The position numbers and the translations under genes are program-made. A stretch of 63,548 nucleotides of DNA, the filler included, from Asterionella formosa (lineage: Eukaryota): NCBI GenBank assembly GCA_002256025.1. It is 6 parts of 6 records of this genome, joined end to end, with 100 filler letters (N's around TTAATTAATTAA, not from the genome) between each part and the next. Parts side by side here need not be neighbours in the genome. Positions count along the whole stretch, not along the records: positions 1 to 19,790 come from NKIB01003535.1; positions 19,891 to 39,679 come from NKIB01003540.1; positions 39,780 to 59,567 come from NKIB01003545.1; 3 more parts are not named here. The stretch is one strand, 5' to 3'. Below the pieces are notes generated by a model that saw only the letters and a program-made list of their open reading frames with translations, was not told the DNA's origin and did no database searches. Every line of letters begins with the position of its first letter. Positions within the stretch are counted from its first letter, which is position 1. This document shows, one piece after another, positions 1 through 63,548 of the stretch.

Positions 1-552
1 AAGTGTTATACATTTATAAAATTCAAAGGCGCTCTCGATATGGAACATCTGATATGGTTGAGATGATCATACTTGCATATACATAATTCGAAAATACTCA
101 ATGCACTATATGTCCATAGTTTTCCATGACTACGTGTACCGCAATTGTTTCTGAAATTTGTTTGCATCGATATTTTCTACGTCTGTTGGAACTATTTATT
201 TAGACCATTCAATTGGTGTAAGTCATAACCGCAAGGGTTTTGGTAGCAAATTGTTTAAGCACCTTTTTTGGGCGGGAGCTCTTCATGGCCTGTGTACCGG
301 TACATCATATGACAATAACAATATATCATATATATATACAGAGTACCAGTAGCAGGTAGTAAGTAAATGAATTTAAGATCATTGAACTTTAAGGAAGACA
401 ACGACAACAGTTATCAAGTAGTACAATGTCTTCAAGAAACCATAAAGAGGTTCATGGAAACAAGCGACATGTGGCAAATACTACCGGTATGAAACAAAGA
501 AGCAAGTTCCAAAATGAGTTAACAAAGAAAAAGCGAATAGGTAAATCAACAA

Positions 553-2283
553 AAGAAAACACGAGAATGAACGTGATGGCTGGTTGTTGAGGATACCGGT
601 TTGTGATAGGCATCAATCCATGTCACAAATCATATTATAGTGATGTACATATCAACGCATCCGTATACTTAGATCCTATCCACCATAGTATAATACTATC
701 ATATTAACTGTTGACTTTAACAGTATACATTAAACGACAAACATATATATTAATTAACATACTTTATGACTACTTGATTTATTTTCTATGATGTCTTGGT
801 AATACTTGCGTACATATTTTATCGTACTTTATTGTCATTGTACTATTTTAACATAATCATATTTTGATCAAAATTTTATCATAAACATTTTATAAAATCA
901 TCATAGCTTTATGATCAGTGTATCATAGCTATGTGATGTACTTTATTCAATAATACGTATCATACTTTGGTGATGTATGAATCGATGTAACCCTATCATG
1001 ATATCACATTATCATCTTAGTATCAATCATGATGAGATGATTGGGAAGCAACTGTATTCTGCATCGTGCTATGGGGTATATTATTATATCACGCAATTTA
1101 GTAGCTACGTCACTCCGCCTGTAATGTACAAAAGTCGACAGTGCACATACTCACACGCTAATCAGGTTTGAGGCAACGGACAGTGGTTCGAACGAGCGAA
1201 TGATGATACCACGAGTACCAATTGTTCCAGCAAAAGAACTTGTCTCTCTATTGATGAGGATGACACGGACACCGACTTTTCCAGGAGCAAACAACAATGA
1301 AGAGACCCACTTGTCGCTCTATTGATGTCAACAAAGATGCAGACAAGTTCAACAGTGAATACAAGAACAAAATACCAATGAAAACAAGTCGACAGTGTGT
1401 GTACGCACACGCCAAGCAGGTTTGAGGCAATGGACAGTTCCAACAGGCAAGCAAATGACAATACAGATATCAAATTTTTCCTACGAGCAAACAACAATGA
1501 AAAGAGCCACTTGCTTTCGCTCTCTTGATGGTATCAAAGATGCGGACAAGTTCAATAGTTAATTCAAGTACAGTATGCCAAATGTAGAAACGAGCGAGCG
1601 ATATGAAAATGAAATGCATTTTAATCAGAATCATTTTATAACTATAGCTATGTGGACAGTAGTCTGTTACGCACATTTTCGTATCTCCTTCTATGCTGAA
1701 TCGAAATAGTAGATGTAGTATCATGTGAGAATTGAAAATGTCAACGAGAACAAGTAGAATGTGTTTGTTTTCGGGTTAATTGGCGAAATTGTCAAGCTGA
1801 AGTCGACGAAACGGATTTACTTTGCTTGTGCGCTGTGTGCGGAACCATTACGAGTTCGAATGATTTCTTCTCTCCTGTAAACCCTTATTTGAATGATTAT
1901 GAACAAAGGTTCACTGCACATGACGATTACTCGAAGATATAATGATCACTTGACCAACAAATTGAAGACGTTATCGCAAACATTCATTCCGCTTGTCATT
2001 GCTAGTATTTCGTTGCTGTTGCAAAAATCGGAGTGATGACGGATGGAAATGACGAGCCAAATTACATTACTTGAACTGGTACATTATCCTACCAAGAAAT
2101 TCGAATACAGGAATCAAATAGAAACAATACATATAATAATTAAATATATGTAGTCAAAAGGGTTACTTTTTAAATTAAAAATGCATTTATCAAAATTATT
2201 AGATGATATAACGAAATATTATGATCAGATGATCACAATCCTATGATGCATAATGGAAATATGATAGTTTTTATTTGCAGACG
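553..2283 (+). repeat. Dispersed ~1.7-kb repeat family, copy A (probable abundant mobile-element module)
   Basis: Collinear similarity to 30260-32026 and 49778-51493, from AATGAAC.TGATGGCTGGTTGTTGAGGATACCGGT to TTTGCAGACG. Left edge ragged, right edge sharp. Confidence 0.9.
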
Positions 2284-2690
2284 CTTCATAAGGTCTTCTC
2301 CACCATGTTGTAGGATCCGGCCAATTCCTCTTCAGTCTTAAATGTACTCAACCAATCCATTGTGATCAAGAAGAAAAGAGGGTTGGGCTTGTGAACTCGA
2401 TCTGTACTAATATGATCCATCAAATTCAATGCAGAAAATATCTTCATGGAACTCTGTGGACTGAGACCAAAGAATGAACAAAATCGTCAAAGTTTCGTTG
2501 CATCGCAAGTTCTTTTATTCCTATTCTCATGAAATCCTGCATGAAGAAGGCCCAGATCAAGAAAATCGGAAGCAGAGAGAGGGAGCATGGTGTGTAGAAG
2601 GAAAGGACAGGCGATTTTGTTTCATTCAAATTGTTCATGGAATCACTGATGCATTATGGGTTTGTTTGAAAATATATTTTGTTTGACTCT
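2281..2690 (+). pseudogene. Degenerate 2OG-Fe(II) dioxygenase-like (PhyH-like) fragment
   Basis: One frame reads FLFSLKCTQPIHCDQ (HxD at 2358-2366). Further on, GQAILFHSN then VHG across a frameshift (2605-2641). Several stops. Confidence 0.4.
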
Positions 2691-3269
2691 ATTATATCAC
2701 TGTTACCTGTCTTGTGTTTTGCCAGTATAATATGATTATATTATGACAGGTACTGGTAGTAGGTGGGGTGGGTGTGATGGCAGTGAAGGGTTGAAATGGT
2801 GACATCACACACTAAGCAAAATTGCGACTTTAAGCAAAACGGTCCTTCTTTGAGCAAAATCAATGGAAGCAAATGGCAGAATAAGCAAAACAGATTGGTC
2901 TCAATATTTTAGACTTCAAATAATATTAATTTAAATATAATTCGGAACAACAAGCTGGCCGGTTGATTAATCAAACGGCCATCAAAGAGTTACACATGTA
3001 TCAACTTGCAAGTGGAATCACCATATTGCCGGGACGACGACGTACGTAGCACAATAAGCAAAATTACCGTAACTTTTGGTATCAGGGTACCAGGTACCCT
3101 GGTACCAGTAGTAGACAACGCTTGTTGGTATACGAGGTTCTTCACGGACGATAAGACACGACAAAGATGATGATAAAAAAAGACTGCATAAAATAGTACT
3201 AATTCTATAATAACAACAACTTGAAAGGATTTGTCAGATTCTTAATTACTGTCGTCGATTTCTTCGAAG

Positions 3270-5715
3270 ATGACGACAGCCAAGTCAAGCGACCTAAAGC
3301 ACAAAGAAATGGCAGACGCTGCTGTGAAGCGTCACATTTCAGTTGTATTGCCTGAAAAGGGGGTAAGAAATGAATGAAAACAGTCCGCTGCCTGCCATGT
3401 TATACTTTCGTAGCTTCCCTGAATCTTGATCCATGCCAATAGTATGGGACTGGAATCTGACTTGATTGTACTGCTTTCACCCACCCTCCTTTGCTTCAAC
3501 CTGCAAAATCGTTTCTATTTTTCTGCCTAATTATCGCAGCTGTTGATGCCATTTTTCCAAGCACAACACAAGCTGACTCACGAGCAAAGAAGAAAATGGC
3601 CAAGAACTCGTTTTTGAGATTTTAGGGCCTCACTCACATTTTTCTTTTTTGCACAGAACGGAAGCGTGGAATATAAGAGGCAAGTGAACAACGCCACTGC
3701 GACGAGGTTGCGTTCATTGGCGACACAAATGTCCTACCGATTAGATGAAGGATATGGTGCATGCATGTATCAGATTGGAGTCGAGGACGACGGTTGCCAT
3801 TCTCTCTTGGATTACCCTGTTGTTGCTGAGTCCGCCAAGATTATCGAATGCATTGCTCGCAGTCTTAATGCTGTGGTAATTGAACGTACAATGATTCAGA
3901 ACGAAGTAGTCAGCAAGGATGGTAACCAAGAAGCGACAAACATGACCCCTGTTATCGTAAGCGAACCTCCAATATTCGGCAATGGGCAGGATCATATGGT
4001 TTTCGACGGAGACCATCAGCATTATGAAGACGAGAAAGAAGAGAAGATGCCTGATGACGACAGATTACCAAGTCAATTGAAAACCGAATCTGGAGTAATC
4101 ACGCGTTGTGAACTGAAGATTCAGCGAGTTGAGACGCACATGTTGGACTTGTCACGTCTGTCCTTTGGCAAGCTAGCAGATGGTGGTAAGCTTACTCTTG
4201 ACAAAACGATGACTGAAAATATTCCGGCCATAATATTAGCGAACAGTGCAAAGGCGCAAGCGAAGAACTCGATTGCAGAGACGTTGTCGTCACGAAACAT
4301 TCGAGTAGCTGTGGTCGGCAATGTTGATGCGGGGAAGTCGACGTTAATTGGTACGCTCACAACATCGTGCCTTGATGATGGACGTGGAAGAAGCCGAACA
4401 TCAATCATGAAGCATCGTCACGAGATTGAAAGTGGACGAACATCAACGGCATCAACACATCTCATGGGTTTTCGCGCAACAGGCGAACCTATTGCGGGAA
4501 AAGATCAGATTCGCACAAACAAGCGTAAAACCGAAGATGAAGTGGCTCGTGAGTCTTACCGCATCATCACATTGATGGATCTTGCCGGACATGAGAAATA
4601 CCTCAAAACAACAATTCATGGAGTGTCATCTGGGATGGCCGACTACGCTCTGATTCTTGTCAACAGTCGCCATCCTCCAACGCACATGACGCAACATCAC
4701 TTGAACCTTTGTTGCAGCTTTGGTATTCATGTTGTGGTAGTCTTTACCAAGGTAGATGGATGTCCTGAGCATGCTTTCAAAGAATCGAAGGAAGAGGTAT
4801 CGAAATTATTGCTTGCTCGCGATGTTGGAAAAAGGCCTTTTGCTGTCAGAAATGAAGGAGATATAGCAACGTGTATTGGAAAAATGAATTCTCTTGCCCC
4901 AATGATTGAGACGTCCTGCGTAACAGGTGAAGGTATTGACCTGTTACAGAAGTTGCTCTTTGCCATTCCAAAGCGACGCCGTCATGAGAACAAAGTTAAC
5001 CGTCCATTTGAGTTTTTGGTGGAGGATATTTTCAATGTTCCTGGAGTGGGAGGTGTAGTCTCTGGGTTTGTGAATGCCGGAGAGCTTACTGTTGGTTCCA
5101 ACTGTAATATTTACGTCGGACCCACAGATGACGGCTCTTTCATGAAGACTGTTGCCAAGTCTGCTCACATAGCTCGACTCAATACGACCCATGTAACCTC
5201 CGGTCAGTCTGCGTGTCTGGCGTTTTCTCTAAACAAGGATTTGCGGAAGAAATTGCGGCGTGGTATGGTCGTTGTTACTGAGAATCCAACTGCAACACGT
5301 GAATTTGATGCTGAGATTTGTGTGCTCAAGGGGGAAGGGACAACCATTCGAAGATCTTACCAGGCATATGTACACATTCTCAACGTTCGTCAGAGTGCAT
5401 TTGCTCGAAACATCGAGATTATACATCACAATACCATAGGATTGCCTGCTAGTAACACTGGAACTGCGGACGGGGACGATTATGGGATTGTTTTGCGTCC
5501 TGGATGCAGAGCAAAGGTTCGCTTTGAGTTTGCCAAGAGGCCGGTAAGTTGATTTCTTACTTATGTTGTGACCTTTTTTCTTGGAACTGACAATCTCGGT
5601 TTCCCTGATGATCCAATAGGAGTATATTCGCCCTGGTATGCGCATGCTTTTTCGCGATGGGCGAGTTCGTGGTGTTGGTATCATAACTGGTGTACCAACT
5701 GCTCAACCATTTTAG
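3270..5715 (+). CDS. GTP-binding protein of the GTPBP1/GTPBP2 family (translational GTPase); exons 3270-3362, 3657-5543, 5620-5715
   Basis: G1 GNVDAGKST, RHRHEIESGRTS, G3 DLAGHEKYLKTT, G4 TKVD, and a C-terminal EYIRPGMRMLFRDGRVRGVG. Both GT-AG introns keep the frame. The start could instead be ATG 3309. Confidence 0.92.
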
Positions 5716-8456
5716 GCCAAACAGTTGGGTGCAATGGGCCGGGAAAGCTACTCTGGATTGTGGTTTGATGCAATGCTTAGTCTCTAGAGGCAACTGTATG
5801 TTGAAGCACGACGTAAAAGCACTTGGCAATACCATTCACAGGGTTCAGTTCACCTTTGACAGGCTCATGGTTTCCTTAGTGCACTAATTCGGGGGGGGGG
5901 ATGCATAGGAAATGTTTTACGATTCATGGTTTTTACTGGGTTGGTAGGGCAACAAGCCCACTATGTGATTACCCAGGAAGGCAATAAGAAAAAGCTTATG
6001 CTGATCTACTGTAAGGTCTGAGGAATGCAGAGAAATGGTAAAGGCTAGTGTGAAGAGTATCTTGAGAATGTGGTAGAATAGCAACAAACTTGCAATATTT
6101 ATCCACCTTTGTGGCCAGTTGTCAATGTCTGTCATTGATAAATGGAATTGGATGTCAAAATGCACTGACTTATTTCATCCATAGTTAAATACAGCATAGC
6201 CATATGTATGTTTTACAATATCTGGTATTTACTTTGTACTAGGACTATCGAAAAAGCAAGTCTCTCCTGCTACTAAGTAAGCCAATTCCACAAGCTCTAT
6301 TATGCTGATGTAGGGCATCATAGCCAAATCATTCCTCAGTGTTCCTGGTTTGAAACAAGTACATAATAAACCAGTAGACTAGAGTAGACTAAGCTGAGTG
6401 GGCTGTGAATGTATTGCCCAATTCAGAGCAGGATGATGTACAGCATGACCAGAACTTTCTATTTTTGATTACAGCAGCTGTTGAATCAAAAGCTCGAAGT
6501 CAGTGTGATGTGTATGCATCAAGGCATCTCCATGAGATCAGGTTCAATGATGAATATTGTATGGTTCTTGGAAATTTCATTAGCCTTCTTCTGGAAGAAC
6601 TTTGAACTTTCATTGCAGTTGACACTGTAAAATCAAATGCTAGCTCTGACTCCAGAAGTACAAACCAGTGCATGTATCCACAGTGGTAGATCCTAAGTAC
6701 TATTGGCCTTCACTGGCTTGTCAGAGGCCACTTCATTGACATTCATCATATCTATTGTGACTCTAAGTACAAGGAAGGTCTAGCGGCGACTAAATGCTGA
6801 TTTCAATCCAGTTTCGAGCGTGCAACGCATAAATTGGCTTGATTTCAGATATATATGTACCCCTATAATTTGCAATTTTCATATATTGGACCTCTATAAA
6901 ATTGGCATGTAATTTTTGTTGATACTCCAAGTACTACATAATCCCATTTCAGCAGTTCTGCAATTCAATTTACGTTCAAGCAAATGGAAGATGTTTTGTT
7001 GATACCTTTTCAGCGGCTTGTTCATGAAATGCTGAAGCTTTTCAGCAATTGGACAACGATTAATTTGGTATGATTAATCAGCAAATTTCCAACTGACAAA
7101 GGAGTCACTTTTAAATTGTCAATGGAGTCCTATTGACATTTTCGGCTTCCAACAACCAGGAAACAGACGAGTATCAAACAAAATATTCCAGTGGTACTAC
7201 TAGATAATGGCTGTCACCACTTAAAAAGTTATAACAATTTGTATTTTTGTACCACTTGGTAGGCTACCAGGGAGGGCAGGGTGCGTACTGGTTGCTGACT
7301 GCTTCAAATGGGCAAGTTCATTAACGTTCATCCCTTGTGGCTGATGAAAACTATTTTTTCTGATCAATAACCCAAGTGTTGTGACATCAAACATATCGGA
7401 GCATTTCTTTTCCCTGGAGAAGAGGCAAATATTTTATGAGGAGCTGATAAAATATGATGTGCTATTTATGTGTTGTGCCCAGTCCATTTGGCAGTCCAAT
7501 TCATATCAGCTACTTTCAGCAATTCCTTAACCTTTTCAGCAACTACTGGACAGTTTGCTGATTGCTGTTCAGTACTGCTTGAGAAAATCTAAAATAGTTT
7601 CATCAACTGGAAGAGGATGATTTGATTTGGCAAGATCAATCAGCAAATCATCATTTTTTAATAAGAATAATGGCTTTGTAAATTACTTAAGCAAGTTTGA
7701 AATTAAAAGGTGGTCTATCTCACGTGGCAGGCATCATGACATAAATCATCTGGAAGGAGTCAAAATTGAAAAGGTGCACATCACATTTGACACCAGATGT
7801 TACAAGGTTGTATAATGTGAACATATATATATATATTCACATAGTATGAAGGGGGAGTGGCTTCATGTTTAGCATGCCTTCTGAGGCTGCAGGTTAGATT
7901 ACTGCACTCTCTGCCTGCCTTGTTGATGTAGTCCCAAGGGTTCTTGGGGGTGAGGCTGACAACACGCAGGTCTAAGGCCTTCTGGGCCCGACTTCACAAC
8001 CTCCACAATTGTCAAGTCCTTCAACAATGTGGCATATTTAAAATTTAAAAAATATTTTCTTCGTGTATCAGTATATACTGCAGTCATCATAGAAGCAAGC
8101 AACCCAGAAAACATACTCAAAGCGCGCCACGGGCGACGAAGAAGAAGGTTTATATTTTTGCATGTCGAATAATTTTGTGATGAAGAACGCCAAGCAAGTT
8201 TTTCGTAGGTCGTGGCGGACGGCGGAAATTATATATAGTCAGCGGAAAATCAGTTCTGCATGTGTTTTGCTGTTAGTAGTACCTGGTACCGCTATTGCAA
8301 TTCACCTATTTGTCGCCCACACAAATTGAAGCAAACGTCAGTCACGAACCCAGCGTATGCATTGCAGAGGGTTGTCAAGCCTTTTTGGAATTTCCTGCCT
8401 CTCCAAAGGAACAGCTCTCACCGCCAACGACAGATTCGCAAGCATTTGGCCTACGT

Positions 8457-9317
8457 ATGAAGATTCTCTCGCTTATACTTTCAACTTACGTTGTCACTCA
8501 GCATGTGCAAGCACTATGCCTGACAATGGTGGCATCAGGGTCATCGCGAGGGCCGTTAGGGAACATGGATATTCCTCAACCCGTTAGTGTGACATCTGGT
8601 CTCATCTCGCAATTAGCAATTCTTGCACTGAAGCGAAGGCTAGCTAAACAAGCTGGGGTCAAGTGTGACGTAACAGTTAGCTCGTCGGATTTATTATTGA
8701 GAGGACGAGTAGGACCAGTTACAGTGAAGGGAAGGGGTTGGCATTCATCCCTTGGACTCTCGTGTCGAGCAATAGAGGCAACTGTTGAAACATGTGAACT
8801 AGATTCTGGTCGCATTCTGCAGTCGCAAAAGCTAGTTCTAAACTCACCTGCCAAAGGCAAAGCTATGATTGCCCTGAATGAAGCAGATTTTGGCAATTTC
8901 GTGACGCATCCCATGATGAAACCTCCTGGCCTGCCAGGTAATAATTCGACAAGAGAGGGCTTCAAATTCATAAGTGGAGAGGTAAAAATTGATACTTCAA
9001 ATGGGGGTGCTGTAATCTTCTTTGGAAGTTACTTAGACGAATTATGGAGACTAAGACTCACAAGAGGTGGAGAAGGAAAGCGTGCTATCATCGAGGTTTC
9101 GCCAGAAACGTTAAATACTGGACTAGACTATGATGTGGCGAGCAAAGATCTTACAGAGCTCATCTCTGCATTCTTCAATGAAATGGTATTCGAATTGGAT
9201 GGTACTTTCTTGACTTTCAATGACATGATGGTAACGGCGAAAGGCGACTCCCCAAGTCTAATGCTGGCCTTGTCTATTGTAGTGCACAAGTTTCCGAGCC
9301 CAGGCCTAAATTTTTGA
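8457..9317 (+). CDS. Signal-peptide-bearing protein, DUF2993/LmeA-like, possibly plastid-targeted
   Basis: Intact ORF with likely start MKILSLILSTYVVTQHVQA (hydrophobic leader). SSSDLLLRGRVGPVTVKGRGW resembles DUF2993. Family call is tentative. Confidence 0.6.
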   Translation: MKILSLILSTYVVTQHVQALCLTMVASGSSRGPLGNMDIPQPVSVTSGLISQLAILALKRRLAKQAGVKCDVTVSSSDLLLRGRVGPVTVKGRGWHSSLGLSCRAIEATVETCELDSGRILQSQKLVLNSPAKGKAMIALNEADFGNFVTHPMMKPPGLPGNNSTREGFKFISGEVKIDTSNGGAVIFFGSYLDELWRLRLTRGGEGKRAIIEVSPETLNTGLDYDVASKDLTELISAFFNEMVFELDGTFLTFNDMMVTAKGDSPSLMLALSIVVHKFPSPGLNF

Positions 9318-9413
9318 ACCAGCTACTGCATTTCGTAATAACATAATGAATGAAGGTATGAACACATATTCAAGGCTTTATTTTTGCTTGGTCGTCCTTC
9401 ACTGTAAACTTGT

Positions 9414-10391
9414 TTACGGTTTGCTTCCAAGTTTGTGTCCATGTCCCCGTTTTCTTGCCTTCAATGCGTCACTGACAGTATCCTTGGCTTTTCGAGCGTC
9501 AGGATCGAACCGTTGTACCAAGAAATGAGGAGCACCTAGCCAGTCTTCTCCTCCCATCTTGGGCCAGATGAACTTGTGGAAGTGGTAAAAGTGCCCCGAC
9601 AGGATACCCAAAACATGAGGAATGGCAGCCATGGGGCTTCCGGCCTGTAACACGTCGCTTGCCATTAGTCCATATGGCAAAGCCCAGTACGGAACAGTAA
9701 ATATGATCCACTTGACCTGCTGATTAGGCATGGCGCGGCTCAAGACGTGAAGCATTGCAGTGATCATCGAAGGGGCAAAGAATGGCTGACCGAGTAACGA
9801 TGATAGTATAGAGAGTAGAACGATTTGAACCATCAGAAATACGAGGTGCTGAGCGGTCCCATATGCTCTCTCCAATGAAGAACCGTATTCAAATAAATAG
9901 TATGCACTCATAAGCCAACCAATGCTTGGTGGACCAAAGAAAGTAGCTGAAGTGAATGGTCTCCAAAGCTCAAGTCCATAAATAACTCGCACTGGGTCCA
10001 ACGCAAGCAATCCTTGTGTGAGTTCTTCACCCAGCACCATGCCTAGCAAGGTTGCGATAGCAACAAGTGTAATATAAATTCTAGTCAGTGGAAGAATCTG
10101 CCTGTACTTTTGTAGTGTATCAGATAGTGCTGACTTCTTTTTTTCCTCTTTGGCTGTCGCTTGGACCGCTTTCTTGCCTGTAACAGTTCTAGATGAGCTC
10201 AAGCTTGCAGTTTTACCGCCCTGTTTTTTTCGTTTGGACGCTCCTCCTCGAATCTCCAGAGTCTCAGCAATTGGTTTTTTTTCGGTCAACCTCCCATGTC
10301 GTTGAATTGGGGGGAAGCTTGTTGCAACCGAACGACTCGACACCTCTCCGAGTGTCACCAAGAACAACGTTAAAACAGTAACTGTCTTCAT
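9414..10391 (-). CDS. sDer1: Derlin (Der1-like) with N-terminal presequence, probably the symbiont-derived SELMA component
   Basis: 325 aa. Signal peptide, basic transit-like region with IRGG, then Der1 motifs LPLTRIY, ELWRPFTSATFFG, YGSSLE and GILSGHFYHF. Confidence 0.8.
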   Translation of the reverse strand: MKTVTVLTLFLVTLGEVSSRSVATSFPPIQRHGRLTEKKPIAETLEIRGGASKRKKQGGKTASLSSSRTVTGKKAVQATAKEEKKKSALSDTLQKYRQILPLTRIYITLVAIATLLGMVLGEELTQGLLALDPVRVIYGLELWRPFTSATFFGPPSIGWLMSAYYLFEYGSSLERAYGTAQHLVFLMVQIVLLSILSSLLGQPFFAPSMITAMLHVLSRAMPNQQVKWIIFTVPYWALPYGLMASDVLQAGSPMAAIPHVLGILSGHFYHFHKFIWPKMGGEDWLGAPHFLVQRFDPDARKAKDTVSDALKARKRGHGHKLGSKP

Positions 10392-11879
10392 TTCCTTTAT
10401 AGTTCAATGCAAGTATGTGCGACGCCTCAGTAACAGCTTATCTCTCAGCAAAGGACACAGTCGACAACAGTAAAAGATTGAGAAAGTGGAGAAAGCCTTT
10501 TAAACTTTTACTCAAACCAGAAGATTGCGCGTTTATTTGACGTCCCACCAAATGATTCATACCAGCGCCGGTTGCTGCTGCGTAATATATATGAGGACAG
10601 GCAGAATTGAAGATGAGCTCCCCCAAACACGTGGAAGTTGGTATTTTCCCGCCAAAACGATCACCAGCATCCGCCTCATTCATTTTCCTACCTGGTACCC
10701 CTGGTACCTGGGTACATACTAAATAGAATCTCTATGTGCCACCACTCCTAGAGCAAAATATAGTACAGTTTTTTTGGCGTAGCCTCAACCACAAGGATCA
10801 GAAGGACTGCGGAAACCCAAGAAACCCCTTGTGCGTCTGTACTTATACCTTTGCCTGCTATAGGTGCTTACTTCAAGCACCATCCAGCATCCTTCCCATC
10901 CTAACTCACTCATCACACTCTGCCACTGCCATCAAAAACAAGAAGAAGCAATCCTCCTATCAGGAACCCTCAATGCCTGCCAATGCCTGGAAAGCATGAC
11001 AAATGCCAGAGGGGAAATGCCAACAGCTGCTCTGACCCTGCTCTGTGCACCCATCACTGTGTTATTTCTTATTGCTCCTCCCCACCTACATAGCTACCTT
11101 TGCTGATTGTACTGACATCCTAGTATTGCAAATATAGATGAAACCAAAATATTTTGGATATGGTGGGCAGACTCATGCAAGCTGATAAAGGTGCAATTCC
11201 ATCAGTTTTTGCGCCAATGGCAGATATTATTGGGTGTTTCTAAATCTGACAAGAAACTTGCTCTATAGTAATTTTCAAAGGAGTACTTGTTGATACCAGG
11301 AACCAGAGAGAGTTCAACAATCCACAGTATTCATATCCCAAGGAAATGGTTTACTTTTGCCTGAAAAAATGTGGGCCCATAGCTACAGTGGCTACCTAAT
11401 ATAGTTTCAGGATGATGCACCTCCCAGCCTAGTTTCAATCCCATTCATCATACTTTGAGAACCTGTTCTTCGTCTTCCCTTTTTGCTGATGCAAATCTTC
11501 TCCTGATTGATGTGAAACATCAATCTCATTAGCTAGTTTCTTGACATGAGAAAGCTACATTTGATTCATCGGATGACAAGTCTACAATTCTCGTGACTCA
11601 TAATAGCCATTGATACTGACCAGTACTACCAGGTACAGTACCGGTATCTTACATTCTTGAAACAGATCATGACGTCATCATGAGATTTGCTACCTAGAAC
11701 GGAGTACTGGTAGAAAGTTATCCGTATATACCGTCGTAAGATCCATTATGATCTTTGATTTCAGTTCACACTGATCATCCACCCAGCAACGTTTTCCTCG
11801 CGACATCCTGCATCGAAGCTATGTAGGCAAAATAATATTTGCATTGATCCCATTTCCCTAGGCCAGTCCTATCTCTATC

Positions 11880-12799
11880 ATGTTCCGAATTGCCACTCTC
11901 ATCTTGTTGGTCGCTGGAGCGTCCTCATTTTCTCCATCATCTTCCTTCGTCCGTCGTGGAGGATTGGCATCGGTCAACTCGGAATCAAGTCTCTGCATGA
12001 AAACGATTGCTGTCTTTGGAGCTTCAGGGCTCACAGCGTCCGAGTGCGTCTACCAGGCCCTTGCCAATGGTGACAATGTTGTTGGCTTGACTCGTAATCC
12101 CTCCAACTTGGTCATCCCCAAGGGATCCGGTGGTGCCAAGGCCGGACAGGCATTGAGTGATCCAAAATTGACGATGATTGCTGGCGACGTTACCAAGATG
12201 GCTGATGTACAGAAGGTGTTTGCAGCAGGTAGCATTGACGGTGTCGTTGTGGCTCTGGGTGGGAAAACCAGTGATGTCGGAGATACTATGCTTACTGTTG
12301 GAACGAACAATGTCATCCAGGCTATGAAGGATAACGATGTCAAGCGAGTGGCTGTCGTCACTTCTATTGGTGTAGGTGACTCGGAGAACCAGGCTCCTTT
12401 CTTTTTCAAGGTTCTCATGTGGACAGGTTAGTTGTGTCATCTCGTTATCGATTGAGAAAGTTTCCTACCTCGTCTTACCGTTTCACTCTCCCCAACTTAG
12501 CCATGAAGAAGATATTCGCTGATAAGAACAATCAAGAAGCAGCAGTTGTAAAGAGTGGCTTGGAATACTGCGTTGTCCGTCCTGGTGGGTTGACTGTTGA
12601 CCCTCCTACTGGAATCATCAACGTTATTGAAGGAGAGGCTGGTTCGATCGCTCGGGCAGACGTGGCTCAGTTTTGTCTTGACGCGATCACAGTTGAGGAC
12701 TTTCCTTACATTGGCAAGACTCCTTGTATCAGCTCTGTCGGGGGAACATCTTGGGTGAAGGACCGATCTAAGGCTGCCCGAGGGGAGATGGAGACCTGA
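11880..12799 (+). CDS. Plastid-targeted NAD(P)-binding flavin reductase/BLVRB-like protein; exons 11880-12426, 12501-12799
   Basis: Bipartite leader ...GASS-FSP (ASAFAP-like), Rossmann motif VFGASGLTA, VVTSIGVGDS, VRPGGL and SIARADVA. Intron 12427-12500 is GT-AG and joins the frames (WT-A-MKK). Confidence 0.9.
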
Positions 12800-12936
12800 G
12801 TCCTTGGTGAAGGTTGGAAGGCCTAGAATCCTTTCAGAACATCAAGATAGCTATAGTATGGAAAAGCCAGAAATTCTTAAGTTGCCTGCTAAGTGGTCAT
12901 CGAAAACATGATGTGCCTATAATAACACTGAATACT

Positions 12937-13505
12937 CTATTGATAGTACGCTTGAGGATGTGCTTGCCCAGTAGCTTCAGGTGACAGCGAACTCAGCAAC
13001 GTTTGACACAGAGGATGCAGGCATTCCTTCAGCAGCGGGATTCCAGTCGATCTGATGGCTCCAATGTTCGCATTTGGGCTTGCCAAGATGGTAACAACCT
13101 GATGCAAGAGAAATGGGCATGGGTGAGACGTGGGTTACATATTCCAGCAGAGACAGAGTCAGATAGGATGCGGGGTCAAGTCTGCTGGGGCAGAATAGTG
13201 CTCACCACTGGTGACAAGTATACGTGAAGGAGCGTCACTTGGTCATACATGGCCGTAACTACTTGAATTTCCTTGCCCAAATTCAACAACGGAAAGTGCT
13301 TCGATGCAGGAGCCCACGTGGTCTCAAGTGAGCTTAGAACCTCTTCATGCCATTCCACATTGCCTGCATATACCCGTCCCAACGGAACGCCTTCCAAAGT
13401 ACTCAGCAGGATGGCATTGACGCCGGCACCGCAGCTATTGATCCGCTCTACCAGTTCTTGCAGCGAGGATTGGAGAGCACTGGGAAGAAGGTTCGGGGAA
13501 GACAT
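12937..13505 (-). CDS. LAMTOR3: Ragulator complex subunit LAMTOR3/MP1-like (roadblock fold); exons 13505-13206, 13098-12937
   Basis: 153-aa spliced product with AILLSTLEGVPL, LNLGK..VVTAMYD, PVVVTILASPNANIG. Canonical GT-AG intron. Confidence 0.8.
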
Positions 13506-14114
13506 GGATGGGGAAATATTGAGGTAAAAGGAAGACGAGTTATGACGAAGAAGAAGGGGTATGTCTATTCTGGAATCTGTATTCTGTATCATGGTCTACT
13601 TACAACAAATCATAGACCAGTTTAGCCATGTAGCTGCAGAGTACCAGGTACCTATCATATCATTTTTGTTGAGGTTTTCGTATTTATACCAGGTAGGAAG
13701 GAGTATACCAGCAAGTTGCGGTAATTTTGCTGAAACTAAAGAATTAGCTCTTTTTATCCCAGATTGCAACTTGCATGTATCAGACAAACGTGCCTGTACC
13801 AGGTACCTGGTAGTTTGTTGTGCAGGGGTGTGACATCCCAGGCTTATAGACGTGAGACGTGTGATGGTCACTTTGTTATTACTGAATATACCGTATACAG
13901 TACATAATAGAAACAAAAAATATGTAAGATTTTAGCAAAATGCAACAGTCAGAAAGAAATAGGAATGTCCATCGCCACCACCTGCACACTTTTTTGTATT
14001 AGTGTTCACTGCTGTGTTGCTGTTGGTGATTTCGCACTTTCTGTCTGATAACCGAGGAGTGTACACTTTAGAGGCAAGAGATAGTATACTGCGACTGTGA
14101 CCAACAGCTTCAGG

Positions 14115-15548
14115 ATGGAAATGGACCCGTTCTTTGCCGTGCCCGACGCGACGAAGGACGAAGGTGAACCTCCATCATCGGCGCCTCCAGCTGCGAATCC
14201 TGCAGCAGTGCGCCAAAAGGCTCCTGATACTCCCAAACATGCTTTAGTGGATAATTCTGCCAACAAGTCTTTTTCACTTGACGAAGCCAATGAAGAAATT
14301 GCTCTTTTGTTGAAGAGTTCAAAGGTATCGCAGAAGGAAGTGAGTGCCATGCAGGGGATGATGCGGGACCACGTAGCTTTGCTGGACAAGGTCTCCAAGC
14401 TCAAGTCTTTGCTAGGAAGGTCTGCCAAGGCGCAACGAGAAGCAAAAATGGATCTAGAAGCGACGCAAAAGAAATTGGAACAAACCCTACGCGAAAACGA
14501 ACTCCTAAATGCCAAGGTTGAGCGTTTGGCAAACAGACCCACACACATGGACCTTCTGGCTGACTTTGAGACGAACTTTGACAGGGCGTTGCTTAGTGTG
14601 GGACAAGCGGGTGGTGAAAATACCGCTGCTTCGTCCGCAATTTCACCGCTACCTGTCCAGAACGACGCAGTGGTGGACTCCATGTTGATGGAAGAATTAG
14701 CTGAGTCACAGACTAGAATTGAACGTCTGGAGAACCTAAATAGTGCCCTCATGCAACGATCCTCGCAGCTGGAACATCAAGCGAAGGCACTTCAGCAGGA
14801 GAAAGATAACTCTCAGCATATGCTTGCAAGAATGACATTAGAACTCAGAATGGCCCAAATGGAGGCTGATCATGCATCCAGGGCTGTTCAAGACAAGATG
14901 GCCAGTCTGGCAGAAATGCAAATGGAGATTGATCTTGTCACCAAAGCGAGCATGGATGCTAATGTACGTGCTAGTAAAGGAGAAGAAGCCGCCAAATCGG
15001 TACAGACTGATCGTGAGATGGTACAGACATTGCAAGCTCAAGTGCAGGCATTACAAGAGTGGGCTTTGGCATCTGCTGAGGCTAAACGCTTGTCACAAGA
15101 TCGGGTGCGATTTTTGGAAAAAAAATTACAAACGATTGAGGGGTCTTCACTGCCAAAGGAACCTATAGGAGAGCGAACACTTTTTACAAAGGCAGGCTCA
15201 CTTGTGATTGGAGCAGGTGATGACGGATTTTCTATTATTGACCTTGCTGCATGTTGCCAAGGCATCACTACAGCTGAGCGTGTTGTCTTGAGATGGAAAT
15301 TTGATCTAACACCAGATACTGCTAGTATTGACTTTAGTATTCTCAAGGGTAAGGCTGACACACCTACTAAACAGTTGAAAGCTGACTCATTGGTTAAAGG
15401 TAGAATTGTCACAGGAGGTGCTGGGGGCGATCAAGAAGCAGCGTTTGTGGTTCAGAATGCATGCACCTTGCTTTGGTCAAACAAGAAGTCGTGGGTGAGA
15501 CCCAAAACCGTCAAATATTTGGTCTTTGTTGTGGCTGTCAAGGACTAG
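14115..15548 (+). CDS. Long coiled-coil protein with C-terminal GOLD domain
   Basis: Heptad-rich E/K/Q/L region. The C-terminus has LRWKF...IDFSI...CTLLWSNKKSWVRPKTVKY, typical of GOLD domains. Confidence 0.75.
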   Translation: MEMDPFFAVPDATKDEGEPPSSAPPAANPAAVRQKAPDTPKHALVDNSANKSFSLDEANEEIALLLKSSKVSQKEVSAMQGMMRDHVALLDKVSKLKSLLGRSAKAQREAKMDLEATQKKLEQTLRENELLNAKVERLANRPTHMDLLADFETNFDRALLSVGQAGGENTAASSAISPLPVQNDAVVDSMLMEELAESQTRIERLENLNSALMQRSSQLEHQAKALQQEKDNSQHMLARMTLELRMAQMEADHASRAVQDKMASLAEMQMEIDLVTKASMDANVRASKGEEAAKSVQTDREMVQTLQAQVQALQEWALASAEAKRLSQDRVRFLEKKLQTIEGSSLPKEPIGERTLFTKAGSLVIGAGDDGFSIIDLAACCQGITTAERVVLRWKFDLTPDTASIDFSILKGKADTPTKQLKADSLVKGRIVTGGAGGDQEAAFVVQNACTLLWSNKKSWVRPKTVKYLVFVVAVKD

Positions 15549-16399
15549 TCATTTCATGTAGCACTTCAATTGCTGCTACAGTAGGCATCGGAAGCAGTGT
15601 ATTTTTATTTTATGTTTTGAAAGATGCAACAAGGATAAAAGGAGTCGTGACAGCTTGTTGATTTTACCCTCTACATACACTATCTGTAGATATTCAGCAG
15701 GAGCATCAAAGTAACCTAATCCTAGCATTTATGATACTTGGAGTCAACAAAAAAAACATTTTTAGATATTTCAGTTCTCATCAGCCACAACACATATTAT
15801 GTGACTCTGTATTCCTCTCCTTGAGTCAGCAGAACAATGATAAGGATATTGACCTTACAAATAAATTTACATGACAAGCTCGTTTATTGTTCCATGCTAA
15901 ATAAATATGGATAATGGTTGATGATAATCTCAACCACCCATCATCAGTGTTTTGAGGCACAACAAAGTCTATTACGGTTTCAGTATGATCACAATAGAGC
16001 TTATAGCTAGAACACAAAGCCTTGTGGAACAATTTTGGAGCATGGGAACTTAATCTTATAAGCATTGCAAATTAATCATGTGCTAGCTTTGGTTAGTGCT
16101 CTCATAGCTCAATATCCCTAGTTTTTAATGGTGCTTCTCAGCATACATAATTAGTAGCAATGACCATTGTTATGTTTAGGAGAGCCTCATTGAACTTTTA
16201 AATAAACATACAAAACAGAACAGTTTAATTGTGTTTCAAACTGATCTGTCTAACTGTCTCTTATGTATTGCATGATAAAGCTGTATACACTTGTACAGCA
16301 CTGCAATGAAATTTCTTCAACAGCATGACCATCATAACCCAGCTCCAAATAGTCTTTAATATATCAAAAAATATATGGATTGTGGCTCCATTCAGTAGA

Positions 16400-18106
16400 T
16401 TAAAAGGTCTCAAAATGTATGTACTTTGGGTCAACTCCCATCTGTAGCAATCCTTCCTCCATGTCGGCACAAAAGGCGCTGGGACCACACATATAAATAT
16501 CTGAATATAAAAAGTCAGGGACAACTTCCTTCACCAAACCTGGAGTCAAACGTCCCTTGGAGTCAAACAATCCATGATCTTCTTCCCTTGGCCTTGAATA
16601 AGCAATATGCCTTGTCAAGTGATTTCCAGCAAGCTGTATCAAACCCTGTATTTCACTTTGAAATGCGTGGTATTCCCCATTTTGGGTACCATGTAGCCAT
16701 ACTGCCCTCCGAATCTTTTTCTTTGTGTCCACATATTCATGAAGCATAGAAAGGATGGGAGTTACCCCAACACCTGCACTGAGTAAGACCAAAGTACGAT
16801 TGTTCACGTTGTCTAAGATGAAGTCTCCTGTAGGTTTTTGTGCTTGAATGGTATCCCCAACTTTGATGTTGTCATGTAAGTAGGACGACACTTCGCCAAA
16901 TGGCTCGCGCTTGACTGAAATTCGATATTCCCCCCATGAAGATCCACCTGAAAGTGAGTAGCTTCGAAGCAAAGTCTTCTCGTCACTCATCGCCATTTGT
17001 ATGGGTAAATGCTGACCAGGTATGAACTTCCAAAGGACTGGATCTTGTACATCAGCTGCTTTAAGATGAAAGGAAGTTATCTCGGTAGATTCTTTGGTCT
17101 TGTAGACAACTTGAAGCTTGCGTGTATGGGAGGAATCAATGTCTACATTCCAGCGAATGGGAAGTGCTGAATCTTCAACTTGGTTGACCTTTGAAATTGT
17201 GAACTCAATTAGTCGTTGAGATCCTGGGTAGCAATTGTTAGAAACTGCTCTGTCGAACACAATTTTGGCAATACCTGTCAACTGCAACAGGCCACCAGAT
17301 TCAAAGTTTGGAATCGTGATCCCCATTCGAGGATCCAAGTGAATATTTCCCAAGGTATTGAACATGCCATTACCTGAGAAGTCAGGAAGAAGGAGAGTCG
17401 ATTTATTCTCTACATGCACCCACCCGGGAGTGCCCCCTCGATGTGAAGCATCATTCCCATATCGAGCGTCTTCGCCTTCACCCCGGTAGCCAGTCGCCAC
17501 AAAGATTGTGTCGGCGGCTCGGATTTTTTCTATTTGCGCTGGCGTGAGTTCCGTGGACATGTTCATTGAAGCTGCGTTTGCCGCATGCCGCTCCTGGTTT
17601 ACCGTAGACCGCCACCATTGACGCGGTTGAATGTATTGTGGACAGTTTCCAAACGACTGTTCAACCATGAACTCTATACATTTTTTCTGTGAATCGCCCG
17701 ATATGATTCGACCATTCACCCTGTTGCGGCGTTTTGTGGCGAACTCAATGGCGAGAAGACCAACGTCGTCACCTACCTGAAATGCATGTTCGAGGGCATC
17801 TCCTGGAGCAGGCTGTCCCTGCACGGAAAGTCGCGTTGAAGAGGGACTCTTGATGAATTTGTTGCTGCCGTCATAAAGGTCGGTAAGGATCGTCGACCAC
17901 ATGTTCCCATCTCGATCTCGAGCCGCCGCCACCAAAAAGGGTTGAGCGCAGAAGAATTCTCGATGTTGATCAGGCATGAAGGGGCGAATAAATTTGGGGG
18001 CGTATTCTGCAACTGCCTCTACTGTGCCTAAGAGTTTTTGCACGTGATCTTCTCCAGGATGAAAAGGATTGTTGCCAGGCCAGTAAGGATATTGAAAGGA
18101 AATCAT
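16400..18106 (-). CDS. Pyridoxamine 5'-phosphate oxidase-like FMN-binding domains fused to an FAD/NAD(P)-binding ferredoxin-reductase-type domain
   Basis: Intronless 568 aa. PFHPGE, FMPDQHREFF, RRNRVNG, FGNCPQYIQ, DASHRGG and GNGMFNTLGN, followed by RSYSLS, SAGVGVTP, YMCGP and terminal IHFETF. Confidence 0.88.
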   Translation of the reverse strand: MISFQYPYWPGNNPFHPGEDHVQKLLGTVEAVAEYAPKFIRPFMPDQHREFFCAQPFLVAAARDRDGNMWSTILTDLYDGSNKFIKSPSSTRLSVQGQPAPGDALEHAFQVGDDVGLLAIEFATKRRNRVNGRIISGDSQKKCIEFMVEQSFGNCPQYIQPRQWWRSTVNQERHAANAASMNMSTELTPAQIEKIRAADTIFVATGYRGEGEDARYGNDASHRGGTPGWVHVENKSTLLLPDFSGNGMFNTLGNIHLDPRMGITIPNFESGGLLQLTGIAKIVFDRAVSNNCYPGSQRLIEFTISKVNQVEDSALPIRWNVDIDSSHTRKLQVVYKTKESTEITSFHLKAADVQDPVLWKFIPGQHLPIQMAMSDEKTLLRSYSLSGGSSWGEYRISVKREPFGEVSSYLHDNIKVGDTIQAQKPTGDFILDNVNNRTLVLLSAGVGVTPILSMLHEYVDTKKKIRRAVWLHGTQNGEYHAFQSEIQGLIQLAGNHLTRHIAYSRPREEDHGLFDSKGRLTPGLVKEVVPDFLYSDIYMCGPSAFCADMEEGLLQMGVDPKYIHFETF

Positions 18107-19419
18107 CTTTTGTTTATCGAGTCGAAGACTTGAAATTGTGAGGATTACAGATGATGCTTACTTGGTGCTGGAGGTGATCTATCGGCTTCCTTCATATTAC
18201 CCGGGTTCATCGAGAAGAACAATGTCGAAGTGCATTTATTTATTTCGGTAATACTGGACGTCGTTTCTTAGCAAAGAAATAGATGCGGAACATTTGTAAA
18301 GCGAAGCCACAAAAAAGCGTTTTGGAACGAACAGTACCGGTTTGTGCATGTATGTTGAGTTGACAAGTGTACCAGGTACTCCGAAAACTTCCCGAGCATT
18401 CTTTTTGACATCGCTCCTGCCGCCATGACGAACTCATCATCATCATGAATATCATTCAATCGCACATGTTATTCTATATATATCGAACGTGTAGAATAAG
18501 AAAATTTTAAAGTATACTTTTATTGAAACTCGAATCTATGGAGTACGTGGAGTCGCACTGGGGCCAAGAACTTGGGCCCCAGGGAATGATGAGTGAGGGT
18601 AAGTCCATTGTGAGACTTGTAGAGGTTTCAGACAGGGAAACGACTGTAAAGATGGCAAGCACGAGCAAGGCACCCACATAGCTAGGGCTCATAGAGGGGT
18701 CAAAAGTTTGTGTAGTAGTCTAGGACAGCCAGTATGGGAAGAATAGAAGGCAAAGAGGAAGGCAAATTAAGAAGTTTAGAAAGCAAATATGGAAACTGCA
18801 TGGCCATTCAGGAGAATTTTTTTCAAATGAGGGTCCAGAAGTAGAAGAATCAATGAAAGTGGTAGCCTCATGAAGACATATGATGAGAGCATGAGAAGGG
18901 GGCCGGTTTTGGGGCAAGATGCTGCTGACAATTTATATGGTGGCAAATTGTATTGCCATTGCTTTTGCTGCATTTTACTTGAGAATCATCCTGGCAGGCA
19001 ATTGTCAGTCTGAAATGAAGAGTGGAGGAGCAAGGTGAGAGCTTGTGGAATGGTGTAGTGGGCTGAAAGGAGTGAGGATCATGTTATTGCATTTGGGTGG
19101 TTGATGGTGCCAGGGTAACAGTAGTGTCCAGGGAATTGGCGGAGGTGTCATTGGAGTAGAGGCATGAGACGAGCGCTGTTTGTTGTTGTGGACAGAAGCG
19201 GCAAGCGGGGATGTGTGAAGGGGCGGGGGTCAGGAGGAGTGGTGATCAGAGGTTCAGAGGGGCGAGCGAGATAATAGGGAAATAAAAATGTTGGGGAAAT
19301 GCCAGATGTTCAGTATGGCTGCAACCTAGCTACTAAGTGTCAGAAAGTGTCTCGATTACCCTGTGGCTTTCCCCCAGCCAAGATGAGGCCCTCTCAAGAA
19401 ATTCCTCATGCCATCTAAG

Positions 19420-19790
19420 ACATGTACTGGTCCTAATGATGGTGAGATACCACTTCTACCTAAAGATGAGGGCTCCGGTTTAATGATTAGTTCCCTGGCT
19501 GATCTGTAAAGAACATGGACTGATTATTAGGGAACTAAACATTAATCTTCTAACTCAAGTCAATCATTCTATACTACATTCTAAGTATGCTGAGGAAGAA
19601 GCTGCAATAGAAGTCAATGGAAGTGCTCTAAAACTAGATCTTAAGAAATCTCTTTTTCTAGTTTACATTGACTAGTACTATGGAGAGAGTAAGGAGGGAT
19701 ACTGGAATTATGCACACATGGTGTGTCAATTCGAAGATTTTGTAGATATCCTTAAGGTACTACACCCCACTTTCCATTTTGTTTTCCTCT
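19420..19790 (+). mobile_element. Degenerate DDE transposase fragment (IS630/Tc1-like), cut by the contig end
   Basis: TGPNDGEIPLLPKDEGSGLMIS ... YGESKEGYWNYAHMVCQFEDFVDILKVLHPTFHFVFL, with intervening stops. Confidence 0.65.
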
Positions 19791-19890
19791 NNNNNNNNNN
19801 NNNNNNNNNNNNNNNNNNNNNNNNNNNNNNNNNNTTAATTAATTAANNNNNNNNNNNNNNNNNNNNNNNNNNNNNNNNNNNNNNNNNNNN
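19791..19890. other. Artificial contig spacer (44N-TTAATTAATTAA-44N); also at 39680-39779, 59568-59667, 60895-60994, 62222-62321
   Basis: Five identical 100-nt spacers whose core gives stops in all six frames. Contig lengths decrease monotonically. Confidence 0.98.
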
Positions 19891-22800
19891 ATGTACGGCG
19901 CCTTTGGTTTGGCACCACCAAAGGCGTCATGAACAGTATACTGTTTCTGCCTTTTATTAAAATAACTGGTAGGAAAGGTTCCAAAATCAGCTATCACTCG
20001 CTTTGTTTGAGCCAAATCCGGCACCCTCCTTGCAACTGCCGCATCTCGCACTGGTTTTGTAGTCACAGGTTTTGGAGGCATGATTGTATAACAGGTGTGG
20101 TGAGAAATGACAAAAAGCATATGATGAAGTGTCGTAAAAAAAGGGAAATGAGAGATCGTATATAAATGCTCTTAGAAGTACCGTTGCGATGGACAAATAA
20201 CATACCGGGAGCTACTTTCACACTTATGGATATAAAGAAGGTGTTTCTATATAAATAAATATATTTTAACAAGTGAAAAAATATCATACCTTCAGATACG
20301 TACATCATCATATTATATCCTTCAACAAGATGTGAACAGTTGTTCATAACAACCGGTACCTTGTCACTACGTACTCCTAGCAGTCCTTACTTGTGAACAT
20401 GATAGATGTAGATGAAGTAGGGCCCTTATTACAAAAATGCATGTTTTAAAATGTATTACTGTACACCACGATAACCTCAAACACTAGAATTAAGATCATA
20501 AACAACTAATCTTAAGATCATTTTACGCCAAATTTTGTACAACCGCAGTACGTATTCATACTTCGCATTCTAACCCTTACCCTTTTTTACGTACATGTCA
20601 CATCCATGATGGGGCTTAATTATATCATTAACTATTACTCCATACCGGATTGTCGTATAACCTATATTTATACTTTATATTAGGTCCTGGTGAATAATGA
20701 ACTCACACAGCATTGTATATATTCTAATATCACTTACTGAAAATTTTACAGACTAAATTCAAAACAAATGAAATCATACAACATTGAATAAAATCAAATT
20801 AAGTATTGGTAAAATTGATGATATTCAGATCTATTTGTACGACACCAGTACCTGTACACGGGCGTTTGAAATATTCAAACATAGAAGTAAATAAATACAT
20901 ATATGGTTGGCTCAATTATATTGGGACTCGTGCTGTGTACATGAATATGTCAGAATAATCAATTGTTGGGTTGAAAGTAACTCAATGCGTGCATTCTCTT
21001 CAATTGTTTGTTTGCTTACCTGTATATGCATACTTTCGGGGACAAATTAAATGTGAAGAAATGACGGTCGCGGTAAGTGCTGTCATTGGATCAATGCTCA
21101 CAAGAATCACCCGTTAGAACATAAGTAACACATCCTTTTATATCTATCAGGGTAATTGTATACAAAGAGTATAGGGAAGTTCTGAACATCAATGTCTTCA
21201 CGATTTATTGAGGAATATGGAAAGAACTGAACATGTATTTGTATCATTGTTGCGGTAAATGACCATATCATCATGATTGGAACTGCCTGTTGTATTAAAA
21301 GCTAGACAAGACAAGCCTAACACACAATTCCTTCCCATTACTAGTTAATACAGTGAACAATCGAAGTGGATCGTTGGACACATTGTGATGGGAAAACCTG
21401 TGTGACGGAATACATCCATTCATGGTAAGTGAAAATAGAATGGAACTGCATGTTGTTGCATAAAAATAATATGACTAACATGTATTTGCTTCGCAGTTGT
21501 TACACCATTAACATGAATACTAATAATGAAGGAAAGCTCTGATACGGAGAAGAAGGGAATGAGGAGAGGCAACCCGCCGCTATCAGCAACATCAGTTCAT
21601 CCTTCGGAATCAGACAAGTACAAGGGAAAGGACGAAGTGGGCAGTTACAGTTGTGTCAGAAACAGGGTAGCAGGGAAGAAGCAGACAAGAGAATGAACAG
21701 GAGTGAGACGGTGTGAGATAATTGTTTCTATAGATAGATTGAAACAATTCTAAATTTAGTAGTAAAATTACAATCCGTTTCCACATATTTTGGACAAATA
21801 CTTCATAGAGATGCAATGGTAATAATATGGCTATAAGATGAACAAATACACAATAGAGGATGTAGCTCAGGTAAATCGATGATGGTCTTGTAAGTACAAT
21901 TAGTAATTCATGGTCATGAGAAGAGTGATTGAAATTCAAAGAGAAGTAGTGATTTCGACTTGAGTTGATGTTAATCATTTACTTTATTTGTATGATTACT
22001 TTGTGGTTACCATTATGAGTCATTATGGATCCATATTAGAACAAAATGATCAAATATTATAAGTATAAGCATACTTATCAAATATTCAAATATAAAGTAT
22101 GTACCTGTAACACAAATAACAAAACGCGTATCATGCACAGAAAAATTCTGTGCCAGTTATTGTATGATACCCCTGATCTAATATGTATGATACTTTTTAT
22201 TTGCAGACAGCCTTTGGTACCCGATGGCAGAGAGTGAGGGCCGCAGCAATAGAAAACAGTTTCTTGGCATTTCCGGAGGGTCTTGGGGTCTTCAAGGTGA
22301 CAATGAGAGGACTAGAAGTGGTAGAGAGGGACAGGAAGCTGGTGGGAGGAAGAGTAAGTAGTCATTTGACAAATGTGCTGTCAGAGGCGCGCAAAATAGG
22401 CGAAAGTTGTTTCCTCAGGAGGGAACAGGTGGATTTGACTAATTTTTGCTGTGGAGTGACCAGCAGGACTAACAGTGAAAGTTGAGCATGAAGAATAGTG
22501 GAGAGGGGTAAGCGAAAGGAGCGGCAGTGTCCATAGAGGACATGGTGACTGAGAAGGGTGTCAGCAGCAGCGCTACAGACCGCCGACATAGGCTAAGTAC
22601 TAAGAAAAATAGAGGAAAGTCTGGATTGTAACCCGGAAAAGTCAATGTTGCGATGTTAAAACTATTGATAACAAACCGTATATTTGTCATACCAAGGTGA
22701 TTGTCATCCACTTCATCATGACAGTAACTATGTGCTAATTGTTTATTGCAAAAGATCAGATGAGGAGGAAAACAATCATTTTGTGCATTATCTTTTTGCT

Positions 22801-23005
22801 ATAAATGATGGATTATGTCAAGTCCGTGACCCAGAGAAGGATCATCTTAGGTTCTATTGGAGTGAAAAAGAACAAATAATAGACCATTGGGATCATCCAA
22901 TCTCATTATTCCTCAGGACAATGTAGTTTATGAAAGCCTCCTAATAACTTAGCTAGTATGTGAAACTATTTTATCACTATTTTCAATTTTACTCTTGTGT
23001 ATTTA

Positions 23006-23487
23006 TCAACGTTCACTTCTTAGTTTTTGGTCCCACCCGATTGACTTCCATAAATGACGTGGAGGCATGGCAACATAAAAATTATCTTTCCGTATCTGTT
23101 CCAAAAGTTCTTGCGGTTTCAGAGATTTCCATGATTCCTGTGGTTTCAAAGCAGGAACAACAAATGCTGCCGAAAGTATGTTATGAAATTCAACAACGCT
23201 CAATTCAGTTGTATCATTGCATAAGGTGTCTCCTCTTGCCAAAACATACGTTGATGAATTATTTTTCATTTCAGTTGAACTTTTCAAGGAACGAATACAC
23301 GCTAACGGCATGGTTGTTGTGTTGGAGATAATAACATTTCCCCAAAGAAGTAGTTTTGCCAGAATTGTGTAGGAACTTGATCCATCCTCTCCTTCTCCCA
23401 GTTCACTTCGACCCAGTCAAACCATTCACGATCAGAGATTCCTGCAATTGCATCATTATGGATGGCACCTGATATGCTATTACTCAA
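23006..23487 (-). mobile_element. C-terminal fragment of a CMC/Plavaka-like transposase
   Basis: REWFDWVEVNW ... LSVVEFHNILSAAFVVP ... PPRHLW matches the WxDW tail of such transposases as I recall it. Frameshifted. Confidence 0.45.
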
Positions 23488-23697
23488 ACTCGGTTCTGAT
23501 GTTATATATGAAAATGTAAAAAGCTCTGTAGGTCTTAATGTATTGTATCTACACAGCGTAATATATTATATTTAGTGCCTGATGATTCATTTCATTGTAG
23601 CTAGCAACACCTGATTTTAAGATCATCAAACTTTAAGGAAGACAACGACAACAGTTATCTAGTAGTACAATGTCTTCAAAAAACCACAAAGAGATTC

Positions 23698-25371
23698 ATG
23701 GAAACAAGCGACACACATGTGGCAAATACGGCCGGTATGGAACAAAGCAGCAAGTACCAAAATAAGTTAACAAAGAAAAAGCGAATAGGCAATTATCCAA
23801 AGGAACCCAGGGAGTTAGTTGGCGGGGGTACTATGGAGACACCATCAGCTACTAGTACAAAGGATCCTGTAATTGGTACTGAAAGCGATGATGACGTTTC
23901 TTTTTCAGTTGTTGATAAAAGCAAAATGGCTCCTGTCGATGATACCATTAATAACTCCCAGATGCAGATGGACAACATATTACCATATCATAAATTTTCA
24001 AATCGCACTGACCAACAAGTACATGACAAACTGAGGGAAAAACAATTTGCACTTGCCAAAAGATATTATCAATTGGTCAATGGACTCAATCACTACAAAG
24101 GTCATAATTCGGTTCAAAACTCGTCCATACGAGGTTATCAAGACTCTTCAATTTCAGCAGCCTTATCAGAACGTCGTTCCCGCTTAGCTAAAATTGAACC
24201 ATCAATTGTAACAAAGGTTGTGAGTTTTACTTGCTTTCAAGACCAAGAAGTTTTGCTGTGAACATGTAAGTTTGATGTTATAGTTCGTGAATTGCAGGTA
24301 CTGTAAAACAGAATATCAAAATAATGTGCTTTTTTCTGGTCCGAAAAGAGAATCAAACATCCCGCCCTATCTGGTCCAAGTAGTATGAAAGGCATTTCCA
24401 ATCACAAACAGGATTGGTTTGCCGAATGCTGCCTATCTTGGCTATACATTGTGAAACCGGAGTTAGGCAAAGAATTGGAGAGTGACCAAGAGCTTGCCGA
24501 TTTCATATGGAATGGTTCTGATGCACTACTTCCAATGAATCAGACCATTGAACGTACCAACATTGCACCTTTAGATTACATCAAATCAACATTTGGTGGC
24601 ATGTGCATTAAAAAGTTGAGAGAATGTCAGAATGTATTGAATAATCAATTTAAAGGAATCTTAGGTAAGTTCTTATGTTTTGAGTTGGTGATTATATACT
24701 TATCAAATATGTTTGTATTTAAAACTTCTTATCAAATATGTTTGAATTTAAAATGCTAACATAATTCATGACAAACCAGCTGGTCTAACAGAACATAACT
24801 TCCAGACTATGGATAGCTATTGATGACTTTATTAGGTGGGCGTTCACGCTTTATCGTTTTGCGTAGTCAAAGGACATTGACAGGGGAAGCCACGGATACC
24901 CTGTCTGGCGTGATGTTCTTGCTCCGGTGTATTTTATAGGCAGGACAAGCCGTGGAGAACCATTTTTTTCAGGAGACAAATCTGGTTTGACCAAGCCAAA
25001 TTTCAACTCAGTCTTCGGGCACAGTGTGAATTGCAATCACGTTTTGTTGGTTCGCTGATCAATGCCAGTACAGAAGCCTTTTGCTTCTTGGTGCTGAAAG
25101 GAAAATTCCGATTGCTTATAAGGAAATCTACACTGGACTTTCACAAAAGAATCGATCTGAATATGGAAGGAATCTTAGTAGTGGAATTGCTACTTCCACA
25201 ATAAATATCATCTACCCACACTCATACTTCTCATTTCCCAATGTAAGTGAAGAGGATATGCATCAATATGTTGAACCACTTCAACCAAATGTTCCTGAGA
25301 AGAATATTGATTACAATGACCGCATCAATCAAAAGGATATCGATGACCACATTGATTTTGAATGGATCTAA
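23698..25371 (+). pseudogene. Degenerate intron-containing accessory ORF (ORF2-type) of a CMC/Plavaka-like element
   Basis: Three ORF blocks separated by AT-rich GT..AG segments. STEAFLLL resembles DEAYALLVL at ~56000. The 5' part is repeated at 371-541. Confidence 0.4.
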
Positions 25372-25921
25372 TAGAATCCAATGCATACTTAGTAGTTACA
25401 TATTAAATATAGTTAGTGTGAGACTTCTTCAATGCACAAACCATATCATAGATGTTAGGAAAATATTGATGCTGCTCTATACTACTATTAGTGCCGCCTG
25501 TACTATATGTAGCGGTATACCTCCATTTTTACTACTAGGGTGGAGTGATAATTTCACGACTCTGTATTGTCCAGCACAGCATGATTGGAGTGATGCTCAA
25601 TTTATTATTATTAATTCATTTTCATTCTATCCTGTTCATATCCTGACTTTGTCATCATTTGAAATTTGCAATGTCTTTGCGGAAATTGCAATGGTGTTAT
25701 CTGTGTAACTACAAATTTCGGAAGAACAAATCCCTATCTGAGTCTCACAATCGAAATTGGAGCAACCGTGTTTTTTATGCATATAGTCACTGTTGACATT
25801 GCATGCAAGAACATCAAGTTCCTGGAATACATAATGAAACTATGTATTGCGGTAGTGCATCAAATCATTCAAGGAAAGAAGGTAATGGCAGTGTAACTGC
25901 TGCAGCATTGAATAAGTCAGG

Positions 25922-25983
25922 TGGAGAATGCAGGAATCGAACCCACCACCGCAACTTGTGTGCTAACCACTAAGCCATTCCCC
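25922..25983 (-). pseudogene. tRNA-derived sequence (tRNA-Ala-like acceptor stem) with a truncated anticodon arm
   Basis: GGGGAATGGCTTAGTGGTTAGC...GTGGGTTCGATTCCTGCATTCTCCA. A box, B box and the GGGGAAT/ATTCTCC stem are present, but the whole is only 62 nt. Confidence 0.7.
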
Positions 25984-26304
25984 TTATGTTTGAAATATAT
26001 AAGATATGTACCATAGATTGTTTTAAACTGTTGACCACTGCTAACTATGCTTACCAATAATCTACCATGGGGAAGCCTATTATTGGTACCAGTTTGATGG
26101 TTTCATCATAATTATTTGTGAAATATAAATAAATGTGTGTTGTATAATATACTGATTATTGGACCAAGTATCATTTTCCTGGTAAAAGTATGAATAAGGG
26201 AGCATCAGGTAGAGTACTAGGTACTCATGCATATCATTAACCATAAAGAATGGAACTTCACTATATGGTAAGCATAGTAGGGATGGTAGACAATGGGGTC
26301 AACC

Positions 26305-28294
26305 CTATACAGGCTTGCTTGTTGGCCTTAAGAAGGGCTGTCTTGTTGGCATCACTGTTGGCTTTCCTATTGGCTTTCCTGTCGGCTTGCCTATAGGCTT
26401 TCCTGTCGGAGTAAGGACAGATGTTGGATTCTTGGTGATTGAAACTGGAGTAGTTGGTGCAGAAGTCACTGGAGCTGATGTAGTAGGTGCAGAAGTCATT
26501 GGAGCTGATGTAGTAGGTGCAGAAGTCACTGGAGCTGGTGTTGTAGGTGCAGAAGTCACTGGAGCTGGTGTAGTAGGTGCAGATGTCACTGGAGGCAAAA
26601 AATTAGGAGCTGAAGTTGCTCTAGGACATGTTGAAGTCTGGGTGTTCAAGCGAATTGATAGGATCATATACTTTGGTTCTGTGGAAGTGGCAGCCACCAT
26701 CTCACAAACATCAATGGTGTACAAACCAATCACAGTACTTTGATTGGCAGCAAGTGCAGCTAGCATCGATGATTCAGAAGTGCTACTTGGAGCTGTCGCA
26801 ATCGTGACCAAGTTTTGCTTCTCCTGTACTTGAAAGTTAAATCCAGTGGCAAGGTTGTACTGAATGTATAATTGGCCAACAATAATGATAACATATTCAT
26901 TGCGAGATGTAGGTGATGCCTTGGCATAGTCTACAAAACCTACAAGTTTGCCAGACCAGGCCCCACCTGTTGCTGGGTTTACAGTGATTTGTTTGTCAGC
27001 ATACCATCCAAGGACATAGTTCTTGTGCCCATTGAAGCACATTACTGGTGATCCAGTTCCAGAGTATGAGTAACCCATCATGCAACTCTGGTCATCGTAT
27101 GATTTACCATTCTCATTGGAGTGTTGAAGACCTAAGTTATGTCTGTCAGCAATGGATTAGAGTGAAAGATAAGAAAAAAAGAGCAATAGAAATTTTCATG
27201 TGTATAATATGCACCCTTGGACTTACCCAATTTCATGCATTTTTGCACTGAGACTCGAACACCATCCTGCATTATCAGATCAAGAAACAGAAGAGGATAG
27301 GTGGTGAGCCCTTTGGAAGAATCTACTGAATATTTTAATTACTGAGACTGCACTCACCATTGTTATAATATGAATATTGTCCTGGTACATATGCATAGGC
27401 GAGCCAATCTTTCGAACCGCCTGAATAGAAAGTCGTGCCGTATGGCATGCAAAACATGATGTTGGAGAAAGTGCTCCCGAGATCAGCAACACCAAGCAAA
27501 GCCTTAACCGCAGTTATCATGGAGTTTTCGAGGTCAAAGATGTTGGTGTTGTTGACGGTTGCAGGAAGTAGGATGTCAATAACTCCATTTGTCACCTTGT
27601 CTGGGTAACCACTTGCAGCAACAAATGTCAGTTTCCCAGCAGAGCATGAGCTGTACTGGGAAGCCATAGAGTACTGCTGACCTCCAGTACCAAAGGTTGC
27701 ATCTGCCAGGCTTGTAGACGAGGCTGATTGGGTGGATGAAGGGGCCGTGACACGAACAACAAGGACTGATCGGGATCCTGTTTGAGCTAAATGACGGTCA
27801 CGATTGGAAAGACTTGCAACAAAGTGAATCGCAGCATTCGGTGGAATAACAATGTAGTCTGGTTTTCCAAAATCTGTACGAATGGCAGAACCACCAATGA
27901 TGCAAATACTAGAAACGCCTGTGTCCAGCTTTTCCTTATGTGCAACGACAAAAGCTGTCGGGAGATTGATAGAATATGCCATCTCCGATTCTCCATCACC
28001 CTCCTGGGTCTCGTCAGTTATACAGCGGTAGGTTGAGGTGGGAACTCGATCAGCCATCATGACATGGACGACTCCCACATTACAGTAGAGACATTCTCCA
28101 ACTTGCTTTTCAACTCCGGGAAGGCCCTAAGATGAAGGGAATGACGAGAAGAATGTTATTTCCTGTTTCTATATAATACTTTAATGATAAACAAGCATTA
28201 AGTGCAATAACGGACTTACCGAGTCGTCCTGTGCAGTAGCGAGAACCAAAAGCAATGCCAATGCTGCACCGATGAATGGATGTCCAATTTTCAT
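26305..28294 (-). CDS. Secreted gametolysin-like metalloprotease (peptidase M11) with Pro/Thr-rich tail; exons 28294-28220, 28126-27358, 27266-27227, 27142-26305
   Basis: Signal peptide MKIGHPFIGAALALLLVLATA. Splicing rebuilds HEIGHNLGLQH, followed by YDDQSCMMGYS (Met-turn) and CFNGHKNYVLGWY. Three GT-AG introns keep the frame. Confidence 0.9.
26446..26593 (-). repeat. 30-bp coding tandem repeat (PVTSAPTTPA), about 5 units
   Basis: Repeats of ggagctg(a/g)tgtagtaggtgcagaagtcact within the M11 tail. Confidence 0.9.
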
Positions 28295-28749
28295 TTTTTT
28301 TCCTTTATCGGTTATATTTTTTATTTATTGTGAGCGAGAAAGGATCGATTTATGATCAGGAGCAAAAAGTATGGTGATGTTCCGACTTTTTAATAACAAA
28401 AGTCATCCTACTCTTACAAAAGTCATCCTTCTCCATTCGCATGTGCCGATAGTCGTGTTGGCTAATGACCAATCTAAGTATTTGAAAAAAGATATCATCG
28501 GGCTACTGTAAAAGCCTATTGGACGGAGAATGTCATACCAAGGAGAACTGGTATGTAGGAAAGCAGCGAACCTAGTACATTACCAGTAAGAAACAAATCT
28601 TGGTGATTATGAAAAACCACAATTGGTACGTACCGGTATTTCGTGTATGGACAAGAATTTTCATTCATTGGTCTTTTGTTTATGGCATACGGTAGATACA
28701 TGTGCAGAAAGTAAGTACTGGTAACCTTTTTGATGGTTTTTTATGAGAT

Positions 28750-29250
28750 ATGCGCGTTTTGGTTACACTTACAAGAGTCATCCTGTGACTCGCAAGTAGT
28801 CGTATTTGCTACGACATAACGACTTCAGGTAGGACTCGTGAGAGTTGATAAACTAGTACCCGGTAGTCGTGTGAGCTGATGGCCGAACTAAGTAGGATAA
28901 AAAGGGGCAAACTAGTACATATTATAGGTAAGTATCAACCTTGTTGGTGTTGTCTGACGACATTCGTTATACCTACTCTTCATTCTAGACAATTCCTTTG
29001 TTTCGGACATTTTTGGTGCATGTCGTCACTTAATGCTGCTCTATGTACTGTACACCAATTTTAACTTGCAGGCAGTTCTCCGTACAGGTTGCTGGTATAA
29101 GGTCAGGTAAAGTAACCTGGTACTGCAAAAGTAAGTCCAAGTAAGTCCTCGTATGACCTCTATCATCCTTCATACTTAGATTGGTCATCAACAAACACGA
29201 CTTTTTGCGAGTTTCAGGATGACTCTTGTAGTGTAGCCGCAACATGCATA
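28750..29250. mobile_element. MITE-like element with ~65-bp imperfect terminal inverted repeats
   Basis: GGTTACACTTACAAGAGTCATCCTGTGACTCGCAAGTAGTCGT (~28761) versus the reverse complement at ~29195-29238. No coding capacity. No TSD identified. Confidence 0.6.
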
Positions 29251-30259
29251 AATACCGGTATCTGTGCCTGACCATAAATCAATACACTTACGCACACAAC
29301 AACAAAACAGGGTATGTCCGGTACACTTGCGAAACAGGAATTGTTTATTGTCAATATTCGTTAGATATTCAGACCAATAATTTCGTCATGGTCAAGTTGG
29401 ACTTGCTGTCTCATCGGCCCTATACCACGGGCAGCAGTACAAACACTCATGCAAGTGGGTACTACTTAGTAGTATGTAACAAGCCAAGAAAATATAATAT
29501 ATTTCGCTATAAGTATGTGTCTGCATTCCGCATAATTTTCAACTGCTCAGTGAGACATATTTCTTGGTTTTGCAACTTTTCAACCATTTCTACTTCAGAA
29601 GTGATGTCTCCCACATTTCCGCCTGTATTTTCATTCCTCGCATGAACTTGTTCATCAAATGAATGAGAATCACTGAGTTCTTCTTCATTATCAGCGATTT
29701 CAAGAGAATGAGGAGTAAAATACAGCACTGGATGGAACTGTGATTCTGTAGGAATAGAGTCTTCATCCGTTAAGAACAACTGTTTGGGTTTCCTCTTCGA
29801 AAAAATCTTTCCTTCTTTTCAATCTCTGCCACTATTGTATCGGCATACTTCATTATTATTTTTTCTGGAGTATTATGAATCTGTTCAAATTCATCTGTTA
29901 TTTGAGTGTATTCAAAGGAGCAAATCTTCGATTGATTTCATAAGTTTCTTCATCTTCTTTTCCGAAAACATAAAGTCGTGTAGTGTAAACAATGGAAGTA
30001 AGTCACGTTTTTTGTTTGACTGATCCTTTGCATGAAATCCATGAAATGCCATTTGGGAAGTTGTCAAAGGGCCAGAAGACTATGATGTAAAACAGTGGAA
30101 GGGAAACGCGGAGCTTTTTGCGGCGCTTGTGGAGTTGCAGCTGGTGTGATGGCAACCGAGTGTAGTAATTGTTGAACAGAGCACAGCAGTGTAATATGCA
30201 TGTTCCGCCAGTGTAGTGTTTACACAATACACATGCCGGCATCAATACAGCTATAACAA

Positions 30260-32026
30260 GGAAAAACGACACATCAATGAACATGATGGCTGGTTGTTGA
30301 GGATACCGGTAAATGATATATATCAAAAACATTTTAAGAAATCATAACAGTTCTATGACCAATGCATCATAGCTACATGATATACTTTATTCAATATTTC
30401 GTATCATACTTTGGTGATGTATGCATCGATGTAACCCTATCATGATATCACATTATCATCTTATCAATCATGATGAGATGATTGGGAACTGTAGTATTCT
30501 GCATTGTACTATGGAGTATGATATTATAACACACACTTTAGTATCTAAGTCACTCCTTTAATGTACACAAGTTGACAGTGCACATACACACACGCTAATC
30601 AGGTTTGAGGCAACGGACAGTGCTTCCATCGAGCGAATGACAATACCACGGGAACCAATTTTTCCAGCGGCAAACCGCACTGATGAAGGACACTTGTCCC
30701 TCTATTGATGAGGATGACACAGACACCGACTATTCCAGAAGCAAACAACAATGAAGAGACCCACTTGTCGCTCTATTGATGGTAACAAAGATGCGGACAA
30801 GTTCAACAGTGAATACAAGAACAACATACTAATGAAAACAAGTCGGCAGTGTGTATACGCACACGCCAAGCAGGTTTGAGGCAATGGACAGTTCCAACTA
30901 GCAAATGACGATATGGATATCAAATATTTCCTACGAGCAAACAACAATGAAGAGAGCCACTTGTTTTCGCGTATCAAAGATGCATAAAGGTTCAATAGTA
31001 AATACAAGTACAGCATGCCAAATGCAGAAACGAGCGACATGAAAAAGAAATTGTAATCAGAATCATTCTATAACTAAAGCTATGTGGACAGTAGTCTGTT
31101 ACGCACATTTTCGTATCTCCTTCTGTGCTGAATCTCAATAGTAGATGTAGCTAGTATCATGTGAGAATTGAAAATGTCAACGAGAACAAGTAGAATGTGT
31201 TTGTTTACGGGTTGATTGGCGAGATTGTAATGCTTGTGATCGACGAAACGGATTCACAATGTGCGCTGTGTGCGGAACCATTACAAGTTCGAATGATTTC
31301 TTCTCTGTAAATCTTAATTGAATGAAAGGTTCAATAGTAAATACAAGTACAGCATGCCAAATGCAGAAACGAGCGACATGAAAAAGAAATTGTAATCAGA
31401 ATCATTCTATAACTAAAGCTATGTGGACAGTAGTCTGTTACGCACATTTTCGTATCTCCTTCTGTGCTGAATCTCAATAGTAGATGTAGCTAGTATCATG
31501 TGAGAATTGAAAATGGCAACGAGAACAAGTAGAATGTGTTTGTTTACGGGTTGATTGGCGAGATTGTAATGCTTGTGGTCGACGAAACGGACTCACAATG
31601 TGCGCTGTGTGCGGAACCATTACGAGTTCGAATGATTTCTTCTCTGTAAATCTTAATTGAATGAATATGAACAAAGGTTCACTGCACATGACGATTACTC
31701 GAAGATATCATGATCACATGACCAACAATTGAAGACGTCGTTATCGCAAACAATCATTCCACTTGTCATCGCTAGAATTTCGTTGATGGAAATGACGAGC
31801 CAAATTACATTACTTCAGCTGGTACATTATCCTACCAAGAAATTCGAATACAGGAATCTCATAGAAACAATACATATAATAATTAAATATATGTAGTCAA
31901 AAGGGTTACTATTTAAATTACAAGGGCATTTATCAAAATTATTAGATGATATAACGAAAAATTATGATCAGGTGATCACAATCCTATGATGCATCATGGA
32001 AACATGATAGTTTTTATTTGCAGACG
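30260..32026 (+). repeat. Dispersed ~1.7-kb repeat family, copy B (5' internal deletion; 339-bp internal tandem duplication at 30986-31663)
   Basis: Collinear with copies A and C. The block starting AAAGGTTCAATAGTAAATACAAG occurs at 30986 and 31325. Confidence 0.9.
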
Positions 32027-33060
32027 TTCACTGCTGACCTGTTTAAGAGTACTTGCAACAGTATGGACAAGTTACTTGAGATTGGTACTATGGTCAAGGA
32101 TTTTCAGAGAGATCCTGAATTTTCCATGAAGAAACTCTGTCTTCGATTGATCAATGCGTATGAGAATGAGTCCTTTCTCCCTCAACGCTATAGGTTGGTC
32201 CCCTTCAGTCCTGAGTCTATGAGTCTGATCTGCAAGGGATACAGGACTCATGTGGATTATCCACTGCTCTATTTTCTTGCTTTTTTCACTCATGTGAGCA
32301 AAAGTCTTGAGGCTTTAGGAAGATTGTACATTCTTGGTCGCATCAATGTATGTGACCCTAATGCTGATGATAGACAGTGCAAGTGGAACATTAGGATCAC
32401 CCAAATTCCCCTTGACACCTTCGCCACCTCTAAAATCCCTTTGGAGATCAATGAGATTATGACTTTCTTGTCCAAATCTTTTGGTAATGATTGGAATTCT
32501 GTCGTTACCAACCAAGCTTTATACGCAAATCAGCTCCAGAAGAAACTTCATGGCAACTTTGTCATTACCATTGAAGAGAGGGAGAACTTGGAGAAGCCCA
32601 TAGCTAAGGTTGTTGTGGAGCAAAAAGAGTTCCCAATTTCTATTGCTTGTATTCACTATCTGGTGACAGGTAATCATAACTCAATTTGAAAGTTACCTAT
32701 GTATCTAAATCGCCATCAGAACCAGCCAACGTTTAGCTATCATCGTCCAAAAACTCGACAAAATCGGCCTTTTCTGCAGTCGCCAAAATATCGGAATGAG
32801 AATTATTATTAAGTGCCGAAACGTCATCATCGGAATGGTGGTCGTGTGCCGGAATTTTTAGTCCTACAATCTCCTGTACAAAAATTCCATTGTAAGTGCC
32901 CGCTTCCACCTATAGAATATGATTGGTGAACTTGAATTACATTCCTCTGCTTGATTGGCCTGGTTTGCGAGGTCTTGCAAACCCATGCCGGCCACATTGG
33001 ATTGACATGTAACATTTTCTTGGGTGTACTGACAGTCCGGTGCTATATTCATGAAGGGTA
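32024..33060 (+). pseudogene. Unknown ORF (open ~221 codons from the repeat's splice acceptor) decaying into a dioxygenase-like THAG motif
   Basis: ORF 32018-32689, then broken frames giving YIP.. / LVCEVLQTHAGHIG..CN (His codon at 32984). Confidence 0.4.
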
Positions 33061-33529
33061 CCAGTAGATGATCATCGCTCATTGGACATACGCGTACCGC
33101 TCCTTGAGTGCACTTTCAAATAGTTGCCAAGCCGTCGCGTTGTATACATGACACATAGTCGTCGATCGGAGTATAGATTGTAGTACTGGTATAGTATGCA
33201 CATCAAGCGATGAAGAATCTAAATATATTAAGTCTTTTCAATACCGGTATGTCGAACGGATTCAATGCATAGCATATAAAATCGTTTATTGGAGTATAGA
33301 GTGTCCATGCATATATGTTGATCGTATTTTTAGGGTAAATATACATACAGCAACTAAGAGTGTTTATATAAATATTTAGCGATTTCGACAAGGAACCTAT
33401 GTATGCATTCGCATATTTCCACTGATTGAAATATTTCAAATGGAATCACGTCATTCAAAAATAGCTAATTAAATTCTTAATTCCAGGGAATTTTGGCAAC
33501 CCTAAGCAATATTTTAATTTTTGCCTAGG

Positions 33530-33955
33530 GTTTCCAATGCAGCAACCTTAATATTCTCGCTTATGTAGGTTGTTTGCTTAACATACTCATCTATCTGCCT
33601 TTTCCAAATGCGCTCCTGAGTCCTGGACGCACCTGCTGGGGGTGGGTCGAATGGCTTGGCGATGTTTGGCACCTGAAGGTTTTCTACTGCTACTAATCGG
33701 ATGTTGCCACCATATTTGTTTGTAGGTCCGCCCCAGAAACTCAGCCACCTCCTTTGTTGTCTTGATAAACAGGTCTGCCTGTCTTGCATCTGAGCAATCG
33801 TAGACATGATGTCCTTTCAACTTGGCGCATTTCCCTTCAAACTTGGGCTGCCTTGGAACGATAGCAGTCTTCTGGTTTCCATATCGATATTGTAGCTTCT
33901 TGCCACCAACACTTTCCTTCTTGTCTTTTGGTGTGGCATCACCGCTGCCTCCCAT
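33530..33955 (-). mobile_element. Ty1/Copia (CoDi-type) gag N-terminal fragment, frameshifted and truncated
   Basis: KFEGKCAKLKGHHVYDCSDARQADLFIKTTKEVAEFLGRTYK / YGGNIRL..ENL..P..DPP..SRTQERIWKRQIDEYVK. Confidence 0.8.
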
Positions 33956-34069
33956 TGTATTCGCCTCTTTCTTTACTAATTATGTTAAATCCACAAGTTC
34001 GGACTGTATTCTATTGTGTCTGTAAGACAACAATGGACAGAAGACAATCTACAGGGGAGGCTTTATCGA

Positions 34070-34410
34070 TGTAAACCCGATAATTAGGTAAGAATGAACA
34101 TGAGTAGAACTCATGTTAACCATGGCTGTATATATACCTACTTATCCGTCCACGTAACCTTCACTGTCGACGTGGCTTCTTTCTTTTTCTTTCCTTTTAC
34201 TTTGATCCACTCATCGTCTGTATCTTGTACGTCCATTAGTTAAGAATGAACATGAGTAGAACTCATGTTAACCATGGCTGTATATATATACCTACTTATC
34301 CGTCCACGTACTAACCTTCACTGTCAATGTGGCTTCTTTCTTTTTCTTTTTCTTTCCTTTTACTTTGATCCACTCACCGTCTGCATCTTGTACGTCCATA
34401 TTTCCTAACA
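34070..34410 (-). mobile_element. 5' LTR of the Copia element (341 bp, TG...CA) with an internal ~150-bp tandem duplication
   Basis: Minus strand reads TGTTAGGAAA...GGGTTTACA directly upstream of gag. Duplicated units start at ~34089 and 34241. Confidence 0.7.
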
Positions 34411-37400
34411 GATAGGTTATGCATCAATCGAATCGATTAAATGTACAAGTGTGATACAGTGGTCTGTGTGTGCTCCCTTGAACGATCAAATCGAACAAAT
34501 GAATAATGATGTCAAGCAGGCAGAGTTTGAGTGCTGATCCCTGGAGTGCTGACTGATGATGATCCTAATTTTAAAGACGACCAGCAGCCAGGTACTGCGG
34601 TAATATGCGAGTAGTACCAGGTACCACTGGTAACCAACCATACACCATCATCACCAGGCACATAAAGTTCCGATGTGATGGGTTCACAAAATGTGACTGC
34701 GATGACATTTGTTGAGGATGGAATGAACTAGCATGGTACCAGGGGTACTATGAATGACGGTTTGCAGTCAAGGAAAAAGAATGCAAAGCTTCTAAAAATG
34801 GTTAACATGTCATGATATAGCTACTATGAAAAGAATCATGGTGAGGACCCTACAGGTTATTTTGGGGAGATGGCAGACAGCATTGTGATCCCCATCAATT
34901 ACCTAGAATACTATTCTAGTCCTTCTGTTCAGGTTTGTTGCAACCAGCTAAGCGAGGACTAATCCGGCTTATTCCACATCCTTTTAAGAACCCCTCAGTA
35001 GAAGCAATATGCATTTTCTATGTGAGACAATGCAATGCAGGTGATGGGTGTGTCTGTTAGCTAGATTACCAGTAGTAAACTTAGGTGAATATAAAAACGC
35101 TAAATAATAATACATGTGGATCAATTGCTGGGTAGGAATTGAATGACCTAAATAATTAGATACAACCACTGACATATAAAATATTGATACAAACAAATTT
35201 CAGAAACAGTACCACCGGTACACGAAGTTGTGGAAAACAATGGATATATAATGCATTGAAAATTTTCGACTTGTGTATATGCGAATATGATCATTCATGG
35301 GTTATATAGCAGGTGTTGCATGTTGAGAGAGCCTTTGAATTTTATAAATGTATGACACTTGATATATTTATATATTTACAAATTTTTAAAACTAGGTGGC
35401 TGCTATATACATTGCATATATTTGAAATCGTTCTGACATGTTAACAATCCATGCATGATGCCTGCTTGCTTCGTGAAAAGAAAGATTTTAGTCGCATATC
35501 ACAAGGAAAAAGTTTACGCAACAACAAAAAACATTGTGGCTTCGACACCTTGCGCCTTCGAAGGATGGAGTATCTTCAAAGTTAATGGATCTATCAGTGT
35601 GGTACCGGGATGGCAATCGTTGGGATGACAACAACAAAGAGTAAAATAAATGTTTCATTTCTTCTCAGTTGATTCAATAGCTCATTTCGCTTGTTAGGGA
35701 GACCCAATGTAACACAAAAGAAAATTGGAAAGTGCTCTTGTCGTTGGACCTATTCACTACTGTTGGAACATAACTGATGCACATCATGATGTTTTCCTTC
35801 TTTCAAAGTTAAGCTAAAGAAAATGAATCAGTAAGGAAACAACATTGGATACCTGATATTTACACTTATTCAAGAAGTGACTGACAATTTAATACAACAG
35901 GCATAAGTTGTTTTGATTTGTAGTAAGTGAAGCAAGAGGATACAATGGAATTGCGTGGTGTTGTGTCAGTGAAACATGACTAGCAAACAAGTCATTCCTC
36001 CCATTGTTACTGTAACTGCATAGGACAATAAAAACCATTCAAACAACGGACTAGTGGGCGAGTTCAGAGTGACACTAACTAAGCAGGGAGAGAGACGAAG
36101 CACTGCTTGGCACAAGATTCAGAATACAGGAAGAGAAGGGCAATGACAGGAATATACCATTGCGACAAGTGGAGAGGAGAGAAACATTCCTTGGGTAGCT
36201 GTAGAAACAGAAATATTGCTAAGCAAATTTAATAAATAAATTAAGATCCATTCCATCAACTTTGAACAATGCTTGTGATTAGAATTATGATCATGTTTAA
36301 GATAGATATACAATGAAACAATTCACATGATAGCATAGAGAAGTTTAGCTCCTTTTAAGATGCATGTAGTAACAATTTATATTTAGCAATCACGAGAAGG
36401 AAAATGACAAGATTTATGATATAAGTCGCCAGATACAGAAACAAAACCAACAAGGCTTACTATTTCACTCATTAAGAATTGGTTAAAGACTCTTGACCTT
36501 GCTTTGAGATATGATGGGGTACAACAAAAAGTCATCCAAATAACCAAAGCAGGATCTGAAAAGAAATGGAGCTCACTTTATACTCCTGAATCATCAACAA
36601 GGAAGTCTACTCACCTAGGAGCTACTTTCAAAGCAACTTTCTGCCACCAACGAAGATATTATTGCCAATGGTCATTCTATCATAGATTCCGAATTATCTC
36701 CTTCCCAAATTGTCTGCTTTTTCATCTCCAGTCATTGCATTAATTATTGAATGATGATTCTGAAAAATCCCCAATTATCATTAAGAAATGGGGATGACCT
36801 CCCAAGTATAAATGCTTTAAATACATACATCCAAGTAAATAATGTATTCTTTGATGAGAAACATCATCAAGATATATATGTGTTGGATCTTGGGAACATA
36901 CCAATGATGAGTGAGCTGGATGCAAGGAAAATTCCCCACAAAGCAGCTCGGTGGGACAAATTTATTGGATACAAGCAATGAACGCCGTACGAAAATGACA
37001 CTTGCCTCTCAAAGTTCCCAATACAGAATTCTTAGCACAAGCTTCTCTTGCTGTGAAACGAGAGAAGGCGCTAATGGATAGTGTACATACGTATGTTACC
37101 ACGAAAAGTTAAAGGAAGCTTGGAGTAGCAAGCAATGAACGGTCACAAAAATAGTATGATGCTGCTTAAAGAGAATGTCAGTTTTCTTTCATTTTTTAAA
37201 GCCATGGATAAGAATTCTATATAGCTCTCATGCAAACAGCTGAAGATGCATATTATAGTTTGGTTAGCAATTATATTTCTACTTTTAGTCTTTCAGCTAC
37301 AATCCCATTTCAGGCACTTCACGTTGTCGGCTTAAACCATTTATGGCTGAAGGTCGCATAAACCAATGTTGGTGACAACATCAAGAATAATTTGTCGAAT

Positions 37401-37559
37401 TTGTGAAGTACCTGGTACTACATCCAATAATTTCCTGACAGTTGGAAGATATGCCCACCCAAGAGGAGCATTAGGTATTGCATCAACACATTCCAACTAA
37501 GTCAGAAATTCAAAACCTAAGTTCCTTCTTTTTATCATCATCCATGATAAGTAAAGAAA

Positions 37560-38290
37560 AATTGAGTATTGGGCGCTGGCAGAAAGAATATCAACTGATT
37601 TCTTCAGGGTGCATGTCCTCAGGATCCCTGCATTTAATGGTGAGCAACCCAAAGGTCATCTCAATTCTAATACGTAGTTGCGAAAGGAAATAGATAAATG
37701 CATCTTCGTTTGTTGCTCTTTGACTTCCAACAAAGGGACATATGACTGATCAGTCCATGGATGTGTAAGCGGCATCGCCTACTATGTATTGTCCTGGACG
37801 AAGCATGGATTTAATCTGAAAAAGCTGTGTCCTTGATTTTTAAATGCCATCTGATCTGGACATTTTCCTGATGCCATGACACCGAAGTATAGAAAACAAC
37901 CGTTACTGTCGCAAGCAGCTCGAACATTCAATCCATAAGACATATCACGCCCAGACCAAAATGCTTGAGGGACGCCATCACAATCCCTTTTTCTTTGTTT
38001 GGTGATGATTGGCTGTAAATAGGCATCATAAGAACGGAATTTAATAGATAGTGCTGGGCATGAATTCACAATTCCATAGACATGGTAAATGTCTGTGAGG
38101 TTTACGCCACAAGAAGCCAGCGAAGACAGCTGGTAAGGATCAACTCGGGACAAGTGTGCTGAATTGTTATGGAAGGTCGAAGTAGCACCAGTAGGTGATT
38201 GAAAGCTTAAAAGGACATGCGATTTTCACTATGAAAATCTATTCTCATAGAGAAGGCTTGTGACATGATCATTTCAGTCATGTTGTTCAT
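37560..38290 (-). mobile_element. PIF/Harbinger (DDE_Tnp_4) transposase pseudogene
   Basis: RMS..AFNHLLVLLRP, FWSG..SYGLNVRAACDSNGCFLYFGV..SGKCPD, VGDAAY, YFLSQLRIRIEMTFGLLT. Stops and frameshifts. Confidence 0.85.
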
Positions 38291-39779
38291 GCTCCAATTT
38301 TGCTGAAAAACTATTCTCATGGATAAGCATTGTGTCATGATCATTCCAGTCTGATGATTATACAACAATTTATGAAATCAATCACCAGTTCGTTGCAACG
38401 TTTTGATAGCCAATTATTATCGTCTACTTGGATAATTGGAACCAGAATCGATTTGAATTGTCCGAAGCTATTTTTCCTGTGGCCATGAGAGTTGCTTTCA
38501 TGATAACAGGCTTTATCTGTTATTGAGGCAAGGGTAATGACTCCTAAGATGAAATCATCACATTCAACTAATTGTTGAACATGAATATTTATCATAAATT
38601 CTTCATAGCTAAGGTCCTTTTGACGAATTGAAAGGAAGTCGATCCATGAAATGGTGCAGTCAGTCAACCCTTGCTATATTGTTAATTTTGATGAATGAAA
38701 TTGATTCGTCGAATTGTCAATTTATTAAAGTACATTCAGAGATGCCGGCAACGTTTCTGCGTTGCCTGATACCCAATTTTATTTTATTAAAAACAGGAAA
38801 ATGATTTTATGCAAACATCTCAGGTAGTACCGAAGGATCAACATGATAAATTGTAAAAAAACTATGTATGATTTCGAATTGAATTTTATATTTAATCTTT
38901 CACTTTCGCACGAAAATAAGTTGATTCGTTGCACGTACTCTGTGGATTGAAGTACATAAAAAATTATTTTGGAAAAAAACCTCTTGATGTGTTACTGCGG
39001 GGCCGCAACCTTGAATGAGCGAATCATTGTAAATTGAAGATCACGTATTTGTTATCGTAATCTCAGGTCATTTTGTAGGATTGAGACAAAGAGTATTAGT
39101 TGTAATAGCTTAATTGTAATGCATTAATTGAAGTTTCTTTCAGCACCATACTTATGATTTCAAATCATAAAACCTCTTTGAATACCAGAGGTAATTACTG
39201 CTTTAATTAAGCAATTTCATGTTAAGGATATTTGAAGCCTCTGATATACTCTGGAAGCTTTTTAGTCGCTCCTTATAGTACTTAGTTCCACATCTTCTAG
39301 AGAACGAACCGTTAAATCATACAATTTGCATGACCAACCAATAAACTCCAACGGACCAAGCTTGTTGAAGTAATCTTCTGTAACACCAAATAAGACAAGA
39401 AAATGTTTAGAACATCGAAGTAGAAGAATCAAAATGTTTTAACAGTAGAACAACACATCACGATTGAAAAATGTAGAGTTGATATATTTTTCTCGTGCTT
39501 TCTTATTTGTAGGTTCCATTCTATAATCATTCAGAAGTTGTGCATCACATCCACCTATTAAATGAACTCGAGCAAGAACATCATCAGTCCATAGGTGATA
39601 GGAATTGCTTGCTCTATCAATGAAACTTGCTTGAGCAAACGCATACAACTTGCATGCCCAACCAATAAACTCCGATGGANNNNNNNNNNNNNNNNNNNNN
39701 NNNNNNNNNNNNNNNNNNNNNNNTTAATTAATTAANNNNNNNNNNNNNNNNNNNNNNNNNNNNNNNNNNNNNNNNNNNN

Positions 39780-40415
39780 TAAAGGCTCATCCTCCAATCA
39801 AGGAATTTCAAGTTCAGAATATTGTGGATACCAGTTTGCTGCATCATATGCAGCTCGAGCTACTATTTATAGTACATTGTGTATTTTCACCAGGAACATG
39901 GGTTTTCCAACATGATTTGATTACAGATATGTAATTGATATTGGGATATCAATGTCGATAAGTGATAATTGACAAATGACTACGTCGTGATACTTTCCGT
40001 CGTCGTTCTTGCGATTACAAGGTTGTTGATGAGGTTTTAATCCTATCGGATAATCCTACTACCTTGGATAACCATGGACGAGGTCCTTATTCTATTTATT
40101 CAAGTATATGCCAATGGTCCAGTTACTTTTCAACAAACTATGCATACTACGGACTGAATTAATATCCATTACATCAAACCTTTTCAAAGGTAAAAGGTTT
40201 TCCCTTGGTGTGGGAGAGTGAGCGATCTTGCGCATCAATACAGATGTATATAGGGTTAGTGTTATATCATGTATGTATAAGAACTCAATAATGAGAGAAC
40301 TCGACTAACCCGCATTGTATACTTTGGTGTCGACTTGGAGAACGAGTTACACACAAGGATTAACAAATAAGCTCATATATTCAACAAATACTACTACTTC
40401 TAGTTAGATACTTCA
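39780..40415 (+). mobile_element. Ty3/Gypsy remnant: integrase C-terminus, polypurine tract and 3' LTR (from 40219)
   Basis: Broken frames read AHPPIKEFQVQNIVDT..ASYAARATI, DYKVVDEVLIL, GRGPYS, IKPF. GGTGTGGGAGAG precedes TGAGCG...CA (ending at 40386 or 40415). Confidence 0.8.
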
Positions 40416-41729
40416 CCTGGTACCAGGTACCTGCTACAATACAAGTACAAGTACATAACAGGTACCGGTACCGTCATGTACATTCCTGTGTACTCTGGAC
40501 CAGGGTGGTAAATGCAAAAAATTCAAACACCACTGCAATGCAACTTTTTACGACCGTAGTGAAAGCTAATGTACTACCGGTACCTGGTACCAGGTGTTAC
40601 CAGGTAGTAGCAGTTAAGCAGCACTGTGTACAAAGGTAGACTACAAGGTACCGGTACCAGTGATCTAGCGAAATAGTATTTGTATTGATGTACCGGTATG
40701 TATAACCGATGTATCTGATAGCTAGTAAAAATTGCTTACCGCCATGCATATGTATGTTCACTGCCTGTTAATTTACAAGCGGAATTAAAGTGCTAAAGCC
40801 AAGGCATATCCTGATGCTCTGTTGAACAATGAACAACTTGATGATGCTGGTGGCAACAAGTGCCAATGCTTAAGGAGGTCTTGGCATGACGTTGCTCTGC
40901 TGCATTGGACTTGAGCCAATTGAGTGGAATTGCGGAGGAGGTTGTGATTGCAGAAACAATTCATGTCACTTGCTTTTGCGCCTTGATTCTACAGTGGCTG
41001 CTATTGATTTGAATGCTTAATATGTTGAATGTAGAAACTCTGCTTATTTGATGGAGGAGAATTGTCCTGAAATTCCCCTGCTAGTAGCTAGCTAATTCGA
41101 GTGGAAGGTAGCTAAATTGAATGGCTGCCTGGTGAACTTGGCACTTGTTACTATCCTTGCTTCTGAAAAGTCGACATTTGCAGCATAGTAATGTGGGGTT
41201 GCTGCAGTTGACCGTGTTGCTGTCGTCCTTTGTGCATCCAAACATGCAAAGGATGCATTGACAATGACAATGACAATGACAAAACAAAGCCAGTTTTTTC
41301 AGTGCCTTGATGTGCCACCTTGTTAGGGCCACACAGACCACAGAAGCATGATATGTATTTGCCGCATTGCAAGTAACAACTTCAGAATGCTGGATAGATT
41401 GAGTTTATCTTTTGCGCCTCTTTCTTCATTGGCCTTGTTACAAATTATAAGTTGAAGAAAGGCAAAGTGAAGGCTTTATTCAGTGCCAATGAGCGACGAT
41501 GCAATGCAAAACCCTTTTTGGAAAAACTTCGACAGGAAATTGGTGCCATCACCACAATTGATTCTGAAGAAAAGAAAGCAATGATGAGCGATGTGGAGGA
41601 CAAAACTTTGGCTTGCTTGTTGCTACATCGTCTCATGATTGTAGAATATCGAAAAAACTACTAGCTAGTAGTAGTATATATATTTTTGTGTTAATGATAG
41701 TCAATGTATTGTTATTTCCAGAGAACTAA

Positions 41730-42070
41730 ACTTGTAGAAGTGGATGCCCACCATTGCAACAATCTTTCATCATTTGGTTGATTAGCTATCTATCTGGGAG
41801 ACTGTTTTGCCAACACCATATGCTTCATAAATGCGGTCAATGGCTACATGAGCAGTAAAGCTATCCAGCTCGAACTAAGCATGCCACCGATTCCCACAAG
41901 ACCTTGCGCCAAGCGACAATAGAGGCACTTTACACGCCCTCTTTCGACCCTTGTAAATAGACTAGCCTATCAGGCTTTCGACCACCAATTCCCACTTCAA
42001 ACTCCTGTCAGAGTACACCGAGTGTCTTTGGGGTCTTACTAAGAAGACTGTCATGGTGGTATTCTGGCTC
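41730..42070 (-). mobile_element. Crypton-like (tyrosine-recombinase transposon) C-terminal GCR1_C-like fragment
   Basis: LSKTPKTLGVL*QEFEVGIGGRKP..FTRVERGRVKCLYCR.RKVLW..LVRAG..TAHVAIDRIYEAYG...GGHP across broken frames. Confidence 0.65.
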
Positions 42071-44039
42071 CACAACCAGCCCACCATTACACCCACGTCA
42101 AATCCGAATTCATTTTCAAGTTGTTGTTCATTGTCGTTTTGATTCTTGCTTATTCACTCTTGGAGGCTGAAATTAAATTCGAAATTTGTATCATTGAAAG
42201 TTGGGGGCGCAGCTGCAGGGGCAACAGGTCGAAGGAAGCATATGCAAATTGTTACCAAAGTGGTGCACAATTAACTTTGTTCTTTAGGGGAAGGTAGCTA
42301 CGTGCAGAGTATTCTGTAATGTTGACGACAATAAATAAGGTTTTGAACTGATAATCGAAACATGCAGCCCATCCAGCAAATCGTTGTTGTCACAAATAGT
42401 ACTTTCTAGAAAAATGAGCTTGGGCTGCCTCCAATGTTTGCTTCCATTAGGGTTAAGCTTATGGTTAGGCTTAGGCGGCTTAGGCTTGCGTAGTAAACAG
42501 TCTGAGCAAACTTCCATCTCTTGCCATGCTTTGCTTGCCTACTCCCTGCAAAAGCATCATTTTCATCTGTTTTCTGTAAAGGAATGCATTTTTTGCATTG
42601 CTTGCATTGCTTGTCAAGAAATCGAAAGCTCTGCAATATCGGTATCGGTAAGGAATTGCATGCAGGTCATCACTGATATCTTGCTTATCATCCACTTTTG
42701 CTAAATTTCTTTCTGTTGCCAGCCAGCACCATGAGGGAAAAAACGGTAATCTACAGTCTAAATTACGGGCTTTGACGGGCTTGCTTCGATTTATCGCTTA
42801 ATGAGCATGCTGTTTTTCCACGCCAAAGCCATACCAACATGAATTGCAGTTTAGCAACATGTAACAAGCACATTATAGCTACCTCATCTGGAAAGTGTGT
42901 GAGTCGATTTTGCGACGAAAAAGACAAGTTGCTTCAACTGGAGCAACAATGACATCACTTCTCAGGGAGTGACACCAAACCACAATTGCTAAATTCCTGA
43001 AATCAACAGTGATGCATGCTTTCGGACTGGAAGCAAATTAAACCACCAACGCATCTGAAATCCCTGTGAGTCAATTTCCAGCCAAAGATAGCTAGTACCT
43101 AGTTTATGCATAGAATTTGCTTCCCAATGCTGTGCATGACCATCAGGTCCTTCATAAGAATGTTAGTGTGTAGTGTGCAGCAGCCAAATTTTCTAGACAG
43201 CAGAGCTTTCTTTCAAAGGAAAAGCGGATGGATCACATTGCACTGGTCCAACAATAATTTATTTTAACTAGCTAATTTAACTAATTAACTTTATTGAGTT
43301 GTTTCTAGAGCTTGAAAGCAGCTGATTCCGAAGCTTGCTTCTTTAACAGGAACTTCAACACCACCAGTGCGTGGGGAAGGGAAAATCAAGAAGGAGGACA
43401 TTCCTACTATCATCAAGACCCCATTCCTTGGTGAAAGCGCTTTGTTACAAATTCCATCCTGGTCCGATGCGATGCGCACGCCTCTGGAAATTCCATACTG
43501 GTCCAATGCGCACGCTTCTGGACAATCATCAAACTGTAGTAGGTTGTGGTATGCATGGTGCTGTGCCGGTGGGGCTGGTATGATGGTATTCTTCTTCATA
43601 TCTTGTACAGAAGGCAGGTGCACCTACACCTAGCAAAGGAAAGATTGAGACTTGGGAGGAGGCATTCGATTTTTGTTCCTTTTGAGTGTTGGTGAAACTG
43701 GTCCGCTAAAGTTGATTGTCAAGATAGGTCTTGAGTGAGTCACGCTAGAACAAAAAACGGATTCAATAAGCAATCACGAAAGAGACTTTGAATACCCTAA
43801 CCCTAACAGTTTTGTGCCAACAAAATGACACCAGTGACAAATGTGGTTTTATCAAGTGTCCTGATTGGCTATAGTATAGGAAACAAGCTACATTATATGA
43901 ACACTTGATCCAATTTGGATAAATAGGAGATAAATTGGATATGTCTTCTGTGAATTAGGTTGATGATAAAACAAAAAAATGCATCATGATTGGATACTCT
44001 AAAAACCACTCAGGTGATACCTACCAACTCTTTAACCCT

Positions 44040-46193
44040 CTAACAAAGAAGGTGATCAAGAGCTGTGATGTAAAATGGACAGTTGAAAATATTGGAATCT
44101 AACCGTAGGTAATTGAGACTTGTCAAGAGTCCAATCTCTGTGGGTAGTGTGCCAGTAAGTTTATTGTTGTTCAAAAGTAGAGCATGGAGACTTGTCAAGT
44201 GTCCAATCTCTGTGGGTATTGTGCCATTGAAAGTATTGGAATGCAACCATAGAGATTGGACACTTGTTAAGAGTCCAATCTCTGTGGGAAGTGTGCCAGT
44301 GAAAGTATTGGAGGACAAAAGTAGAGCATTGAGACTCGTCAAGTGTCCAATCTCTGTGGGTAGTGTGCCATTGAAAGTATTGGAATGCAACCATAGAGAT
44401 TGGAGACTTGTTAAGAGTCCAATCTCTGTGGGAAGTGTGCCAGTGAAAGTATTGGAGAACAAAAGTAGAGAATTGAGACTTCTCAAAAGTCCAATCTCTG
44501 TGGGAAGTGTGCCAGTAAGAGAATTCCTATAAAAAACTAGAGTAGTGAGATTTGTCAAGAGTCCAATCTCTGTAGGTAAGTTGGATTCGCAAAGCCCCTC
44601 ATATGATAACTCAGTAGTGTTACAAGTATATAGTTTCCCACACACAAAAATTGAGTTGGTGCAACGCAAAGTGGTTGGGTTACTTGAAGGCTGACCAGTA
44701 GGATTGCTTGTAGGCTGGGTGGTAGGTAATCTTGTTGGTTGACTGGTAGGCCAAAATGGCGAAGCAGATGGTGAAGAAACAGGGTTCAAGGAATGGAATG
44801 GTGCAGGAAGCGTGCCAGTGAAAGTATTCTTGTCCAAATCTAGAAAATTGAGATTTGTCAATAGTCCAATCTCTGTGGGAAGTGTGCCATTGAATGAATT
44901 TCCGTACAAATTTAGATAATCGAGACTTGTCAACTTTCCAATCTCTGTGGGAAGTGTGCCACTGAAAGAATTTCCGTACAAAGATAGAAGATTGAGACTT
45001 ATCAGATTTCCAATATCTGTGGGAAGTGTGCCACTGAAAGAATTTCCGTACAAAGATAGAAGATTGAGACTTGTCAGATTTCCAATATCTGTGGGAAGTG
45101 TGCCAGTAAGTCCATTGTTGTCCAAATATAGAAGTTTCAGACTTGTCAAGAGTAAAATCTCTGTGGGAAATGTGCCATGGAGAGTATTGCCATTAAAATC
45201 TAAAAGAGAAAGACTTCTCAAGAGTCCAAACTCTGTGGGAAGTTTGCCAGCAAAACTATTGGATCTCAAGTAAAGAAAATTGAGACTTTCTTTCAAAAAT
45301 CCGATCTCTGTGGGAAGTTTGCCAGTGAAGAAATTTGAATTCAAAAATAGATTTATGAGACTTGTCAAGCGTCCAATCTCTGTGGGAAGTGTGCCAGTAA
45401 AAGCATTGTTATACAAACCTAGAAAATTGAGATTTGTCAACAGTCCAATCTCTGTGGGAAGCGAGCCATTGAAAAAATTGGAGTCCGAATTTAGAGAAAG
45501 GAGATTTGTCAAAAGTCCTATCTCTGTGGGAAGTGTGCCAGTAAGAGAATTTCTATAAAAAAGTAGAGTAGTGAGATTTGTCAAGAGTCCAATCTCCGTA
45601 GGTAAGTTGGATTCGCAAAGCCCATTAGACGATAAATCAGTAGTGTCACAAGTATATAGTTTCCCACACACAAAAATTGAGTTGGTGCAAGTTGGCTTGT
45701 TTATGGGCTGGATGGTGGGAAAACTGGTTGGCTTGTTTGTGGCTTGGATGGTAGGAAAACTAGTTGGCTTGGTGGTTGGCTTGCTTGTGGGCTGAATGGT
45801 AGGAAAACTAGTTGGCTTGCTTGTTGGTCTGATGGTAGGAAAACTAGTTGGCTTGGTGGTTGGCTTGCTTGTGGGCTGAATGGTAGGAAAACTAGTTGGC
45901 TTGCTTGTTGGTCTGATGGTTGGAAAACTAATTGGCTTGGTGGTTGGCTTGTTTGTGGTCTGGATGGTAGGAAAACTAGTTGGCTTGGTGGTTGGCTTGT
46001 TTGTAAGCAGGATGGAATAAGCATCTTGCGTTTTACTTTTAACTATTGTGGTAACTTGTGTCCCGTCTCCTACCACTTTGTCACGCCTCGCTTTATGGGT
46101 TGGAAATGTGTTTGGGTGAGCCTGTTGACAGAAAAGCAGGAAATTGACAAAACCAACACAGTAGCAAATAAGACATGGATATCTCACCATCAT
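44040..46193 (-). CDS. Probably secreted/surface leucine-rich-repeat protein: PT-repeat stalk, Cys cap + 11 LRRs, PT linker, Cys cap + 7 LRRs
   Basis: Intact intronless ORF (open from 46313). Likely start MMVRYPCLICYCVGFVNFLLFCQQA. Plant-type 24-aa consensus LPTEIGLLTxLxxLxLxxNxFxGT. Confidence 0.88.
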   Translation of the reverse strand: MMVRYPCLICYCVGFVNFLLFCQQAHPNTFPTHKARRDKVVGDGTQVTTIVKSKTQDAYSILLTNKPTTKPTSFPTIQTTNKPTTKPISFPTIRPTSKPTSFPTIQPTSKPTTKPTSFPTIRPTSKPTSFPTIQPTSKPTTKPTSFPTIQATNKPTSFPTIQPINKPTCTNSIFVCGKLYTCDTTDLSSNGLCESNLPTEIGLLTNLTTLLFYRNSLTGTLPTEIGLLTNLLSLNSDSNFFNGSLPTEIGLLTNLNFLGLYNNAFTGTLPTEIGRLTSLINLFLNSNFFTGKLPTEIGFLKESLNFLYLRSNSFAGKLPTEFGLLRSLSLLDFNGNTLHGTFPTEILLLTSLKLLYLDNNGLTGTLPTDIGNLTSLNLLSLYGNSFSGTLPTDIGNLISLNLLSLYGNSFSGTLPTEIGKLTSLDYLNLYGNSFNGTLPTEIGLLTNLNFLDLDKNTFTGTLPAPFHSLNPVSSPSASPFWPTSQPTRLPTTQPTSNPTGQPSSNPTTLRCTNSIFVCGKLYTCNTTELSYEGLCESNLPTEIGLLTNLTTLVFYRNSLTGTLPTEIGLLRSLNSLLLFSNTFTGTLPTEIGLLTSLQSLWLHSNTFNGTLPTEIGHLTSLNALLLSSNTFTGTLPTEIGLLTSVQSLWLHSNTFNGTIPTEIGHLTSLHALLLNNNKLTGTLPTEIGLLTSLNYLRLDSNIFNCPFYITALDHLLC

Positions 46194-46404
46194 GAAGAAA
46201 GAGGTTCGAATCTGCAGTACTGGAGTTCTGAAGATCATACAAGAAACTTGGGACATTCCCTTCGGCTGCAGTGCTACAAACCAAGATGTTAACGCATGAG
46301 AGGAAAAGTGCAAGTTTCATTTTGCAATGGAATGGCAATATCATATATTTCATGCTTGAACAAGCAAACCTCTCCGAATTAAAAGGATGTTGAATTTGTG
46401 ACAA

Positions 46405-47152
46405 GAAATGGTTTTGGAAATTTAAGGAAAACCATTACAAACAGCTCCGTGGTGCATCTTCCATTTTGGTATCTTTTTGACGTTGTCGACTTCCTAAGAG
46501 GTCGCTAGATTTACTTTTATGTACGTTGGCCACTACCCCCCTACAGACTTTCTATTTGGTGGGATTAACTGGTTCTCCTACCCCGTACATAGCACATGTT
46601 TGTTTCTGGTGTTTTTTTGACATTGTCGACTACCTAAGAGGTCCCTAAGAGGTCTATCTTGACTTGTATATACATGGTTTTGAAAATGAACATTTAAGAA
46701 AAAACCATTACAAACAGCTCCGTGGTGCATTTTCCATTTTTTTATCTTTTTGACATTGTCCACTTTCTAAGAGGTCTACTGGGTAGCTTGACTTGTATTA
46801 ACGTTGGACACTACCCCTACTGGCCGTAGGGAATTTCTATTTGGTGGTGATAACTGTTTCTTGTACTCTGCACATTGCTGCACAAACTCTTCTTTGCATA
46901 TGTTCCTTTTGGTATCTGTTTGACATTGTCGACTTCCTAAGAGGTCGCTAGATTTACTTTTATGTACGTTGGCCACTACCCCCCTACAGACTTTCTATTT
47001 GGTGGGATTAACTGGTTCTCCTACCCCGTACATAGCACATGTTTGTTTCTGGTGTTTTTTTGACATTGTCGACTACCTAAGAGGTCCCTTAGAGGTCTAG
47101 CTTGACTAGGTGCACATGTTCTTTTTTGGTATCTTTTTGACGTCATCGACTT
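46405..47152. repeat. Complex higher-order tandem array with a conserved ~28-bp core
   Basis: Core TTTGACATTGTCGACT(T/A)CCTAAGAGGTC at ~46476, 46616, 46749, 46919 and 47059, with a partial copy at ~47136. Confidence 0.85.
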
Positions 47153-47569
47153 ACTACGGCACTTTTTCGAATTTATTTCTAAAATGACGTATTAATGTTA
47201 CTTTTCTAAAATATTATGTTACTCTTTTTGAAATCTTATGTTACTTTTTCCCTAACTTATTCGGGTTTAAAAAAATTATTTCATTTCTTGAATAATTATA
47301 TGATCACACCAATAATTATGTGCGTTCATGACAATATATGTTAACCAACTAGCCATTGCGACAGTATAAAAGCAAAATTATGCTGCTTTCAACACATTCG
47401 CCAATTCCGATTCACTTCTTTTTTTTCCTGCTCTGACATATTTCTTTGATTTCAAGTAGTAGTTGATGTTGTAGTCACATTGTTTAGTCATTTTTGATTG
47501 CAGAGATTACAATAGCCAGCCAGATTAGAAATAAAGCACCGTTGTTCCTTGTTGAGCATCCTTGAGCAT

Positions 47570-48140
47570 TGCATGTCACCATAGTGAATCGTACTTGAGA
47601 TGTGCCACAATGGCCTTCTCCGTTTTGGAGCAGCTACAAAATAGTCTACAGCGATAACTCTAGCAAGTACAATATAGAAAAAGAAGCAAAGGATGAGCAG
47701 CTGTCATCGATTGAATTCGTAAATTCGTTAAAAAAACAGCTGTTGCATATTTTAACATTCAATGCATGTTGCCATAGTGAGTCAAAATTGAGATGTGCCA
47801 CAACGACCATCTCTTTTTCAGAGCGGATACAAATAGACTACAGCGATAACTCTAGCAAGTACAATATAGAAAAAGAAGCAAAGGATGAGCAGCTGTCATT
47901 GAATGAATTCGTAAAATTGTTTAGAAACAGCTGTTGCATATTTTAACATTCAATGCATGTCGCTGTAGTGAGTCAAAATTGAGATGTGCCGCAATGGCTG
48001 TCTCTTTTTCAGAGTGGCTACAAATAGTCTACAGCGATAACTCTAGCAAGTACAATGAAGAAAAAGAAGCAAAGGATGAGCAGCTGTCAACGATTGAATT
48101 AGTAAAATTGTTTAGAAACAGCTGTTGCATATTTTAACAT
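47570..48140. repeat. Tandem repeat, ~191-192-bp unit x3
   Basis: TAGCAAGTACAAT recurs at 47661, 47853 and 48044. Confidence 0.9.
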
Positions 48141-48287
48141 ACTGCCTGACATAAGTATAGTATAAGTATAACTGGTATACTGCTGGATGCCAAAAAATGG
48201 CTCGCAGTTAACTGCAGTATAAAATCACCAACCTATGCTGTCCATTGTATAATCTATTGTACCACCTGGTACCCTGGTAGTACCAAT

Positions 48288-49050
48288 TGAAGTATCTAAC
48301 TAGAAGTAGTAGTATTTGTTGAATATATGAGCTTATTTGTTAATCCTTGTGCGTAACTTGTTCTCTAAGTCGACACCAAAGTATACAATAAGGGTTAGTC
48401 AAGTTCTCTCATTATTGAGTTCTGATATATATGATATAACACTAACCCTATATACATCTGTATTGATGCGCAAGATCGCTCACTCTCCCACACCAAGGGA
48501 AAACCTTTTATCTTTCAAAAGGTTTGATGCAATGAATATTAATTTGTTCTGTAGTATGCATGGTTTGTTGAAAAGTAACTGTGCCATTGGCATATACTTG
48601 AATAATAGAATAAGGACCTCGTCCACAGTCATCCAAGGTAGTAGGATTGTTATCCAATAGGATTAAAATCTCATCACCAACTTTGTAATCACAAGAACAA
48701 TGACAGAATCTATCACAATGTATACATTTGTCAATTATCACTTATCGACATTGATATCCCAATATCAAGTGCATATCTGTAATCAAAGGAATATTTAATA
48801 TCATATCATGTTGGAAAATCCAGCCATATTCCTGGTGAAATAGGCAATATGCTAGAAATAGTAGCTCGAGCTGCATGTAGTTCGAGCTGCATATGATGCA
48901 GCAAACAGGGTATCCACAATATTTTGAGCTTGAAATTCCTTGATTGGAGGATGAGTCTTTAACATAATTCGTGGACTGTTACTGATAGATTGATGTAAAC
49001 GTTCACAGATAGAATTTGCTGTTGGAATCTTGACTGTAATAGTCCCATTG
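48288..49050 (-). mobile_element. Second Ty3/Gypsy remnant (integrase tail + 3' LTR), inverted copy of 39780-40415
   Basis: Reverse-complement match. Reads PTANSICERLHQSI, DYKVGDEILILLDNNPTTLDDCGRGPYSIIQVYANGTVT..INIHCIKPF. Confidence 0.85.
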
Positions 49051-49449
49051 ATTTGAATTTTAATCATGCCCATCATCAGGATACCTACCTGTATATATTT
49101 AGCACACATTTTTTTGCATGTAAACATACATACCAGTATGCGATACAATTGATTTGAATTCAAATCATGTCCATCATAGTGACACCTATACACCGGTATG
49201 TTGCACAGATATTTGTATGTAAATGTACTACGTGTATGATTGATTTGAATTTGAATCATGCCCATGATAGGGATAGGGTTAGGGAGTGACATTGGTATCT
49301 ATTGTCACCTTATACTCAGGCTACAACACGTTCTTGTACAGACAAGGTGACGACATTGGTATCGTCTATTGGTGATGAATGGGACGCAATAACGCGTTGT
49401 TCTCATACAAACAAGGTGACATTGATATCTATTGTCACTGCGTACTTAG

Positions 49450-49762
49450 GTTAAAAGTAAGATCAAACAAGCTAAAAGTTCTTATCTGTGATCTTATTCA
49501 TTGGCAATCATATCTGACCTAAAAGTATGATCTGTAATTTTTTAGTATTAAGATATATTCATGTTAAAGTAAGATCAAAAAAGCTGAAAATTGTTATCTG
49601 TGATCTTTTTTATTGGCAATCGTATCTAACCAAAGTATGATCTATAATTTTTTAGTAGTAAGATATATTCATGTTAAAAGTAAGATCAAAAAAGCTGAAA
49701 ATTGTTATCTGTGATCTTATTTATTGGCAATCATTTCTAACCAGGAGGCATGATCTGTAATT
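49450..49762. repeat. Tandem repeat, ~112-bp unit x ~2.8, abutting repeat copy C
   Basis: AAAGTAAGATCAAA at ~49454, 49566 and 49677. Confidence 0.88.
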
Positions 49763-49777
49763 TGCATGTTCCGAATA

Positions 49778-51493
49778 AAGAAAAAACGACACAACAATGA
49801 ACGTTATGGCTGGTTGTTGAGGATACCGGTGTGTGATATGTATCAATCCATATCACAAATCATATTATAGTGATGTACATATCAACGCATCCATATAGTA
49901 CTGAGATCCTATCCACCGTATAATACTATATCATATTAACTTTTGGCTTTTACTGTATACATTAAAAGTCGAATTTATATATTAAGTAACATAATTATGA
50001 TTTTTATTTTTATTTTCTGTGATGTATCGATAACACTAGGGTACATATTTTATCGTATTTTATTGTCATTGTATTACTTAAACATGATCACATTTTGATC
50101 AAAATATATCAAAAAGATTTTAAGAAATCTTTACATTTCTATGATCAATGCATCATAGCTATGTGATATACTTTATTGAATATTACGTCCTACTTTGGTG
50201 ATGTATGCATCGATGTAAACCTATTGTGATATCACATTATCATCCTATCAATCATGATGAGATGATTGGGAACTGTAGTATTCTGCATCTTACTATGGAG
50301 TACGATATTATAACACGCACTTTAGTAGTAGCTAAGTCACTCCTGTAATGTAAACAAGTCGACAGTGCATATACACACACACTAATCAGGTTTGAGGCAA
50401 CGGACAGTGGTTCCAGCGAGCGAATGATGATACCACAGGTACCAATTTTTCCAGCAGCAAACCGCAATGATGAAGAACACTTTGTCCCTCTATTGATGAG
50501 GATGATACGGACACCGACTTTTCCAGGAGCAAACAACAATGAAGAGAGCCAGTCCACTTGTCGCTCTATTGATGGTGACAAAGATGCGTACAAGTTCAAC
50601 AGACCCAGTGAATACAAGAACAAGCAACATACCAATGAAAACAAGTCGGCAGTGTGTGTATGCACACGCCAAGCAGGTTTGAGGCAATGGACAGTTCCAA
50701 CAAGCAAATGACGATATGGATATCAAATAATTCCTACGAGCACACAACAATGAAAAGAGCCACTTGCTTTCGCTCTCTTGATGGTATCAAAGATGCAGAC
50801 AAGTTCAATAGTAAAAACAAGTACAGCATCCCAAATGCAGAAATGAGCGATATGAAAAAGAAATTGTAATCAGAATCATTCTATAACTATAGCTATGTGG
50901 ACAGGAGTCTGACTCTCAATAGTAGATGTGGTATCATGTGAGAATTTAAAATGTCAACGAGAATAAGTAGAATGTGTTTGTTTACGGGTTGATTGGCGAG
51001 ACTGTAATGCTGGTGGTCGACGAAACGGATTCACAATGTGCGCTGTATGCGGAACCATTACGAGTTTGAATGATTTCTTCTCTGTAAACTCTTAATTGAA
51101 TGATTATGAACAAAGGTTCACTGCACATGACAATTACTCAAAGATATAATGATCACATGACCAGCCAACAATTGAAGATGTCATTATCGCAAACAATCAT
51201 TCCACTTGTCATCCCTAGTATTTCGTCGTTGTTGCAAAAATCATAGTGATGACGGATGGAAATGACAAGCCAAATTACATTATTTCAGCTGGTACATTAT
51301 CCTACCAAGAAATTCGAATACAGGAATCAAATAGAAACAATACATATAATAATTAATTATATGTGGTCAAAAGGGTTACTATTTAAATTACAAAGGCATT
51401 TATCAAAATTATTAGATGATAAAACGAAAAATTATGATCAGATGATCACAATCCTATGATGCATCATGTACATATGATTTTTTTTTGCAGACG
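49778..51493 (+). repeat. Dispersed ~1.7-kb repeat family, copy C
   Basis: Collinear with copies A and B. Ends TTTTTTGCAGACG. Confidence 0.9.
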
Positions 51494-52426
51494 GTCCATT
51501 CCCACATTAAATTCTTCATTATTGTTTCATGTCTCAAAAGTGTAGACTGTAATTTCTTCTGGATTCCTGCACCTTATTCAATCATGAGTGCCTCGAAAAA
51601 CCCCAAGAACGCGTTGTCTGCTCGGAATGAAGATGAAGATGTTTCTCTGGTGACAATTGATCTTGTTTCCATATTGAAGGGTAATTATTCTGGCGAAATT
51701 GACCAGTTTGTATGCTACACGAAGGACAAAGCTTCGTCGTTTAATGTGTAATGTGTACGACAGGGTCTCCAATAAATCAGTTCTCGACCTTGCCCGGAAG
51801 CCTTCTGATATCAAGAAAATCGTTCCTTGGGACAATTCTTCTCCTTTGTCTGAATACTTCGAATCTGTTTTGGAGGATGAGGTATGGATAAAGATCAAGA
51901 TTGATCGCTCAGATGGCCCCCGCAGCACAGTTCCTTTCTCATGGTCTAAATCACGAATCGCCCATTCTTCTCGATTATTTTCGTGACTGTCTGTTTGCCG
52001 CCGAACAACTTGAGTGTACAGAAGTAAGCGATTGCGCGTTAGCCGCAACTCTTGCTTCAGAAGAGCAGAATAGTAGTATTATTGATTAGTTGTCCTACTT
52101 CGAAATGAAATGCCAATTCTTTGTCCTTTGTAGTCAAAGAATATAATAGATTGGTAAGTATAAAATATAACTCAATCATGCATTTGCCCCATCCCGCCCT
52201 ATGAAAACTACCAGATAGTAGTACTATCCAGCATACATACCGGTAATCATAAATTTATAATATTGCATACATGTGGGTGCAGGTCCATCACCAGACCACA
52301 ATACCAATTTTACTGAATCCATTTCTTTTTTATTTCCATATGGTTATATTGCATGATCACTTGCTTAGTAGTACTACCGTAATAGCAGTGATATCTGTCG
52401 TGTTGTAAATTATATGACAGATCATC

Positions 52427-53806
52427 ATGCAAAATAATTTACCAACAAGCAACAATGGTGATCTCGAACAGCCTAAGTCATCCCGACTTGGGAAAATTAT
52501 CCCCATTCTTCCAGTCCACCACTTCCTGAGAACACATATCGTGTTGTGGTTAAATGGAGACTTCGAGTACTGCTTGATCAGCACCGTGACCACACTCACT
52601 GTATTTTACTTCGGCATTTCCTACAAGGTCATGTCGAAGACACCGTGAATGCGGACCTTGACAGTTTATTGAGTCAGTGAATTCTGTCAACTTCCATTAA
52701 AAAGAAGGGTGGAAAGAAGATTGGAAGGCATGCACTTGTTATTGATCATAGCAATGTCAAGTTTGCCAGAAGCTTTGTTGATTAGGTTTGACCTTCGAAG
52801 CAATGTGACCGCATTAAACATCTCAACATTTTCCTGCCAAAAGTTGCAGACACGATGAAAACTGTTCATTTTATAATTGATGATGATTTCATGCTACAGA
52901 TTGAAGGAAAATATCTTCCAAGATATTTTTGTTGCATTTGTTTCTCCTCCCAGACCAATTTTTCGGAACAAAAGATTGTCCTTTTCTTGACCTGGTGGGC
53001 TGTAAACAAATTTTGGGGCAACTCGGAAATGATGAGGCTACCAATTCACTCATCAAGAACACACTCGGTTCTAAAACTATACTCTGTCGTGATTGCTATA
53101 GGAAAATGACAGGCAAGGTAATGTCATTGATTGCCTATGGAGCATTCACTGACAAGATGGTGATCTCGAATACAACATCAACATGTTTTGGAAAACTTTG
53201 TCTATGGCTATTCCCGGTTCTGTCCTGCAACCACTTGTAAGTGACGCAACAGATGTCAGGAAGAGTATGCTGGTGCCTTGCACCTGTTAATTGTTGCACA
53301 CTGCTGTAAATCACTCTAATGTTCCTCAGGAGCCAGATTTTGACTATCAGCATGCAGAACTGGTAGTCAATGACTTCGAAAAGTGCCTTCCTTGGGGATT
53401 GGATATGTCCCTAGGTGCTGGTGGTTTCTCTATAAATGTCTGGGATGGTGAGTCGTTTGAGTCTAACCTCATTTTAGATCGAAAAGGTAAATGTAAAGCG
53501 GAATTCAAGCAACATGCCATGGAACATCATGTCAACCAACATGCGATGCTTCTTCGCATTCCCTTCAAGTACATCTTCTTAATGCGAAGTGTTATGGTTC
53601 ATGCAGGTGCTATGGATAATCACCTAACAAATGGTGAATTGAGACTTCACATGTATTTGTCGCCTGGTTCCACTCCAGAGCAAAACTCAGTTGCTATTTG
53701 CAAAAGATTTGGAAATGCCATTAACACAAAAGCAAATGGTACGGAGTGAGTCCCTCCATCACTAGTTTCGTTTTTGCTTGATTCCTATGGGGAAAGATGG
53801 AAGTAA
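52427..53806 (+). pseudogene. Degenerate gene ending in a 2OG-Fe(II) dioxygenase-like double-stranded beta-helix domain
   Basis: ORF 53291-53749 has PQEPDFDY (HxD position with Asp in place of His), GFSINVW, RIPFKYIFLMRSVMVHAG and RLHMYL. Upstream frames are broken. Confidence 0.55.
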
Positions 53807-53906
53807 GAATTTTTATTTACTCATAAATAGTTACTAACAAAATGGTTATTTGCTTTTAATCAAGTACAGCCATTTGCAAATAACCGCTGGTGTTCTTTCT
53901 TTTGCT

Positions 53907-54165
53907 CCATCGACCAAGTCGGACAGAAGTGTCATGTTTTTGACAAGTCTCTCTGCTCCAACTCCTCATATTCGAAACCGTTTGATTCGTCGTTGCTTGT
54001 GGCAAGTTTTGTTGTGCCAGAAGTCACAAATAGGCGGGAGACATCCATCGACCAAGTCAGACAGAAGTGTCATGTTCTTGACACATCTCTTCGTTCCAAC
54101 TCCTCTTATTCGAAACCGTTTGATTCGTCGTTCTGGCAAGTTTTGTTGCGCCGGAAGTTACAAGA
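53907..54165. repeat. 138-bp tandem duplication
   Basis: CCATCGACCAAGTC.GACAGAAGTGTCATGTT at 53907 and 54045. Confidence 0.85.
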
Positions 54166-54389
54166 AATAAGCGGGATACAACCTTCCTTGCTGCTTCCCA
54201 AGTCCAATAGTACCACCAGAATGCAGCAAAGTTTCCTTTCCATTCATGATCCTTGGAACTTCGTCATGCTGTGGCATTCTACCCCCTGCTCCATGACCAC
54301 TGCCACTCTGTCGCGAGCCATTGTAATGCACGATAATGGTGATGCAACAAATTCTTCCGGTATAATCGATTCCAGGGCTTTGACTTTCA

Positions 54390-54590
54390 CAGCCTCTCTG
54401 CAGAACTGCGACAGAAAATAATAGAGAAAAACATAGTACCACCATAACCATACATCGCAGCCTCTACAGAGCTGCGACAGAAAAAAAAGGGAAAAACATA
54501 GTACCACCATAACCGTACATCGCAGCCTCTACAGAGCTGCGACAGAAAATAATAGGGAAAAACATAGTACCGCGAAAACCGTACATGCAA
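54390..54590. repeat. ~65-bp tandem repeat x3
   Basis: CAGCCTCT.CAGA.CTGCGACAGAAAA..AAAAACATAGTACC at ~54390, 54458 and 54523. Confidence 0.9.
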
Positions 54591-54856
54591 CTTAAAGGTG
54601 CTGATAAAAGACATAGACGTACTAGTAACTTGTCAGCCTGGCTAACTATCACGCCAATTAAATTCATAAATGCAATGAAATTATGGTAACTAAGTACGCC
54701 GTACATCACGAGCATTGATTGTTTCCAATAGTACTTAGGAGTGCTGTCATTAGTAGCAGACCGATCACAATGATTTTTTTGTTTTAACAAACTACGTGTT
54801 TACTTAACTTTTGCCAACCCACCATGTGGGCTAATCGATGACACAATTCTGCATCA

Positions 54857-56300
54857 TTGTCTGATACAGATTCCATACCAGACAACCCTGCATCGGATGG
54901 ATACGATGATTATCAACTTGAGGAGTATAATGAAGCGGAAGAGAGTGTCAAAGGAGATGGGATGTTGACGGCTGAACAAGAAAGAGATAAACTCCAAATT
55001 CTATTGTCTGAGAGTACACAGGAAATCAAGCGCCTACGTGAATTAGCAGTTGAAAACAACCGTTTAATAATTGGAGTAGTAGGTGGAATTGGCCGGTGCA
55101 AACATTGGACAAACCTTCTGGCTAACTGGGTCAGAGAGGAATTGTTTCCAAAAGTTAAATTCGTCACAGGTGATTATGATTTGGAAATTAGGGAACCCGT
55201 CAGCATTGCTGGTGCTGTTCGTTATCATTTCCCATCACTCAGAAATGGTACTGACGAAGAGTTTGAATCATTTTGGTTCACATATAAGTGTGACATCAAC
55301 AAAACTATGTCTGAAAAAAGGAATGCTGTTTCAATATCAATCAGAAAGGGTATCAAAAGTTAGTTCAAAATGAGGTGTCGTGCTTGCTGTTGCTTCCTTT
55401 TCCAAACAATACTTAATTATAGAAATAGGAATGGCTGAGGATGGAAAGTTACAGTTCCGTTCCCGGAATAAGATTGTTCAGTCCAGGACGGAACCACCAG
55501 ATGTTGGTAAAGTTGAAGAGCATCCCTTCAAAAATGATAATCTGTTTTACATCCCATTCCTACTCCCCTTTTTCAAGGCAAGTGTTCATTGTGCTGCCTG
55601 CCGACAAGACCTGTGCTTCCCTAGTCTTTTTAGCGTAGGTGAGCCCCCAACCACCCTTCACAAAAGATGATTGTCTTAGCCGCCGCAGCGTTAGGGGAAA
55701 CTCCGACCGCCTGGGGAAGGCGGCACAAGCTGCTTGTAAGGGGGCAACCCACTATTTCTTGCACACCAGGAAAGACCATGCAGGACGGTAAGGAGTGTGG
55801 GAGTCAAATCCAACAATCATTGCTTCTCAAAAAATTGCAGTGATCGAACCTCACAACCTCAGATCAAAGGCAACGTGCTCAACCAAATACCATAAGCCAT
55901 TCCCTGAAGAGCATCCCTTCATTATTCTAGAGAAGTACATTTTTTCTCGGGTAATGACATATGGTAATTATGCTAACCAAAAACAAAAAATGACTGTATT
56001 GGATGAAGCATATGCCTTGCTTGTCTTAGACAATAGTTGGGATGTATGGACCCAGAGCTAGTATACAACTGGGGATACTGGTAATCAAATTGCTGGCAGT
56101 GATGATGGTTCAGGTGTTTTGCTGAAATGCCTCTTGCTGAAATGCCTCTATTCAAACCATGGAGGAGTTGGCAACAAACGGTATGGAGGGTGGGAAACAA
56201 AGGGATATGCAAGCAAGGTTCATAACAATTTATGATCAAGTCGAGCAACTACGTAGAAATCCTCGTTGGACATGGATTGTTTCATGAATTGTAAGCGCCA
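54857..56300 (+). pseudogene. Degenerate ORF2-type accessory gene of a CMC/Plavaka-like element
   Basis: WVREELFPKVKFV..FW..Y....KRN, then TVLDEAYALLVLDNSWDVW and KRYGGW. Confidence 0.5.
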
Positions 56301-56769
56301 AGGAATTGCTCCTGACAGTTCCCAAAGAACACCAAGAGATGTTAAAGGCAAACAACAACTATAAAGCATTCTACCAGATTACCATGGAGGATCTCCATGA
56401 CAGTGACGTTCCCGAGTATAAGCGAATCGATAAAAAAGATTCAAGAAATATTTCATTGAGTGTTATGCTGAGACATCGGGCAATTTCTCTGCTTTCAATA
56501 TAAGGGAACGAGCTTACCATACTGAGGAGCTGAACAGAAGACATGCTGCTGCAAGAGAAGAAAACGTTCATCTACCTTGTTATGAACATTACCTTTCTAC
56601 AGGTAGTAGTGTTCGGAGAAATATGATGCAGTGTGAAGGAGAAATGGAAGAGATCTAACCGTAACACATATACCTAGCTGTTAGTAAATCATAACTAATT
56701 TCGTATCTATGAAACAATGCATTTGCAGAGGATGTTATTTCTATATATATCCAACATCTGCGCGTCCTG

Positions 56770-57000
56770 CCAATATCTACTCATTACCTCAATCGTTTCG
56801 ACTGGTGGCATCGAGTAAAACATATGCGAGAATGTATGAATTGATGAGATTTTGATCACAAACTGGAAGAAATATATTTTTTCCTGAGCGGTACTAGCTT
56901 GTACTATACTAGTACATCTAGTAGTTGCTCGTCACCTGTATTTTTCTAGGCAAGAACTGATGAGCTTTCACCTTCTATCACTTGATTGCATTGTTGAATA
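56770..57000 (-). mobile_element. Possible extreme C-terminus of a CMC/Plavaka-like transposase converging on ORF2
   Basis: IQQC...SSSVLA..YKLVP / NIFLPV....SRND*GNE*. Heavily decayed. Confidence 0.3.
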
Positions 57001-58399
57001 AAAATCAAGGAGTGTCTACTACTGTACTGATGAGTTACATATATATAAAATATGTAGCTATCATAAAAAGGCACAATGGCTGATAGTCAGCTAGAAGGAA
57101 TAACAATATGCTATTCTAACAATTCAAGCTTGTAGATACGGAATTTGGACCGGACGAAACATGATTTAGCAAGACCGCACCAGTATTTTTCTGGTAGAAT
57201 GTACGTTGTTGTGGTACAAATAGAGAATCCAGGCTGCGCCAGGAGTTTTGCCACACAGCAGGGTCCACAAACACAAGATTTAGAGTGGTGAAAAAGTAAG
57301 CAATCAATGCGGCCAACAATCAACCCCCCCCCCCCCCCAATTGGCAATTGGCTCATCAGCAGCTAGATTAACATGTTTTTGTTGTGTACCTAAATGCTAG
57401 TATGGCTTGTCAGCTCACGCATTGTTGTTGGCAACAGGGAAAATGAGGTTCAGAATGAAATTTGTTCTGGCAAGATTACTGCGCTATTATGATGGCTATA
57501 GCTATGAGCAACGCTACACACTGATCTTCCTCTACATTCAATTGACATTGCAGCAAACAATTTCAGTGCAGGAGCATTCTTCGCACGCCATTCCGAATTA
57601 GCAGGCTTTATTTCATTGATGAAACTCTTTAATTTAGTTGAATGACCTACAGTAAAAAAACCGTCAGAAAAATATTGGAATTGCCTTCAGATAATTAGTT
57701 GAACAACCTTGTTATCATTAGTTGAATGAACTACAGAAAATTACATAAACAAATTTTATGTATTAAGTGAACTTTATTCTAGAATAATGTGAACGAAATT
57801 ATAAGGCAATGTGAACTAAATTACAGAATTACGTGAAGTATTTCAATTAATTACGTGAAGGTGATTACGTAATATAGTGATGATCAGGAATGCATGCATG
57901 ATACTTTGATCAAATAATTAACGTGATGTATTCAGATGATATATAGATATATTCAACTACGTATTTTGATGTATTCAACTATTTCATGTGATGCATTCAA
58001 AATCAACTAGGCTTATTAATGTGATGGTCACTTCACGTAATACGCGGCTTAGATGATGGGTAGCATTCTCTGTCGAATAAGAAGTGAATACCTATAGTAC
58101 ATTATTGACTAAATTCTACCAAAGTAGTATTTTTCTGTAGGGCTCCAGTAGTGTTCTACTCTGGACAGGTCAATACTGTCCAATACCCCCTCCTTGCTTG
58201 ACCGTGGTGAAAATATGGTATGGAGAAAGGCAAAAATTCTACCCAGTAGTACTGAATGTAGAATTTTTTTGACATTTTTGTAGAATATTCTACCAACAGA
58301 ACAGTGGAACCCTGCAGTATACTATGGTATTGTCCAAGAAATTCTATCACAAAACAACATGGTATGAAATGGGATTGATGTTAATAATTGAACTAAATA

Positions 58400-59225
58400 T
58401 CAAGATGGCGACAATGTCAACAAGAAGAGTAAATGAACCTACACAATCCCCTGTTTTCAAGAGTGTCCTCATTGCTATGATGTCATACAAAGATGCATGG
58501 CATAGAATATTCTCAAAGCTACAAGTTTAGTCGAGAGGAACTTGGGGAATAGGTTACACCTGAGGATGTCTACAAATGGATGGCCATGAAAGTGTATGGC
58601 CGTCCTGAGGATCCAAACAATGATGACAATCCAACACATGGCCAGTCTTCTTCCCTGGAATACTACAAAAAGGCATTGTCGTATTTTATGCCTAATCTAC
58701 TCTCCGCTTGGAATGCTATTATGCACAGTGGAAATCCGACAAGGTCTGTGCCTGGCAATAACCTCATCAAGGCAGTAAAAAGAAGGAAGTGCACAGACAA
58801 GGGAAACCATCACAAGCAAGAAGGTGACCCAGATTGCCATCATCCTTACCAACACTGTTGTGAGCAAAGGAATGGGCAAGAGACGAAGCAGACAAGCTTG
58901 AATCGATTTTCCTGGCAGATGCCAGCATGACAAATGCTCAGGGGGGGCAGTGTTTCTAATTTTGCTTTTGGCATAACAAATGCCAACAACAACCCGAATT
59001 TAATTGCCGAAAATGTTGCTGTCATAGGAACCAACAACAACAACCAAGCAGGCAATGATGACGAGCAAACAAACATGGCTTTGGATCCTGTTTACAATAG
59101 ACTAGTAGTAGCCTTCTTTCCATGACACCAAAACACTATTTGTTCTTTGGCAAGAATGGGAAGTTTGAGTTACAGGACTAAAGCCAGGAAGGATTTTTAC
59201 AAGGGCAGATTTCAGGGGACTTGAA
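58400..59225 (+). mobile_element. Internally deleted Crypton-like element ORF (N-terminus joined to GCR1_C-like tail)
   Basis: VTPEDVYKWMAMKVYG..DPNNDDNPT..SSSLEYYKKALSYFMPN...WN....GNPTRS..NNLIKAVK, then KTLFVLWQEWEV*VTGLKPGRIFTRAD. Confidence 0.7.
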
Positions 59226-59904
59226 TTGATGCTTTACTTTTACTTTTACAAATTTGTTCCTGGTATTCATTCATCTTCCATAAGCTGCTACATAACAGGA
59301 TATGAATATATTTTGCAGGAACATCATTATATATCAATGCATTGAATAAATTGTATACTGGTACGATGGAGGCCAGTAAAACACGTTTTTAACATAAACA
59401 AAGATCAAGCTAAATATCTCGATTACCGGACCTTCCAGGGACAAGCACATCCATCCAAATGTCGAATAGAATACCACCCGTATTGTCCTGATCCAACCAA
59501 CCCAACGGAACAACGAAGGATGGACTCCGAGGAGGAACAAAGCGATACTTCGCTTGTTGAGGATGAGNNNNNNNNNNNNNNNNNNNNNNNNNNNNNNNNN
59601 NNNNNNNNNNNTTAATTAATTAANNNNNNNNNNNNNNNNNNNNNNNNNNNNNNNNNNNNNNNNNNNNAATAACTTTACCGCACGTGAAGCAACGAACAGG
59701 AATAATCATGGTGAGTGATAGCGATAGCTAGTTGCAATAAATGGATGAGGTATCAATGAAGGATGTTCGACCTGCGTATTGATTTTGATGGGACGGACTA
59801 TTATTATATCATAAGCTTTGTACATACCGGTATAGCTGCTGCTGTGATTTTCGTTCGTCGTGCGTCGTTCTTCACTTCCATTTTTGCTCCTTGCTTTTAC
59901 CAGG

Positions 59905-60280
59905 CAAGGTACGTACCGGTACCGTCAGTCTAGTGTGTAAGTACCAAGTACCAGGTACCCTGGTACCTGGTACCAGTACTCCAGGTAATGTAATACTGTA
60001 TGCACTTGATACGACCGCAGCACACATGTACATGTAGGAATAAATGCGGTGGTTAGACAGACAGACCAACAGGATTGAAAACCAGCCATATCAACTCCCT
60101 CCCTCCGTCGAATGTACTATCGTAGAGGTAACAAGGTACAGGTACCACTCCACGAAGTAACCAGGTACCAGGTACCCTGGTACCATGTACCTGGTACCGG
60201 CCGCTATCATATGTTCTTGTTGCTTTGTTGTCGTGAATTCGCCCGATGTAGTTTATCATCGCTACCAGGTACCAGGTATC
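59905..60280. repeat. GGTACC/CCWGG/ACCGGT palindromic low-complexity tract directly upstream of a gene
   Basis: For example gtaccaggtaccctggtacctggtaccagtac and ccaggtaccaggtaccctggtaccatgtacctggtaccgg. Similar tracts occur at many other sites. Confidence 0.85.
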
Positions 60281-60332
60281 CCGTCCGCCGTTTTGCCATC
60301 AGACATCTATCAACTCCATCGTCGCTTCTGAA

Positions 60333-60689
60333 ATGGCTCAAGGATCCGTTAAGCTAGGGACCAATCACAAGAGTGGAGGCAAAGAGAAAAAGCTAGCTAT
60401 CGCCAAAAAGACAAAAGTCGGACGGAAAGTAAGCAAACCCAAGGGCCGCAAGGCTGACGAGTCGCGACCTGATGTAGCCATTTCCAAGGCCCTCGCCAAA
60501 AAGGCAGAGATACAGACCTCAGCAAAGTGTATAGCGTCCGGCACAACAATTGAGCTTAAAGATGTTCGTGAGAACGGAAAGATTGAACTGAAAACACAAC
60601 TCAAGACAAGGAATAAGAAAGAAAATCGGGCCACTAAGCTGACTGACCGACTGAAAGTACAACTGAGAAAGCTAGGACGAGATGTCTAG
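60333..60689 (+). CDS. Small basic protein, UPF0390/DUF2462 (C19orf53/L10K-like)
   Basis: 118-aa Lys-rich ORF starting MAQG, with ISKALAKKAEIQTSAK. Confidence 0.65.
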   Translation: MAQGSVKLGTNHKSGGKEKKLAIAKKTKVGRKVSKPKGRKADESRPDVAISKALAKKAEIQTSAKCIASGTTIELKDVRENGKIELKTQLKTRNKKENRATKLTDRLKVQLRKLGRDV

Positions 60690-61339
60690 GGGCTAGAAGC
60701 TGATCCAAGTGGGATTACTAGGACTTTCAAAAGGGAACTAGCATATCGCCTAGATTAAGAAAGACTGCTAGCATCTGCTGTAAACCCGTTTCTTACTAGA
60801 AGGCATTGTGATTTCGCTTCTTGATTCGAATGCTTCCGTCTTGAAGTGCAAACAATTTCTTTTGTTCTCGCATGACAGCCTCTAGCGTCGTCACNNNNNN
60901 NNNNNNNNNNNNNNNNNNNNNNNNNNNNNNNNNNNNNNTTAATTAATTAANNNNNNNNNNNNNNNNNNNNNNNNNNNNNNNNNNNNNNNNNNNNGATTAC
61001 GTACCAGCAGTTGTGATTGTTCGACGAACACAATCGACTGTGTACATACGACGGTAAAGGAATTCGTATGTATGCTGATGTGAGACTTTGTTATGTGTTA
61101 CTCCCACCAAGATCAGCCATTACGATCATGAATTGCACATGGCTGATGGCAGATTTTGCTCGGATTACTGAGTAGGGAGTACTGTACTAGCTAAACTATA
61201 TGTACAGGGTATTGGTGTTTCACATGATTTGGCTACCGGTACATAAGACTATGTATACATGAATATTTAGAAACATACTACCGGTAATTTAATTTTATAC
61301 GAACTGCAATTGCTCGCTCGCTCATGGAAGCATGAGTGC

Positions 61340-61505
61340 CGGCACCTACCGGTAGTTCAGTCAGTACCAGTACCAGGTACCTGGTACTCCGTACTCCCGG
61401 CAGCCGAAGATCCCCGAGCGATATACAGCACCCTGGTACCTGGTACCAGGTACCGGTTCCTGGCTAGTACTGGTACTCTCACGGTACCAGGTACCGCCCA
61501 GGTTC
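61340..61505. repeat. GGTACC-rich palindromic tract
   Basis: cagtaccagtaccaggtacctggtac; ccctggtacctggtaccaggtaccgg. Confidence 0.85.
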
Positions 61506-62321
61506 TCACCACACACCAAGCAAAGATCCAAACGAAGAATAGCAAAGCAATCTGCTACATATACCGCTATACAATACTGCTAGGATACATACCGGTATAC
61601 ATATTCAAGTACCCGTATGTTAGCCAGTGTACCACCTGTAACGGATCCACGTATGATGTGTGTACAGTATGTGATTCATGAGGTACGGTAAACAATCCAT
61701 TTGCGGGTGTCTGGATACCAAATATAGAGGGGGCTGGATGCAATAAGGAATGTACCGGTATATCATTTAATCCAGAAGACTGACTTCCCTGTGCATACAT
61801 ACCAGAACATATATTCATACCTGAATAGTATCAGTAAATTTAGTATTACTAATAATATCGACGATCATCATTATTTCACCAACATCAATCATCAACATTC
61901 AGGACCAGCAAGCACCAGTACATATGTAATGGTCATATCATTATCGTAAGACATGCTCCATGTACCTGGTACCGGTGTATGATAGATAGTACAGTGGTAT
62001 TGCTTACCGGTACTGTACTACGGTATGCTGTGGTGTCTGCTTCGCTTCGTTGATACCGGTATCATCCTCAAGAAAAAGAAAAAGAAGACAAGAGCTGACA
62101 CAACACAACAGCACACAGAGCAACAAACAGTACCTGGTACCTACCGCATTATTCGCTCCTCACCATGCCGACCATGTCCCCCTTCATGACTGCCTTGCTG
62201 GCTCACGATGTGGAGGCTCACNNNNNNNNNNNNNNNNNNNNNNNNNNNNNNNNNNNNNNNNNNNNTTAATTAATTAANNNNNNNNNNNNNNNNNNNNNNN
62301 NNNNNNNNNNNNNNNNNNNNN

Positions 62322-62431
62322 ACTTTGCTTGATCCAGAAACAGGAATCTCGCTCTCCTTGGATAGAGTTTTACGGAGGCTAGGAAGGCCAGGAGATGGTT
62401 GCTTGATAACAAGATTATCAGTTGCCTTCAT
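62322..62431 (-). CDS. Possible 5' end of a gene truncated by the contig edge
   Basis: ATG-initiated open frame MKATDNLVIKQPSPGLPSLRKTLSKESEIPVSGSSK running to the contig end, with GGTACC tracts upstream. No recognisable domain. Confidence 0.25.
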
Positions 62432-63548
62432 TATTGAGTAATGTTATTCATGGGTTGAGTGTTTTTTGTTTGTATTTTGAAGAATTATGATCACAAATTG
62501 TTTGCTTCATGTTATTTTCCGCCTTGTATGTACCAGTAATAAGTGCTCATATGATATGCATTTGTACAACGGCATATTGCACTGGTATAACATATCATGT
62601 GTCATATCATTCATGATTCAAACGTTTGGTGCTCCGAGGAGCGCATAAGCATAATTGCTATTCATATGTAAATGTAGCAGAAGCAGAACTACCGGTATCG
62701 GTACCAGTACTACCGGTATAGCTATACACATACCGGTACCGATTCTCTAACATGACTAAAGCACTCCTCCATGCATCACGACGTCTGCATGTAACTCCAA
62801 CTATACCGATGTAGACAATAGGGGTAGTCTACTTCCTTCCCCTTTATTTTACAACGAATAAAAAGTAGACCGCCAGGGACCAGCGTACCGGTAGTCTACC
62901 TGGTACCGTACTCCTACCAGGTACCCATTGACTCTATCTATAAAAGGAAGGTTCAATGCTGCTCCGGAATCACAGGCAATAGATTAGCGAAAGGAAGGGC
63001 ATTAAATTACGGAAGCCAACAACCGGTATGTTGCATCTCCGGAAGTAGTCTAAGAATTTTCCAGAATATGCTCATTCTAGTTGTAGCCAATATGCAATGA
63101 GGTACAGCTATCTCTCGCTGGTCTCTGCCAAGACTCGACGACAAGTGATGATATGAAACATTCCCTCGTTTGGGACAATGATGTTTAAGAAAAGTGTTTG
63201 CTGGTCAGTATTTGGTTGTTGCTCTTTTCTCTAGATGTCTCAAGCCGACTACCAGGGTAGCTGGTACTCAGGATGGGAACAACGGTACGTTTTTCATTAC
63301 TCTATATTCCGGTTGATTACCGTAGACCAATTGCTTATAGCAAGCATTGTGCACATTGGCACACATAATGTACGCATCTGGCTAGAAATGTATATATATA
63401 TTTGTGATATATCTATAGGGGAATTCCCAACTAATGCCTAAATTCACCACTAGTTAATTATAAGGACTCCTCTCTCAATAAACCTCATTTCTATTTGCCA
63501 GCAGCTTTGTCTGCTCTTGCCTTCGCTAGCATTTCTTGATATCTAGAT

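Follow-up and report, generated by a model that had tools for sequence, protein, structure and literature searches.

The window analysed here, 63,548 nucleotides (spacers included) from the genome of Asterionella formosa, a freshwater pennate diatom, consists of six joined pieces with N/TTAATTAATTAA spacers between them, namely 1-19790, 19891-39679, 39780-59567 and three pieces of 1227 nt. Alignment within the window revealed that each long piece contains one copy of a repeated cassette. A first-pass annotation of the sequence had recognised these three copies, the bounds of which are refined here. Further copies were obtained from metagenome contigs (L002, L004, L006 and L007 where they are named below), and four sequencing runs (DNA, X1 and X5; RNA, X10 and X13) were employed, all in the form of Logan contigs, not reads. 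The following features are considered:

548..2283, plus strand: full-length cassette copy A, defined by the A/B/C alignment, blastn against all pieces, the 5′ block at 576-599 and the terminus motif at 2270-2283
30256..32026, plus strand: copy B, with an internal deletion of ~330 nt near the 5′ end and an internal tandem duplication of 339 bp
49774..51493, plus strand: copy C, full length, defined by alignment, blastn, terminus motif and 5′ block
1123..1581, plus strand: internal sub-repeats of ~254 nt (1123-1184 matches 1377-1438; 1277-1378 matches 1476-1581)
2043..2078, plus strand: ATG-led mini-frame of 12 codons (MEMTSQITLLEL), the proposed 'leader exon' (equivalents at 31786-31821 and 51256-51291)
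2079..2280, plus strand: proposed intron, 202 nt long and bounded by GT and AG (31822-32023 and 51292-51490 in the other two copies)
2261..2283, plus strand: 3′-terminal motif of ~23 nt, ...TTTTTATTTGCAGACG, conserved and also present in a second repeat family
22143..22209, plus strand: 3′ end of the second family, with only the terminal ~23 nt in common with the cassette and 79% identity over 66 nt to positions 53-118 of L004
365..541, plus strand: fragment of a further high-copy repeat, Y, 88% identical to 23612-23805 and separated from the start of copy A by 6 unassigned bases (542-547)
2284..3200, plus strand: moderately repeated DNA W, the right flank of copy A, with an X1 depth of 28,000-166,000 compared with ~670-850 for single-copy DNA
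32027..32686, plus strand: open reading frame of the repeated family Z, lying to the right of copy B and, compared with its relatives, cut off at the junction

The left ends of the cassette had been described as ragged, which does not hold. All three copies contain the same 5′-terminal block, with ATGGCTGGTTGTTGAGGATACCGG at positions 576, 30286 and 49806, and their starts lie no more than a few bases from 548, 30256 and 49774, respectively. Copy B seemed shorter on this side because of its internal deletion; the two halves of its tandem duplication are located at 30986-31324 and 31325-31663. The cassette begins with AACAA... on the left and ends with ...GACG on the right. The identity among the copies is even, 85-95% over 900-2283, with the proposed exon and intron under no special constraint.

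The right end is fixed. In line with the first-pass annotation, all three copies end with TTTGCAG|ACG, and the similarity stops after ACG. When the 3′ junctions were aligned across copies, a check that the annotation had suggested, the boundaries were not scattered, as 10/10 copies end at the same base. Seven of these loci were found in metagenome contigs by a scan with a conserved 21-mer; without exception (7/7) they end with GCAGAC(G/A), beyond which they diverge, and the 10 downstream flanks of the window and metagenome copies are mutually dissimilar. Moreover, 54 DNA contigs of X1 depart from the reference just past 2283 without a consensus (agreement 0.39). The motif TTTATTTRCAGAYG occurs four times in the window, compared with 0.19 expected occurrences. 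The 10 copies have, in turn, C, T, G, C, T, T, C, T, G and C as the base next to the fixed end. The final two bases are CG in 9/10 copies of the first family and CA in the remaining one, and the two ends of the second family are CA and TG. Since these CG/CA/TG variants follow the pattern of CpG decay, the terminal CG is assigned to the element. The evidence favours that the sharp right edge (...TTTTTATTTGCAGACG) belongs to the element itself, as its terminus.

The fourth, related terminus in the window, at 22196-22209, is that of the second family, which keeps the terminal TTTATTT(A/G)CAG. This fragment, likewise non-coding, is the only sharer of the 3′ tail that we found. In addition, several copies keep the right end without most of the remainder. 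L006 retains just the final ~204 nt, its start falling no more than one base from the proposed donor, L004 retains just the final ~58 nt, and in L002 positions 799-931 are joined to 2151-2283. Deletion joints are numerous among the X1 DNA contigs, and all of the seven metagenome contigs terminate inside the cassette. Tail-to-head arrangements occur as well: in L004 the end of the second family is followed by a single T and then by the 58-nt end of the first family, and one X1 contig continues from 2282 via a C to 1657.

The earlier designation of the cassette as high-copy was borne out. In X1, the summed contig depth amounts to 2.46-4.89 million over 601-2200, compared with 667.6 over the single-copy segment 4401-5400, and in X5, DNA of a different sample, to 13,482-60,358 compared with 37.1. 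These values correspond to ~3,700-7,300 times the single-copy level in X1, where 216,195 contigs were counted, and to 360-1,600 times in X5, with the reservation that summed contig depth does not equal strict copy number. By this measure, the copies number in the thousands, and the cassette probably ranks among the major repeat families in the genome of this diatom. The depth is roughly flat along the element with no rise towards the 3′ end, which does not fit frequent 5′ truncation. The element is also represented in RNA: in the polyA RNA run the depth peaks at 8509 over 1201-1400, compared with 106.7 for a single-copy GTPase gene.

The sequences on either side of the cassette are heterogeneous. 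On the left of copy A, 79 DNA contigs continue past 541 like the Y copy at 23806 onward. On the right, copy B represents the only identified flank with an open reading frame starting at the junction. In 11/16 predicted members of the Z family the frame extends 34 residues farther upstream; this upstream part is missing at copy B and is not supplied by splicing. Same-strand open reading frames or genes lie downstream of copies B and C, L002 and 22207; in L002 the flank itself is intergenic DNA, and a PNK3P/aldo-keto reductase gene starts ~400 nt farther downstream. L007 is flanked by part of a Plavaka-type transposase in antisense orientation and L004 by an antisense open reading frame of 156 aa, and L006 is antisense to the open reading frames beside it. 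Pfam searches yielded no match on Z (P0123, P0124, P0139), on the Y-linked P0121 or on the open reading frames after copy C and after 22207. As a side observation, the minus-strand open reading frame after copy C (51581-52078) has one weak relative only, so that either strand may code there. The flanks are non-contiguous in both of the testable cases (2/2), as Y is not resumed on the right of copy A and upstream Z is not found on the left of copy B. Copy A as a simple insertion into Y and copy B as one into Z are thus ruled out, the other half of the target being missing on the far side.

The main proposal of the first-pass annotation was a leader exon and intron coupled to swappable 3′ exons. 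The splice-like features on which it drew are present, comprising the mini-frame, GT at 2079, 31822 and 51292, and AG ending at 2280, 32023 and 51490. The GT is retained in 5/5 copies spanning it and the AG in 10/10; the truncated copy L006 has AT in place of GT. The 'leader exon' is no more conserved than other parts of the element. Positions 2108-2252 of the proposed intron are covered by RNA contigs, 1-4 in X13 and 2-5 in X10 (4 and 5, respectively, at 2252), and one X13 contig reads across the intron without splicing as far as 2281 and then enters another flank. The RNA depth is not lower in the 'intron' bin (185 over 2201-2400) than in the 'exon' bin (43 over 2001-2200). RNA joining ...CTG to ACG..., the check that had been suggested, was not seen: the joint 2078|2281 is absent from the 15 of 76 joints and the 14 RNA records listed, which is a weak negative given that contigs and not reads were inspected and that joints and loose ends are listed incompletely, as the confirmed GTPase intron at 5543-5618 is absent from the joints though present in two RNA records. 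This nearby intron comprises 76 nt and starts with GTAAGT, whereas the proposed cassette intron comprises 202 nt and starts with GTACAT.

The number of open codons after ACG given in the first-pass annotation, 10 (copy A), 221 (copy B) and 86 (copy C), was reproduced, and over 11 ends the values are 10, 221, 86, 37, 3, 77, 49, 22, 20, 29 and 92. The annotation had held that flanks no more often in frame than random DNA would speak against its proposal; frame 0 after ACG is in fact open longer than the window background (Mann-Whitney p = 0.0037, n = 11), with at least 37 open codons in 6/11 compared with 0.20 expected (p = 0.011), an excess that frames 1 and 2 do not show. The open frame after ACG, the GT in 5/5 copies and the start of L006 near the donor count against incidental splice signals. 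Nevertheless, with mixed flanks, RNA over the intron and no splice joint seen, the exon-swapping proposal is not upheld. Most likely, the ATG mini-frame, the GT and the polypyrimidine-AG are incidental features of an AT-rich end rather than a general splicing device, and exon trapping, the remarkable part if real, is unsupported by the tests that we performed.

The cassette appears to be non-coding. No conserved open reading frame was found on either strand, the minus-strand frames differing between copies, and five open reading frames of at least 90 aa inside the cassette copies contain no Pfam domain. Among 14 and then 66 open reading frames of the window, Pfam searches revealed ordinary diatom genes only and no transposon enzymes; domains of reverse transcriptase, transposase, Rep/helicase or recombinase are absent from the window. 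A tRNA scan yielded nothing in the element, and an Rfam scan of 1-3300 with E up to 5 gave only two weak matches of snoRNA type, neither of them in the element, and no hammerhead ribozyme. When the terminal 134 nt of 8 copies were folded as a consensus, 0/32 predicted pairs showed a compensatory change, the copies being too alike for a test of the structure. Both end motifs gave 0 loci in collections of viral and prokaryote genomes, and a literature search retrieved no description of such an element in diatoms, which is no proof of absence.

The termini were compared with those of the known classes of mobile elements. None of the four copies with both ends known has a target-site duplication, the longest word across the boundaries being 3-4 nt, as in shuffled sequences. 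Compared in register for terminal inverted repeats, the two ends match at 7-10 of 30 bases, and the best subterminal inverted repeats between the first and the last 120 nt comprise 8-11 nt at different places in copies A, B and C. The last 77-80 nt of these copies fold at z = -0.5 to -1.1, that is, without a terminal hairpin; the L004 variant alone has a 10-bp stem, which ends >20 nt from the terminus. There is no poly(A) or simple-repeat tail after GCAGACG. The look for target-site duplications or a Helitron hairpin/CTRR at the other end, which the first-pass annotation had advised, hence turned up neither.

According to PMC4067079, canonical Helitrons have a 5′ TC and a 3′ CTRR, insert between A and T and carry a palindrome of 16-20 nt ~11 nt from the 3′ end, and Helentrons/HINEs have subterminal inverted repeats of 12-15 bp, boundary T-runs and a TT target. 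By these hallmarks the cassette is not a canonical Helitron, as its minus-strand end is CGTCTGC instead of TC, and CTRR, an A|T target and the palindrome are lacking; nor is it a Helentron/HINE, given the end GACG, variable flanks, no consistent subterminal inverted repeats and no boundary T-runs. Hence, of the alternative offered earlier, a Helitron-like element terminus, the terminus is favoured, but the Helitron-like part failed the canonical tests. According to PMC3212892, Cryptons occur in a diatom and have direct repeats of 4-6 bp at both termini and no inverted or long direct terminal repeats; the cassette lacks such 4-6-bp repeats, and the window lacks a recombinase. An LTR or solo LTR is rejected by the ends AACAA... 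and ...GACG instead of TG...CA and by the absence of a duplication, a TIR transposon or MITE by the absence of inverted ends and of a duplication, and a Penelope-like element by the Rfam result, despite the partial tandems. An introner element is rejected as well, since a donor is lacking on the left side of copies A, B and C, the flanking DNA does not form a continuous coding sequence and RNA contigs retain the GT...AG segment. Introners are alike in that a repeated unit ends at a 3′ splice-site-like motif, L006 consisting of only a GT...AG-like segment and ACG; the cassette differs in lying mostly in repeats and intergenic DNA rather than in coding exons, with no spliced RNA seen.

Taken together, we consider it highly probable (roughly 0.85) that the cassette represents a transposable element of this diatom which is non-coding and non-autonomous and occurs in thousands of copies, with the edge being its own terminus and the splice signals being incidental. 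Besides the fixed right end, the copy number, the defined 5′ end, the shortened copies, the tail-to-head arrangements, the lack of coding capacity and the CpG-decay variants, its nesting in other repeats, namely the transposase fragment of L007, Z, Y and W, speaks for this reading. The fuller version, in which copying is in addition anchored at the fixed right end, seems to us rather probable. Anchored copying would explain the copies that keep this end without the far side, the tail-to-head copies one base apart and the second family, and the ~23-nt end may serve as a signal recognised in cis by a mobilising enzyme. The missing class markers, the even depth and the non-contiguous flanks count against it, the last not being predicted by simple insertion.

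No enzyme-encoding partner was found that would assign the element to a class. We lean tentatively towards a retroposon-like mode, with copying via RNA and priming at the 3′ end. In accordance with LINE-dependent retroposons, a constant 3′ end goes along with 5′-truncated copies (L006, 204 nt; L004, 58 nt; the 2282-1657 joint of X1); a tail and a target duplication were not found. SINE/SVA-type composite retroposons resemble the cassette in being non-coding and ~1.7 kb long, with tandem sub-repeats, an exact 3′ end, 5′ truncation, polyA RNA and a 3′ tail common to a second family. However, the cassette differs in having no tail, no target duplication (0/4), no reverse transcriptase partner seen and a depth that is not skewed to the 3′ side. 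A rolling-circle or other DNA-level mechanism acting from the opposite strand is possible and almost as likely as the retroposon-like one. Its more specific form, a non-canonical Helitron-like element on the minus strand with CGTCTGCAAAT... as initiation (5′) end, we regard as rather doubtful. Shortened copies would then be early terminations and foreign sequence at the far end read-through capture. Such an element would accommodate the single fixed end and the copies without the other end, the lack of target duplication (0/4) and of inverted ends, the tail-to-head arrays with a 1-nt spacer, the internal tandem repeats and the other high-copy repeats adjoining the far end in copy A. Non-autonomous Helitrons typically have such a size and copy number. 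With these, DINE-1 and HINE, the cassette also shares central tandem repeats, a very high copy number, tandem ends and termini common to otherwise unlike families. Yet the end is CGTC and not TC, CTRR is missing, the flanking base is variable with neither an A|T nor a TT target, and there is no conserved palindrome, no Helentron-type inverted repeat or T-run and no Rep/helicase in the window.

The remaining explanations are all unlikely. An undescribed kind of transposon, in which the ~23-nt terminal signal, common to at least two families, also functions as a 3′ splice site together with an internal donor, would be a long shot; if true, same-strand copies upstream of genes would give spliced read-out, explaining the excess of open frames. 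A non-autonomous tyrosine-recombinase element (Crypton- or DIRS-like) or an undescribed class integrating without target duplication is slightly less probable still. Absent target duplications and inverted ends would agree with it, as does the occurrence in a diatom of Cryptons, likewise devoid of inverted or long direct terminal repeats, but their 4-6-bp terminal direct repeats (PMC3212892) have no counterpart among the 3-4-nt words at the boundaries, one-sided truncations and tail-to-head arrays would be unexpected, and no recombinase is encoded in the window. Least likely of all is an exon or promoter trap, an element that would supply a promoter, a short first exon and, with its last AG as acceptor, an intron, giving spliced chimeras with whatever lies downstream. 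The constancy of GT and AG, the same terminal TTTATTT(A/G)CAG in the second family, the longer open frame 0, the same-strand open reading frames or genes after B, C, L002 and 22207 and the polyA RNA from the element speak for it. They are outweighed by the RNA contigs over the 'intron', one of them unspliced to 2281, with no 2078-2281 joint among the joints listed, by the antisense coding flanks of L007 and L004, by stops after 10 and 3 codons in copy A and L002, by the frame after copy B, which is truncated and not capped by a new exon, by the AT of L006 and by the dissimilar GTPase intron. Moreover, with thousands of copies, the majority of them inside repeats, it is impossible for every one to head a gene. 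In this respect, the position of the cassette upstream of same-strand open reading frames or genes in B, C and L002 is reminiscent of promoters and first exons derived from transposable elements, from which it differs in that no chimeric spliced transcript was seen. In known cases, such chimeric transcripts are an occasional by-product of insertion and not what sets the edge of the element.

For the transposable element that we favour, thousands of copies of 1.7 kb would amount to several megabases, and short-read assemblies break at it. Diatom repeat libraries consist mostly of LTR elements and 'unknown' repeats, and an abundant element that lacks every standard class marker would make a useful test case given a full genome. 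Naive gene callers read through the cassette, as in the predicted proteins of the Z family, and the exact ends defined here aid masking and gene calling.

The right edge of the ~1.7-kb cassette is exact. Copies A, B and C align with one another across ~1.7 kb, and the alignment collapses directly past the common ...TTTGCAGACG.

548-2283, plus strand: copy A, with an ATG-led mini-frame ('exon', 2043-2078), a GT...AG segment ('intron', 2079-2280) and the junction after ACG (2283)
30256-32026, plus strand: copy B
49774-51493, plus strand: copy C
19791-19890, 39680-39779, 59568-59667, 60895-60994 and 62222-62321: spacers, N runs around TTAATTAATTAA, joining the six pieces

Three pieces measure ~19.8 kb and the other three 1,227 nt. 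They are separate stretches of the genome; as the window is their concatenation, distances between copies on different pieces are meaningless. Data from outside the window comprised seven metagenome contigs and contigs from four public runs. A conserved 21-mer of the cassette 3′ region, scanned against metagenome contigs, matched seven loci; in all of them GCAGAC(G/A) forms the end and the sequences then diverge. The ten downstream flanks (A, B, C and the seven metagenome loci) are mutually dissimilar. Likewise, among contigs of a DNA run on window 1-6000, 54 depart from the reference directly past 2283, with a consensus agreement of the continuation of only 0.39. The shared end, the unrelated flanks and the divergence past 2283 thus bear out, across many independent copies, the sharp right boundary reported by the first-pass annotation. 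Its description of the left ends as ragged did not hold: A, B and C have a 5′ block in common (a 24-mer at 576, 30286 and 49806) and their starts lie at 548, 30256 and 49774, give or take a few bases. Copy B appears shorter because ~330 nt directly interior to its 5′ end are missing; 339 bp in its interior are duplicated in tandem. The terminal two bases are CG in nine of ten copies and CA in one, and CA and TG at two ends of a second family; such variants are typical of CpG decay, so the terminal CG belongs to the element and not to the target.

Some copies keep the right end without the left. Two metagenome contigs retain only the last ~204 nt (79-282 of L006) and the last ~58 nt (L004), respectively. 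The start of the L006 piece falls no more than one base from the proposed splice donor, but reads AT where the donor has GT; this coincidence of position is unexplained. The DNA on either side of the piece differs strongly in base composition. In L002, 799-931 is fused directly to 2151-2283, and X1 contigs contain many further deletion joints in the cassette. Tail-to-head arrangements with a single-base spacer occur in L004 (an end of the second family, then T, then the 58-nt piece) and in an X1 contig (2282, C, 1657). The second family, which the window contains at 22143-22209, has only the last ~23 nt in common with the cassette; as the only part common to both, this segment suggests itself as a candidate signal recognised in cis. 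Taken together, this anatomy speaks for a mobile element with its anchor at the right end.

The cassette is present in the order of thousands of copies, which fits the finding of one on each of the three 20-kb pieces. From X1 alone, 216,195 contigs were aligned. As summed contig depth is not copy number, the following ratios are usable only as 'order of thousands'.

Summed contig depth over 601-2200 relative to single-copy depth
X1 (possibly the source sample): 2.46-4.89 million; single-copy 667.6 (GTPase gene, 4401-5400); ratio ~3,700-7,300
X5 (another sample): 13,482-60,358; single-copy 37.1; ratio ~360-1,600

We read the sharp edge as the end of the element itself, a transposable element that is very abundant, non-coding and non-autonomous (probability roughly 0.85). 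The surroundings of the copies are as follows.

1-214, recurring inverted at 35137-35360: high-copy repeat X
365-541 (match 368-557) and 23612-23805, continuing to 24261: high-copy repeat Y
2284-3200, downstream of A: moderately repeated sequence; frame 0 stops after 10 codons
32027-32686, downstream of B, sense: repeated-family open reading frame Z, beginning directly past ACG
L007 57-611, minus strand, antisense: 203-aa frame, fragment of a Plavaka-type (CACTA-like) transposase
L004, downstream, antisense: 156-aa frame reaching into the junction
L002, downstream, same strand: PNK3P/aldo-keto reductase gene ~400 nt away; frame 0 stops after 3 codons

At copy B, homology of Z with its relatives begins at the residue directly past ACG, and in 11 of 16 predicted members the frame reaches 34 residues further upstream; the other five are called from later start codons and hence are uninformative. 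As this upstream part is absent everywhere left of copy B, Z was cut at the junction and not capped by a new first exon. The Z family (P0122-P0143; longest member 521 aa) has no Pfam match, and many members are frameshifted or truncated in metagenome contigs. The L007 frame has 76 relatives, some of 1,000-1,270 residues with a Plavaka transposase domain (three of the five longest tested). Its homology ends at the junction, the gene being interrupted by the cassette 3′ end; this diatom or a related one thus also harbours Plavaka-type DNA transposons. Left of A, 1-547 is highly repeated, with families other than the cassette. X is interrupted at 364, since 217 X1 contigs depart there with a common continuation (agreement 0.85). 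Y is cut at 541, six bases before copy A, and 79 DNA contigs continue past 541 like the copy at 23806; at 23612, Y runs into a 218-aa open frame (P0121) without a Pfam match. Such flanks are expected of a transposon that sits within intergenic DNA and other repeats. In both testable cases (Y at A, Z at B) the other half of the target is missing on the far side, which plain insertion does not predict; target deletion, template switching or exchange among the many copies could account for it. Three tandem units of ~111 nt lie directly upstream of copy C (49443-49763), and three of ~191 nt (47639-48118) 1.7 kb further upstream.

The first-pass annotation had instead proposed that a leader exon and intron of the cassette are spliced to interchangeable downstream exons. 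Its coordinates for the mini-frame, GT and AG are correct. For comparison with genuine introns of this organism, the GTPase gene offers one of 76 nt (5543-5618, GTAAGT...AATAG), which RNA contigs from two runs confirm. As all runs are assembled contigs, transcript starts, strands and levels cannot be read from the depths below.

Depth in X13 (polyA run, same sample as X1)
1201-1400: 8,509
1401-1600: 1,502
1601-1800: 841
1801-2000: 25
2001-2200 (contains the 'exon'): 43
2201-2400: 185
GTPase gene: 107

Much of the RNA depth falls on the central sub-repeat region. RNA contigs of X13 and X10, from two studies, depart past 1824, inside A, with the same continuation, which indicates an expressed variant or source locus that differs in sequence past this point; the abundant 1200-1830 RNA may come from it. 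The proposed intron is itself covered, by four X13 and five X10 contigs at 2252 and by one to three contigs at 2108-2168; one X13 contig passes through it to 2281 and continues with 146 letters of a different flank, an unspliced read-out from another copy. No 2078-2281 joint occurs among the 15 of 76 joints and the 14 RNA records listed, but the confirmed GTPase intron is likewise missing from the joint table, so that this absence counts as weak evidence against splicing. Between 900 and 2283, A, B and C are uniformly 85-95% identical to one another, which reveals no extra constraint on 'exon' or 'intron'. What favours splicing into the flanks is the frame past ACG. At 11 junctions (ten of the cassette and the related terminus at 22207) it stays open for 10, 221 and 86 codons in A, B and C, as annotated before, and for 37, 3, 77, 49, 22, 20, 29 and 92 in the others, longer than at random window positions (Mann-Whitney p = 0.0037, n=11); 6/11 reach at least 37 codons versus a background share of 0.20 (p = 0.011). 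No such excess is seen in either of the remaining frames. Two of the long frames (L004 and L007) are antisense of real or likely reading frames, and with three frames tested and n=11 the excess is unexplained rather than support. Given the mixed flanks, the truncation of Z and the RNA coverage of the 'intron', we consider such exon trapping highly improbable; the splice-like signals are most likely incidental.

As to its class, all standard markers looked for are lacking: the cassette contains no conserved open reading frame, no TG...CA ends, no poly(A) or simple-repeat tail, no consistent subterminal inverted repeats and no hammerhead or other Rfam family. Compared as inverted repeats, the two termini agree at only 7-10 of 30 bases, no terminal hairpin is conserved (z-scores for copies A, B and C of -0.5 to -1.1), and none of four copies with both ends has a target-site duplication, the longest shared word being 3-4 nt, no better than in shuffles. 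According to PMC4067079, canonical Helitrons insert between A and T and have a 5′ TC, a 3′ CTRR and a palindrome ~11 nt from the end, and Helentrons have subterminal inverted repeats, a TT target and boundary T-runs; the cassette has neither set, and both assignments were rejected on these features. Cryptons, found in a diatom, bear 4-6-bp direct repeats at both termini (PMC3212892), which the cassette, in contrast, lacks. It behaves as a one-end-anchored replicative element that could not be placed in any named superfamily. As a high-copy repeat of a protist genome that escapes classification, it is of an ordinary kind, a few of its details being unexplained. Copying would be anchored at the fixed right end. 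Since no enzyme-bearing partner was found, and no transposon enzyme lies within the window, the mode is inferred: we lean slightly and tentatively towards RNA-mediated, 3′-primed copying, and regard rolling-circle copying, with the opposite strand as the one read, as only a little less likely.

The host genes of the window are diatom genes.

3618-5552: EF-Tu-type GTPase gene; its best named relatives are from diatoms, pennates among them (71-74% identity)
44040-46316, minus strand: LRR protein of 758 aa carrying PT repeats; composed of tandem units of 72 nt and 36 nt

The window proteins also comprise Der1, NAD/FAD oxidoreductase, gametolysin-like and LRR proteins. Public runs in which the stretch occurs come from lake or freshwater metagenomes, with one 'algae metagenome' besides. 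The LRR gene is flanked by inverted repeats of ~500 nt (39916-40423 and 48280-48787), ~8 kb apart and 86-93% complementary.

What the first reader, a model, noticed from the sequence alone, without database searches (positions are those of the whole stretch)
2281..53806. All three cassette copies are followed by divergent 2OG-Fe(II) dioxygenase-like remnants
Seen: after copy A, QPIHCD (2358) and GQAILFHSN/VHG (2605-2641). After copy B, YIP..LV...THAGHIG..CN (32984), with no clear HxD. About 1.8 kb after copy C, PQEP(D)FDY..GFSINVW..IP...VHAG..RLHMYL (53324-53660). The three show no visible DNA similarity to each other. Established: HxD...H is the iron-binding triad of 2OG-Fe(II) dioxygenases, and fungal KDZ and Plavaka transposons carry TET/JBP dioxygenases. 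Inference: a diatom transposon family carrying a diversified dioxygenase cargo, possibly acting on modified bases or chromatin. All three copies here look decayed and the motifs are short.
Basis: partly seen in the sequence, partly recalled or inferred. Interest (0 to 1): 0.75.

Follow-up and report, generated by a model that had tools for sequence, protein, structure and literature searches.

The report
Dead transposon oxygenase-like gene, one copy
Only one of the three flagged stretches is real: it is a broken copy of an unnamed, probably iron-dependent oxygenase-like gene that, in an intact relative, rides next to a Plavaka transposase, while the other two are chance letter patterns.

Summary
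The three ~1.75-kb repeat copies are real (544-2289, 30258-32030, 49774-51499). The claim that each is followed by a dioxygenase remnant holds only for copy C.

Window 52455-53806 (+) is a dead copy of an intronless 457-codon gene. Against an intact relative (L009) it is 95% identical, with 6 frameshifting indels and 4 in-register stops. Four of 25 family-conserved residues are changed, including the first His of HxD.

The gene belongs to a small orphan family: 26 cluster representatives among 1.84 billion, with no Pfam, PHROGs or NCBIfam match. In 12 intact members the signature H-x-D...87 aa...H...14 aa...R is invariant or nearly so. In L009 the intact gene lies about 390 nt downstream of an intact 1006-aa ORF with a Pfam Plavaka transposase domain. 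RNA-library contigs from three studies cover the coding region.

The DSBH fold could not be shown. Both AlphaFold runs failed (pLDDT 33 and 39.5). A language-model search placed the domain nearest PhyH-type oxygenases, which is only a lead.

Regions A and B match neither the family profile nor Pfam. Their motifs lie in short ORFs and, for A, in three different frames. Such motif pairs occur by chance at about 60% of Hx[DE] sites. B's flank is a truncated copy of an unrelated repeated ORF.

The closest known systems are red-algal Plavaka PAG3 and fungal TET-carrying Plavaka elements.

The parts
544..2289 (+). Repeat ('cassette') copy A
   Evidence: blastn between the copies gives 84-87% identity. 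The right end is ...TTTTTATTTGCAGACG.
30258..32030 (+). Repeat copy B, with an internal 339-bp duplication
49774..51499 (+). Repeat copy C
2292..2686 (+). Region A motifs (QPIHCD, GQAILFHSN, VHG). These are chance matches in three frames, not a gene remnant of this family.
   Evidence: No Pfam hit at E<=10. No family-profile hit. Negative codon scores. The motif pair is common by chance.
32027..32725 (+). Truncated copy of an unrelated, repeated ORF of unknown function, starting exactly at the right end of repeat B
   Evidence: Five relatives at 71-89% identity with no Pfam domain. tblastn shows P0060 residues 35-247 starting at 32027.
32936..33067 (+). Region B motif ORF (THAGHIG), 43 aa. This is a chance match.
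   Evidence: No Pfam hit. No family-profile hit. Codon score -0.18.
52455..53806 (+). Pseudogene of the orphan HxD...H...R family (oxygenase-like cargo gene). It is read in several frames.
   Evidence: phmmer finds 26 hits. The family HMM hits three frames. It is 95.1% identical to the intact L009 CDS, with 9 indels (6 frameshifting) and 4 in-register stops.
53336..53338 (+). Codon for the first metal-ligand position. It is Asp here, where 11 of 12 intact members have His (HxD becomes DxD).
53600..53602 (+). Codon of the conserved distal His (VHAG). It is kept in the window copy, but the invariant Asp three residues before it is Val.
51642..51829 (+). Stretch homologous (86%) to the spacer that follows the transposase ORF in L009. 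The transposase itself is absent from the window.
   Evidence: blastn. tblastn with the L009 transposase gives no hit at E<=1.
54396..54586 (+). 65-nt tandem array (2.9 copies) downstream of the pseudogene, with two exact palindromic sites TCGCAGC-N9-GCTGCGA
54803..56875 (+). Rest of the shared element. It holds three further ORF pieces colinear with L009 (59-93% aa identity), of unknown function.
   Evidence: tblastn and blastn against L009. No Pfam hit at E<=1.
29557..30238 (-). Decayed copy of the sequence that lies upstream of, and is read through into, the family gene in contig L010. It sits 20 nt left of repeat B.
   Evidence: blastn at 92% identity to L010 1410-2085. tblastn at 65% over 179 aa.

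Best explanation
Window 52455-53806 (+) is a dead copy of an intronless gene of about 457 codons. The gene is cargo of a Plavaka-type (CACTA/EnSpm-superfamily) DNA transposon family that is repeated in this alga and its relatives.

The encoded protein belongs to a small, unannotated family. Its C-terminal ~120 residues carry an invariant pattern: T..Q..HxDY ... PW ... GG...N.W ... P.......R.D.VH.G...N....GA.R.H.Y.

I read this as the Fe(II)-binding 2-His-1-carboxylate triad (H303, D305, H390, L009 numbering) plus the 2-oxoglutarate-binding Arg (R404) of an Fe(II)/2OG-dependent oxygenase. By analogy with fungal TET-carrying transposons and red-algal Plavaka PAG3, the intact protein would most likely modify DNA or chromatin of its own element to escape silencing.

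Shown:
- the family exists and its residues are conserved;
- the intact gene sits beside a Plavaka transposase in one near-identical contig;
- RNA-library contigs cover the gene;
- the window copy is decayed.

Inferred: the oxygenase fold, its activity, its substrate and an anti-silencing role.

The stretches after repeat copies A and B are not remnants of this or any recognisable dioxygenase. The 1.75-kb repeat is a separate repeat that merely lies near element fragments.
For: Family. phmmer of the 152-aa ORF finds 26 proteins at E<=1e-3 among 1.84e9 representatives.

Conservation. Twelve intact members share 26-85% pairwise identity in the domain. D305, H390, R404, H406 and Y408 are 12 of 12. 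H303 is 11 of 12. The spacing is 87 aa from HxD to the distal His and 14 aa from that His to Arg.

Transposon link. A degenerate-motif scan of metagenome contigs gave 13 loci, of which 6 are true family members. L009 is 83-95% identical in DNA to window 52453-56875. It has the intact 457-codon gene about 390 nt downstream of, and on the same strand as, a 1006-aa ORF. That ORF matches Pfam Plavaka PF18759 at E 1.2e-10, 41.6 bits against a cut-off of 26.3, over profile positions 34-320 of 325.

Decay of the window copy. It shows 6 frameshifting indels, 4 in-register stops, and H303D, D387V, A402E and T287stop.

RNA. Contigs from 3 RNA runs of 3 studies cover 52453-53795, 52453-54124 and 52448-53720. 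The tool's truncated joint table lists no RNA joint inside these spans. All three carry frame-changing indels at 52478 and 52685, two at 52911 and one at 52516, at or within a few bases of indels between the window copy and L009.

Fold lead. The language-model atlas gives recognition 2941 for the intact L009 domain. The three nearest named clusters are 51-93% PhyH (PF05721), at scores 0.93, 0.92 and 0.92, and 20 of the 30 hits fall in the PhyH set. The window ORF itself has PhyH at rank 2 with score 0.88.

Precedent, from passages I read. Red-algal Plavaka elements carry PAG3, with a putative 2OG-oxygenase domain whose best HHpred hit is 2OPW_A at e 0.016 (10.1101/2025.02.11.637652). Fungal Plavaka elements carry TET/JBP genes (PMC12730594).

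A and B rejected.
Against: - No family member matches any Pfam 2OG family, nor any other relevant model. Eleven proteins (9 family members and the L009 and L010 ORFs) were scanned at E<=1. All 30 rows of A7 were scanned at E<=10 in Pfam and E<=1 in PHROGs and NCBIfam.
- A profile search of PDB sequences gave 4 hits, all with E>=0.88 and none an oxygenase.
- Both AlphaFold2 runs failed, with mean pLDDT 33.1 and 39.5. The fold is therefore unverified.
- My hhalign panel gave at most 0.56% probability to PhyH, AlkB-like, 2OG-FeII_Oxy_3 or TauD. The panel's own positive controls also failed, so it has no power.
- The transposase adjacency was seen in only 1 of the 3 family loci that have 6 kb or more of context. 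L003 and L007 show no transposase in their flanks.
- One intact member (L003) has Tyr at the first His position.
- The atlas score is only a lead by the tool's own calibration. Of shuffled sequences, 4-10 in 100 reach 0.9, and the shared-feature count of 148 is below the 170 typical of same-family hits.
Confidence: 0.68

Rival explanations
1. Each of the three 1.75-kb repeat copies carries its own diverged 2OG-Fe(II) dioxygenase cargo, so A and B are also decayed dioxygenase genes.
For: The quoted motifs exist at the stated coordinates. Family-related sequence does lie near two of the three repeat copies, though at B it is upstream and on the other strand.
Against: - A and B have no hit to the family profile; all window hits outside C have E>9.
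- They have no Pfam hit at E<=10.
- The A motifs lie in three frames.
- Codon scores are negative.
- B's flank is a truncated copy of a different repeated ORF that starts exactly at the repeat's end.
- The loose motif pair occurs at 61-63% of Hx[DE] sites by chance.
Confidence: 0.03
2. The family is real and transposon-borne but is not a 2OG oxygenase. The conserved His, Asp, His and Arg residues serve another metal-dependent or DNA-binding function, for example a different cupin-like enzyme or a nuclease.
For: - No profile or PDB sequence match to any oxygenase.
- No usable structure model.
- hhalign's best local alignment to PhyH paired the family's DN...NGALR.H with PhyH's D...eNG...PGSH, not with the metal ligands.
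- L003 lacks the first His.
Against: - The invariant HxD...H...R order and spacing (87 and 14 aa) fit Fe(II)/2OG oxygenases. The comparison with PhyH and TET spacings is recalled, not tested.
- In the atlas search, 20 of the 30 hits fall in the PhyH set.
- The low-confidence models place beta strands on the motif segments.
- Plavaka elements carry oxygenase cargo in two other lineages, from the paper passages I read.
Confidence: 0.2
3. The family gene is an ordinary host gene, or part of another kind of repeat. It merely lies next to a Plavaka transposase in L009 and is not cargo of that transposon.
For: Only one locus shows the adjacency. L003 holds its copy among host-like genes (pyruvate kinase, protein kinases, an AAA ATPase). 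L007 shows no transposase within 6 kb. No terminal repeats or target-site duplications were defined here.
Against: - Many near-identical fragments and pseudogene-like pieces exist. Most of the 26 representatives are 53-180 aa fragments at 45-85% identity.
- The run with most of the stretch laid 63,925 contig pieces on it.
- The gene, the spacer after the transposase and three further ORFs are colinear between L009 and the window, while the sequences around them differ.
- The window copy is a dead, transposase-less derivative.
Confidence: 0.09

Closest known systems
PAG3, an accessory gene of giant Plavaka (and Zisupton, Mutator and Fanzor-encoding) elements of red algae (bioRxiv 10.1101/2025.02.11.637652; passages read)
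   Same: It is a gene beside a Plavaka DDE transposase and has no InterPro or Pfam domain. Its oxygenase nature was inferred only remotely, with PHYHD1 (2OPW_A) as the best HHpred hit. Here the nearest language-model clusters are also PhyH-type. Short tandem arrays with inverted repeats lie next to the gene. In the window this is a 65-nt array of 2.9 copies with TCGCAGC-N9-GCTGCGA, about 600 nt downstream.
   Different: Sequence homology to PAG3 could not be tested, because no PAG3 sequence was available to the tools. No ParB-like N-terminal domain was detected by Pfam. No PAG2-like methylase/SET gene was found among the neighbouring ORFs. The element is much smaller than the 17-19 kb red-algal families.
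TET/JBP dioxygenase genes carried by fungal DNA transposons (KDZ, Plavaka and others; PMC12730594, abstract and sections 3.2 and 3.4 read)
   Same: An Fe(II)/2OG-type signature (HxD...H...R) sits in a gene next to a Plavaka transposase. A role in escaping methylation-based silencing is presumed. Some fungal types (PE type) are likewise too diverged for ordinary profile detection.
   Different: No family member matches Pfam Tet_JBP PF12851 at E<=1 or at E<=10. PE-type proteins have HxE where this family has HxD. No structural similarity to CMD1, NgTET or CcTET could be tested.
PhyH (phytanoyl-CoA dioxygenase) family, PF05721
   Same: It is the nearest named clusters by protein-language-model features (0.93, 0.92, 0.92; 20 of the 30 hits fall in the PhyH set). 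The distance from HxD to the distal His is 87 aa, similar to PhyH as I recall it.
   Different: No Pfam PhyH hit in any of 30 members at E<=10. hhalign against 28 actinobacterial PhyH domains gave 0.56% probability. hmmsearch scores were no better than for shuffled sequences.

Membership tests
Fe(II)/2-oxoglutarate-dependent oxygenase superfamily (DSBH fold) | 2-His-1-carboxylate triad HxD/E...H | tested here: met
   In 12 intact family members, H303 is 11 of 12, D305 is 12 of 12 and H390 is 12 of 12. The window copy itself fails, with H303D.
Fe(II)/2-oxoglutarate-dependent oxygenase superfamily (DSBH fold) | Basic residue binding the 2OG C5 carboxylate, about 10-20 residues after the distal His | tested here: met
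   R404 is 14 residues after H390 and invariant in 12 of 12. That this Arg binds 2OG is inferred, not shown.
Fe(II)/2-oxoglutarate-dependent oxygenase superfamily (DSBH fold) | Double-stranded beta-helix fold | tested here: inconclusive
   Two AlphaFold2 runs gave mean pLDDT 33.1 and 39.5, so no fold search was run. The hhalign panel had no power, because its positive controls reached at most 1.7%.
Fe(II)/2-oxoglutarate-dependent oxygenase superfamily (DSBH fold) | Significant profile match to a curated 2OG-oxygenase family | tested here: not met
   No Pfam, PHROGs or NCBIfam oxygenase model was hit by any of 30 members. The PDB profile search was negative.
TET/JBP (Pfam PF12851) | Match to the Tet_JBP profile | tested here: not met
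   No hit at E<=1 for 11 proteins or at E<=10 for 30 members.
TET/JBP (Pfam PF12851) | Structural similarity to TET2, NgTET, CcTET or CMD1 | not testable with these tools
   No confident model was obtained.
PhyH (Pfam PF05721) | Match to the PhyH profile | tested here: not met
   No Pfam hit. hhalign gave 0.56%. Only a language-model resemblance of 0.93 was found.
Plavaka transposon accessory gene (PAG3-like or TET+ Plavaka-like cargo) | Gene lies inside or beside an element encoding a Plavaka DDE transposase | tested here: met
   In L009 the intact gene lies about 390 nt downstream of a 1006-aa ORF with PF18759 at E 1.2e-10. This is one locus only. The window itself has no transposase.
Plavaka transposon accessory gene (PAG3-like or TET+ Plavaka-like cargo) | Element termini and target-site duplication (PlavakaA TGT..ACA or PlavakaB CATCA..TGATG, 2-3 bp TSD, per PMC12730594) | tested here: inconclusive
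   Neither end of the element is contained in L009 or defined in the window. Homology to L009 stops at about 51642 and 56875 with no recognisable terminus.
Plavaka transposon accessory gene (PAG3-like or TET+ Plavaka-like cargo) | Sequence homology to red-algal PAG3, and a ParB-like N-terminal domain | not testable with these tools
   No PAG3 sequence was available. Pfam finds no ParB-like domain in the L009 or L010 proteins at E<=1, which does not exclude a remote one.

The most novel reading that the evidence does not exclude
An unannotated protein family, invisible to Pfam, is a Fe(II)/2OG oxygenase carried as cargo by Plavaka-type DNA transposons in a stramenopile-type alga. The element appears highly repeated and is present in RNA libraries. 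The family would be the counterpart of red-algal PAG3 and fungal transposon TETs. This would mean that capture of a nucleic-acid- or chromatin-modifying oxygenase by CACTA-superfamily transposons recurs across three distant eukaryotic lineages, and that the intact protein edits a DNA or chromatin mark on its own element.
Probability: 0.45. Interest if true: 0.65.

Novelty: new variant of a known kind. Interest (0 to 1): 0.42.

Why it matters
Transposons that carry their own DNA- or chromatin-modifying enzyme are rare. They bear directly on how mobile elements escape silencing. Oxygenase cargo on Plavaka elements has been described in fungi (TET/JBP) and, in a preprint, in red algae (PAG3).

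My literature searches found no report for diatoms or other stramenopile algae. 'Plavaka'+'diatom' returned 4 papers, of which the 2 listed were not on this. 'Plavaka' alone returned 20 papers, 16 listed. 'diatom/transposon/2OG/accessory gene' returned 41 papers, 10 listed.

If the orphan family found here is a true oxygenase, it adds a third lineage and a sequence family that current domain libraries miss. An intact gene that is present in RNA libraries (L009 type) could be assayed.

For this window itself the result is modest. It holds one dead copy, and two of the three flagged stretches are chance.

Tried and rejected
1. Whole-genome census. No genome is held for this window.

2. The search for related loci with alignments A2 and A3 was not run, because no stretch was conserved enough. 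It was replaced by a degenerate DNA motif scan. The same motif gave 0 loci in viral contigs and 1 chance hit in prokaryote genomes.

3. Structure. AlphaFold2 on P0053 with 16 sequences gave pLDDT 33.1, and on the L009 domain with 30 sequences gave pLDDT 39.5. Both models are unusable, so no fold search was run and no jobs are left.

4. Profile-profile panel built here from prokaryotic reference domains. It used 28 PhyH, 10 2OG-FeII_Oxy_2, 6 2OG-FeII_Oxy_3, 25 TauD, 24 Cupin_2, 22 GNAT and 22 adh_short sequences.
   - The family scored at most 0.56% against every panel member.
   - Known DSBH families also failed to find each other (at most 1.7%), so the test is uninformative.
   - Nine loci from genomes flagged unpublished were left out.
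   - Pfam Tet_JBP was not found in 401 Actinomycetota genomes searched, so no TET reference set could be made.

5. hmmsearch cross-scoring against shuffled sequences gave no signal.

6. Pfam, PHROGs and NCBIfam scans of all 30 members found nothing relevant. PDB sequence searches were negative: 0 hits for the single ORF, and 4 hits at E>=0.88 for the profile.

7. The search for homologous proteins.
   - With A2 it returned only 6 proteins.
   - With 'longer' lengths it returned none, and the length band of 1172-3345 aa was unsuitable.

8. Depth in laid contigs. The spacer 51584-52503 shows much lower summed depth than the repeat end and the element. The tool states that such depths cannot rank parts, so I draw nothing from it.

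9. Earlier notes of this scan gave nothing.

10. I considered and dropped the idea of an inversion joining 29557 and 52453. The shared 'breakpoint' is simply the start codon of the gene (ATG at 52455, also ATG in L009 and ACG in L010). Upstream of it the copies differ.

Full report
**The repeat and the observation**

The window holds three copies of a repeat of about 1.75 kb: A 544-2289, B 30258-32030 (with an internal 339-bp duplication) and C 49774-51499. They are 84-87% identical. Similarity ends for all three at ...TTTTTATTTGCAGACG, and the downstream sequences share no DNA similarity.

In A, however, QPIHCD, GQAILFHSN and VHG lie in three different reading frames, in ORFs of 73 aa or less. 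In B the motif lies in a 43-aa ORF.

**Regions A and B are chance**

- None of the ORFs in A or B hits Pfam at E<=10.
- A profile of the family later found for C, run over the six-frame translation of the whole window, scores only the three C frames (E 2e-43, 8e-7, 7e-6). Every other hit has E>9.
- Codon-usage scores of the motif-bearing ORFs are negative, -0.08 to -0.21 bits per codon. The null for ORFs of 55-80 aa is 0.01 +/- 0.16.
- With motif definitions as loose as those used, 79 of 129 Hx[DE] sites on the + strand and 85 of 135 on the - strand have an xH[A/G/S] 150-330 nt downstream in some frame.

The long ORF directly after repeat B (32027-32725) belongs to a different repeated ORF. 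It has five relatives at 71-89% identity and no Pfam domain. The match starts at residue 35 of the relative P0060, exactly at the repeat's end. The repeat therefore abuts a truncated copy of that ORF.

**Region C is real**

phmmer of the 152-aa ORF (53291-53749) against 1.84 billion cluster representatives found 26 proteins at E<=1e-3, 10 of them at E<=1e-10, the best at 2e-28. Most are short fragments. Six are 301-669 aa. None has a Pfam domain, and the sources give no name beyond 'hypothetical protein'.

A degenerate DNA motif from the conserved block gave 13 metagenome loci. Six of them are true members by the family HMM; the other seven are GC-rich chance hits. The same motif found nothing in viral contigs and one chance hit in 185,579 prokaryote genomes.

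**The intact relative and the transposase**

Locus L009 (8.5 kb) is 83-95% identical in DNA to window 52453-56875 and colinear with it. It carries an intact 457-codon gene starting MVISNS. Its ATG corresponds to window 52455.

About 390 nt upstream on the same strand lies an uninterrupted 1006-aa ORF. It matches Pfam Plavaka transposase PF18759 at E 1.2e-10 and 41.6 bits (cut-off 26.3), over profile positions 34-320 of 325.

The window has no trace of the transposase (tblastn, no hit at E<=1). It does keep 188 nt (51642-51829) homologous to the spacer that follows the transposase in L009. Three further ORF pieces downstream (54803-56655) are shared with L009 at 59-93% aa identity and have no Pfam match.

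Of the three family loci with 6 kb or more of context, only L009 shows a transposase. L003 holds its copy among host-like genes, and L007 shows none.

**State of the window copy**

I aligned the window copy to the L009 coding sequence of 1371 nt.

- It is 95.1% identical (1268 of 1334 aligned columns).
- It has 9 indels, 6 of them frameshifting, and 4 in-register stops.
- It differs at 4 of 25 family-conserved positions: T287stop, H303D, D387V and A402E.

It is a dead, transposase-less copy.

**Expression and copy number**

The stretch occurs in 24 public runs of 17 studies, mostly freshwater and lake metagenomes and one algal sample. Four runs were laid.

- Contigs of three RNA libraries from three studies cover 52453-53795, 52453-54124 and 52448-53720. 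The joint table, which the tool cut short, lists no RNA joint inside these spans, so I saw no sign of an intron.
- These contigs carry frame-changing indels at 52478 and 52685 (all three runs), 52911 (two runs) and 52516 (one run). These lie at or within a few bases of indels that separate the window copy from L009.
- One RNA contig continues upstream with the L009-type leader.

The tool warns that DNA can be present in RNA libraries. Transcription is therefore likely but not proven. In the best DNA holder, 63,925 contig pieces were laid on the 5.5-kb stretch, which fits a highly repeated element.

**What the protein looks like**

In 12 intact members with 26-85% pairwise identity in the domain, nearly all conservation sits in the last ~120 residues.

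- Invariant in 12 of 12: T291, Q300, D305, P321, W322, G332, N336, W338, P377, R385, D387, V389, H390, G392, G401, A402, R404, H406 and Y408.
- In 11 of 12: H303 (L003 has Tyr) and five further positions (T287, Y306, G331, I372, N396).

The order and spacing are H-x-D, 87 residues, H, 14 residues, R. This is what Fe(II)/2OG oxygenases show. The comparison with individual enzymes is recalled, not computed.

The protein-language-model atlas gave the intact L009 domain a recognition value of 2941. It placed the domain nearest to PhyH-type clusters (0.93, 0.92, 0.92), and 20 of the 30 hits fall in the PhyH set. The decayed window ORF gave PhyH at rank 2 with 0.88. By the tool's own calibration this is a lead, not proof.

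**What could not be shown**

The fold remains unverified.

- Two AlphaFold2 runs failed, with pLDDT 33.1 and 39.5, so no fold search was made.
- Pfam (E<=10), PHROGs and NCBIfam (E<=1) found no oxygenase model in any of 30 members.
- PDB sequence and profile searches were negative.
- A home-made hhalign panel against PhyH, AlkB-like, 2OG-FeII_Oxy_3 and TauD, with Cupin_2, GNAT and adh_short as controls, gave at most 0.56%. The known DSBH families did not find each other either (at most 1.7%), so the panel has no power.
- HMM cross-scores equalled those of shuffled sequences.
- TET/JBP membership is not supported. No Tet_JBP match appeared at any threshold used.

**Relation to the repeat**

The linkage shown is to the Plavaka transposase, not to the 1.75-kb repeat.

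- At C the gene starts 956 nt downstream of the repeat on the same strand.
- At B a decayed copy of the sequence found upstream of the gene in contig L010 lies 20 nt to the left of the repeat, on the opposite strand (29557-30238).
- L009 has only a 66-nt piece of the repeat, upstream of the ATG and in reverse orientation.
- Nothing family-related lies near A, although only 543 nt upstream of A are in the window.

The repeat and the element thus co-occur in this transposon-rich stretch but in no fixed arrangement.

**Comparison with what is known**

Fungal transposons, including Plavaka, carry TET/JBP genes. PE-type proteins are so diverged that HHpred gives e 1.4 to CMD1 (PMC12730594, abstract and sections 3.2 and 3.4 read).

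In red algae, giant Plavaka elements carry PAG3. It has no InterPro domain, a putative 2OG-oxygenase domain (best HHpred hit 2OPW_A, e 0.016), a ParB-like N-terminus, and tandem arrays of inverted repeats beside the gene (10.1101/2025.02.11.637652, passages read; supplements closed).

The family here resembles PAG3 in three ways: its Plavaka context, its invisibility to profile libraries and its PhyH-ward lean. In addition, a 65-nt array of 2.9 copies with two exact TCGCAGC-N9-GCTGCGA palindromes lies about 600 nt downstream of the pseudogene. Homology to PAG3 could not be tested.

Searches for Plavaka with diatom, and for diatom transposon 2OG accessory genes, found no report of such an element in diatoms.

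**Verdict**

A transposon-borne oxygenase-like gene is likely, but it occurs as one dead copy rather than three. It is linked to Plavaka rather than to the repeat, and it is not a demonstrable TET/JBP.
- I put 0.97 on C being a pseudogene of this family.
- I put about 0.7 on the family being a Fe(II)/2OG oxygenase.
- I put about 0.85 on it being transposon cargo.
- I put 0.03 on A or B being related remnants.

Noticed in passing
window 2270-2289, 32011-32030, 51480-51499: The right end of all three repeat copies is a T-rich run followed by GCAG (TTTTTATTTGCAG|ACG). This looks like a 3' splice acceptor. RNA-library contigs that hold this end continue into other sequences after a similar ...TTTCCAG (loose ends).
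   Followed up: partly
window 29557-30238 (-) and locus L010 1410-2085: In contig L010 the family gene has ACG instead of the ATG start, and its ORF reads on upstream for about 190 more codons. That upstream sequence is 92% identical to the window stretch just left of repeat B, where it is broken into several frames. L010 ends exactly where the repeat would begin.
   Followed up: partly
window 54396-54586: A 65-nt tandem array (2.9 copies) carries two exact palindromic sites TCGCAGC-CTCTACAGA-GCTGCGA, between the pseudogene and the next shared ORF. The expected number of such sites in shuffles is 0.09, but the two sites are copies within one array.
   Followed up: partly
window 53906-54186: A direct repeat of about 85-140 nt (tcgaccaagtc.gacagaagtgtcatgtt...) occurs twice just downstream of the pseudogene and is also present in L009.
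   Followed up: no
window 37785-38225 (-): An ORF has a weak Pfam DDE_Tnp_4 (PIF/Harbinger-type) match, E 0.0014, below the curated cut-off. It may be a remnant of a different transposon.
   Followed up: no
window 39916-40423 and 48280-48787: Inverted repeats of about 500 nt (86-93% complementary) stand about 8 kb apart. They enclose a 758-aa leucine-rich-repeat ORF (44043-46316, -) built of 72-nt tandem units.
   Followed up: no
locus L003 9812-11305 (-): This intact 498-aa family member has Tyr instead of the first His of HxD. It lies among host-like genes (pyruvate kinase with introns, AAA_16 ATPase, protein kinases). It may be a domesticated or inactive copy.
   Followed up: no
locus L009 1-82: The first 82 nt of L009 repeat (99%) the 3' end of the family gene (window 53761-53842). 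This suggests a second, adjacent partial copy or an assembly join.
   Followed up: no
window 2286-2486 (-): A 66-aa minus-strand ORF ends 3 nt outside repeat A and has the only positive codon score among the A ORFs (+0.13, about the 90th percentile of the null). It was not identified.
   Followed up: partly

What the first reader, a model, noticed from the sequence alone, without database searches (positions are those of the whole stretch)
44040..46000. LRR gene with constant cap plus variable 72-bp cassettes, reminiscent of a diversifying receptor
Seen: two solenoids begin with nearly the same cap and first repeat (CTNSIFVCGKLYTC.TT.LS..GLCESNLPTEIGLLTNLTTL.FYRNSLTGT), then diverge into 11 versus 7 repeats. 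A ~24-bp DNA core (CCAATCTCTGTGGGAAGTGTGCCA on +) recurs almost every 72 bp, while the exposed beta-strand codons vary. Single-unit and two-unit recent duplications are visible. Inference: cassette shuffling through the conserved core, analogous (not homologous) to lamprey VLR assembly, in a candidate algal recognition protein.
Basis: partly seen in the sequence, partly recalled or inferred. Interest (0 to 1): 0.6.

Follow-up and report, generated by a model that had tools for sequence, protein, structure and literature searches.

The report
Fast-evolving, truncated diatom LRR gene
A freshwater diatom gene encodes a secreted protein with two runs of leucine-rich repeats whose binding-face codons change unusually fast while the rest of each repeat stays almost constant, which is the ordinary way recognition-type gene families evolve and not a lamprey-like gene-assembly system.

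Summary
One minus-strand gene (44040-46320) encodes a signal peptide, a Pro/Thr-rich stalk, then two LRR solenoids of 11 and 7 units of 24 residues. Each solenoid starts with the same four-cysteine cap. The 24-nt core (codons for GTLPTEIG) occurs in 16 of 18 units and nowhere else in the window. Recent one-unit and two-unit tandem duplications are present.

The VLR-like reading is not supported. The reading frame is continuous in the germline and no donor cassette lies elsewhere in the 63.5-kb window. The "constant cap" is a 180-nt tract, 94% identical, between the two halves of the same gene.

What is supported is germline birth and death of units in register. It comes with diversifying selection on the five concave-face codons (omega about 4, against 0.6 elsewhere), replicated in a relative from a metagenome.

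New points: the 7-unit array is cut inside its last unit by an antisense Ty1/copia fragment. The gene also lacks the Cys-rich C-terminal tail that its full-length relative carries.

This scan already reported the same kind of pattern on other DNA of this genome (e1-7564790). It is a new member of a known kind, of modest interest.

The parts
46188..46320 (-). Exon 1: start codon and signal-peptide-like N-terminus (MKLALFLSCVNILVCSTAAEG...LHD), 44 codons plus 1 nt.
   Evidence: Reading frame. It is 85% nt identical over 141 nt to the 5' end of the intronless relative L002. Protein alignment. That it is a signal peptide is inferred from the hydrophobic stretch; no predictor was run.
46091..46187 (-). 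Inferred 97-nt intron (GT..AG) that joins exon 1 to the long frame.
   Evidence: Coordinates. Splicing here gives LHD-A-RRDKVVGDGTQVTT, which aligns with LHDVWRDRKEGDETQVTT of L002. No RNA evidence for this copy.
44040..46090 (-). Exon 2, ending at stop codon 44040-44042. With exon 1 the coding sequence is 2181 nt, or 727 codons.
45691..45995 (-). Pro/Thr-rich stalk repeats (PTSKPTSFPTIQ...), 84-nt period, 3.6 copies, 92% matches.
   Evidence: Tandem Repeats Finder. Pfam PT repeat PF04886, E 9e-17.
45606..45689 (-). Cap A: 28 codons with four cysteines (C-x6-C-x5-C-x10-C).
   Evidence: The model shows a beta-hairpin at model residues 9-18.
44811..45605 (-). LRR array A: 11 units of 72 nt; one is 75 nt (45243-45317).
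   Evidence: AlphaFold2 model of residues 205-530, mean pLDDT 90.7. The model matches plant LRR ectodomains.
44664..44810 (-). Linker between the arrays. Its 3' part is a short Pro/Thr region related to the stretch before the cap in L002.
   Evidence: L002 487-531 matches window 44751-44707 at 91%, and L002 692-1306 matches 44726-44112 at 76.5%. A contig of run X3 stops fitting at 44784, with 93 nt unlike the window. The junction to array A therefore has no independent support.
44580..44663 (-). Cap B, 78 of 84 nt identical to cap A.
   Evidence: A perfect 111-nt contig in run X3 covers 44541-44651.
44076..44579 (-). LRR array B: 7 units arranged as a three-fold two-unit repeat. The last unit is broken at about 44080-44084.
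   Evidence: The unit profile matches only positions 1-68 of the last unit, window 44147-44080.
43959..44099 (+). Fragment of a Ty1/copia-type retrotransposon polymerase (SH3-like domain) on the opposite strand. Its antisense supplies the last 14 codons and the stop codon of the LRR frame.
   Evidence: Pfam PF25597 SH3_retrovirus, E 1.3e-9, 38.3 bits against a cutoff of 27. A 296-nt contig of run X2 bridges the junction (43844-44139, 4 mismatches).
45510..45689 (-). Shared tract, copy A: cap, first unit and the first 8 codons of unit 2. It is 170 of 180 nt identical to 44484-44663.
   Evidence: Codon-by-codon comparison. Identity stops abruptly at the first Cys codon upstream and at codon 9 of unit 2 downstream. 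Cap pS is 0.054.

Best explanation
This is one germline gene of a diatom family of secreted proteins. The family layout is a signal peptide, a Pro/Thr-rich stalk, a cysteine cap, and a solenoid of plant-type 24-residue LRRs. The 72-nt units multiply and are lost by in-register unequal recombination or replication slippage, because all units share the same scaffold DNA. Selection favours amino-acid change at the five concave-face positions, so the binding surface diversifies while the scaffold stays the same. This copy has been rearranged in three ways. It carries a second stalk-remnant, cap and array in frame. The cap and first unit of the two halves were recently homogenised or duplicated. 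The 3' end was cut off inside the last unit by a Ty1/copia fragment, so the family's Cys-rich C-terminal tail is missing.

Shown: the anatomy, the duplications, the excess of non-synonymous change, the truncation and the fold. Inferred: the recombination mechanism, secretion, ligand binding, and whether this copy still functions.
For: Anatomy and family:
- Pfam finds LRR_14 (E 1.8e-52), LRR_1 and PT.
- The AlphaFold2 model has mean pLDDT 90.7. Strands fall at unit positions 13-15 and a short helix at positions 3-7.
- The best structural matches are plant LRR ectodomains MIK2, ERL1 and RGFR1, with TM 0.80-0.84 on the query and rmsd 0.9-1.9.

Relative L002:
- It has the same signal peptide, PT stalk and cap, then 13 units with the same scaffold codons.
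- These are followed by 4 units of another type and a C-terminal tail ending CSCCDTCY.

Scaffold conservation is not codon bias:
- The fixed codons CCC, GGC and CTA make up only 17%, 16% and 12% of their synonymous sets in 8 other frames of the window.
- The Leu positions use four different codons (CTT, TTG, CTC, CTA), each fixed at its own position.

Selection:
- Nei-Gojobori dN at concave positions 12, 13, 15, 17 and 18 is 1.14, against dS of 0.35 over all codons.
- Parsimony on a unit tree counts 62.2 non-synonymous changes on 11.9 sites against 41.8 synonymous changes on 18.0 sites. Omega is 2.26 at the concave positions and 0.52 elsewhere.
- My own two-partition codon model on 17 of 18 units (the broken unit was left out) gives omega 4.10 concave and 0.60 elsewhere. 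The likelihood-ratio statistic against omega = 1 is 31.5.
- Array A alone gives omega 3.37 (statistic 15.5). The 11 scaffold units of L002 give 4.13 (statistic 24.0).
- A control set of five non-concave variable positions gives 1.46 (statistic 2.0).

Turnover:
- Twin units and the 144-nt period are seen.
- Arrays A and B are not collinear beyond the first unit.

Truncation.

Other samples:
- Both caps occur as perfect contigs in run X3.
- The transposon junction occurs in run X2.
Against: - The ML and parsimony estimates assume a tree, and none of the estimates, pairwise counts included, allows for recombination between units, although recombination is part of the explanation itself. The alignment has only 24 codons.
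- The excess could partly reflect homogenisation or constraint of scaffold synonymous sites rather than faster change at concave sites.
- This copy's own expression is not shown.
- The missing C-terminal tail means it may be a young pseudogene.
- The junction between array A and the linker (about 44785-44810) has no independent support. One X3 contig departs from the window at 44784. The two-array form could therefore be strain-specific or an assembly join.
Confidence: 0.72

Rival explanations
1. Young pseudogene under neutral decay. The rearranged and truncated copy no longer functions. The pattern of variation was inherited from functional ancestors or reflects relaxed constraint.
For: The 3' end is replaced by a transposon fragment and the family's C-terminal tail is absent from the window. 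No contig of the polyA RNA run lies on 46083-46900, which holds the upstream region, exon 1 and the intron plus the first 8 nt of exon 2. The listed RNA pieces on the gene carry 5-11 mismatches, so they come from other copies.
Against: The frame stays open for 727 codons across both arrays. Omega outside the concave face is 0.5-0.6, so the scaffold has been under purifying selection. An RNA contig 94% identical spans the same transposon/LRR junction (43948-44135), so a copy with this end is present in an RNA library. This rival is compatible with the main explanation for the family as a whole; it concerns only this copy.
Confidence: 0.2
2. Programmed or somatic cassette assembly, VLR-like in effect. 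The conserved core guides copy-choice or recombination that rebuilds the array within a clone.
For: All units share a scaffold of identical codons. Run X1 laid 34,330 contigs and its RNA run X17 laid 12,419 contigs on the stretch at 90% likeness or more. Many of these fitted two places (21,864 and 8,129). Potential donor sequence is therefore plentiful somewhere in that sample.
Against: The germline gene is complete and in frame. No donor cassette lies in the window. Identical stretches of the gene, both caps included, occur in an independent run (X3), and the transposon junction occurs in another (X2). The joints seen are contig joints with sides of 20-33 nt at 90% likeness, which the tool itself says often come from repeats or other organisms. 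Within-array nearest neighbours fit simple tandem duplication.
Confidence: 0.03
3. The core is conserved for a function at the nucleic-acid level, such as a small-RNA target site shared by the family or a recombination signal, rather than by common descent.
For: Non-preferred codons are fixed in the core. Table 1 of PMC3341825 (passages read) notes that some repetitive LRR exons of Ectocarpus were predicted as miRNA targets.
Against: Scaffold synonymous sites are not frozen. pS is 0.21 within array A and 0.14 within array B, and 0.19 between arrays A and B and 0.25-0.27 against L002 units. This is close to the pS of 0.27-0.30 in the unique exon 1 and cap against L002. No extra constraint is therefore needed. 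No small-RNA data were available.
Confidence: 0.05

Closest known systems
Plant-type (24-residue) extracellular LRR domains of plant receptor kinases and receptor-like proteins (MIK2, ERL1, RGFR1, FLS2), and the evolution of plant resistance-gene LRRs by unequal crossing-over with diversifying selection on exposed residues
   Same: The 24-residue period and the LxxLxLxxNxFxGxLPxEIG consensus are the same. The fold matches: TM 0.80-0.84 on the query, 35-39% identity. Variation concentrates on the concave face with omega above 1. The introduction of PMC3341825 (passages read) describes diversifying selection, point mutation of variable residues and repeat-number change for plant resistance-gene LRRs.
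   Different: No transmembrane segment or kinase is present, and no plant LRRNT_2 cap is detected. The cap is a different four-cysteine motif. The Pro/Thr stalk lies N-terminal to the LRRs. The host is a diatom.
Highly internally conserved repeats of fungal NLRs (Podospora NWD/HET-E family), as described in PMC4986451
   Same: Repeats share a scaffold, are reshuffled or duplicated, and show positive selection on a few positions of the interaction surface (passages read; here).
   Different: That class is defined by about 85% amino-acid identity between repeats. Here the mean is 62%, range 46-96%. The repeats there are WD40, ANK or TPR in intracellular NLRs; here they are LRRs in a secreted protein with no NB domain.
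Ectocarpus LRR-ROCO and LRR-kinase genes with exon shuffling (PMC3341825)
   Same: Both are stramenopile algae with rapidly varying LRR arrays and positive selection on the concave face. That paper raised the same speculation about somatic recombination (abstract and passages read).
   Different: There each LRR is encoded by its own exon and is shuffled as an exon. Here 18 units lie in one uninterrupted exon. No ROC-COR or kinase domain is present.
Lamprey and hagfish variable lymphocyte receptors
   Same: Both have an LRR solenoid with an N-terminal cap and diversity on the concave face.
   Different: As I recall them, VLR germline genes are incomplete and are completed somatically from flanking cassettes. 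Here the germline frame is complete and no cassette flanks it in the window. The LRR type also differs (plant-type).
Diatom LRR gene expansions (Seminavis robusta, PMC7335047; Pseudo-nitzschia multistriata, PMC5485032)
   Same: LRR proteins are among the main tandem-duplicated families in S. robusta (passages read). Two LRR receptor-like kinases had Ka:Ks above 1 between Pseudo-nitzschia species (passages read). Diatom proteins are among the homologues at 41-43% identity.
   Different: Those passages do not describe unit-level scaffold conservation, the four-cysteine cap or the PT stalk. I did not read those papers in full or their supplements.

Membership tests
Plant-type (24-residue) LRR solenoid | Tandem units of 24 residues with consensus LxxLxxLxLxxNxLxGxIPxxLGxL | tested here: met
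   17 of 18 units have 24 residues and one has 25. Column counts. Pfam LRR_14 E 1.8e-52 and LRR_1 E 8.5e-24.
Plant-type (24-residue) LRR solenoid | Curved solenoid fold matching solved plant LRR ectodomains | tested here: met
   Model pLDDT 90.7. Foldseek top hits 8wei_A, 5xjo_A and 5hz0_B, E about 1e-21 to 1e-22, rmsd 0.9-1.9.
Plant LRR receptor kinase or receptor-like protein | Transmembrane segment, with or without a cytoplasmic kinase, after the LRRs, and an LRRNT_2 cap | tested here: not met
   No kinase and no LRRNT_2 in Pfam. The full-length relative L002 ends in a Cys-rich tail directly after its LRRs, with no kinase-sized region after them; a membrane segment was judged by eye only, no predictor was run. 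The window gene's own 3' end is cut.
VLR-type somatic assembly locus | Incomplete germline gene whose LRR-coding part is missing | tested here: not met
   Continuous 758-codon frame with both arrays.
VLR-type somatic assembly locus | Banks of donor LRR cassettes flanking the gene | tested here: not met
   0 core matches outside the gene. 0 unit-profile matches with E below 0.01 outside 44076-45605 in 63,548 nt. More distant DNA could not be searched.
VLR-type somatic assembly locus | Different assembled sequences in different cells of one individual or clone | not testable with these tools
   All four runs laid are kept as contigs, which drop rare variants.
Highly internally conserved repeats (fungal NLR type, PMC4986451) | Repeats about 85% or more identical in amino acids over at least 100 residues | tested here: not met
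   Mean unit identity is 0.60 in array A, 0.68 in array B and 0.62 overall. Only the twins reach 0.96.
Highly internally conserved repeats (fungal NLR type, PMC4986451) | Positive diversifying selection on a few positions of the interaction surface | tested here: met
   Omega at concave positions is 3.4-4.1, with likelihood-ratio statistics of 15.5-31.5. The control set gives 1.46.
Highly internally conserved repeats (fungal NLR type, PMC4986451) | Repeat-number polymorphism between strains | tested here: inconclusive
   Contigs of X2 and X3 cover only pieces of the arrays. One X3 contig departs from the window at 44784.
Ectocarpus-type LRR exon shuffling | Each LRR unit encoded by its own exon | tested here: not met
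   The 11 and 7 units lie in one open frame without interruption.

The most novel reading that the evidence does not exclude
The shared scaffold DNA lets units recombine in register during mitotic growth, across a very large scaffold-sharing LRR family. A diatom clone would then generate receptor diversity within its own lineage. That would be VLR-like in effect, though not in machinery, and is the idea that PMC3341825 raised for brown algae. The data do not exclude it, because only contigs were available.
Probability: 0.04. Interest if true: 0.8.

Novelty: new member of a known kind. Interest (0 to 1): 0.3.

Why it matters
Little is known about how diatoms recognise parasites, bacteria or mates. 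A secreted, stalk-borne LRR family whose binding face is under diversifying selection is a reasonable candidate set for such recognition in a freshwater diatom. The four-cysteine cap and PT stalk give a handle for collecting the family. This locus on its own adds an example to a pattern already described in plants, fungi and brown algae, and already noted elsewhere in this genome by this scan. It does not open a new mechanism.

Tried and rejected
- **Whole genome.** None is held, so no paralogue census or cassette-mosaic test was possible.
- **Earlier notes.** Look-ups by place near the finding, by sequence (cap, then four units) and by words gave nothing.
- **Protein search, array A region.** It returned only generic LRR proteins at 31-48% identity: plants, diatoms and bacteria.
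- **Protein search, cap alone (residues 196-250).** 11 candidates, none with E of 10 or better, limited to proteins of 416-1327 residues.
- **HMMER over 1.84 billion representatives, cap plus first unit.** 5,464 hits at E of 0.001 or better, driven by summed LRR stretches.
  - P0135 has a looser version of the first three cysteines. Three sequences (P0192, P0248, P0256) of unstated origin show a related first-LRR motif without those cysteines.
- **Metagenome scan.** 2 of 80 loci (L001, L002, the same gene in two samples) share the cap.
- **Contig joints.** Joints in run X1 and its RNA run X17 have sides of 20-33 nt at 90% likeness. I do not count them as rearrangements.
- **RNA cover.** None on 46083-46900, so no conclusion on expression.
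- **Summed depths over the units.** These are very high in X1 and X17, but the tool states they are not copy numbers.
- **Sub-unit mosaicism.** A Mantel test of left against right variable codons gave r = 0.235 (33 of 5000 permutations as high). After removing three twin units, r = 0.033 (1902 of 5000). This is uninformative, since either saturation or recombination would give it.
- **Missing C-terminal tail.** tblastn of the L002 C-terminus found only the gene's own LRRs.
- **Codon bias** as the cause of the fixed scaffold codons is rejected.
Full report
**What is there**

The minus strand carries a 758-codon open frame at 44040-46316. Pfam finds LRR_14 (E 1.8e-52), LRR_1, LRR_4, LRR_8 and the PT repeat (E 9e-17), and nothing else.

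The true start lies in another frame just upstream: MKLALFLSCVNILVCSTAAEG... at 46320-46188. A 97-nt GT..AG intron (46187-46091) joins it to the long frame, giving a coding sequence of 727 codons. I infer this gene model from an intronless relative, L002, found on a metagenome contig. L002 reads straight through the same junction: LHDVWRDRKEGDETQVTT against LHD-A-RRDKVVGDGTQVTT here.

Behind the signal-like start come, in order:
- Pro/Thr repeats with an 84-nt period, 3.6 copies and 92% matches.
- A 28-residue cap with four cysteines.
- 11 LRR units (array A).
- A 49-residue linker.
- The same cap again.
- 7 LRR units (array B).

Earlier notes of this scan call the genome a freshwater diatom. 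That fits the diatom proteins among the homologues and the freshwater and algal labels of the runs that hold the stretch.

**The observation**

- The core CCAATCTCTGTGGGAAGTGTGCCA is the reverse complement of the codons for G-T-L-P-T-E-I-G. It occurs 16 times with at most 3 mismatches, always inside the gene. None of 100 shuffles gave a match.
- A DNA profile of the unit finds exactly 18 units in the 63,548-nt window, all in the gene. No other match has E below 0.01 outside the gene.
- Units A407 and A431 differ at 1 of 72 nt, as do B628 and B676.
- Array B is a three-fold two-unit repeat, with period 144 and 89% matches.
- Codons at unit positions 2-6, 8, 11, 14, 16, 19, 23 and 24 are nearly fixed, third bases included. 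Positions 12, 13, 15, 17 and 18 each carry 5-10 different amino acids among the 18 units.

**Fold**

An AlphaFold2 model of residues 205-530 has mean pLDDT 90.7. It places a short strand at unit positions 13-15 and a short helix at positions 3-7. The variable positions 12, 13, 15, 17 and 18 are therefore the x positions of LxxLxLxxN on the concave sheet, by standard LRR geometry (established knowledge). The conserved core forms the convex side. The closest solved structures are plant LRR ectodomains (MIK2, ERL1, RGFR1 and FLS2, E about 1e-21 to 1e-22; the first three with rmsd 0.9-1.9, FLS2 with rmsd 3.6-5.4).

**Why the scaffold DNA is alike**

It is not codon bias. The fixed codons CCC, GGC and CTA make up 17%, 16% and 12% of their synonymous sets in eight other frames of the window. 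The conserved Leu positions use four different codons (CTT, TTG, CTC, CTA), each fixed at its own position.

Nor is it exceptional freezing.
- Synonymous difference at 13 strictly conserved codons is pS 0.21 within array A and 0.14 within array B.
- It is 0.25-0.27 against the units of L002.
- That is about the same as the pS of 0.27-0.30 between this gene and L002 in the unique exon 1 and in the cap.

The units are therefore simply young, or kept alike by exchange. L002 carries the same scaffold codons in 13 units, followed by four units of an older, different type.

**Selection**

I fixed the five concave positions in advance from LRR geometry, then estimated selection three ways.
- Pairwise Nei-Gojobori counts give dN 1.14 at these positions, against dS 0.35 over all codons.
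- Parsimony on a FastTree of the 18 units counts 62.2 non-synonymous changes on 11.9 sites, against 41.8 synonymous changes on 18.0 sites. Omega is 2.26 at the concave positions and 0.52 elsewhere.
- I wrote a two-partition codon likelihood model with shared branch lengths. On 17 of 18 units (the broken last unit left out) it gives omega 4.10 concave and 0.60 elsewhere. The likelihood-ratio statistic against omega = 1 is 31.5.
- The same model gives 3.37 (statistic 15.5) for array A alone and 4.13 (statistic 24.0) for 11 units of L002.
- For a control set of five other variable positions (7, 9, 10, 20, 22) it gives 1.46 (statistic 2.0).

Caveats: the alignment has 24 codons, the trees come from the same data, and recombination between units is ignored.

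**Turnover, not collinearity**

Beyond the first unit, arrays A and B are not collinear. Nearest neighbours are mostly within the same array: A407/A431/A455, A286/A479, B604/B652/B700 and B628/B676. This fits repeated local tandem duplication in register. A test for sub-unit mosaicism was uninformative.

**The "constant cap"**

Cap, first unit and the first eight codons of unit 2 form a 180-nt tract with 10 differences between the two halves. Identity stops abruptly at both ends. Cap pS between the halves is 0.054, against 0.30 to L002. This looks like a recent gene-conversion tract or a recent duplication within one gene, not a constant module of a diversifying system.

The exact four-cysteine cap was found in only a few places:
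- twice in this gene;
- in L001/L002, that is 2 of 80 metagenome loci;
- in none of the other 266 stored proteins.

A word-based search with the cap alone found nothing. The second half of the cap resembles a degenerate first LRR, a motif also seen in unrelated LRR proteins.

**Truncation**

The last unit matches the unit profile only to position 68, at window 44080. From there the plus strand reads a Ty1/copia-type polymerase SH3-like domain (PF25597, E 1.3e-9, 43959-44099). Its antisense supplies the last 14 codons and the stop codon.

L002 ends with four further units and a tail ending CSCCDTCY. Nothing like that tail is found elsewhere in the window. So "7 repeats" is a cut array, and this copy lacks the family's C-terminal module.

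The junction is not an assembly artefact. A 296-nt contig of an independent run (X2) bridges it with 4 mismatches. An RNA contig of X17 that is 94% identical spans the same junction, which suggests a second, transcribed copy or a divergent allele.

**Other samples**

- Run X3 holds perfect contigs over both caps (44541-44651 and 45567-45677) and over other unique parts.
- One X3 contig fits 44622-44784 and then runs on for 93 nt unlike the window. The junction between array A and the linker is therefore not independently confirmed.
- At 90% likeness, 34,330 contigs of run X1 and 12,419 contigs of its polyA RNA run X17 lay on the stretch. Most lie on the units. This shows that units with this scaffold are very numerous in that sample and are present in RNA.
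- The tool warns that these depths are not copy numbers.
- This gene's own transcription is not shown.

**Against a VLR-like system**

The germline frame is complete, and no donor cassette lies within 44 kb on one side or 17 kb on the other. Identical sequence recurs in independent runs. Whether any variation arises within a clone cannot be judged from contigs.

**Comparison with what is known**

- Dyrka et al. (PMC4986451, passages read) describe repeats with high internal conservation, reshuffling and positive selection on the interaction surface in fungal NLRs. This gene works in a similar way but fails their identity criterion: 62% mean against about 85%.
- Zambounis et al. (PMC3341825, abstract and passages read) describe positive selection and exon shuffling of LRRs in Ectocarpus and speculate on somatic recombination. 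Here the units are not separate exons.
- Osuna-Cruz et al. (PMC7335047, passages read) list LRR proteins among the tandem-duplicated families of Seminavis.
- Basu et al. (PMC5485032, passages read) report two LRR receptor-like kinases with Ka:Ks above 1 in Pseudo-nitzschia.
- My three literature searches turned up no description of the four-cysteine cap with a PT stalk. They were not aimed at it, and I did not open any supplements.
- This scan has already reported the same kind of pattern on other DNA of this genome (e1-7564790).

**Verdict**

Noticed in passing
window 26305-28126 (-): Two adjacent open frames match gametolysin peptidase M11 (PF05548, E 7.2e-6 and 8.2e-4; the second, 18.9 bits, lies below Pfam's cutoff of 21). 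The downstream frame ends in a Pro/Thr-rich repeat to which the PT stalk of L002 aligns (53% over 98 residues). This is probably one secreted metalloprotease gene with a stalk like that of the LRR gene.
   Followed up: partly
window 43300-44025: The flank 3' of the LRR gene is highly repeated in run X1: summed contig depth is 17,000-126,000, against about 700 for single contigs on unique parts. It carries the copia fragment. No long open frame remains, so it is probably decayed transposon debris.
   Followed up: partly
window 42447-42487 and 43796-43810: Short runs of telomere-like hexamers lie inside the contig: TTAGGG/TTAGGC variants, and CCCTAACCCTAAC on the other strand. The telomere motif is recalled, not tested.
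   Followed up: no
window 46464-46898: Contigs of three runs (X1, X3, X2) join 46898 back to 46464. Either a tandem repeat of about 435 nt upstream of the gene has one more copy there, or the window's copy number differs. The word CCTAAGAGGTC recurs at 46633 and 47076.
   Followed up: no
window 47570-47994: Tandem repeat of 192 nt, 2.2 copies, 88% matches. Overlapping frames repeat the peptide YSDNSSKYNIEKEAKDEQLS.
   Followed up: no
window near 39680-39723: A run of N (an assembly gap) shows as X in a translated frame, so the window is a scaffold, not one contig.
   Followed up: no
L002 (metagenome contig, 2494 nt), 20-2230: Intronless, full-length relative. It has two kinds of LRR units in one array: 13 with the shared scaffold codons, then 4 C-terminal units (IPSALG type) with different codons. 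A Cys-rich tail ending CSCCDTCY follows. Similar Cys-rich tails (for example ACGCCTKCTL, CEPQCCTLCRDVS) end several other LRR frames among the metagenome loci, which carry no organism label.
   Followed up: partly
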